NCBI GenBank assembly: GCA_043799385.1
Contig: JAZDNV010000027.1
Location: forward strand, 1-27,187
Direction: 5' to 3'
Origin: Candidatus Aenigmatarchaeota archaeon
Lineage (GTDB): Archaea > Aenigmatarchaeota > Aenigmatarchaeia > GW2011-AR5
Length of the DNA stretch: 27,187 nucleotides
Shown here: positions 1-27,187 of the stretch, one piece after another
Position numbering within the stretch: position 1 is the first letter of the stretch
How the letters are laid out: each line of letters opens with the position of its first letter
Made by a program: the position numbers and the translations under genes
Notes under the pieces: generated by a model
Databases searched by the model: none
Seen by the model: only the letters and a program-made list of their open reading frames with translations
What the model was told of the DNA's origin: nothing

Positions 1-152
1 TTATATTCATCGTCAGAAAAGCCAGAATTGATGCCTGCTCCAAACTCGACAAAAACGGTATGGCCGGCGTTCACCAAAGCCTTGACACCGTTTGGGGTCA
101 AGCCAACCCGGTTCTCGCCGGTTTTTATCTCTTTAACAGTCCCGACATTCAT
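1..152 (-). CDS. ald: Alanine dehydrogenase, N-terminal part (runs off the left edge of the window)
   Basis: Not in the ORF track. Manual translation from ATG at 152 gives [50 protein letters not shown], the typical AlaDH/PNT N-terminus (KEIK..E.RV.LTP..V..L...GH.V.VE.GAG..SGF.D.EY). Confidence 0.88.
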
Positions 153-270
153 CTTTTTATTTTGGTTTCGGTTATATAAAAAAGTTTGTATCATATTTTT
201 TAAAAATTTTAGCCAATAAAGTATGAAATTGATTTTTAAGATTCTTTAACTTTCTGCACCAACGTTAATT

Positions 271-912
271 ATGAAAATCTTATCGCTGATATCCGGCGGG
301 ATTGACTCGCCTGTCGCTGCGGCAATGCTCGCGAGAAAACACGAGGTGATATTATTGCATTTCTACCTTTACCCGTATTATGTGAAAGAGTCGCTGTTCC
401 TGACCGTAGACGCGATGAAAAGGCTGGAGAAATTTGGAATCAAAAAAGTTATTATATTTCCATGGAAAGAGGTATTCGATGCAATGGGGCGCGGCGGAAA
501 ATACAGATGCGTCTTATGCAAGAAGTCGATGTTCAAGGCCGCGGAGCTCGTGTGCAAAAAAGAGAAGGCGAGCGCGATTGCCACTGGCGAGGCGCTCGCA
601 CAAAAGGCGAGCCAGACGCTTGACAACCTTTATGCAACGAGCTATGGAATCAAGGTGCCTATACATCGTCCGTTGCTTGGACTTGACAAAAATGAGATTA
701 TAGAAATATCAAGGAAATTCGGATTGTTTTCCGAGAAGCATGCCGGCTGCTGCAAGGTTATCCCGTACATGCCGTCAACCAAGGCTGATGCGATGATGAT
801 AAACGGCTTGTACAAAGAATTGAAATTGCAGAAAATCATCGAGAAGAACCTCAAAAAAACCGTTGAAGTAAAAATTGAAAAGCTGGACTACACGATAACC
901 GATAGACTATGA
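271..912 (+). CDS. thiI: ThiI-like tRNA sulfurtransferase, catalytic PP-loop domain only (no N-terminal THUMP domain)
   Basis: SGGIDSPVAA PP-loop at the very N-terminus, CVLC, TGEALAQKASQTLDNL, RPLLGLDKNEII and GCC motifs. Confidence 0.8.
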   Translation: MKILSLISGGIDSPVAAAMLARKHEVILLHFYLYPYYVKESLFLTVDAMKRLEKFGIKKVIIFPWKEVFDAMGRGGKYRCVLCKKSMFKAAELVCKKEKASAIATGEALAQKASQTLDNLYATSYGIKVPIHRPLLGLDKNEIIEISRKFGLFSEKHAGCCKVIPYMPSTKADAMMINGLYKELKLQKIIEKNLKKTVEVKIEKLDYTITDRL

Positions 913-917
913 CATGT

Positions 918-1005
918 AGCTTTGCACAAAAACCAGGCTATCGTCACAGAGACGATAGCCTACCATCGATGGACATCTCGCGGCGTTCACTTTTTGTGCA
1001 AAGCT
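918..1005. mobile_element. MITE-like element, copy 1 (88 bp)
   Basis: TIR AGCTTTGCACAAAAA / TTTTTGTGCAAAGCT; perfect 9 bp flanking direct repeat ATGACATGT (909-917 and 1006-1014); internal hairpin AGGCTATCGTC-ACAGA-GACGATAGCCT. Confidence 0.85.
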
Positions 1006-1609
1006 ATGACATGTGCATTTTCTCCCAGCTGTTGAATTCGTCATCGCTGATTCTAGTTTTCTTTTCACGCTGTTCTAAAAAATTTTTCCTTATCGCTAAT
1101 CCAACGACTATACCGAATGCCAACCCGAAAAGATGCGCGATATGGGCAACGTCGGTTGGTGAAAAGGTACCGAGCAGGTCTATCATTGCCCAGAAGCCTG
1201 CGGCAACTACCATGGGCATCGGCGCGCCGTAAACCCAGACAACCATTCTCGGTCTTATTGCAGCTAAGCACCCCATAACGCCAAATATCGCGCCGGACGC
1301 GCCTAACACGGATTTATAGAATAACGCAGCGCCAACGCCTGCGATAATACCGGATAAAAAGAATATTATCAGAAATTTTCGGCCACCGATGATTTTTTCG
1401 AGTATTGAGCCGAACAATGCAAGCGCAAAGATATTCGACAGCAGATGCTCTGCACTACCATGCAGAAATATCGAAGTGAGCAGAATCCAGGGCCGTAGCA
1501 GAACGTCTGCTGAAACAAGAACGAAATCGTCTGTTATCTGCGGCGTTTGCAAGATGAATATAGCTATGCAGAGAATTGACAGCTTTATGGCATACCACTG
1601 GAACTTCAT
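1004..1609 (-). CDS. Rhomboid-family intramembrane serine protease
   Basis: PW.LLTSIFLH...HLLSN, GASG catalytic Ser motif, AHLFG catalytic His, several TM helices. Confidence 0.93.
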   Translation of the reverse strand: MKFQWYAIKLSILCIAIFILQTPQITDDFVLVSADVLLRPWILLTSIFLHGSAEHLLSNIFALALFGSILEKIIGGRKFLIIFFLSGIIAGVGAALFYKSVLGASGAIFGVMGCLAAIRPRMVVWVYGAPMPMVVAAGFWAMIDLLGTFSPTDVAHIAHLFGLAFGIVVGLAIRKNFLEQREKKTRISDDEFNSWEKMHMS

Positions 1610-1640
1610 TTAAAATAAATGATTGGAAAGAATAAAAACG

Positions 1641-1832
1641 CTACTTCATATCCTTTATTGTTATCGCGTTGGCCGGGCAGATTTCTGCTGCTTCCTTGTT
1701 GCAGCCGACATCATTCAACATTGTCTTCTTCGGGCATGCCTTGGTGCCCTTCATCTCCCAGTTGGCGCAAACTGACGTGCACGAACCGCAGCCGATGCAC
1801 GCATTCTTGTTGAACTCTATCTTGTAATTCAT
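1641..1832 (-). CDS. Ferredoxin (single Fe-S cluster type)
   Basis: CIGCGSC...C and C-terminal CPANAI in a 63 aa protein. Confidence 0.9.
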   Translation of the reverse strand: MNYKIEFNKNACIGCGSCTSVCANWEMKGTKACPKKTMLNDVGCNKEAAEICPANAITIKDMK

Positions 1833-2077
1833 TTTACTGCCTCGTTCATCGCTTTCAGCATTTCTTTTAACTGCTTATCGTTCATGCCATGAGACATCGC
1901 TCCACCTTCAACTGTCTCAAAAAAAGCGACATGGCAGCCAATGCAGTGAAGCCCGTGCTTCATCATAATTTCTGCTGCTTTAGGATATTTCTCGACGACC
2001 TCGCCAAGCATCATGTCTTTTGTTATTTTTTCTTTTTTTGCTTCGCTCTTTGAAGTTTTTTCCTTTTTCATAATCAT
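1829..2077 (-). CDS. DUF1858-type small redox-disulfide protein
   Basis: ITKDM.LGEVVEKYP......M.HGLHCIGC....FETVE.GA..HG pattern. Confidence 0.85.
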   Translation of the reverse strand: MIMKKEKTSKSEAKKEKITKDMMLGEVVEKYPKAAEIMMKHGLHCIGCHVAFFETVEGGAMSHGMNDKQLKEMLKAMNEAVK

Positions 2078-2604
2078 TATTTCTTAATGTCTTCGACAAC
2101 GATTTTGCAGGTTGTCGGCAGCTTATATTTAGCCTGCTTCAAAGCTAACTTCGCTGTTTTTATACAGTTGCTGTTTACGCGTATCTCGATTATTTTCTGG
2201 CCTTCATGAACCTGCGCGGCTGTGGACATAGGTTTGCCGAAGCTCTGTCTCATTCCCTGCTGGAAACGGTCAGCACCGGCGCCCGTAGCGAGTGCGTTCT
2301 CGCGCAAAACATGGTGAGGAAAGACTCGGATTTTGAAGAAAAAAGAATTGCCTTTTCCTATGTTCTTCTCCAGCGTCTGGACTGCCGATACGCGAGCTGC
2401 TTCCAATGAATTGTGGCGAATCTGCACATCCTCGTTGGACACAAGAAATATCGCGTTATCGTAAACCTGCTTCTTGCCTAATTCGAACTCCGTGAGCTTT
2501 GGCTTAGGCACTCCTTTTACGTAGCCCTTTCTAGGGACATGAATCGATACTCTAGTGTAAGGCCTGTGATGCCTTCTGTAACATCTTCCTGGTCTAAGTG
2601 CCAT
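2077..2604 (-). CDS. rpl10e: 50S ribosomal protein uL16 (L10e)
   Basis: MALRPGRCYR, QIRHNSLEAAR, RVFPHHVLREN...GAGADR...GMRQSFGKP. Confidence 0.97.
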   Translation of the reverse strand: MALRPGRCYRRHHRPYTRVSIHVPRKGYVKGVPKPKLTEFELGKKQVYDNAIFLVSNEDVQIRHNSLEAARVSAVQTLEKNIGKGNSFFFKIRVFPHHVLRENALATGAGADRFQQGMRQSFGKPMSTAAQVHEGQKIIEIRVNSNCIKTAKLALKQAKYKLPTTCKIVVEDIKK

Positions 2605-2650
2605 AATATCACATAACTAACGTTTTGAAAGATTCTTAAGCTTAATCATG

Positions 2651-2738
2651 AGCTTTGCATAAAAACTAGGCTATCATTGCAGAGATGATAGCCTACAATC
2701 GATGTACATCTCGCGGCGTTCACTTTTTGTGCAAAGCT
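2651..2738. mobile_element. MITE-like element, copy 2 (88 bp)
   Basis: TIR AGCTTTGCATAAAAA / TTTTTGTGCAAAGCT; flanks TTAATCATG (2642-2650) and TTAATCATT (2739-2747), 8/9 match; hairpin AGGCTATCATT-GCAGA-GATGATAGCCT. Confidence 0.85.
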
Positions 2739-2752
2739 TTAATCATTGCGCG

Positions 2753-3952
2753 TTAGTATTTTTCATTCAGAACAAACCTGAACAGCAGCGGCGTAAGTAT
2801 TATTGTAACCAGAACAAAGCCTATTACGACTGTATATAATTGCTGACTTATGATGCCCATTACAAGAGCGATTTGTGCAATGGCGATGTTATAGCAGCCG
2901 CGAGGTATCATTCCTACACCAATCATCATCTTCTCTTTTCCATGATAACCGAAGAAGCCTGATAAAACACCGGAACCTACATATTTTGCAACGACTCCTA
3001 ATGCGACTAGTGCCATTATCACCCAGAAGAAGTTGAAAAACGCAGCGACGTCAACGAATATTGCAGAATACGCAAAATAGAGCGGTATCAAAAAGCCATA
3101 GCCTATGGATTTCATCTTCGGCAGTATGACAGGCTCTGCAAACTGGCTCTTGGACATTGCCATGCCTGCCAGGAACGCTCCGGCTATGTAACCTAAACCA
3201 ATATTCTCGCTTAACGCGGAGAAGATGAACAAGAGAAATATAGACACGGCAAGAAGGATTTCTTCGTCCATGAAATACCTAGTCGAGCTCAATGCTCTGT
3301 TTACTATCTTCGAGCCGACAGTAGAAATCAGGAATATGAAACCGATTATCAATAACAGCAACTTGAACAGCTCGTCGAATATAACCGTGTGGTTCTTGGA
3401 ATACATCATCAGCGCTGAGAACGCCAGTACTGCGAAAATCGTGTCAGCTAGATTAGCAGCCATCAGCATCTTTCCGCCCCTTGAATGATATATTCCTTTT
3501 TCAGATATCACGCGTATAGCCACCGACGTGCTTGTCGACAGTATGAGAACGCCTATTATAAAGCCGGTGACGATGCCGGAAGAAGCAATGGCAGAACCGG
3601 CATTGATATCCGGCAAGGCGACACCGAACGCTATGCCAAATACCAGGGAGAGCGCACAGCCGACAACGCCGATGTAGCACGCTGGGTAGACGATGTCTTT
3701 TATATCGTCAAAAGTTGTCGACAAACCTATCAGGAACATCAGAAAGACCACGCCGAGCGTTGCAATATAACCTAGCGACTCGTAAGGCGTTATTATATGC
3801 AGAATTGCGCCTAGAAGCACGCCGGCCAAAACTTCGCCTACTAGCGGGGTAAGGCTGAGCCTGTCTGTAATCTCGCCGAGTATCTTTGCGCCAACGAGCA
3901 GAATTCCTATATCAAACAGCAATTTAACTATCATAATCACATCGCTATCCAA
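2753..3952 (-). CDS. Cation:proton antiporter (CPA2 / NapA-Kef family)
   Basis: About 12 TM helices; GEVLAGVLLG, LGVVFLMFLIGL, TSTSV, GAFLAG, GMIPRG motifs. The TTG start is uncertain. Confidence 0.9.
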   Translation of the reverse strand: MDSDVIMIVKLLFDIGILLVGAKILGEITDRLSLTPLVGEVLAGVLLGAILHIITPYESLGYIATLGVVFLMFLIGLSTTFDDIKDIVYPACYIGVVGCALSLVFGIAFGVALPDINAGSAIASSGIVTGFIIGVLILSTSTSVAIRVISEKGIYHSRGGKMLMAANLADTIFAVLAFSALMMYSKNHTVIFDELFKLLLLIIGFIFLISTVGSKIVNRALSSTRYFMDEEILLAVSIFLLFIFSALSENIGLGYIAGAFLAGMAMSKSQFAEPVILPKMKSIGYGFLIPLYFAYSAIFVDVAAFFNFFWVIMALVALGVVAKYVGSGVLSGFFGYHGKEKMMIGVGMIPRGCYNIAIAQIALVMGIISQQLYTVVIGFVLVTIILTPLLFRFVLNEKY

Positions 3953-4021
3953 CTATAAACTTAAAGATAATTGTGCTGGAGACTATAAAATAATAATAGA
4001 AGTAGAGCGCCGAGAGCAGGA

Positions 4022-4083
4022 GTTTCCAAACCTTTCCTCTTAGCTTTCTTTTCCCAAGGCTTTTCTTTCTAAGAAAAGGCTTT
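4022..4083 (-). other. tRNA intron in the T-loop (position ~59/60, 62 nt)
   Basis: Relaxed BHB: central helix TTCA/GGAA (one mismatch), bulges AAA and ACT; splicing restores the T-loop TTCAAAT. Confidence 0.8.
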
Positions 4084-4132
4084 TTTGAACCTGCGCGAGC
4101 GTAATGCTCACATGCTTTCCAGGCATGCGCGT

Positions 4133-4183
4133 ATAGTCCTAATCCTTCTTTTGATTAATCTTTTCTTTTAAGAAAAGATTAGT
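4133..4183 (-). other. tRNA intron in the D-loop (position ~21/22, 51 nt)
   Basis: BHB-like: central helix GGTC/GACT, bulges CAA and ATA, intron helix CTAATC/GATTAG; splicing restores the D arm GCGG-AGCTTGGTCCA-ACGC. Confidence 0.8.
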
Positions 4184-4262
4184 TGGACCAAGCTCCGCCA
4201 TCTCGGCATCTATAATATCAACTTTCTTTCCTGCTAGACTTAAAAGCATTTAGTCTTGAGAA

Positions 4263-4430
4263 TCAGAACTTCTCCGCGTCCTCGATTAGCATGTCTGGGA
4301 TGTCGCCGTCCAAGACCTTGTAACGCAGGCGGCATTTCTTGCACAGCAGAATATTCTTCTTCTTATCATAATCGACGTCTCCCTTGCACTTCGGGCAGGC
4401 AAGTATGTCGAGCAATTCTTTTTTGAGCAT
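4263..4430 (-). CDS. Trm112-family methyltransferase activator (55 aa zinc-binding protein)
   Basis: Below the ORF-track cutoff. Manual translation MLKKELLDILACPKCKGDVDYDKKKNILLCKKCRLRYKVLDGDIPDMLIEDAEKF shows the LL.ILACP.CK...L.C..C...Y....IP.ML signature. Confidence 0.9.
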   Translation of the reverse strand: MLKKELLDILACPKCKGDVDYDKKKNILLCKKCRLRYKVLDGDIPDMLIEDAEKF

Positions 4431-4461
4431 ATTATTTCATCTGCTTCAATTCTTAAAAACC

Positions 4462-5217
4462 TTATTCTGTGACTTTTATGTCCCATTTTTTCAAAAATTT
4501 GTCAACATCGAGACCTTTTTCAAGTATGAAAGTTATCGCATCCGCAATGCTAGCAGCAGGGCGCTCTGATAATGATTTTATTATAACAGAATAGTTGGCC
4601 CTGTATTGGTCTTTTTCAACCGTCTCTAATGCCTTATAGAACTTCGTTGCCAAGCCGTCTACGCCTGATATTTCTTGGACAATATTAACAAAACCAGCAA
4701 AAAGTTTCCTTTCCTGCCAGTTAGGACTTTTTCCCAAAATGTATCTTACGTTGCTGTCGAATTCGCTACTCTTCATTGTATCGAATGCTTGCTTTAGCGG
4801 TTCTAGCTCTGGATAGGAGAATAATTCGTCCAGAGCGCCTTTGTAATAATCGGTTCGCTCTGGTTCTTTTGCTGCCCTGATAACATCATCAGGAGCTGAT
4901 TTCCTTCCATTCTCCTCTAGTATGTCGTAAAACTTCGACGTTTCTGATGGAGTGAGATATACACGGCCGTCCATTAATCTTCCTAATCTGCTTCTTCTGG
5001 CAAGACTACGCAGATAGTCTATGTTATAACCTACAAATCCCTGAATGTCTTCGAGCGTTGAATATTCGCGAAGCTTCACCCCGATTTCTTTCAATTGCTC
5101 ATCTGTTATACGATTGTCTTTTATTTTTATCCCGAACTCTTCTGCAAAATCCTTAGAACCACGCGTCAGTTTCGTTCCCAGCATCTTCGAAGCCTCAGCA
5201 ATAGAGTAGTCAGCCAT
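4462..5217 (-). CDS. Hypothetical protein, possibly with tandem N-terminal HTH-like repeats
   Basis: 251 aa ORF co-oriented with its neighbours; YSIAEASKMLG and YSTLEDIQGFVGYNIDYLRSLARR resemble Xis/MerR-type HTH starts. Function not recognised. Confidence 0.6.
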   Translation of the reverse strand: MADYSIAEASKMLGTKLTRGSKDFAEEFGIKIKDNRITDEQLKEIGVKLREYSTLEDIQGFVGYNIDYLRSLARRSRLGRLMDGRVYLTPSETSKFYDILEENGRKSAPDDVIRAAKEPERTDYYKGALDELFSYPELEPLKQAFDTMKSSEFDSNVRYILGKSPNWQERKLFAGFVNIVQEISGVDGLATKFYKALETVEKDQYRANYSVIIKSLSERPAASIADAITFILEKGLDVDKFLKKWDIKVTE

Positions 5218-5255
5218 ACGCCTATCAATATGGAAAAGTTTTAATTGGTTAGAAA

Positions 5256-6440
5256 TCAGTGGTGAGAGAAAGTCCTCTCTCCAGTAAGCACCATCGCTAT
5301 GCCGTATTTGTTTGCAGCTTCTATTGATTCTTTGTCCTTGATAGAGCCGCCTGTTTGCGCGACTGCTTTAATATCTCTTGGAGCAATAGCATCTACAGAA
5401 TCAGGTTCAGGGAACAATGCCTCGGATGCAAGAACACTACCTTTAGTAGAATAATCAAAGATTTTATTTCTTTCGAATGCTATATCCTGTTTCACAGCTG
5501 CTGTATTGAAATCGTCGATCTTTCTTATGCTATCTACGACAGAATAGACTCTTGCCTGTTTGCCAGTTCCAGGGCTTATCAGTACGCCGTCCTTTACTAT
5601 CGCTGTTGCATTAGACCTCAAAACCGCCGCAGCATACCAAGCGAACCTTAAATCCGACAACTCTTTTCCAGTTGGAGCTCTTTCAGTAACCACGCCTAAA
5701 CCTGTAAGTTTTTCACCGTTGCTTCTTGTGTATTCTTTTGCCAAGAAGTCGTCAGGTTTCCTTATCCTTGATAAAAACCTATCCTCAAACGATAGCATGC
5801 CATCAATACCGCCTTGTGCCTTTATGACAGGTGCCGCCATGTCACCATCGTATTTCGGCATACTTTCAAGACCCTTGTACAGAAGCGCACGCAAATCAGG
5901 CCTTTTATCCAATTCAGCCATAGCTCCCTGTTCATATTCAGGGGCTGCAACAACTTCTATGAAATATTTTGTTTTATCATTTGATTTCTCAACCATCAAT
6001 TGCGCTAACTCTTTGGTAACAGGCTTATTGAATCCGACTACTCCGCCGAATGCAGAAACAAAATCGCAGTACCATGCCCTCATAAATGCCTTTTCTAAAT
6101 CATCGCTGACTGCTGCGCCACAAGGGTTTTCGTGCTTCATCACTACGCATGTTGGCTCATCCATATACTTGAGCAACTCAGCTGCCCAAAAAGAGTCTTC
6201 TATATTAGTCAGCGAGAAACCGCCTTTCCCTGATTTGACGGATTCAACGCGGAAATCATAATCAGCGGGAACAAGCAATGTAAAAAGTTGGTGCGGGTTC
6301 GTTCCGTATCTCTCTGGTATCATTGCATGGACATAATCCACCTTATTTTTTGTTCCGTCCTGGTATTCTATTTCTATCGTTAAGTGCGTGGGTTTGTTGC
6401 CCTGTAACGGTCTTCTGTACTGCTGTTTTATCTCAGTCAT
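5256..6440 (-). CDS. purH: AICAR transformylase (PurH C-terminal domain only, no N-terminal IMP cyclohydrolase domain)
   Basis: RYGTNPHQ, MKHENPCG, SAFGGVV, FIEVVAAP, LRSNA, ASEALFP, QTGGSIKD and terminal RTFSH motifs. Confidence 0.88.
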   Translation of the reverse strand: MTEIKQQYRRPLQGNKPTHLTIEIEYQDGTKNKVDYVHAMIPERYGTNPHQLFTLLVPADYDFRVESVKSGKGGFSLTNIEDSFWAAELLKYMDEPTCVVMKHENPCGAAVSDDLEKAFMRAWYCDFVSAFGGVVGFNKPVTKELAQLMVEKSNDKTKYFIEVVAAPEYEQGAMAELDKRPDLRALLYKGLESMPKYDGDMAAPVIKAQGGIDGMLSFEDRFLSRIRKPDDFLAKEYTRSNGEKLTGLGVVTERAPTGKELSDLRFAWYAAAVLRSNATAIVKDGVLISPGTGKQARVYSVVDSIRKIDDFNTAAVKQDIAFERNKIFDYSTKGSVLASEALFPEPDSVDAIAPRDIKAVAQTGGSIKDKESIEAANKYGIAMVLTGERTFSHH

Positions 6441-7232
6441 TTAATCGCCATGAAGGTTTCTTACTGCAAGCTCCCACTTTCCGTTAACAGGTTTAGTGAG
6501 TATCGCTGCTGCGGTGCAGACAATAAATTCCTTATCCATCCAGTCAAATAAGTCATCGGCCAATCGCTGTGCGGTCTTTCCCTCAGCCGGAAGTTCTAGC
6601 AACTTTGGCTCGTGGTTTATCACGATATCTCTTGGCGAAGCAGGGTTACCTGCGTATGTCGATATTCCTTCTATGCTGCCTGATTGATACGACGACCCTA
6701 AAATTTCAACTTCGCTTGGCCTTGATATTATGCCTAATGGCATTCCACAGTAATCTACTAAACCCCCTATCCTAGGCGTATATGGCGTTCTGTTTGGTCC
6801 GTCTAGTTCAGGACCAAATTTTTTTAAAACTCCGTGCAAATCATTGGTATTCAATATATCTTCTGTGTGCACACCATTACTTACAACTGCTATACTTTTC
6901 TTGACCTTGATTCCATTATAGAAAATGAACTCTTCTCCCTTTATCTGGTCTTCAAGCGTTTTCTTTTCAATCTCGTTCAGTTCCTTGACCAACAGTGAGA
7001 CATTCTGATACGGAATACTACCGCTAAGATAACCTTTTATTAAGTTCTTCTCTGCATTGGAGATTTTATCATACGGCTTTCTTGTAAGAGAGGAGCCTAT
7101 AAAAATCCTTGACTCATATTTATGTGCTATTCTTGCCTTGCTTGAATCGCTTCGACCAGAAACAGCATAAACGCAAACGGGCTTGCCTTCTTTTGTAAAA
7201 CCAACCCCGACTATTCTCCCAAGATAGACCAT
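6441..7232 (-). CDS. purO: Archaeal-type IMP cyclohydrolase (PurO family)
   Basis: MVYLGRIVGVG, YAVSGRS, FYNGI, VVSNGVHT, YTPRIGG, STY motifs. Start moved to ATG 7232 because the upstream 21 codons are AT-rich and promoter-like. Confidence 0.8.
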   Translation of the reverse strand: MVYLGRIVGVGFTKEGKPVCVYAVSGRSDSSKARIAHKYESRIFIGSSLTRKPYDKISNAEKNLIKGYLSGSIPYQNVSLLVKELNEIEKKTLEDQIKGEEFIFYNGIKVKKSIAVVSNGVHTEDILNTNDLHGVLKKFGPELDGPNRTPYTPRIGGLVDYCGMPLGIISRPSEVEILGSSYQSGSIEGISTYAGNPASPRDIVINHEPKLLELPAEGKTAQRLADDLFDWMDKEFIVCTAAAILTKPVNGKWELAVRNLHGD

Positions 7233-7312
7233 GTTACTTTTTTGTAAAAGGTTATTTATAAAATTGATGCAAAAATTTATCAGATTGTAATTCATCTGTA
7301 ATGCTGCTGTGG

Positions 7313-8260
7313 TTATTTCATTTTCGGGTAAATTCCTTTCTGAATAATCACGCGATCAGTCTTCGCAGCGAGTCCGCTTCGCTTCATCATCTCCTCGCTG
7401 GTCATGTTCGATTTTGCCAGGGCGATTAATTCTCCTTTCAGCGAGAGCAGCGCAACTAAATCTTCTTTTTCAATCCCTTTCTCAATTCTGCTGATGCCTT
7501 GCGAATAGAGCGGCGAGCCATCAACGATTGTGGCAATCGCGGAGTCTTTGACTATTATCTTTCCGGTGTGCTCTATCGCGGCTTCGACCGGCAGAACGTA
7601 TTCGCGTATTCTTTCGTCGCCGCTGCTCTTCCAGAATTCGTAAGAATCGACTAAATCTTGTATTTTCACTGACATGCTCTCATCGAATCTGCCAACTCTT
7701 GTTCTTCTCAATTCGCTCATGTGCGCGCCGCCAGTCTCACGACCAATCTGGTGGCAGATAACGCGAATATACGTTCCTGCCTCGCAGGATACGCGAAATA
7801 AAACATCTTTGCCTTTTCTCTCAAGCATTTCGAATGAATGTACTTTGCGCGTTCGCTCTTTTCTGGCTACAGCGCTTCTTCGTGGCGGCGTCTGCCTTAT
7901 CTCACCCGTGAATTTCTTTATCACTTTCGCCAACTCGCTATCGCTGACGTCTTTGTGCAGATGCATTATTCCTACGTACTCTTTGTCCAGTTTCTGCAAT
8001 GCCGGAATAACTTTGCAGGCGTTTTCTAAAGTAATCGGCAGAATTCCTGATACGCCTGGGTCGAGCGTGCCGCTGTGACCGGCGCGACTAAGGCCAAAAA
8101 TCTTTTTTACAGTCGCAGAGACGTCGTGGCTAGTTGGACCGCACCACTTGTCTAAAATCACCAAGCCGTTCTTGATTAATTCTTCAACAGAACGAGAACC
8201 CGGGTATTTTCCATACTCCATTATTGCTATGTCGTTTGATTTTACCAGGAATTCTTTCAT
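7313..8260 (-). CDS. cbf5: H/ACA RNA-guided pseudouridine synthase Cbf5 (TruB family)
   Basis: DK..GPTSH, GHSGTLDP, KEYV..M.LH, CEAGTYIR, M.ELRRTR and a C-terminal PUA domain. Start at ATG 8260 (ATGA overlap with the upstream gene). Confidence 0.95.
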   Translation of the reverse strand: MKEFLVKSNDIAIMEYGKYPGSRSVEELIKNGLVILDKWCGPTSHDVSATVKKIFGLSRAGHSGTLDPGVSGILPITLENACKVIPALQKLDKEYVGIMHLHKDVSDSELAKVIKKFTGEIRQTPPRRSAVARKERTRKVHSFEMLERKGKDVLFRVSCEAGTYIRVICHQIGRETGGAHMSELRRTRVGRFDESMSVKIQDLVDSYEFWKSSGDERIREYVLPVEAAIEHTGKIIVKDSAIATIVDGSPLYSQGISRIEKGIEKEDLVALLSLKGELIALAKSNMTSEEMMKRSGLAAKTDRVIIQKGIYPKMK

Positions 8261-8940
8261 ACGCTTATCTTCATCAATTTTCTTAATAAAAGCATGACTG
8301 GTATTGCAATTATGAAATACCAAGGAAACCATCCTAGATTACTTCCAACCAACGGCAGCGGCAGCGGAGTGAATGCACTTATTCTCATGAACTCTATCCT
8401 TTCTGGGCTGCAAAAGAATGATAAAAATAAGCAACTGTGCCCCTTGTACGATATCAGCCACTCTTTGTTGTCCATATTTTTAACGCACGGCTGACTGCAG
8501 TTATCAGTGATGCCGTTCTTTATCATTATCGCATCTCCGTTTCTCTGCAAATTGTAGACAACGCCACTCATGTTCAATTCTCCCTTGTTTTCCTTCAAAA
8601 CAACTGCATGGTCTCCGTATGAACCTATCAACCATGGAAAAAGCAATATCACGATTACCATCGAAGCAAGCATGGGTTTCATCGACATCTGCATCTTTTT
8701 GCTGTTCTCGTGCATTGCCTCCTTGAACAGCTTGTTCATCCCTTCCATGTTGCCTTTCTTCTGCTCCTGCTTCGCCCTGTCATTTATTTCTTTCACGCGC
8801 TCATTGATTCTTTTTACTTCATCTTGGTTCATGAGGAATTTGTAAGGGATATTAATCAAAAAGAGAACTATGAAAGCAAATATCGCTATTGCAAGAGACG
8901 AATCTAAAGTAAGCAGCGGCGAGAAAAGAAAATCAAGCAT
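8257..8940 (-). CDS. EMC3/TMCO1 (DUF106) Oxa1-superfamily membrane insertase
   Basis: TM1, charged coiled coil, SMKPM-TM2 and C-terminal LGW..WY TM; this family commonly lies near cbf5 in archaea. Confidence 0.82.
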   Translation of the reverse strand: MLDFLFSPLLTLDSSLAIAIFAFIVLFLINIPYKFLMNQDEVKRINERVKEINDRAKQEQKKGNMEGMNKLFKEAMHENSKKMQMSMKPMLASMVIVILLFPWLIGSYGDHAVVLKENKGELNMSGVVYNLQRNGDAIMIKNGITDNCSQPCVKNMDNKEWLISYKGHSCLFLSFFCSPERIEFMRISAFTPLPLPLVGSNLGWFPWYFIIAIPVMLLLRKLMKISV

Positions 8941-8944
8941 CGCA

Positions 8945-9226
8945 TCACTTTTTGAACTCTATCTTTTTTATTCTGTATCCTTTGCCAATCGTGTGCTTTT
9001 TCTTGCATTCCTTGCAAACATAGCGGAAATCCGTTTTCTTGGTCGGCTTTTCCCTGCCCTTTGGGTTCTCCTTCGGGAAAGAGCCATAACCGGCGAGCTT
9101 GCGAAGATATCGTCTCTGCCCTTTGCTCGTCTGCCTTCTGGGCTTTCTTTTCGCTTCTTCTACTGTGTGTTCCGTGTGTTTCTTGCAGAACGGGCAGTAT
9201 CTCTTCTGGACTTTTGGTATTATCAT
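8945..9226 (-). CDS. rpl44e: 50S ribosomal protein eL42 (L44e)
   Basis: PK....YCPFCKKHTEH, GQRRY.RKL.GYG..P, KPTKK, CKEC. Confidence 0.97.
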   Translation of the reverse strand: MIIPKVQKRYCPFCKKHTEHTVEEAKRKPRRQTSKGQRRYLRKLAGYGSFPKENPKGREKPTKKTDFRYVCKECKKKHTIGKGYRIKKIEFKK

Positions 9227-9747
9227 TCTTCTATCATCTCCAAAACACCCTGCTCCAACAGCAAGTCGTTGACCTGCTTTGGAATCGAGTCTATATCCAA
9301 ATTATCATTCTCTTTTAGGTTGTATACCTTTAAATCTGGACCTACGAACGCTGGAATGCTCTTCTTCACCCTATAGAATATCCTTTTTTCATTTGTTTCC
9401 TCCTTCTTCAGTTCGAGAAATGTTTTTTCCCGAAATTTCTTAAGCTCTTCCAGCATGAAATAAAACAAATGCTCTTCGCTCTTCATGAGATTCTCAGGCG
9501 GAAGCGCGGTTCTTGCTGTGTAGAGCAGCGAATCCATGAGCTTTCTTTCGCGAATTTCAAAAAGACGTTTTATTGTGTTCTTTACGTTTTCCATCTCGAT
9601 CATCTCCCGCGAGCTTTTTTCCTTTACCGCCTCTTTCTTGCGAAGGTAATCATTAAGCTCTTCGATGAGATTATCAGGCAATTTTTGCATCTTGCCTTCG
9701 CTGCGTTCAGCACGTTCAAAATCCCGAATCTTCTCGAAGGTGAGCAT
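9223..9747 (-). CDS. gins15: DNA replication GINS complex subunit (Gins15/Gins51 family)
   Basis: ER...MQKLP, LFEIRERKL, ENLM.SE, IPAFVGPDLKVY.L...D; lies between primase and L44e as in the conserved archaeal cluster. Confidence 0.85.
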   Translation of the reverse strand: MLTFEKIRDFERAERSEGKMQKLPDNLIEELNDYLRKKEAVKEKSSREMIEMENVKNTIKRLFEIRERKLMDSLLYTARTALPPENLMKSEEHLFYFMLEELKKFREKTFLELKKEETNEKRIFYRVKKSIPAFVGPDLKVYNLKENDNLDIDSIPKQVNDLLLEQGVLEMIEE

Positions 9748-9788
9748 AATTAGAAATAAGGACGAAACTATTAAAACATTAAAATGTC

Positions 9789-10052
9789 ATGATGAACATG
9801 GATTACGTAACTATACTCGGGCTGGTTACTGGTGCTCTGGCAACAATATCGTTTTTGCCACAGGTGATAAAGGTCTGGAAAACCAAGTCCACAAAGGACA
9901 TCTCTCTTGGCATGTATCTTATTTTTTGCACAGCCAGTTTTCTCTGGATAGTGTACGGAACACTCATAAACAGCATACCTGTCATGGTCACCAATATAGC
10001 TATTCTGATTCTGGCACTGATAATCCTGGCTTTCAAACTGAAATATAAATAA
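9789..10052 (+). CDS. SemiSWEET / PQ-loop family transporter
   Basis: Three TM helices; LG...G.L.T.SFLPQVIK.WKTKSTKDIS, LW..YG, P....N. The start may be ATG 9798. Confidence 0.92.
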   Translation: MMNMDYVTILGLVTGALATISFLPQVIKVWKTKSTKDISLGMYLIFCTASFLWIVYGTLINSIPVMVTNIAILILALIILAFKLKYK

Positions 10053-11387
10053 TCATATATCTGAGCCGTGCGTTCTGCCCACATGGATGTCAAGGCTCTT
10101 TCTCGTTTTGAACGCTTTGTCGCATTTCGCGCACTTGAACAGCGGACTCTTCCACTCTACCTTCTTTTTTTTCATAATGCGGAAGGGATAGGTCACCGGA
10201 TTCTTTATGCCTCTGCAGTATTGATCGGGTTTGCACAAGCCAATGTCAATATAATACATGTTGTTGCTGCAATTCGCCGGCGGAGTGCTCTCTCTCTTCT
10301 CGTGATAGCGTATCGTCGACAGAACTATGCTGTTGGGCAATGTGGATTTGTTATTTTCATTCCACTTGAATATTCTCTCCTGTATCTCCTGCGGAGACCA
10401 GTTCATCATCCTAAGGAAATTGACCAAAGTGAAAATGCTGCGCTTTCTTCCATCTGACAAGCCTCCTAAAATTAATTTAATGCAAGGCGGGAAAAGTTCT
10501 TCATCTATCTTCTTGTCCCAGCTTATTATTCTCTTCGGCTTTGCCTTTTCTTCTTTCATCATCATGGCGTTCCAGTCCAGCGCCGCAAGAAGGAGCGACT
10601 CGGCTTCGTTCTCCTCGCCTCTAAAAAATACTTCTGCTACCTTTACTTTTTTCGGGTTCGCAGATTCGATTGAGAAGTTTTTCAGCTGCTGGAAATTTAT
10701 CGGCAGCGAGGCAAGCCATGTCTTCTCGTTTAGCGAATATGGCGCGCGGAAAAGGTGGCGAGAGCCCCAATCTTTTTCGACCTCGACAAAATAGTACGGG
10801 TCGAGCTTGTCCGGCGGCTCCTCTAAGATGCTTAGCAGCTCCTTAGCGCTCTTTCTTCTTATAAGCTCGCGCATCAAATCGTCGGCGATGCTGTTCCTTA
10901 TGAATGCCGCGATTATGCGCGGTATTTTCGGGTATTGCTTTGCGAATGGCGTAAAATCTATCTCTTTCGGAAACATCTCGTTCGTCAGGCAGATGTGAAA
11001 GCCGCGGCGACCTGAAAATTTTATTCCGTAGTTCCTTATCCCGTAACGCTCAAGAAAATTGCATATCATCGTCGCCGTGAGCTGCGCCTCATCGATTCCG
11101 ATTTTTGAATCAATGTCAATAACGATGTCGAATCCTTTCCTCAACTGCTCATAATTTTCGTTCGTCAGCTGCATGACGTTCTTCCATTTCTCGACAGAGA
11201 TATGAAATGAAGTTATACCTTTTTTTGCCATCTGCACGATGTCGCTAGGGTATTGGATCATGTTTGGCCGCGAATCATAGCTGCCATCGAAATAAGCACC
11301 GACTACTTCACGGTCCTTTGAGTTCTTGACAAGCTCGTTGATTATATCCTCTCTTGAGTAGTATTCAATGATTTCTTGCTTGTTCAT
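10053..11387 (-). CDS. Fused DNA primase PriS-PriL with a C-terminal C2H2 zinc finger
   Basis: PriS motifs DIVIDID, KFSGRRGFHI, RAPYSLNEKT; PriL-CTD Fe-S cysteines FPPCI, PPANC, GLC..., YC..IKNP; terminal FKCAKCDKAFKTRKSLDIHVGRTH. Confidence 0.9.
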   Translation of the reverse strand: MNKQEIIEYYSREDIINELVKNSKDREVVGAYFDGSYDSRPNMIQYPSDIVQMAKKGITSFHISVEKWKNVMQLTNENYEQLRKGFDIVIDIDSKIGIDEAQLTATMICNFLERYGIRNYGIKFSGRRGFHICLTNEMFPKEIDFTPFAKQYPKIPRIIAAFIRNSIADDLMRELIRRKSAKELLSILEEPPDKLDPYYFVEVEKDWGSRHLFRAPYSLNEKTWLASLPINFQQLKNFSIESANPKKVKVAEVFFRGEENEAESLLLAALDWNAMMMKEEKAKPKRIISWDKKIDEELFPPCIKLILGGLSDGRKRSIFTLVNFLRMMNWSPQEIQERIFKWNENNKSTLPNSIVLSTIRYHEKRESTPPANCSNNMYYIDIGLCKPDQYCRGIKNPVTYPFRIMKKKKVEWKSPLFKCAKCDKAFKTRKSLDIHVGRTHGSDI

Positions 11388-11416
11388 AAAATTACTTCGG
11401 TATAAGAAATTAAAAA

Positions 11417-11851
11417 CTACTTGACGAGCAGCTTTGCTGTCTCTATCGTGTATTTCCAGCCCTTTGGTAGTTTTCCGCTCCTGACGTAATACTTCACTAA
11501 TCGTCTTATCTTGCTCTCTAATAGCTCGAGGCCGTGCTTTGACGTTGCATCCTTCTTGTTGTCGCTCATGTGGCGGTGCAGATCGACCGCTTTCTTTATT
11601 AGATTATAAAGGTCCTCAGGCACTTCCTTCTTTGTCGCAGCAACGTCCGATATGCGAAAACCGAACTGACGCACGTCCGGGATGCCGTACTGGTCTCGAA
11701 GAATCATTCCTATCTTGCTCGTCGTGTTGTCTTTAGCGAGCTTGAGTATAAGCTTCTCTATCTCGTTCCTGTCGTACTCTACCCAGGTCGCTTTTTTAAG
11801 CGGCTTGTTCGAGCCGTGCTTTCCGTGTTTTCTTGAATGCATTCTTGCCAT
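11417..11851 (-). CDS. rps15: 30S ribosomal protein uS15 (S15/S13e)
   Basis: MARMHSRK.G..GS.KP, IG.ILRDQYGIPDV, PEDL..LIKKA, ESKIRRLVKYY. Confidence 0.97.
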   Translation of the reverse strand: MARMHSRKHGKHGSNKPLKKATWVEYDRNEIEKLILKLAKDNTTSKIGMILRDQYGIPDVRQFGFRISDVAATKKEVPEDLYNLIKKAVDLHRHMSDNKKDATSKHGLELLESKIRRLVKYYVRSGKLPKGWKYTIETAKLLVK

Positions 11852-11852
11852 A

Positions 11853-12440
11853 TTATCGTTCCCTGTATCTTCCTCTTTTTTCTATCTCACTTAATGTTTT
11901 AATAACTTTCCCAGCCTCGCTATATTCCTCGCTGTAAACTTTTAATATTGTCTTCCAGGCATCATCCAGAACGGCGAAGTGCGTTGATTCCAGCGCCTCG
12001 TGCAGAAGATGCAAATCGATTGCTTTATCCTCGGTGCGCTTGCTGAAAAAGGCAAGTCCGAAGTCGATAAAGTATAAGTCATTCTTTTTGAGTATCATGT
12101 TTGAAGTCGTCAGGTCTCCGTGAACGATGTCATAGCTGTGTAATCTTGCCACGGCAATTGCGATTTTCTCGGAAATCTCTATGCAATTATTTTCATTAAG
12201 AACCTCTTTGACCAGCTCACCGCCGATGAATTCCATCTTTATCTCATAGTTGCCTTCAGCGATGACCTGGGGCACGTTGATAATTCTTCTCGCAGCGCGA
12301 AGAATATTGGCTTCGGATTTCGTTCTTTTTTTCCTTAACCGCTCGTCTATTTCCGCGATGCGATAGCCTTTCTTTATTCGTTCCTTTACCAATGCATCCC
12401 CTTCCCTACGAAGCATCGCCTCAGCGCCTTGTGCAATCAT
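11853..12440 (-). CDS. bud32: KEOPS complex kinase/ATPase Bud32
   Basis: QGAEA, KERIKKGYR...D..LR..RT..EA, HGDLTTSN, IDFGL, EDKAIDL, RGRY. Confidence 0.95.
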   Translation of the reverse strand: MIAQGAEAMLRREGDALVKERIKKGYRIAEIDERLRKKRTKSEANILRAARRIINVPQVIAEGNYEIKMEFIGGELVKEVLNENNCIEISEKIAIAVARLHSYDIVHGDLTTSNMILKKNDLYFIDFGLAFFSKRTEDKAIDLHLLHEALESTHFAVLDDAWKTILKVYSEEYSEAGKVIKTLSEIEKRGRYRER

Positions 12441-12500
12441 GATTTAAATTATAACAGAAGTTTTTAATCATAATTCATCCATATTAGTAAGGTGATGTAT

Positions 12501-12704
12501 ATGCCAATCGTGACAATTGAGACATGGCCGCTTGAAAAAGAAAGTAAATCCGAGATTATCAAGAAGATTACAAACGTATTCACTGATATGGGCATGCCTG
12601 CCCAAGCGGTTACCGTTGTTATAAATGAGATACCATTGGAGAATTGGGGCAGCGGCGGAGAGCAGCATTCCGTGAAATTCAAGGACTTGAGAAGGCAGTT
12701 ATAA
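12501..12704 (+). CDS. 4-oxalocrotonate tautomerase family protein
   Basis: MPIVTI (catalytic Pro1), AVTVVINEIP.ENWGSGG; GGTGA SD motif at 12491-12495 supports ATG 12501. Confidence 0.9.
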   Translation: MPIVTIETWPLEKESKSEIIKKITNVFTDMGMPAQAVTVVINEIPLENWGSGGEQHSVKFKDLRRQL

Positions 12705-13256
12705 TTTAAATCTGCGGATGACCTTGTACCAAACGGCAAAAAGGATTATCCATGTAACCGCGTAACCGAAAAACGCGTACAGGGATGTCCAGCCGTTCGT
12801 GTAAATCATCATTTTGTTAACTATGAGCAAATATTCTCCCAGGGCGCCGAAGAAGCCGAAAATCAGGACTTCAAAGAGCATATAGACCTTGTCAAACTTC
12901 AGCGGCAGATGCATTGCCCAGGCAAAACCGCCGATAAACGTAAGTGCGATAATTTCAATAGGCACAGATATGACAGAAAATATGCTCTGGGGACTTGTCC
13001 ACAGGCCGGAATAAAAGCCCAGATTCTCCACGATGAAATCAAAGACCATCAAAAACACGCCAAGAAGCAACGCATACTTTATCATATTTCTTTTCTTTGG
13101 TTTGGCGATCTCGTAGCCAAGCCATACGGATGCAAGAACCACTAACGTTGCATAGGTGAGCAAACCTGCGTTCGGCGTCAGGAACCAGAAAAATACGCCG
13201 ATGAGCGAGAATACAATGGCTTTTATAACCAAAGCTTTAGTCTCCCTGTTTTTCAT
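12699..13256 (-). CDS. Hypothetical integral membrane protein (about 6 TM)
   Basis: 185 aa hydrophobic ORF with an apparent internal repeat (E.L....GLW / E.L....MM.Y). Family not securely recognised. Confidence 0.7.
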   Translation of the reverse strand: MKNRETKALVIKAIVFSLIGVFFWFLTPNAGLLTYATLVVLASVWLGYEIAKPKKRNMIKYALLLGVFLMVFDFIVENLGFYSGLWTSPQSIFSVISVPIEIIALTFIGGFAWAMHLPLKFDKVYMLFEVLIFGFFGALGEYLLIVNKMMIYTNGWTSLYAFFGYAVTWIILFAVWYKVIRRFKL

Positions 13257-13322
13257 GCGTATTATTTGTAAAAATGAGTATAAAAATATTATTTATCATA
13301 GTTTTATTGCGATCACTGCATC

Positions 13323-13355
13323 GAAAAGCTTTATATACATAATATATTGTATATA
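13323..13355 (+). promoter_or_regulatory. Putative BRE/TATA promoter with an overlapping inverted repeat, upstream of the RHH-smc operon
   Basis: GAAAAG followed by TTTATATA (13330-13337); inverted repeat TATATACA-N8-TGTATATA at 13332-13355. Confidence 0.5.
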
Positions 13356-13374
13356 TTTAATATATCGTGAGCTT

Positions 13375-13548
13375 ATGGAAGAATTCACAACCATCAGGGT
13401 AAGCAAGAAAAACAAAGAGCGGTTGGATGAGATAGGCAAAAAAGCTGACACGCACAACGACATAATTTCTCGATTAATGGACATAATCGAAGAGGATAAA
13501 ATCGATATAAATAACGTGAAGAGGAAGAAGCATGGTTCGACTAGATAG
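13375..13548 (+). CDS. Small ribbon-helix-helix-like DNA-binding protein (57 aa)
   Basis: 3' part of track ORF 13156..13548 from ATG 13375: MEEFTTIRVSKKNKERLDEIGKKADTHNDIISRLMD; TTI.VS...K.RL..IG....T..DII.RL is the archaeal RHH/antitoxin-like pattern. Overlaps the smc start by 17 nt. Confidence 0.8.
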   Translation: MEEFTTIRVSKKNKERLDEIGKKADTHNDIISRLMDIIEEDKIDINNVKRKKHGSTR

Positions 13549-15907
13549 GATAACGATGACTGGTTTCAAGTCGTTCGCCGGGAAGGTCACGATACCGTTT
13601 CCGTCCGGCTTCAACTGCATATGCGGGCCGAACGGCTCTGGCAAATCGAACATCGTGGATGCAATTACATTCGTTCTTGGAACGACATCTGCGAAAAGCA
13701 TACGAGCCGCGAAACTGCAGAACCTTATATTCAACGGCGGAAAGGACAGAAAGCCTGCCGATTATTGCGAAGTCATCCTGTATATAGACAACAGCGATGG
13801 AAAAATACCTGGCTGCGAAAAAGATGTCAAGATAACCAGGCGCATCACCAGAAGCGGGATAAGCGTTTACAAGCTGGATGGAAAGACTGAAACAAGGAAC
13901 AAGGTCTTGGATTTGCTGGCGAACGCAAATCTCTCGCCCGAGGGCTACAACATCATCATGCAGGGCGACATAACACGAATAATAGAAATGAACAACATGG
14001 AGAGGAGAGGGATAATAGACGATGTCTCAGGCATAGCCGAGTTCGACGAAAAAAGAGCGAAGGCGACAAGTGAATTAGAGAAAGTTGAGACACGCGTCAG
14101 AGAAAACATGATAGTTGTAGCAGAGAAGCAGCGGCTGGTCGCGCGATTAAAGGAGGATAAGGAAAACGCCGAGAGATACAAGGTTTTGAATGATAAGCTG
14201 AGGAAATCAAAAGCATCGCTGCTGCGGAAAAGAATAGTTGAAATCGAGACAAATCTAAAAAAACTGGACAACGACATACAGGAAGGCACGACCAAGCTCG
14301 AATCAGTTGACAGGAATTTTATTGATATAGAGAACCGCCTTGATTCCACAGGCAAGAGCATCTTAACGAAGAGCGATGAGATTGTCAAAAAGGCTCGCGA
14401 CTACGAGTTAATCAAAAAGATAGACGGCATCACTACAGAGATACTCAGAAAGCGCGACCGAATAGACATGAATGAGAGAGAAATAAAGAGATTAGAGATA
14501 CGCAGCCCGGTTGTAAAAGCAGTATTGGATCAAAATCTGCCTGACATATACGGTACGGTTTCTTCTCTGGTGAAAGTACCAAAAAAATACACGATTGCAA
14601 TAGAAGTTGCGATAGGCAACCACAATAATGACATAATCGTTTCAAATGACAGCGTTGCAGAAAACTGCATTAAAATGCTGAAGGAAAAGAAAATTGGTCG
14701 TGCGCGATTTTTGCCGCTGAACAAGGTAAAGGGCGAGAAGAAGAAAGGAAACGAACTTTATGCCATCGATGTGGTAGAATTCGACAAAAAGTATCAGAAT
14801 GCGATAGAATACATTCTCGGCAGCACTGCAATCGCTGACGATATCGGAAAGGCCAGGAAGCTCAGCGGTCGCATCGTGACGCTTGATGGTGATTTAATAG
14901 AAGCGTCAGGAGCAATGCTTGGCGGTTTTTACGAGAGAAAATTCTTCGGCGCAGAACGGTTCATAGAGGAGAATGAAAGACTGAAGAAGGAAATTGCCGG
15001 GCTTGAGGAAGAACTAAACAAACTGAAGGAAGAAGAAAAAACGACGATGGATGAGATAAATAAACTTGAGGATGAAAAAACAAAGGAGAGCAAGGAAGTT
15101 GAAGAATTGCGAATGAAGAGAAGCCAGCTCTATGAAGAAAAAATACTGCTGCAGGGTAACATCAGCAAACATAAAATAGAGAGCGCAAGGATAGAAGCAA
15201 GCTACGAGAGCATAAAAATTGAATACGGAGAATACGATGATGTAAAGGACTTCTACGAGCTCAGTTTGGACAAACTGCAGGAGAACGTGAGAACGTGCAT
15301 AACAGAGATAAACCAGCTCGGTCCGATAAACATGAAGGCCATTGACGAGTACCACATAATAAGCTTTGAGTTTGACGAACTCAAAAAGAAATTAGATAAG
15401 CTACTGGAAGAGAAAACGTCGATAATGAACGTCGTGCATGAAGTTGAGAAAAAACGTTATGAAAAATTCATTGAAACTTTCAACGAGATATCCAAGAACT
15501 TCTCGAGAATATACACAGACCTAATGAACGGCTTCGGCCAACTACGATTAGAGATAGAAAACAACATAGACTCAGGCCTTGTGATTGAGGCGAGCCCGGC
15601 TGGAAAAAAGGTTCTGAATCTGGATGTTATGTCGGGCGGTGAAAAAACTATGACGTCGCTTGCGTTCCTCTTCTCAATACTTGAGTTCTACTCGGCGCCG
15701 TTCTACATCTTGGACGAGATGGATGCGGCGCTCGACAAGGCAAATGTAAAAAAGATTGTAAGCCTGATGAAGAAATACTCAAAGGAGCGTCAATTCATAG
15801 TTATAACGCACAATGACTTCACGATACAAGAAGCGGATAAAGTCTTCGGCGTATCGATAGAAGACGGTGCGTCAAAAGTCTTCGGAATCGAGATGCCTAA
15901 AGAGTGA
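13532..15907 (+). CDS. smc: Chromosome segregation protein SMC, short-armed (791 aa)
   Basis: GFKSF, Walker A GPNGSGKSN, Q-loop IIMQG, hinge (YGTV...GRARFLPLN...VTLDGD...SGAMLGG), LGPINMKAI, signature MSGGEK, Walker B FYILDEMDAALD, QFIVITH. Confidence 0.95.
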   Translation: MVRLDRITMTGFKSFAGKVTIPFPSGFNCICGPNGSGKSNIVDAITFVLGTTSAKSIRAAKLQNLIFNGGKDRKPADYCEVILYIDNSDGKIPGCEKDVKITRRITRSGISVYKLDGKTETRNKVLDLLANANLSPEGYNIIMQGDITRIIEMNNMERRGIIDDVSGIAEFDEKRAKATSELEKVETRVRENMIVVAEKQRLVARLKEDKENAERYKVLNDKLRKSKASLLRKRIVEIETNLKKLDNDIQEGTTKLESVDRNFIDIENRLDSTGKSILTKSDEIVKKARDYELIKKIDGITTEILRKRDRIDMNEREIKRLEIRSPVVKAVLDQNLPDIYGTVSSLVKVPKKYTIAIEVAIGNHNNDIIVSNDSVAENCIKMLKEKKIGRARFLPLNKVKGEKKKGNELYAIDVVEFDKKYQNAIEYILGSTAIADDIGKARKLSGRIVTLDGDLIEASGAMLGGFYERKFFGAERFIEENERLKKEIAGLEEELNKLKEEEKTTMDEINKLEDEKTKESKEVEELRMKRSQLYEEKILLQGNISKHKIESARIEASYESIKIEYGEYDDVKDFYELSLDKLQENVRTCITEINQLGPINMKAIDEYHIISFEFDELKKKLDKLLEEKTSIMNVVHEVEKKRYEKFIETFNEISKNFSRIYTDLMNGFGQLRLEIENNIDSGLVIEASPAGKKVLNLDVMSGGEKTMTSLAFLFSILEFYSAPFYILDEMDAALDKANVKKIVSLMKKYSKERQFIVITHNDFTIQEADKVFGVSIEDGASKVFGIEMPKE

Positions 15908-15912
15908 TAATA

Positions 15913-16004
15913 ATCTTTGCACAAAAAATGATGGACATCTGTATGATGTCCATCGATGGTAGGCTATCGTCGCAAAGACGATAGCCTGGTTTTTGTGCAA
16001 AGTT
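15913..16004. mobile_element. MITE-like element, copy 3 (92 bp, inverted relative to the others)
   Basis: TIR ATCTTTGCACAAAAA / TTTTTGTGCAAAGTT; flanks GTGATAATA (15904-15912) and GTGATAAGG (16005-16013), 7/9 match; two perfect hairpins GATGGACATC-TGTAT-GATGTCCATC and AGGCTATCGTC-GCAAA-GACGATAGCCT. Confidence 0.82.
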
Positions 16005-16022
16005 GTGATAAGGACGATTAAA

Positions 16023-16700
16023 ATGATAGATGAAAACAAGCTGATTCAAACAATAATCCTGGGCAGCGACTGGCAGGAGGTCATGACGTCAATAGTCGTG
16101 GAAGAGGGACTTGACCCGCTGGATATCGATATAAAGAAGCTTGCTGATTCATTCATCGTATACCTGCAGCGATTGAAGAAATTCGACTTCCGCATACCTG
16201 CCAGATTCATATTGATAGCTGCGATACTGCTCAGGATGAAATGCGAATTGCTTTTAGAGGAAGAAGCTGAAAAGGTGAAGGAAGAAAAGGAGATAACAAA
16301 GATTGATATAGAGAACATCCCGCCTCTGTCGCCGCCCATAGAGAGGATGACAACAAGAAAAGTCACGCTGACCGAGCTGATAACTGCGCTTAACAAGTCA
16401 TTCGAATTCCGCGAGAAGAAGGAGATAAAAAAGCTGAGAATGCGGAGGGCAGCAGAAAGCCTCATAGAGCCGGAAATCGATATTGAAATCAAGATAAAAG
16501 GCGTCTTTGACGACATCATGGACGGCAAGACAAAATTTTCTGACCTTGTGCCAGTATGGAAGAGGACAGAAATAGTCGAGACGTTCATGCCGTTGCTTTA
16601 TTTAATGCAGCGAAACAAAATCAACTGCGATCAGGAGGAATTCTTCAAGGAAATATATATAAGACTGAAGGAATTAGATAAGACTGGCGGGCAATTATGA
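16023..16700 (+). CDS. scpA: Segregation and condensation protein A (kleisin)
   Basis: LDPLDIDI..L...F, AAILLRMK..LL, R.VTL.ELI.AL, V.TF.PLL.L.....I...QEEFF.EI. Start moved to ATG 16023 because the track start lies inside the repeat element. Confidence 0.92.
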   Translation: MIDENKLIQTIILGSDWQEVMTSIVVEEGLDPLDIDIKKLADSFIVYLQRLKKFDFRIPARFILIAAILLRMKCELLLEEEAEKVKEEKEITKIDIENIPPLSPPIERMTTRKVTLTELITALNKSFEFREKKEIKKLRMRRAAESLIEPEIDIEIKIKGVFDDIMDGKTKFSDLVPVWKRTEIVETFMPLLYLMQRNKINCDQEEFFKEIYIRLKELDKTGGQL

Positions 16701-17320
16701 TAAACAAGTTAGCGTTATTAGAGGCAGTACTGTTCACGACGGATAAACCTATGGTCATAGAAGAATTGGAGAAAACCACGAAAATAAAACGGGATGAGAT
16801 TGAACGCCTGCTAAAAGTTCTGGAGAGTAAATATTCAAACCCGGACGCAGGGATAAAATTATCGACTGGCGGCGGTTACAGATTGATAGTCAAAGAGGAT
16901 TACGTTGCCAAAGTCTCGCATTTAACGCCACATGCGGATTTGTCACGCGGTCTTCTGCGTGTATTGTCGATAATCGCTTACCACGAGCCGGTTGCGCAGT
17001 CAGAAATAGTCAAGGTCGTTGGCAACCGCACGTATGAGTATACGAAAGAGCTGGAAGAGCGCGGCCTGATAAGCAGCGAGAGAAAATCGAGAACGAAGCT
17101 ATTGACAACGACCCAGCATTTTGAAGAGTATTTTGGCGCGAAGAGGGGCGAGATAAAGGCAATGTCAGAAAAGCTGAAGACAAAGGATAAGAAAGCGGTG
17201 GCGAAAACGGAAAAAACCAAGCCGGCTGAAAGCATAAAAAATACATCTGTGCAGCACACAGAAGATGCAAAACCGTTGGAAACGCCACAGCCAGAAACCG
17301 CTTTGGAAAACGGAAATTAA
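16697..17320 (+). CDS. scpB: Segregation and condensation protein B (KITE)
   Basis: LEAVLF....P, GY.L.VK, LS...LRVLSIIAYHEPV.QSEI, L.E.GLI, TT..F.EYFG, low-complexity tail; ATGA overlap with scpA. Confidence 0.95.
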   Translation: MINKLALLEAVLFTTDKPMVIEELEKTTKIKRDEIERLLKVLESKYSNPDAGIKLSTGGGYRLIVKEDYVAKVSHLTPHADLSRGLLRVLSIIAYHEPVAQSEIVKVVGNRTYEYTKELEERGLISSERKSRTKLLTTTQHFEEYFGAKRGEIKAMSEKLKTKDKKAVAKTEKTKPAESIKNTSVQHTEDAKPLETPQPETALENGN

Positions 17321-17321
17321 A

Positions 17322-17825
17322 TCACTTTTTCTTCATAAATAACTTCTCCGCTGGACATCCGATTTCTCTCTGTTTGCAATATTTGCAGGCGAAAGAACCT
17401 CTTATGAATGCATTGCCTGCAAATGAAAGGGATAACAAAACTGCAATTAATATCAAAAGTATCCAGTTAAAACTTCTGACTAAAAGTATGATTCCGCCGA
17501 TAAGTGGGAAGATAAAAACCATGAAATCGGGAATAATATCTTTCCATGTGATTTTGTCCTTTATGAATTTCTTGGGGTTGCCTTTTTTGAAAAACAAAGA
17601 GCACACCTTACCTTTGCCGAAACCGCATAATTTGCCGTAGTAGTAACAATTCACACAACTTCTTCTCAATACGTTAGACTCCATCCAAAGACAGTAAAGG
17701 GCGTATAGAACGACAAAAAATGCCCCGAATCCTGAAAAAATGTAGATTCCTATTGCATAGATTAATATCGAAAAAATGTTGGATAAAATAACTATTCTGA
17801 CAGGAAAATTTTCATATGTCAGCAT
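17322..17825 (-). CDS. Hypothetical membrane protein with Cys clusters
   Basis: About 4 TM helices; CVNCYYYGKLC...C and CKYCKQREIGCPA motifs. Confidence 0.75.
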   Translation of the reverse strand: MLTYENFPVRIVILSNIFSILIYAIGIYIFSGFGAFFVVLYALYCLWMESNVLRRSCVNCYYYGKLCGFGKGKVCSLFFKKGNPKKFIKDKITWKDIIPDFMVFIFPLIGGIILLVRSFNWILLILIAVLLSLSFAGNAFIRGSFACKYCKQREIGCPAEKLFMKKK

Positions 17826-17842
17826 CTTTTTCAGAGTATCAC

Positions 17843-18433
17843 CTAAATAACCTTGCCGAAAATCTTCTTCACGTCGCTGAATACCTCTTCAACGCCGCGG
17901 TTTCCGTCTACTATATATGTGTCCGGAAAGTAATTTTTCATCGACAGATATGCGTTCCTTATCTGTACGAGCTTTGACTCGTTCTCGAATAATTCCAGGT
18001 GATGCCGCGCCTTTTTCATGCGCTCGATGCAGATTTTCGGTTGCGTGTCGATTATGATTGTCAGGTTTGGCTTCTTGAAATTCTTGTTCAGATTCTGCAG
18101 GACGTCCTTGTTGATGTCAAGGCTGCCGTAAGCCAAACTGGACATTATGTACCTGTCGCATACCACGATTCTGTTCGCCTTCAATGCCGGTTCTATTTCG
18201 TTCTCAAGATGGTGCGAGCGGTCAGCAGCGTACAGAATCTGCAGCGTTATAGGCGATATCTTCCACTCTTTTTTCAGTGCTGATTTTATTATCCCGCCTA
18301 TAAGCCCGTCTGTAGGCTCTTTCGTCAATAACGTATCATAACCATTGCTAATCGAATGGTTCCTGAGCAGCGTTGCCTGAGTCGTTATGCCGCTGCCATC
18401 CAGGCCTTCAAAGACAATAAACTTTCCCGCCAT
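17843..18433 (-). CDS. tmk: Thymidylate kinase
   Basis: FIVFEGLDGSG.TTQ, KEPT, AADR..H, CDRY..SS.AY. The P-loop reads GSGITT rather than the usual GSGKTT. Confidence 0.92.
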   Translation of the reverse strand: MAGKFIVFEGLDGSGITTQATLLRNHSISNGYDTLLTKEPTDGLIGGIIKSALKKEWKISPITLQILYAADRSHHLENEIEPALKANRIVVCDRYIMSSLAYGSLDINKDVLQNLNKNFKKPNLTIIIDTQPKICIERMKKARHHLELFENESKLVQIRNAYLSMKNYFPDTYIVDGNRGVEEVFSDVKKIFGKVI

Positions 18434-18495
18434 ATCAACCGCTTGTTATATTATTATCTGTTGTATTTAAAATTTATATTATTGCAGAAGAAGTA

Positions 18496-18909
18496 TCAGA
18501 ACTCCTTTGATATCTTGTACTCAGGACAGTTGGCGGCGACAACTTCAACTTTTTTTGGTTTGGTTGTTTCGTTGAGGCTTATAATAGCTGTCGTGCTTTC
18601 AACCGGGCCCAGCGGGTCTTTTGCTCCGTAGTTCTTCAGCAGTATATTCTCAACGTTCTTTTTCGGGTCGTCGTATATTATGGAAGCCTTCAGCGTTGAC
18701 AGATTGAAATTGTTGTTGGTGTTCTCTATCCTTACTGTTACGTTGCCTTCGCTGAAGCTCAAATCCGCTATACCGAGCGCAAATACGCATTTTGTAGAAC
18801 CGAGCTTCGAGGACGGGAAAGAAGTCGCCCAGGTAGCCATCACTCCTGCAATTGTCATCGTAATACCAATCAGCAATACGCTTGCAATCAACGGCGATAT
18901 GCCCTTCAT
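18496..18909 (-). CDS. Archaeal type IV pilin-like protein (class III signal peptide)
   Basis: MKG|ISPLIASVLLIGITMTIAGV: prepilin cleavage motif followed by a hydrophobic helix. Confidence 0.88.
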   Translation of the reverse strand: MKGISPLIASVLLIGITMTIAGVMATWATSFPSSKLGSTKCVFALGIADLSFSEGNVTVRIENTNNNFNLSTLKASIIYDDPKKNVENILLKNYGAKDPLGPVESTTAIISLNETTKPKKVEVVAANCPEYKISKEF

Positions 18910-18982
18910 CTCTAAACCCTCTAATTACTATATTTTACTTATATTTGGTAATATAAATATTTTTTAAAGGTCTGTGCTTTGA

Positions 18983-20230
18983 TTAAACAAGGCCAAATGC
19001 CTGAATAATTCCGAACGAATGCAGAACTGTGAGCAGGCATATGACGCCCAAGAGATCAACGCCGCTCGCCACTAAAGGTAACGTAACGTTATCCGGATCC
19101 AGCCCGTACTTATACGACAGTATTGACACTGCGAATGAAACGAATAACACGATGGTTATCAGTATGAAGGCTGATATCATCACTACTTCAATAATCTGAA
19201 ACAGTGTCATGCCGGACACGCCAAAAATATAGCCAGAAAACCATATCAGCACGCTCATTATGAGAAATATGAAGAAAGTCAGTATGTATGAATTCAGGAA
19301 CTCTTTTTTTGTCTCATTATCTATCCTAAGCGTTGGGTCCAGAGTACCAAGATGTAATTTTGAAGCAAGTCTGGATGACAAAACATTTCCAATGTTTCCG
19401 CCCTCTTCTAAGAATGCTGGAAGCAGGACGAATATTATCGGTATGCTCACAATGCTCTCTATGTTGAATTCGACTAGTATTCCTGCAAACGTATCCAGAA
19501 TTGCACACAATGCCAGAATTATCGACGATTGTAAGACAATGTTCCTGCAGGAACCTTCTTTGAGAAATATCATGTCATACTTAGTTTCCTTTGAAAAAAC
19601 CAGGAAAATGTTCATTATTGTTATAGCAATGATTATTATGAACAGGAAAATAACATACTCCGTTATCGCAAGCACAACATATGCAGCCAGCAGTAATGAA
19701 GGGATAGTCACGAAGTCTCCGAACGCTGTTATCAGCGGAGCCTGTATGTTGTCCAAATCCCAGCCGTAGCGATACGCAAGGACAGCTGTGCCGAATGTTA
19801 TTACGATAAGGATTGATCCGGCAATCGTTCCTGCGATGAAAGAAATCAGAACAAAGGAAACCATGCCTATGCTCGCAAGACCTAGTATTTTTGTCAATAT
19901 ATCTGCCAAGAAGCCGAGAAACACGGATAATGCGATTGTTGTCGTGAACGTTGCATAAATGTTGTTCTTCACAACACGGTTGCCTAGCGTGAACTTGTCT
20001 ATTGTACCTAAGTGTAATGCCGAGCCTAGACGCGAACCGAGGGCGGAAAAAATGTTTCCGCGCATGCCCAGCGCAGGCGGAACTAGGATGAAAAGACCCG
20101 GCAGCATCAGCAGCGTTTCGCTGAATTTTCCAAGAAGTAGTCCAGCAAAAACTGCAGCTAGTACGCTAATCAAAAGCGCGACAAAGCTCTGTCTCAGTGC
20201 TTTGTCAGTAAAAACGTATAGAAGCTGCAT
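18983..20230 (-). CDS. MgtE-family divalent cation transporter (duplicated membrane domain)
   Basis: Two repeats of P......GN......SRL.S.LHLG and D[LP]DN...PL......D motifs. Confidence 0.9.
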   Translation of the reverse strand: MQLLYVFTDKALRQSFVALLISVLAAVFAGLLLGKFSETLLMLPGLFILVPPALGMRGNIFSALGSRLGSALHLGTIDKFTLGNRVVKNNIYATFTTTIALSVFLGFLADILTKILGLASIGMVSFVLISFIAGTIAGSILIVITFGTAVLAYRYGWDLDNIQAPLITAFGDFVTIPSLLLAAYVVLAITEYVIFLFIIIIAITIMNIFLVFSKETKYDMIFLKEGSCRNIVLQSSIILALCAILDTFAGILVEFNIESIVSIPIIFVLLPAFLEEGGNIGNVLSSRLASKLHLGTLDPTLRIDNETKKEFLNSYILTFFIFLIMSVLIWFSGYIFGVSGMTLFQIIEVVMISAFILITIVLFVSFAVSILSYKYGLDPDNVTLPLVASGVDLLGVICLLTVLHSFGIIQAFGLV

Positions 20231-20257
20231 CAAGTCACCAAAAACGCTATATTACCC

Positions 20258-20830
20258 TTATAGGCACTTTAGTGTTCCTTTTGCAAGCTTCTGCAACCTT
20301 CCACATGGCGATGAAGGCCCTACACCTATCAGTATGTCGTCTTCCAGCACTGTCGTGTTTCCGTTCGGGTCGAATATCCATCTGTCTTTTCTTCTTATAC
20401 CGACGATGCGGACGCCAATCTCTGTCGCAAGCTTTATTTCTCCCAGCGTCTTGTTGCATAACGGCGACTTCTTCGATACGACGGCACGCGTTATACTTTC
20501 GTCCGTTTCGCTCAATGCCTCTTTTATTATCGGATGCAGTTCGCCGCCGCCCAAAACTAACTCGCTCATGTTCCTCGCTGCGGTCGCAACGAATTTCGAA
20601 CTCTCGACGAGGTCAAGGACGCTTATCAGCCTTTTCGCTGGCCTTCCTCTGGAGGCAGCCATAAGATGCAGGTACAAACGTTCTTCTGTATACTCCAGAT
20701 TATTGTAGAGCAGAAGCACTTCCTTTGCAATCTCCTTGTTCTCGAAGAAAACAGAAGAATATGCAAGATCCAGCATAAGTTCAGAGAGATTCTTCATATC
20801 CTCAATCAATTCTTTAACGTTCTCGGCCAT
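20258..20830 (-). CDS. PhoU-like plus TrkA-C domain protein (partner of the MgtE-type gene)
   Basis: MKNLSELMLDLAYS helical domain and SPL.NKTLGE..L....GVRIVGIRR...W.F.P.....L...D TrkA-C domain; GGTGA upstream of ATG 20830. Confidence 0.85.
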   Translation of the reverse strand: MAENVKELIEDMKNLSELMLDLAYSSVFFENKEIAKEVLLLYNNLEYTEERLYLHLMAASRGRPAKRLISVLDLVESSKFVATAARNMSELVLGGGELHPIIKEALSETDESITRAVVSKKSPLCNKTLGEIKLATEIGVRIVGIRRKDRWIFDPNGNTTVLEDDILIGVGPSSPCGRLQKLAKGTLKCL

Positions 20831-20890
20831 GTTCATCACCAATATTATTATGTTCGAAACCTATAAAATCTTTGCAATCAATGTTATAAA

Positions 20891-21916
20891 ATGCCTGACA
20901 TCATAAAAGAGGATTTGAATACGATAAAATCCAGCCTGAAGGGATTTGAAAAAAATATAAAGAACAAGACGTTTCTGGTCACAGGCGGCTCCGGCTTTCT
21001 CGGTTCATGGTTCTGCGACACGCTCAATACCTTCGACGCAAAAATAATATGTGTTGACAACTTTTCATCAGGAGCGGAGAAAAACATTGAGCACTTGTTC
21101 AAGTCGAAAAACTTCAGGCTTTTGAAAGCAGACATATGCAGCTTCAAGATAAATGAGAAAATAGATTACATCGTGCACATGGCAAGCATCGCTTCGCCGC
21201 CGCTGTACCAGGAAAAGCCAGTGGAGACGATAGACTCGAACGTACTTGGAACAAGGAATATGCTCGAGCTCGCGAGAAAGAACAACGCTAGAATGCTTTT
21301 TACGAGCACTAGTGAAGTCTATGGCGACGCACGCGTCGTTCCTAGTCCTGAAAACTATTACGGCTATGTAAATTCTTACGGCCCGAGATGCATGTATGAC
21401 GAAGGAAAAAGATGCGCAGAGGCGTATTGCTATTCGTATTGGAAAAAATACGGTCTTGATATCAGAATAGTGAGAATATTCAACACATATGGCCCGCGTC
21501 TGGACTCTGATGCTAACCAGTATGGCCGTGCATTGGTGAAGTTCGTATCGCAAGCGCTGAAAAACCAGGACATAAGCCTGTACAGCGATGGCAAACAAAC
21601 AAGGAGTTTCTGCTACATCACAGACCAGATTAATGGTCTATTCAGGCTTCTTCTGACCGACGGCTTGGCTGGCGAGGTCGTCAACATAGGCAACGACAAG
21701 GAGATAACCATACTGCAACTAGTGGAAAAAGTGATAAAATTGACCAAATCATCGTCCAAGATAGGGTTTAACACTCCGCCGAATTATGATATAAAAGACG
21801 ACCCCAGAAGAAGATGCCCAAACATAACAAAGGCAAGAAAATTGCTGAAGTACGAGCCGAAAATAAGTTTAGATCAGGGATTGAAGAGAACAGTCGATTG
21901 GGTTAGATTTAAATAA
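20891..21916 (+). CDS. NAD-dependent epimerase/dehydratase, UDP-glucuronate decarboxylase-like
   Basis: TGGSGFLGS, HMASIASP..Y, STSEVYGD, GPRCMYDEGKR.AE, RIFNTYGPR, QTRSFCY, DDP.RR.P.I. Confidence 0.92.
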   Translation: MPDIIKEDLNTIKSSLKGFEKNIKNKTFLVTGGSGFLGSWFCDTLNTFDAKIICVDNFSSGAEKNIEHLFKSKNFRLLKADICSFKINEKIDYIVHMASIASPPLYQEKPVETIDSNVLGTRNMLELARKNNARMLFTSTSEVYGDARVVPSPENYYGYVNSYGPRCMYDEGKRCAEAYCYSYWKKYGLDIRIVRIFNTYGPRLDSDANQYGRALVKFVSQALKNQDISLYSDGKQTRSFCYITDQINGLFRLLLTDGLAGEVVNIGNDKEITILQLVEKVIKLTKSSSKIGFNTPPNYDIKDDPRRRCPNITKARKLLKYEPKISLDQGLKRTVDWVRFK

Positions 21917-21971
21917 TTTGCTGACAATTCTTCGAATACTTTTCAGAAATGAAATCAATATAGGTGATGGT

Positions 21972-22151
21972 ATGAAAATAGGCAAAATATACGAAAAAAG
22001 TGAGATAGAGAATAATGGTTTTTCATTTCATAGAAAAACCAAACAGGGTGGATTAGTCTACAGCGACGGGAGTCTTTTTTGTTTGTTTGAAAGGGCTCCG
22101 AAAGGGTTGCAGCTAATAGCAAGGTATCATGGTGAGCTGAAAAGAAAATAA
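21972..22151 (+). CDS. Small hypothetical protein (59 aa)
   Basis: AGGTGA SD motif just upstream of ATG 21972; ORF fills the intergenic gap. Confidence 0.55.
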   Translation: MKIGKIYEKSEIENNGFSFHRKTKQGGLVYSDGSLFCLFERAPKGLQLIARYHGELKRK

Positions 22152-22174
22152 GTCGTCGGGATTGATAGACTTTG

Positions 22175-22657
22175 CTACCTTTTTCTCATCTTCCATATTC
22201 CGTAAGCAATCAGCAGAATTCCGGCAATGAAAACAATTATCATAATAATGTCGTTGGAAGACGCTGAACTGAAATCCCTGCCTGAGTCTGTTGCAGTCGC
22301 GGCTGCTTCAGGAACGCTCTTCATTGCTAGCGGTTGCTGTGTGGATGCAAAAAAGCTTCCTATCACCATGACAAAACCGATGAAAACCGTGAAGATTATC
22401 TGTATCGGGAATGATGGCCTCATAATATTTTTTCCGTTCTGCGTCAGCTCGTAGTAAATCCATTTATGCCCTGTCTCAATCCTTTTGACCAAACCCAGTT
22501 TTTCCATTTCTTTCAGGTGTTCTGACGTCGTTGAAGGCGCAAGGTTTAGCTCTCTGGAAAGCTCTGTTGGCATCTTTCTCCTGTTATTGAGATTTTTCAA
22601 TATCTCAACCTTCGTGTCGCTTGACAGGGCCTTAAGCGTCTTTTTGTCTATTTCCAT
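22175..22657 (-). CDS. ArsR-family winged-HTH regulator with two C-terminal TM helices
   Basis: LKALSSDTKVEILK.L.....PTELSREL.LAPST.SEHLK.ME..GLV.......WIYYELT..G followed by two hydrophobic segments. Confidence 0.88.
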   Translation of the reverse strand: MEIDKKTLKALSSDTKVEILKNLNNRRKMPTELSRELNLAPSTTSEHLKEMEKLGLVKRIETGHKWIYYELTQNGKNIMRPSFPIQIIFTVFIGFVMVIGSFFASTQQPLAMKSVPEAAATATDSGRDFSSASSNDIIMIIVFIAGILLIAYGIWKMRKR

Positions 22658-22691
22658 AACAGAAACTGTGCAGAAAATTATTTATTTCTTC

Positions 22692-22775
22692 AGCTTTGCA
22701 CAAAAACAGGCTATCGTCTTTTTGACGATAGCCTAACGTCGATGGGATTGCGCGTATCACTTTTTGTGCAAAGCT
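22692..22775. mobile_element. MITE-like element, copy 4 (84 bp)
   Basis: TIR AGCTTTGCACAAAAA / TTTTTGTGCAAAGCT; flanks TATTTCTTC (22683-22691) and TATCTCTGC (22776-22784), 7/9 match; hairpin AGGCTATCGTC-TTTTT-GACGATAGCCT. Confidence 0.82.
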
Positions 22776-22797
22776 TATCTCTGCCGATTATTTTTTT

Positions 22798-22836
22798 GTT
22801 CGGGTTAAACCGAACGATTTCTGCAACATTTAAATA
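22798..22836 (+). promoter_or_regulatory. Palindromic candidate operator and TATA box of the beta-propeller gene
   Basis: GTTCGG-N6-CCGAAC (22798-22815) upstream of TTTAAATA (22829-22836), about 22 bp before ATG 22858. Confidence 0.5.
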
Positions 22837-22857
22837 ATATCCGTATCGATTAGTAAT

Positions 22858-24870
22858 ATGAAAAATATCGCAATGGCAGTTGTTGGTCTTGTAATAATCT
22901 CAGTGCTATTATTTTATCCATACGCAGAGCCTGAAAAACAGCAGCTAAAGAAATTCTCGTCTGAATCGGAATTGAAGAGTTACATAAAAGCCGCTGCTGA
23001 ATCCGGAACGTATTACGGTACGAGAGAGATAATGACGACCGGTGCGACAAAGCAGGGCGCAGAAAGCGCGCCGACCACGGACGGAACATCGGGCAGCGAT
23101 TACTCGACGACAAACATACAGGTCGCGGGCGTAGACGAGGCGGACATCGTGAAGAACGACGGAAAATACATATACACGATATCTAACAACAAGATTACCA
23201 TAGTTGACGCCTATCCTGCGGAGAGTGCAAAAATACTTTCAGAGATAAAATTTGAAAATACGAGCGTTTCGAACATCTTCATAAACAAAGACAGATTGAT
23301 CGCTTTTGGCAATAATTACGATTATTATTATTCAAACGGCGGTGTTATACAGGAAAAGGTTGGGGTGGCACAGAGTGAAATGATGCCATACCCATATTAT
23401 CGCTCAGACAAAACGTTCATAAACATTTATGATATCTCGGACAGGGAAAACCCAACTCTTGTAAAGAATTATACAATGGACGGAAATTACTACAACTCAA
23501 GAATGATCGGCGATTACGTTTACCTGATAACAAACCAGTATGTAAACAATTTTGAGAATCCGGTAATACCCATTGCTGCAAGATGCGGCGTTGGTTGCAT
23601 AGACGTGTGGTATTTTGATGTGCCTGAATCAAATTATCAATTTACGATAGTATCCTCAGTAAACGTGCAGACGCATGAAACGAGCACAAAGGTATTTTTG
23701 ATGGGCTACACGCAAAATATGTACGTTTCTACTGACAACATCTACATAACATACTCAAAGCGTTTGACATATGTGGATTTCCTGGATAAGATAGTCGATG
23801 CGCTTCTGCCATTGGTACCGAGCGAAACTGAGAAGATAAACGAGATAATGAATTCCAAGCTGTTCTCAAATGCAGAGAAGTTTTCAGCCATTGGAAGAGT
23901 GCTGAGCGAATACTCAGCAAAGCTAACCGCAGAGGAGCGACTAAACTTCCAGAAAAACTATGAGGAAAAACTCATTGATGTGCAGACGCAGATAGCAAAG
24001 GAGATGGAAAAAACCGTCATTCACAAGATTTCGATAAGCAACGGCAACATTGAGTACAAAGTCCAGGGCGAGGCGTCGGGAAACACGCTGAATCAGTTCT
24101 CAATGGATGAATACAATGGTTATTTCAGGATAGCAACGACAACGGATGCATGGAGCGGACAGTCGAAGAATCATGTTTACGTTCTTGATGATAGTCTTGC
24201 AGTAGTCGGTAAATTAGAGGACCTTGCTTCAGGCGAGAGGATATACTCGGTTAGATTCATCGGAAATAAGGGCTACATGGTAACGTTCAGGCAGATCGAT
24301 CCGCTGTTTATAATAGACCTTGAGAACCCAAGCAATCCGAGCGTGCTCGGCTATCTAAAAATACCGGGCGTATCGGATTACCTGCATCCTTACGACGAGA
24401 CCCACATCATAGGAGTCGGTCGCGACGCAAGCGATGAGGGTAGGATAAAGGGAATGAAGCTTTCGTTATTCGATGTAAGCGACGTTTCCAATCCGAAAGA
24501 GATATCGAAATACTTCATCGGAGAACGAGGAACGCAATCAGAAGCCTTGAACGACCATAAAGCGTTTCTGTTCAGCAGGCAGAAAAATCTATTAGTAATA
24601 CCGATAAGCCTTGTTGAAGGTGGCGAAGAATGGCGATGGGAGAAAACGTGGTACGGTGCCTTTGTTTTTAACGTCGACCTGGTCAATGGATTCACGCTGA
24701 AAGGCAAGGTAACGCATTCAAATCAGACAAACGATGGCTATTACTACGATTATTCATCGCAGATAAGAAGGTCGCTATACATGGATGACGTCCTGTATAC
24801 AATCTCGGGCAGCATGATAAAGATGAACGACCTTAACGATATGACAGAATTAAATAAAGTCATCTACTAG
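22858..24870 (+). CDS. Secreted or membrane-anchored beta-propeller domain protein (Beta_propel / COG4880-like)
   Basis: N-terminal hydrophobic signal; YSTTNIQV.GVDEADIVKNDG.YIY, LNQFSMDEY.G.FRIATT, GERIYSVRF.G...Y.VTFRQIDPLF, LKIPG.SDYLHP, SEAL.DHKAFLF. Confidence 0.9.
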   Translation: MKNIAMAVVGLVIISVLLFYPYAEPEKQQLKKFSSESELKSYIKAAAESGTYYGTREIMTTGATKQGAESAPTTDGTSGSDYSTTNIQVAGVDEADIVKNDGKYIYTISNNKITIVDAYPAESAKILSEIKFENTSVSNIFINKDRLIAFGNNYDYYYSNGGVIQEKVGVAQSEMMPYPYYRSDKTFINIYDISDRENPTLVKNYTMDGNYYNSRMIGDYVYLITNQYVNNFENPVIPIAARCGVGCIDVWYFDVPESNYQFTIVSSVNVQTHETSTKVFLMGYTQNMYVSTDNIYITYSKRLTYVDFLDKIVDALLPLVPSETEKINEIMNSKLFSNAEKFSAIGRVLSEYSAKLTAEERLNFQKNYEEKLIDVQTQIAKEMEKTVIHKISISNGNIEYKVQGEASGNTLNQFSMDEYNGYFRIATTTDAWSGQSKNHVYVLDDSLAVVGKLEDLASGERIYSVRFIGNKGYMVTFRQIDPLFIIDLENPSNPSVLGYLKIPGVSDYLHPYDETHIIGVGRDASDEGRIKGMKLSLFDVSDVSNPKEISKYFIGERGTQSEALNDHKAFLFSRQKNLLVIPISLVEGGEEWRWEKTWYGAFVFNVDLVNGFTLKGKVTHSNQTNDGYYYDYSSQIRRSLYMDDVLYTISGSMIKMNDLNDMTELNKVIY

Positions 24871-25562
24871 TAGCCTGAGAATTCTTCTATTCTTATATCA
24901 TTTTTATTGATTCCTGCATCAAGCAGCATTTTATTCATGGCTTCGACCATCTTCGGCGGGCCTGTTATGTAGTAAACCTTTCCATTTAGGTCGTGCAGGT
25001 ATTTCTCCAGCATTTCTTTATTGATAAAACCTGTTTCTCCTTTCCATTGCGGGTCGTCTGTCATCGTGCCCACAAAAGTGTAGTTATTGCTTTCTATTTT
25101 CATAAATTCGCTGAGAAAGGCTGCGTTCTCTGTTTTTGTGTTTGAATAGAAGAGATGAACCCGATGCGGAACCCCCTTTCGTTTTTCTTCCAGGATAATG
25201 CTGCGGAAGGGGGTTATTCCGATACCGCCTGTAAGAAGCACTGCCGGCTTTTCGTCTTTCAGTGCAAGCGAACCAAAAGGGCCTTCCATTGCTAGCTCGG
25301 TTCCTGTCGCCATCGCATCCAGATTTTTCTTGTAAGCAGAGCCGGTCATTCTCGTTGCTATGACTATGCTCTCATCGAAATTTGACGATGCTATGGAGAA
25401 TGCACGGCTGTTTCCCTTTTCGTCAGTTTCAGTCGGATTGATTAGAGAAAGTATTATGTACTGACCTGGATTAAATGAAAAACCTTTTGGCTTCTCGAGA
25501 AAAAAGGCCATCGTGCCAAACGCGACTTCTTTTTTGTCGATCAGTTTTACCGTATAGCTCAT
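24867..25562 (-). CDS. FNR-like FAD/NAD(P)H oxidoreductase
   Basis: F.PGQY, RAFSIAS, GPFG, GGIGITPF, YSN, GPPKMV, EEF. Start at ATG 25562 (4 nt overlap with the upstream gene). Confidence 0.92.
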   Translation of the reverse strand: MSYTVKLIDKKEVAFGTMAFFLEKPKGFSFNPGQYIILSLINPTETDEKGNSRAFSIASSNFDESIVIATRMTGSAYKKNLDAMATGTELAMEGPFGSLALKDEKPAVLLTGGIGITPFRSIILEEKRKGVPHRVHLFYSNTKTENAAFLSEFMKIESNNYTFVGTMTDDPQWKGETGFINKEMLEKYLHDLNGKVYYITGPPKMVEAMNKMLLDAGINKNDIRIEEFSGY

Positions 25563-25765
25563 ATCACAATCTGGAAGAACCAAAGCATAGCAGCGAGTAT
25601 CGAATGCACAACCGCCAATATAACAGTAATGAACGCGAAGATTTTATGCTGCTTGAAAACCGGTTTCTTGAAAATGTACATCGCTATTCCGAAATATGCT
25701 GTGATGAACAAAGAGATTACCGTTATTATACCAAACCATATCGCCAACGGCATTCCGAGTATCAT
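25559..25765 (-). CDS. Small 2-TM membrane protein with an H-x13-H helix
   Basis: [13 protein letters not shown]...FKQHKIFAFITVILAVVHSIL; 4 nt overlaps with both neighbours. Confidence 0.78.
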   Translation of the reverse strand: MILGMPLAIWFGIITVISLFITAYFGIAMYIFKKPVFKQHKIFAFITVILAVVHSILAAMLWFFQIVI

Positions 25766-26094
25766 TCGACCACTACTTTGCCTTTCATGTTCGGGTGCAG
25801 ACCGCAAGAATACTCAAACGTTCCTTTTTCATTGAAGATGCGGTTGAATGTCTGGCCTTTTGACAGGACCTGGGATTCGAAATCTAGTATTTTAATTGTA
25901 TGCGGAACTGAATCCTCGTTAACCCACGTTACTACCGTGTCATTCCTTATTGTGAGCATCGAAGGGATAAAAGCAAAGTCCTTGATGACAATAATGTTTG
26001 TCTGGTTTTCTTCTGGTTGACTATCTGGCACCTGAACACAACCGCTCATAAAAACTGCTGCTATCAATGCAACGACTAACAGTATCTTGTTCAT
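25762..26094 (-). CDS. Cupredoxin (plastocyanin/azurin-like) with a lipoprotein-type signal
   Basis: Signal ending MSGC; F.P..L.I.....VTW.N.D..PHT and [11 protein letters not shown] type-1 copper ligands (H, C, H, M). Confidence 0.92.
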
Positions 26095-26468
26095 ATTGAT
26101 TTCCACAATCCGTGCACGTTGCAATACTCGCGAGCCTCGACAACACTTGCATCAATGCAGAATTCAGCCTCAGGCTTGTCGCCTGGTTTGAGGAATTTTC
26201 TATAAAGCTTTCCGTCAGCTATGATTTCAATAAATTCGATAAAATGCTTTTCTTCCATCGGGTGCGGAACAGAACCGACCTTTACCTTTATTCCTGCGTC
26301 TGTTTTCTCTATGACCGGAACGTGCTTTTCATTGCCCACGTCCATCTTCTTTTCAGAAAGCAACTCCATCGGCTGGCCGCAGCATACGAGCTGACCGACG
26401 CTCGCGTGCACCATTTCAACAATATTCCCGCATACGTTGCATCTGTAGATTTCGCTCAGTTTTGTCAT
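26091..26468 (-). CDS. dfx: Desulfoferrodoxin (2Fe superoxide reductase)
   Basis: Desulforedoxin domain YRCNVCGN...[11 protein letters not shown] site EKHVP, HPM...[11 protein letters not shown]. Confidence 0.96.
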
Positions 26469-26469
26469 T

Positions 26470-26751
26470 CTATTTCACTAATTCATTAACTTCTTTCCTG
26501 CCGTTCTCCAGTTCCTTTACCTGCTCCTTGTCCAGCTTCAGAAGCATTGTCTGGAACTCGCCGATATGCGTTTTCTCCTCCTTGGCTATGTCGAGCAGGA
26601 TTTTCTTTATGTCCTTGTTATCCGTCATCGCAGCCATCTGCTCATAGAGATTGACTGCATCGAGCTCGGCTATCATTCCTACCCTCAATATCTCTTCGTC
26701 CAGGTTTTCTTTTTTGACTTTTGCGAGATTCATCGGTATCTGGGACATCAT
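26470..26751 (-). CDS. Short ferritin-like (half four-helix bundle) protein
   Basis: LR....[13 protein letters not shown]...[19 protein letters not shown] upstream of ATG 26751. Confidence 0.85.
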
Positions 26752-26791
26752 ATGTTTCACCATCAAATAATTCGAGAGAAAGGTATAAGAA

Positions 26792-27187
26792 TTAATCGAT
26801 GCGTCTCTTGTCTTTTTTCAGGGCATTGCTCTCAAAGTTTCTTCCAAGTATGAGTATCGACAGGATTATTACAGTTGTTATTATTCCGATTGCATAATAA
26901 CCGATTCCTATTGCAAGGCCGACAGCCGCGAGAACCCATATCTCCGTAGCAGTCGTTAGACCTATTAATTTGTCCCTCGCATGAAATATCGTGCCGGCTC
27001 CGAGGAATCCTGCGCCTATAACTATGCTGGCTGCTATTGCCTGAGGATTGGAAACAAAGGATATTGAAATCACTGCAAATAAACAGGCGCCCATGCAGAC
27101 AAATGTATGAGTCCTCAGCCCAGCGGGCTTGTGCCTCATCTCGCGCTCCAATCCGACAGCCATCCCTAGTATCGCAGACAGCACAAG
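26792..27187 (-). CDS. MgtC/SapB family membrane protein (5' end outside the window)
   Basis: G..VGLERE...KPAGLRTH..V..GA, G.GFLGAG.I, GLTTA..IW..AAVGLAIG.G. Confidence 0.93.
   Translation of the reverse strand, partial: LVLSAILGMAVGLEREMRHKPAGLRTHTFVCMGACLFAVISISFVSNPQAIAASIVIGAGFLGAGTIFHARDKLIGLTTATEIWVLAAVGLAIGIGYYAIGIITTVIILSILILGRNFESNALKKDKRRID

Follow-up and report, generated by a model that had tools for sequence, protein, structure and literature searches.

Our combined findings suggest that the four short repeats in the window, the whole 27,187-nucleotide stretch of Candidatus Aenigmatarchaeota archaeon DNA analysed here, belong to a family of non-autonomous MITEs in DPANN archaea of the Aenigmatarchaeota type, a family that is moved in trans by an IS5/IS903-like partner, and that the window copies, which carry terminal inverted repeats (TIRs) of the GCA type, are without the promoter placement described below. 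We put the probability of this reading at about 0.88. Considered as MITEs, these elements are of an ordinary kind, from a lineage that has been little studied. The MITE census PMC11602168 may hold an unnamed entry for the family in its supplement.

The four elements of 84-92 bp with 15-bp TIRs all lie at the coordinates originally predicted (Table 1), and the predicted identities of their 9-bp flanks (9/9, 8/9, 7/9 and 7/9) were reproduced. Their shared termini stood in so far as all four have 15-bp TIRs, but these are not identical across copies: the left TIR of copy 2 has one mismatch, and the second base deviates at both ends of copy 3. Every window copy folds better than 200 of 200 shuffles (z from -4.4 to -12.1). 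Each element has two internal hairpins, a feature absent from the original prediction, with a T-run after each hairpin on that hairpin's own strand. We found no gene disrupted by the copies, the four candidate joins being gene starts or spurious frames.

Table 1. MITE copies in the window, their target duplications and neighbouring genes.
Feature	Position	Strand	Description
ThiI-family gene	271-912	+	
Copy 1, left 9-bp target duplication	909..917		includes stop codon of ThiI-family gene
MITE copy 1	918-1005	+	88 bp, GCA-type TIR; between convergent ThiI-family and rhomboid genes
Copy 1, hairpin 1	935-961		hairpin 2 of copy 1 eroded
Copy 1, right target duplication	1006..1014		9/9 match
Rhomboid gene	1004-1609	-	stop at edge of MITE copy 1
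rpl10e	2077-2604	-	
Copy 2, left target duplication	2642..2650		
MITE copy 2	2651-2738	+	88 bp, 91% identity to copy 1
Copy 2, site			between Na/H exchanger gene and rpl10e; rpl10e start 46 bp downstream of element
Copy 2, right target duplication	2739..2747		8/9 match
Na/H exchanger gene	2753-3952	-	
Copy 3, left target duplication	15904..15912		includes smc stop codon 15905-15907
MITE copy 3	15913-16004	-	92 bp, two intact hairpins; at smc-scpA junction
Copy 3, right target duplication	16005..16013		7/9 match; scpA start (16023) 10 bp further on
Copy 4, left target duplication	22683..22691		
MITE copy 4	22692-22775	+	84 bp, hairpin 2 short
Copy 4, site			between divergent ArsR-type HTH gene (22175-22657, -) and beta-propeller gene (22858-24870, +)
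Copy 4, right target duplication	22776..22784		7/9 match

The genome of origin, in an assembly that is 91% complete, holds 28 copies of this non-coding family, whose elements measure 83-99 bp and have 15-bp TIRs. No two copies are identical, the closest pair reaching 99% identity. When their flanks were scanned for target-site duplications (TSDs), direct-repeat identity reached 0.76 for a length of 9 and stayed within 0.23-0.37 for the other lengths from 2 to 14, and the mean match was 6.8/9, where 10,000 shuffled pairings gave 2.5 ± 0.3 and never more than 3.75. The peak over the 28 copies lies at 9 bp only. The predicted multi-copy, non-autonomous TIR/TSD element in a DPANN genome, moved in trans by a DDE transposase, is supported. 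The duplications match at 9/9 in only 6 copies, 8/9 in 9 and 7/9 in 6 (at least 7/9 in 21 of 28), and at 5/9 or less in 5; among copies from relatives, 33 of 42 match at 8-9/9. This spread, between full 9/9 identity and 5/9 or lower, makes the predicted insertions of different ages plausible, while strain-level empty sites were not seen: a groundwater run with 21% of the words gave patchy contigs over the stretch and no joint skipping an element, and is uninformative. Two sources of the TSD mismatches were rejected, namely gap-repair damage (24 versus 16 in the two classes, not significant) and a replication-strand cause of their C/T bias (no GC skew with element orientation).

The MITE family was found in 12 of 43 genomes of the same family, with no matches to the MITE pattern in viral contigs and none by blastn in plasmids. 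Orthologous sites were occupied in 0 of 58 cases (29/29 smc-scpA and 29/29 rpl10e loci lacked the element), these loci coming from other genera of the family and not being same-species empty sites. Such vacancy speaks against a fixed regulatory motif, under which orthologous loci would always be occupied.

The original prediction saw no transposase in the window, and searches of the whole 91%-complete assembly with PF01609, PF13737, NF033579, tblastn and a custom HMM found no cognate one either; nor did we find any convincing large TIR-bounded element there. The SWIM-type transposase had no match in 11 of 13 MITE-bearing genomes. Relatives carry cargo transposons of 2.6-10.9 kb that share the TIR type of the MITEs and make 9-bp TSDs. 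A transposase ORF bounded by the same TIR type, of the sort that the original prediction had proposed to look for, was found in relatives and not in the genome of origin. Of 26 transposase loci taken from relatives and viral contigs, 10 proved to be complete transposons when scanned with a TIR matrix derived from the MITEs; nine of these have TSDs of 9/9 and the tenth one of 8/9. In one transposon, an end agrees with the left end of the MITE at 18 of 19 bases. The partner transposases matched PF01609 in 7/7 cases and SWIM, an often present N-terminal finger, in 5/7 (three over the cut-off). These IS5/IS903-like DDE enzymes have NF033579 as their best NCBIfam model, with one protein of six passing the cut-off of 140 bits (142) and five scoring 107-133. 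Identity to their best plasmid matches, ISVa2-family transposases, is 23-27%, and no solved structure was found by sequence. Passenger genes include an Mrr nuclease and methylases. The MITEs are most likely mobilised by this IS5-type cargo transposon known from relatives, whose transposase would bind the MITE ends in trans, excise the element and reinsert it with a 9-bp stagger. A MITE profile matched 20 transposase loci (covering 1.5 kb on each flank of the gene, which does not always include the far end) over the TIR length only, without homology in the interior, and a Type I MITE, an internally deleted parent, was rejected on this ground. The interior would rather be a portable two-hairpin module that does not derive from the partner.

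We scored promoters beside 89 elements and transposons with an independent promoter model, against a null of 4,000 random intergenic sites, 4.5% of which had a promoter at flank positions 15-19. In 38 of the 89, the first base of the TATA box lies 16-18 bases from the element end (chance about 4.5%). A promoter at positions 15-19 accompanies 10 of 28 own-genome copies, 23 of 51 other copies and 5 of 10 transposons (p = 5e-7, 9e-13 and 2e-3, respectively, when compared with sites preceding an intact promoter), and 51 of the 89 score no promoter at the rule position. Position 16 exactly accounts for 25 of 53 scored promoters, and the opposite flank gives no mirrored signal. For both the ancestral-length family and the transposons, the 9-mer that is duplicated stops immediately upstream of the BRE, and the TATA box begins 16 bases away from the element end. 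These patterns may reflect active one-sided promoter targeting, the most likely target being DNA that is TBP/TFB-bound or TATA-bent; such targeting would leave the genes and promoters of a compact genome unharmed. IS903 has a symmetric DNA-sequence preference at its target, and the spacing could come from a comparable intrinsic preference that happens to resemble the BRE, host transcription factors then playing no part. We consider this rather doubtful: flank positions 11-13 are A-rich on the promoter side, itself selected by a BRE-containing model, but the far side lacks the feature (AA at 12-13 in 3 of 38), and a dimeric transposase should read both sides.

All four window copies fall in the GCA-type TIR sub-group, and in the genome of origin 1 of 15 GCA-type copies showed promoter placement versus 9 of 13 of the GT type, in a split made post hoc; other genomes show no such contrast (5 of 11 and 18 of 40, respectively). 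The GCA-type copies are not supported as monophyletic, their cores failing to group as a single clade in a tree of poor resolution. Because transposons with GCA-like ends (L097, L202) sit at the promoter edge, the TIR letters alone fail to explain the lost placement. The own-genome GCA-type copies, including those of the window, may survive wherever insertion is tolerated, such as at stop codons and operon junctions. That a different, untargeted IS5-family transposase moved the window copies would fit the absence of a promoter rule from own-genome GCA-type copies and the presence in relatives of compact IS5-type elements with related ends. We regard it as unlikely, given that the compact elements that could be delimited (L031, L032, L104) made 8-bp duplications, not 9, and that the 9-bp makers found were all cargo transposons. 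Tolerated sites other than promoter edges, which the GCA-type copies show to exist, together with scarce intergenic space (about 80,600 of 786,014 sites), were also counted in favour of survivorship alone, with random insertion tolerated only just upstream of the BRE; this is quite improbable as an account of the placement, for insertions should then be scattered over the DNA that precedes the BRE, but among the 50 elements with an intact downstream promoter 38 lie inside a window of 5 bases containing 16% of the null, 25 of them on one base.

In the two-hairpin core, 20 of 21 pairs change on both sides and 95.6% of cells are paired, a level reached in 0 of 500 shuffles, though the tool warns that relatedness inflates the covariation figure. 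The same core recurs between other TIR types. In the genome of origin a core-only model matched TIR-bounded copies, bar one weak remnant, and a REP/REPIN-type palindrome was rejected since the core is not otherwise found free of TIRs. Selection on RNA could keep such hairpins if the elements were domesticated structured RNAs, with a three-way junction acting as a bidirectional terminator, insulator or mRNA-stability element. The covariation, the own-strand T-runs, the unpaired linker and 99-bp length conserved across genera, and fewer mismatches in TIR arms than in TSD copies (15/345 versus 27/207, p = 4e-4) point that way. We nevertheless hold it to be very doubtful. Orthologous sites are empty, no Rfam model matched the window at gathering score, and copy 3 occupies a junction that is 2-17 bp long in 6 of 29 relatives, a poor site for a strong terminator. 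Mismatches in 70 copies are about as often A-C (13) as G-U (14), which bidirectional use would also give. Two exact loop inversions among the copies fit template switching, which, according to PMC8794818, is able to create compensatory changes without selection. The loop inversions argue for upkeep of the hairpins at the DNA level, and the arms may stay paired at least partly through DNA template switching. Strong covariation in repeats need not imply a functional RNA.

A broader reading that we offer only tentatively is that an archaeal DDE transposase homes to TBP/TFB-marked promoters at single-base precision, that the MITEs ride on a portable two-hairpin chassis of ~99 bp swapped between transposase end types, and that one MITE lineage of this genome lost homing. 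If true, that loss would be a natural experiment on homing control. As a record of insertion sites the copies are dense: they show a DNA transposon positioned on a single base with respect to archaeal TATA boxes, and they mark promoters in uncultured archaea. Should transcription factors cause the placement, this would be a targeting mode that we have not found in print for archaea, and a compact safe-harbour insertion tool. Ty3, a eukaryotic LTR retrotransposon, inserts at TFIIIB-bound promoters; by analogy, a fixed distance from a TBP/TFIIB-family site may serve as a safe harbour in both, which would make the archaeal system a prokaryotic counterpart. Unlike Ty3, the element here is a DNA element.

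ISAba12 belongs to the IS903 group of the IS5 family. The original prediction did not recognise the TIR as that of a named IS family, yet it resembles the ISAba12/MITEAba12 ends and the partner is IS5-like: compared by eye with Table 2 of PMC6382973, the GT-type TIR agrees at 12 of 15 bases and the GCA type at 9 of 15. That paper describes the Acinetobacter MITEAba12 as 113 bp long, 78% AT and highly uniform, with a compact 1-kb IS as parent and AT-richness as the only target trend. Both families are non-coding, ~100 bp long and of near-identical TIR type, with 9-bp TSDs, an interior unrelated to the parent IS and mobilisation in trans, probable in the archaeal case (PMC6382973). The mobilising element in each would belong to the IS5 family. 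Unlike MITEAba12, the archaeal copies are diverse and mosaic and contain a pair of covarying hairpins; they have a cargo transposon of 2.6-10.9 kb as partner, and their insertion is linked to the promoters of archaea. The partner shares with the IS903-like group the DDE_Tnp_1 transposase, the best model NF033579, the TIR type and the 9-bp TSD, but is not a transposase-only element of ~1 kb, having passenger genes and a SWIM finger. The SM3A MITE of Sulfolobus, described in PMC3718332 as 164 bp long and moved by ISC1058, belongs to another lineage and is likened here by description, not sequence; like our family, it is an archaeal MITE that persists in genomes without a working partner transposase.

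All four elements of the original prediction were recovered in the window, with 9-bp flanking repeats that match at 9, 8, 7 and 7 positions as claimed; their intergenic siting was upheld too, except that some touch a stop codon. An iterated profile search of the window's own assembly (786 kb, 91% complete, with the window as contig C2) yielded 28 full MITE copies of 83-99 bp, or about 36 per Mb, after one contig-end duplicate and two remnants were left out. All 28 differ, with a mean identity of 67% and a closest pair at 99%. Across them, direct-repeat identity peaks solely at 9 bp (0.76, versus 0.23-0.37 at other lengths), the target duplication length predicted from the window, and shuffled flank pairings came nowhere near the observed value. 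Following fixes to element boundaries, the duplications matched at 9/9 positions in six copies, 8/9 in nine, 7/9 in six, 6/9 in two and 5/9 or fewer in five. No interrupted gene was rejoined by in-silico excision of own-genome copies. Positions 8-10 of the terminal inverted repeats (TIRs) covary between both ends and distinguish GT-type (n = 13) from GCA-type copies (n = 15), the latter including all four in the window.

Several further features were observed. Among all copies with duplications of at least 6/9, mismatches read in element orientation were C/T in 32 cases versus A/G in 8 (13:2 in own copies, 17:4 in relatives and 2:2 in a new set). A second MITE type of the same TIR group is present as a single 68-bp copy (G000:C11:12309-12376, another contig of the own assembly), with a perfect 9-bp duplication and a subterminal repeat resembling cargo-transposon ends. 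The window also encodes a primase-like ORF of 444 aa (10053-11387) with a cysteine-rich region behind its small-subunit domain; it may be a fused small/large primase.

Locations of the window MITE copies and of related cores (G000, own assembly; C25, one of its contigs; L-numbers, loci extracted from other sequences)
Feature	Position	Context
MITE copy 1	918-1005	between convergent ThiI-family and rhomboid genes
MITE copy 2	2651-2738	rpl10e upstream side
MITE copy 3	15913-16004	smc-scpA junction
MITE copy 4	22692-22775	between divergent ArsR-type and beta-propeller genes
Core with different TIR type	G000:C25 about 7992-8090; L219, L220, L227, L236, L218, L229	core-only model

Named records carrying the MITE are mostly Aenigmatarchaeota, with a few other DPANN archaea. 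A whole-element covariance model detected it in at least 12 of 43 same-family genomes and at least 1 of 26 others of the same order, but in none of 80 genomes further away, counts being lower bounds because just 28 candidates per genome were scored. From relatives, 45 copies were extracted; the 42 with both flanks had duplications of 9/9 (19 copies) or 8/9 (14 copies), among others, and 19 measured exactly 99 bp. The copies at L139 and L149, which stem from separate pattern scans, each have flanks from different loci, either because identical copies recombined or because the assembly is chimeric. The repeats might instead be a fixed regulatory motif, with orthologous sites always occupied. In relatives, however, none of the 29 smc-scpA junctions and none of the 29 rpl10e loci retrieved contains the MITE (of 40 and 39 genomes having the gene, respectively). 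These empty sites rule this explanation out, although they come from other genera rather than from sister strains.

No transposase was found in the 91%-complete own assembly, which extends to the whole assembly the earlier observation that none is visible in the window. Of the 43 family genomes, 17 encode IS5-like transposases. A matrix built from MITE TIRs alone was used to scan the surroundings of the closest transposases, 26 loci of which some overlap or recur. It delimited 10 complete elements, 2.6-10.9 kb in size, with duplications of 9/9 in nine and 8/9 in one. A transposase ORF bounded by the same TIR type, which the original prediction suggested looking for, occurs in cargo transposons of relatives. 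The MITE left end equals one transposon end at 18 of 19 bases. Passenger genes of these transposons encode, among others, an Mrr nuclease, methylases and a PD-(D/E)XK protein. The transposases themselves belong to the DDE class (PF01609), measure 320-430 aa and, in the long form, bear an N-terminal SWIM finger. Their best model is NF033579 (IS5), with one of six over its cut-off, and plasmid IS5 transposases are 23-27% identical to them. The protein family is large (at least 7,471 members among 8,000 candidates scored) and extends to viral contigs (5/8 loci). Against the pairing of MITE and SWIM-type enzyme, only 2 of 13 MITE-bearing relatives have a match to the enzyme, so supply would be transient, unassembled or past. 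Viral contigs carry relatives of the SWIM-type transposase (L180-L184, 47% identity) and might thereby deliver the enzyme in trans.

Many insertions, though not those in the window, lie at promoter edges. A promoter model was trained on 319 element-free upstream regions of the own genome, and three flank-sharing records were removed before scoring. Counting the first duplicated base as position 1, a TATA box starts at positions 15-19 in 10/28 own copies, 23/51 other copies and 5/10 transposons, versus 4.5% of 4,000 random intergenic sites. Given an intact downstream promoter, the fractions rise to 10/12, 23/31 and 5/7, respectively, against 16% in the null. Among 53 scored promoters, the TATA box starts exactly at 16 in 25 and at 16-18 in 38, and no mirror motif was found on the far side of the elements in this set. 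Both element orientations relative to the promoter occur. Within the own genome, this placement holds for 9/13 GT-type versus 1/15 GCA-type copies (Fisher p 0.001, for a post hoc split). Decay is not behind this gap, since GCA-type duplications are at least as good as those of GT-type copies. In other genomes, GCA-type copies do obey the rule (5/11). None of the four window copies does: two sit where no promoter is expected, and a TATA-like motif ahead of rpl10e is about 5 bases too near its copy.

The interior of the MITE consists of two hairpins (10-11 bp each) with a short conserved linker between them, and it has no match in the partner loci. Covariation is strong, with both sides changed in 20 of 21 pairs (48 cores), and mismatches are rarer in TIR arms (4.3%) than between duplication copies (13%; 23 copies with at least 6/9). 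Neither result proves an RNA; G-U and A-C hairpin mismatches are equally common (14 versus 13). In two cases a loop is the exact reverse complement of one found in another copy, a mark left by template switching (PMC8794818; see also PMC8604942). With a core-only model, this two-hairpin core was also detected inside elements of at least two other TIR types, once in the own genome and otherwise in five relatives, several again near 99 bp. In our reading, the core is a portable module that would aid any MITE, via geometry or host tolerance. Pattern scans returned 26 genome, 44 metagenome and 0 viral loci; minus duplicates and edge cases, 12 have the core (11 of 99 bp) and 32 have the TIR type alone in common. 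These 32 core-less MITEs (among L112-L178) have other interiors, and some lie in bacterial records. With 81-108 bp allowed, 13 of the 32 are 99-100 bp long, a hint that transposases of this type favour a certain element length.

Ten copies from relatives, 126-155 bp long (L060, L084-L089, L093, L095, L096), have additional hairpins of about 28-54 bp nested in hairpin 1 or 2. One locus occurs in both a 99-bp (L162) and a 150-bp form (L060), suggesting that a smaller palindrome is mobile as well. At L194:2973-3292, TIR-bounded units of about 95-99 bp stand in tandem, parted by differing spacers of about 9 bp; simple target duplication does not account for them.

Structured MITEs (PMC10969869) and archaeal MITEs (PMC3718332) are known, and high MITE density is on record for some DPANN genomes (PMC11602168). 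The main text of a 2026 archaeal IS survey contains neither SWIM nor Aenigm- (PMC13343696), and neither this family nor its targeting turned up in the largely open-access literature searched on MITEs in DPANN archaea, SWIM-transposase cargo and archaeal promoter-targeted insertion. The window adds a family-wide test of placement and a sub-group without it. Among named systems, MITEAba12 with its ISAba12 comes closest (PMC6382973). We conclude that the repeats are a real MITE family working like MITEAba12, that the partner resembles the IS903-like group without cleanly belonging there, and that promoter-edge placement and a swappable core are the new features.

Follow-up and report, generated by a model that had tools for sequence, protein, structure and literature searches.

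A short-armed Smc encoded directly upstream of scpA and scpB in an Aenigmatarchaeota-type archaeon: a probably functional condensin of a scarcely studied length class

Among the closest described systems is the canonical Smc-ScpAB condensin of Bacillus subtilis and Pyrococcus (NCBIfam TIGR02169/TIGR02168), whose arm of ~340 aa, or 47-49 nm, typifies the family without defining it. Loop-extrusion models depend on few geometric parameters, and one of these, the length of the SMC arm, has until now been altered mostly in engineered B. subtilis proteins. According to the text of Buermann et al. 2017 (PMC5344682), B. subtilis Smc function requires discrete arm lengths, as the earlier note on this DNA had correctly stated; their period is 91 aa. 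The engineered Mini-Smc proteins described there carry the hinge on a shortened head-proximal arm, with allowed lengths ~91 aa apart; the series is functional down to 253-267 aa, and the text reports no functional truncation below 253 aa. The same text mentions "possibly" a minor natural arm-length mode at 163 aa, and that of Buermann et al. 2018 (bioRxiv 10.1101/464701) analyses "naturally occurring short variants", in which a central discontinuity is especially apparent. The novelty claimed in the earlier note was accordingly overstated. The organisms behind the 163-aa mode are not named in the text of these two papers, figures and supplements aside. Our literature search returned no paper on short SMCs of Aenigmarchaeota, Undinarchaeota or Bipolaricaulota, although the Buermann supplements or figures may name taxa.

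We suggest, with a probability of about 0.8, that the protein described here is the chromosomal Smc of a Smc-ScpA(B)-type condensin from an Aenigmatarchaeota-type archaeon, with arms fixed lineage-wide at 150-175 aa per strand vs ~340. The present analysis maps the short class to Aenigmatarchaeota, Undinarchaeota and Bipolaricaulota, and reads its central break as a conserved joint.

The smc gene, its family and its neighbours

The window, that is, the whole stretch of DNA that was analysed, comprises 27,187 nucleotides. The features of the locus are as follows.

13375..13548, + strand: small upstream ORF, 57 aa, overlapping the smc start by 17 nt; Pfam DUF7557 at 1.3e-6 (28.1 bits, cut-off 25)
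13532..15907, + strand: smc, 791 aa plus stop, an uninterrupted ORF with ATG start; Pfam SMC_N and SMC_hinge
13532..14071, + strand: first half of the ATPase head, at the N-terminus (aa 1-180), carrying Walker A and Q-loop; Pyrococcus Smc head chain 1xew_X matches residues 4-180
14072..14518, + strand: N-terminal arm strand, aa 181-329, 149 aa; AF2 helices 169-241, 245-288 and 291-322; 3.5-residue hydrophobic periodicity
14519..14941, + strand: hinge dimerisation domain, aa 330-470; Pfam SMC_hinge 337-444; PDB hinge chains 3nwc and 4rsj
14942..15445, + strand: C-terminal arm strand, aa 471-638, 168 aa; AF2 helices 474-567, 579-595 and 603-665; 3.5-residue periodicity
15233..15337, + strand: C-strand portion of the joint, aa 568-602, a 17-residue mini-helix flanked by two breaks; the break at aa 242-244 is its counterpart in the N strand
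15446..15904, + strand: second half of the ATPase head, at the C-terminus (aa 639-791), carrying the signature motif, Walker B, D-loop and H-loop; PDB chains 3kta_B and 1xew_Y match 639-790
15993..16700, + strand: scpA (kleisin), 235 aa, TTG start with an in-frame ATG 10 codons downstream; Pfam SMC_ScpA PF02616 at 6.5e-17 in two stretches
16697..17320, + strand: scpB (kite subunit), 207 aa, its start overlapping the scpA stop by 4 nt; Pfam SMC_ScpB PF04079 at 1.3e-33

The ORF, the Pfam matches (SMC_N at 1e-66, residues 4-780; PF06470 SMC_hinge at 7.7e-29) and an alignment of 66 short relatives bear out the intact 791-aa protein, with all ATPase motifs and a canonical hinge, that had been read from the sequence previously. 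The choice of start codon fits the consensus N-terminus of the aligned relatives. Invariant in the alignment are G32..K38-S39, Q144, S701-G702-G703-E704, D728-E729 and L734-D735, which we take to be Walker A, the Q-loop, the signature, Walker B and the D-loop, respectively; H760 and R58 reach at least 90% conservation. The split ABC ATPase head is complete, H-loop included, both halves match solved Smc heads, and AF2 predicts strands and helices in the N-terminal half. The hinge glycine motif G453-x6-G460-x3-G464-G465 is also invariant, in keeping with a central SMC hinge.

Among NCBIfam models the best score was that of TIGR02169, SMC_prok_A (712.2 bits in three stretches, below the cut-off of 729.4), and the next family reached 94 bits. 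The shortfall from the cut-off accompanies ~360 missing arm positions, and a short Naiadarchaeales relative (P0153) exceeds the cut-off with 767 bits. Among PDB sequences, head and hinge fragments of Pyrococcus Smc came out best (5xei at 1.6e-113). In Rad50/SbcC and ASRP proteins, too, a coiled coil, sometimes a short one, interrupts the ABC-type head, but here an SMC hinge replaces the zinc hook. The scores also place the protein outside these families: no Rad50 model exceeds 79 bits (cut-offs 700-1087), and ASRP gives 94 against 300.

The smc, scpA and scpB genes lie on one strand amid archaeal housekeeping genes, and the same order was detected at another Aenigmatarchaeota locus (L001). Both partners expected of a Smc-ScpAB system, kleisin ScpA and kite ScpB, are thus encoded with smc, with NCBIfam ScpA models matching below their cut-offs and TIGR00281 scoring ScpB at 82.7 bits against 89.2. 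At the short-form locus L003, scpAB were absent from the 1.9 kb downstream flank. The "B" of Smc-ScpAB is uncertain here because the archaeal ScpA-ScpB pairs tested by Jeon et al. 2020 do not bind. The predicted complex of ScpA with two copies of ScpB(1-165), folded without alignments, had a median score of 0.33 vs a mark of 0.34, a value that speaks neither for nor against binding. The 57-aa upstream ORF possibly encodes a co-transcribed small protein, and its belonging to the Smc system is uncertain. We do not claim a conserved fourth gene upstream of smc, since the small ORFs at this position in the window and at L001 have no pairwise similarity (BLASTP E = 3.6).

Arm lengths, the joint and the site of the loss

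Arm boundaries were anchored on the solved Pyrococcus head and hinge fragments, giving a mean arm of 158.5 aa (149 + 168; ratio 0.89). In full-length relatives measured by the same method (n=107), the N- and C-arms average ~327 and ~340 aa. Across 157 full-length relatives, the net surplus has medians of 181 aa (N strand) and 179 aa (C strand), so the shortening is symmetric, and the previous reading of arms at about half the usual length stands. Its boundaries (hinge ~325-467, N-arm ~170-325) were correct within a few residues. The difference between the two strands of the short form is accounted for by the joint insert, and the predicted helices make up two matching strands that should be able to form one antiparallel coiled coil.

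We attempted to map the deletion by phmmer, with the protein as query against the 157 full-length SMCs, and rejected the result, as the matched stretches of the query overlap one another. Target segments near the head and near the hinge are equally good partners for the arm, and therefore only the net length difference is meaningful. Since the phmmer stretches are ambiguous, helix breaks in AF2 models were used to place the deletion (mean pLDDT 82.8 for the short form and 83.3 for the full-length protein P0140). The joint recurs in the full-length model at 947-983, with its mini-helix at 960-975 vs 579-595 in the short form, ending 195 and 189 residues from the C-terminus, respectively. Between joint and hinge the modelled C strand has 94 aa in the short form vs 275 aa in the full-length protein. 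On these models the lost segment is ~180 aa per strand, from the head-proximal joint to the hinge. The best Foldseek match was again 5xei (6.4e-32), a Smc head with coiled coil and joint.

Compared with canonical Smc, the protein has in common the head, hinge, joint, two-strand antiparallel arm, motifs and adjacent scpA/scpB. It differs in the ~180 aa gone from each strand, a low-confidence mid-arm break of the full-length model included. The remaining discontinuity of the short form (N 242-244, C 568-602) lies near the arm centre, the strand midpoints being at ~255 and ~555. A strictly elbow-less reading was considered and has been softened, in view of the marked central discontinuity of the published short variants and of the joint near the arm centre here. 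From 142-155 helical residues the rod length is estimated at roughly 21-23 nm, vs the published 47-49 nm of B. subtilis Smc.

The published length series and the proposed working

With respect to the 91-aa rule, 344 - 158.5 = 185.5 aa, or 2.04 periods; conversely, 344 - 2x91 = 162, close to the 158.5 aa found here and to the mean of 161.7 aa in the close clade. A loss of ~180 aa equals two 91-aa periods, which should leave the superhelical phase between head and hinge unchanged. The text of PMC5344682 defines the 163-aa class by a mean of the two head-to-hinge segments near 163 aa and a shorter strand of at least 75% of the longer, and the present protein falls within it (149/168, mean 158.5, ratio 0.89), though the boundaries used are not identical to those of Buermann et al. 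2017. Arm length and central discontinuity both agree with the natural short-arm class as described in the 2017 and 2018 texts. The engineered Mini-Smc series ends, as far as that text goes, one period above the conserved natural arms of 158-179 aa, and in no system tested so far is an arm of ~160 aa a proven working length.

The protein is a real and probably functional short-arm Smc-ScpA(B), scarcely studied as a length class. By analogy with the family, its working would be that of canonical Smc: the hinge would form the homodimer, ATP would engage the two heads, and ScpA would bridge neck and cap to close a ring; ATP hydrolysis would drive DNA entrapment and loop extrusion. Head, joint, hinge and the coiled coil next to the head are retained in full, only the ~180 aa between joint and hinge being lost. 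A smaller lumen and a shorter reach per cycle would be expected.

Whole lineages provide a natural experiment, with an arm two 91-aa periods below the canonical one, head, joint and hinge intact, at a length that the text on the engineered B. subtilis series does not report as functional. The 791-aa Smc with ScpA and ScpB would offer a compact subject for cryo-EM and single-molecule studies, which could test whether a change in arm length brings a proportional change in step size, in DNA entrapment and in the need for a mid-arm elbow.

Relatives, alternative explanations and origin

All 120 closest 90%-identity clusters (50-65% identity) are short-armed, with a mean arm of 161.7 aa and an SD of 3.1; they come from separate contigs of up to 918 kb. 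Organism names are attached to 10 of them, 9 being Aenigmarchaeota. When the 50%-identity representatives were searched exhaustively, all measurable matches of at least 39% identity were short-armed, and the mean arm in the first 146 short rows was 163.0 aa. The lengths of the N and C strands co-vary (r = 0.83, 370 short rows). The further shortening of this particular Smc includes two matched deletions where arm and hinge meet, of 4 aa (after residue 323) and of 5 aa (after residue 472). Strand co-variation and paired deletions, together with helicity and the 3.5-residue periodicity, indicate that the arms are under constraint. The majority residue has a mean frequency of 0.52 and 0.54 in the arms and of 0.72 and 0.71 in the heads.

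The short arms are therefore a conserved trait of whole lineages, seen over hundreds of relatives, and not a misassembly. The earlier note had named three outcomes that would speak against its reading: reads showing a collapsed assembly, close relatives that are all full-length with signs of relaxed selection on this copy, and arms unable to pair in register. None of them was encountered in the sequences and models analysed, and a collapse is unlikely in view of the 120/120 independent relatives. Its proposal of a natural short-arm SMC that looks functional is upheld, judged from the sequence, by the lineage-wide length, the intact motifs, the matched arms and the adjacent scpA-scpB.

A decaying or artefactual gene, produced by relaxed selection in a reduced genome or by internal assembly collapse of the repetitive coiled-coil region, was suggested by the low complexity of coiled-coil DNA and by the window being a single contig. 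This explanation is effectively refuted by the same architecture in 120/120 independent relatives (SD 3.1 aa), the invariant catalytic residues, the reading frame open throughout and the parallel shortening of both strands. It is also very unlikely that the protein is an accessory paralogue, a specialised second SMC-like protein (for instance, for repair or defence) beside a canonical full-length Smc encoded at another site of the same genome. SMC-related paralogues are known from archaea, as reflected in the NCBIfam ASRP model, and the text of Yoshinaga et al. describes SMC5/6-related archaeal SMCs. However, smc lies directly upstream of scpA-scpB both here and at L001, the SMC_prok_A score of 712 bits stands against 94 (cut-off 300) for ASRP and 79 (cut-off 700) for Rad50, and the head and hinge trees group the protein with canonical SMCs. 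Moreover, no full-length protein named Aenigmarchaeota was among the 120 matches listed in either of two relative searches.

The proposal that the protein is suited to a small cell and genome, in the form that a small ring suffices for a very small cell and genome and that the arms were halved accordingly, is unsupported and improbable. Two of the three named short-arm lineages, Aenigmatarchaeota and Undinarchaeota/Naiadarchaeales, are indeed DPANN, and arms of intermediate length (228-240 aa) occur in some Woesearchaeota-like relatives. The third lineage is bacterial, however: Bipolaricaulota/Acetothermia are short throughout the sample (120/120 top matches, mean 177.7 aa). The comparison of SMC lengths across DPANN gave a divided answer, short in Aenigmatarchaeota and Undinarchaeota, and full in the loci of Nanoarchaeota (L004, 334 aa), Woesearchaeota (L006, 335.5 aa) and Micrarchaeota (L026, 325 aa; L032, 311 aa). 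The lengths also fall into discrete classes and not along a gradient.

That an archaeal phylum and a bacterial one share this class points either to convergence on a quantised length or to inter-domain transfer of a core chromosome protein. In the free IQ-TREE tree the archaeal and bacterial short forms are separate with 97% support, whereas the AU test did not reject the 25 short forms as one clade (p-AU 0.653, log-likelihood 5.21 higher), a group picked post hoc. The split being offset by this test, we dropped the claim of independent origins of the archaeal and bacterial short forms, and claim neither a single nor a double origin.

As a rather doubtful extension, the short-arm condensin might be a second stable design of the Smc motor with a single origin, by loss of exactly two superhelical periods per strand, which removed the mid-arm break and left the joint as the sole central discontinuity; gene transfer between Archaea (Aenigmatarchaeota, perhaps Undinarchaeota) and Bacteria (Bipolaricaulota) would have followed. 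If this were true and loops are extruded, the reach would be ~21-23 nm without the usual elbow, which would constrain those loop-extrusion models that rely on a 50-nm arm or on fold-back from hinge to head.

A genome scan for SMCs with patterns fitting all prokaryotes gave at least three short forms among the 74 loci listed (L001, L002, which is partial, and L003). Two further loci, Candidatus ainarchaeum L005 (997 aa) and Woesearchaeota L017 (953 aa), gave no hinge match with the probe used, and their total lengths suggest intermediate arms.

The short-armed Smc and its relatives

We consider it probable (about 0.8) that the smc locus of this archaeon encodes a functional, canonical-type Smc-ScpA(B) condensin whose short arm is fixed in the lineage and preserves the superhelical phase from head to hinge. 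The three genes are as follows.

13532..15907, forward strand: smc, uninterrupted open reading frame of 791 aa with an ATG start
15993..16700, forward strand: scpA (PF02616), 3' of smc
16697..17320, forward strand: scpB (PF04079), 3' of scpA

Two Pfam domains were detected in Smc: SMC_N (1e-66, residues 4-780) and SMC_hinge (7.7e-29, residues 337-444). The top NCBIfam model was the archaeal-type SMC_prok_A, with 712.2 bits in three stretches, slightly below the equivalog cut-off of 729.4 bits; the next non-SMC family reached 94 bits. Among PDB sequences, Pyrococcus Smc matched best, with fragments of its head (5xei, 1.6e-113) and of its hinge (4rsj, 3nwc). Walker A, the Q-loop, the signature motif, Walker B and the D-loop, together with the hinge glycines, are invariant across 66 aligned short relatives, in at least 90% of which the H-loop histidine and the putative arginine finger R58 are also conserved. 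The earlier note had described an intact 791-aa frame with ATPase motifs and hinge, and the reading frame, Pfam domains and 66-row alignment agree with it. By analogy with the family, this Smc would dimerise, hydrolyse ATP, bind kleisin and extrude loops.

Arms were measured with three probes (Smc segments 1-180, 330-470 and 639-791), bounded according to solved Pyrococcus fragments. The N strand is 149 aa and the C strand 168 aa long; with the same probes, the means for 107 full-length relatives are 327 and 340 aa. The net extra in 157 full-length SMCs has near-equal medians of 181 aa (N strand) and 179 aa (C strand), thus bearing out the symmetric shortening described in the earlier note. 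The two strand lengths co-vary among 370 short rows (r = 0.83).

The short arm is not an artefact. The best 120 clusters (90% identity) are 50-65% identical to the window Smc, each stem from a contig of their own (the longest 918 kb), and are all short-armed (mean 161.7 aa, SD 3.1); 106 are 767-826 aa long and the other 14 are longer, with intein Pfam domains. Ten of these 120 carry an organism name, nine being Candidatus Aenigmarchaeota/Aenigmatarchaeota and one a partial Parcubacteria group sequence. When the 50%-identity representatives were searched exhaustively, all measurable matches of at least 39% identity were short-armed, and full-length forms (1100-1200 aa), aligning in three stretches, started at 38% identity or less. 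The protein belongs to the known Smc family and to a short-arm length class that is itself known.

The window Smc is the shortest of its clade, about 11-16 aa below most members. Compared with most of the 66 aligned rows, it is short at four sites (window 14500..14950, aa 323-472): 4 aa are missing after residue 323, 6 in a hinge loop after 409, 1 after 446 and 5 after 472. The losses after 323 and 472 form a matched pair at both arm-hinge junctions.

Intein and LAGLIDADG domains (PF14890, PF14528) bring twelve of the best 120 relatives (P0057, P0063, P0070, P0072-P0074, P0080, P0086, P0093, P0095, P0101 and P0115) to a length of 1325-1370 aa; the short-form locus L003 (2366..6442) is also intein-bearing. 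The points where the alignments start suggest an insert at about window Smc residues 24-38, in the Walker A region of the N-terminal head. The window smc has no intein, and the arms of the intein-bearing relatives are still short.

Predicted site of the loss and the arm-length rule

The AlphaFold2 model of the window Smc (66-row alignment, mean pLDDT 82.8) has the following arm helices.

N arm: residues 169-241, 245-288 and 291-322
C arm: residues 474-567, 579-595 and 603-665

Hydrophobic periodicity of 3.5 residues is strong in both arms and weaker at the helix breaks. The top Foldseek match was 5xei, comprising Smc head, coiled coil and joint (6.4e-32). For comparison we modelled P0140 (1178 aa, pLDDT 83.3), the full-length relative with the highest score. 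Its C strand has the same feature as the window Smc, a 16-residue mini-helix (960-975) between breaks, which ends 195 residues from the C-terminus, versus 189 in the window Smc. We read this predicted mini-helix with its flanking breaks as the conserved joint. From joint to hinge the modelled C strand has 275 residues in P0140 versus 94 in the window Smc, and only in P0140 are both strands of this segment broken, with low confidence, at N 376-382 and C 790-793, placing the predicted loss of about 181 aa between joint and hinge, with the canonical mid-arm discontinuity included. Sequence alignment to the 157 full-length SMCs cannot place it: in the window Smc, the matches along the coiled coil overlap one another.

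At a rise of about 0.15 nm per residue, the 142-155 helical residues in the model would give an arm length of some 21-23 nm. The published value for the B. subtilis Smc arm is 47-49 nm.

According to Buermann et al. 2017 (PMC5344682), only certain arm lengths let B. subtilis Smc work. Functional arms in their truncation screen were 321-344 and 253-267 aa long; their extension screen gave 330-373 and 407-435 aa, and the dominant period is 91 aa. The distance from 344 aa to the mean arm of the window Smc (158.5 aa) is 185.5 aa, or 2.04 periods; taken to the clade mean it comes to 2.00. Compared with the B. subtilis series, these arms fit one further period down. The modelled joint (N 242-244, C 568-602) is near the arm midpoints (about 255 and 555), so the central break of natural short variants described in the text of Buermann et al. 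2018 (bioRxiv 10.1101/464701) may be the joint.

Short natural variants are therefore already in print in aggregate form, as the texts cited indicate, and the length class has been noted since 2017. To specialists who know the multimodal length distribution, a short-arm Smc will be no surprise. Our literature search, which covered main texts, found no paper naming short-arm Smc lineages. New here are the lineage mapping, the model-based assignment of the loss to the segment from joint to hinge, and the occurrence in both domains. As a natural case in which to test SMC mechanics, the protein is well suited.

Distribution and origin of the short arm

Arms could be measured in 485 of 496 surveyed proteins, a survey biased because three of its four starting queries were short forms.

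Mean arm lengths in the survey
140-179 aa: 369 proteins
190-199 aa: 1 protein
220-289 aa: 5 proteins
300-359 aa: 110 proteins

A second short group in the trees comprises relatives of P0202. Its best 120 matches are all 837-887 aa long, with arms of 177.7 aa on average (SD 2.3), and the seven organism-named ones among them are all bacteria (Candidatus Bipolaricaulota or Acetothermia); three proteins of the group score 80-136 bits higher with SMC_prok_A than with SMC_prok_B. The third, around P0153, has 26 members with arms of 169-171 aa, from Candidatus Naiadarchaeales/Naiadarchaeum and an Undinarchaeales relative. Undinarchaeales-type SMCs P0408-P0413 are 890-908 aa long and have the same 169-171-aa arms as the 826-849-aa Naiadarchaeales forms; their roughly 70 extra residues therefore lie outside the arms. 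The mean arms of the three short lineages (about 162, 170 and 178 aa) are about one heptad apart, steps that are suggestive only, the values depending on shared probe boundaries.

The earlier note suggested that short arms perhaps suit a small cell and genome. The measured loci do not support this explanation, since arms are of full length in Nanoarchaeota (334 aa), in Woesearchaeota (335.5 aa) and in Micrarchaeota (325 and 311 aa).

Both trees were built from head and hinge only, with the arms left out. The FastTree set (168 rows) took every sixth row of relatives P0002-P0120 and every sixth bacterial locus, omitting intein-bearing rows and rows without a probe match; in it the window Smc belongs to a clade with support 95 whose 27 rows are all short, the Aenigmatarchaeota locus L001 among them. 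The IQ-TREE set had 80 selected rows. Here a branch with 97% support separates Bipolaricaulota-type rows, on the bacterial side, from a 17-row all-short clade with Aenigmatarchaeota-type rows on the archaeal side. However, the best tree constrained to hold all 25 of these short rows together had a log-likelihood 5.21 above the free tree (p-AU 0.653), for a group picked after viewing the free tree. The short arm may have arisen once and then passed between domains, or the archaeal and bacterial forms may have converged on the same length class. In both trees P0153 and another relative, P0247, are on long branches among full-length archaeal SMCs, a placement that hints at further independent shortening events.

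Gene neighbourhood

The scpA stop and scpB start overlap by 4 nt (16697..16700), a bacterial-like juxtaposition. The smc-scpA-scpB order is also present in L001, and scpAB was not found within the flank of L003. In Jeon et al. 2020 (PMC7055376), the tested archaeal ScpA-ScpB pairs showed no binding, scpB was missing from 480 of 640 archaeal genomes, and of the 160 genomes with both genes, 61 had them far apart. In the window scpA and scpB overlap; ScpB is an uncertain participant in this condensin.

A 57-aa reading frame (13375..13548, forward strand), which shares 17 nt with the start of smc, matches DUF7557 above the Pfam cut-off (1.3e-6). At the same position L001 has a 59-aa frame (3813..3992, forward strand; 4-nt overlap with the smc start) with weak VapB-antitoxin and ribbon-helix-helix matches below cut-offs; pairwise comparison of the two found no similarity (E = 3.6).

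Other window genes are archaeal housekeeping genes (Cbf5, uS15, primase small subunit, archaeal IMP cyclohydrolase, thymidylate kinase and a RIO/Bud32-type kinase), and no tRNA genes were found in the window. The 444-aa product of 10053..11387 (reverse strand) weakly matches the DNA primase small subunit at residues 100-230 (4.9e-7) and, because the rest has no assignment, may be a fused or divergent primase. A 670-aa protein (22858..24870, forward strand), unrelated to the SMC locus, matches Beta_propel very strongly (PF09826, 6.1e-169).
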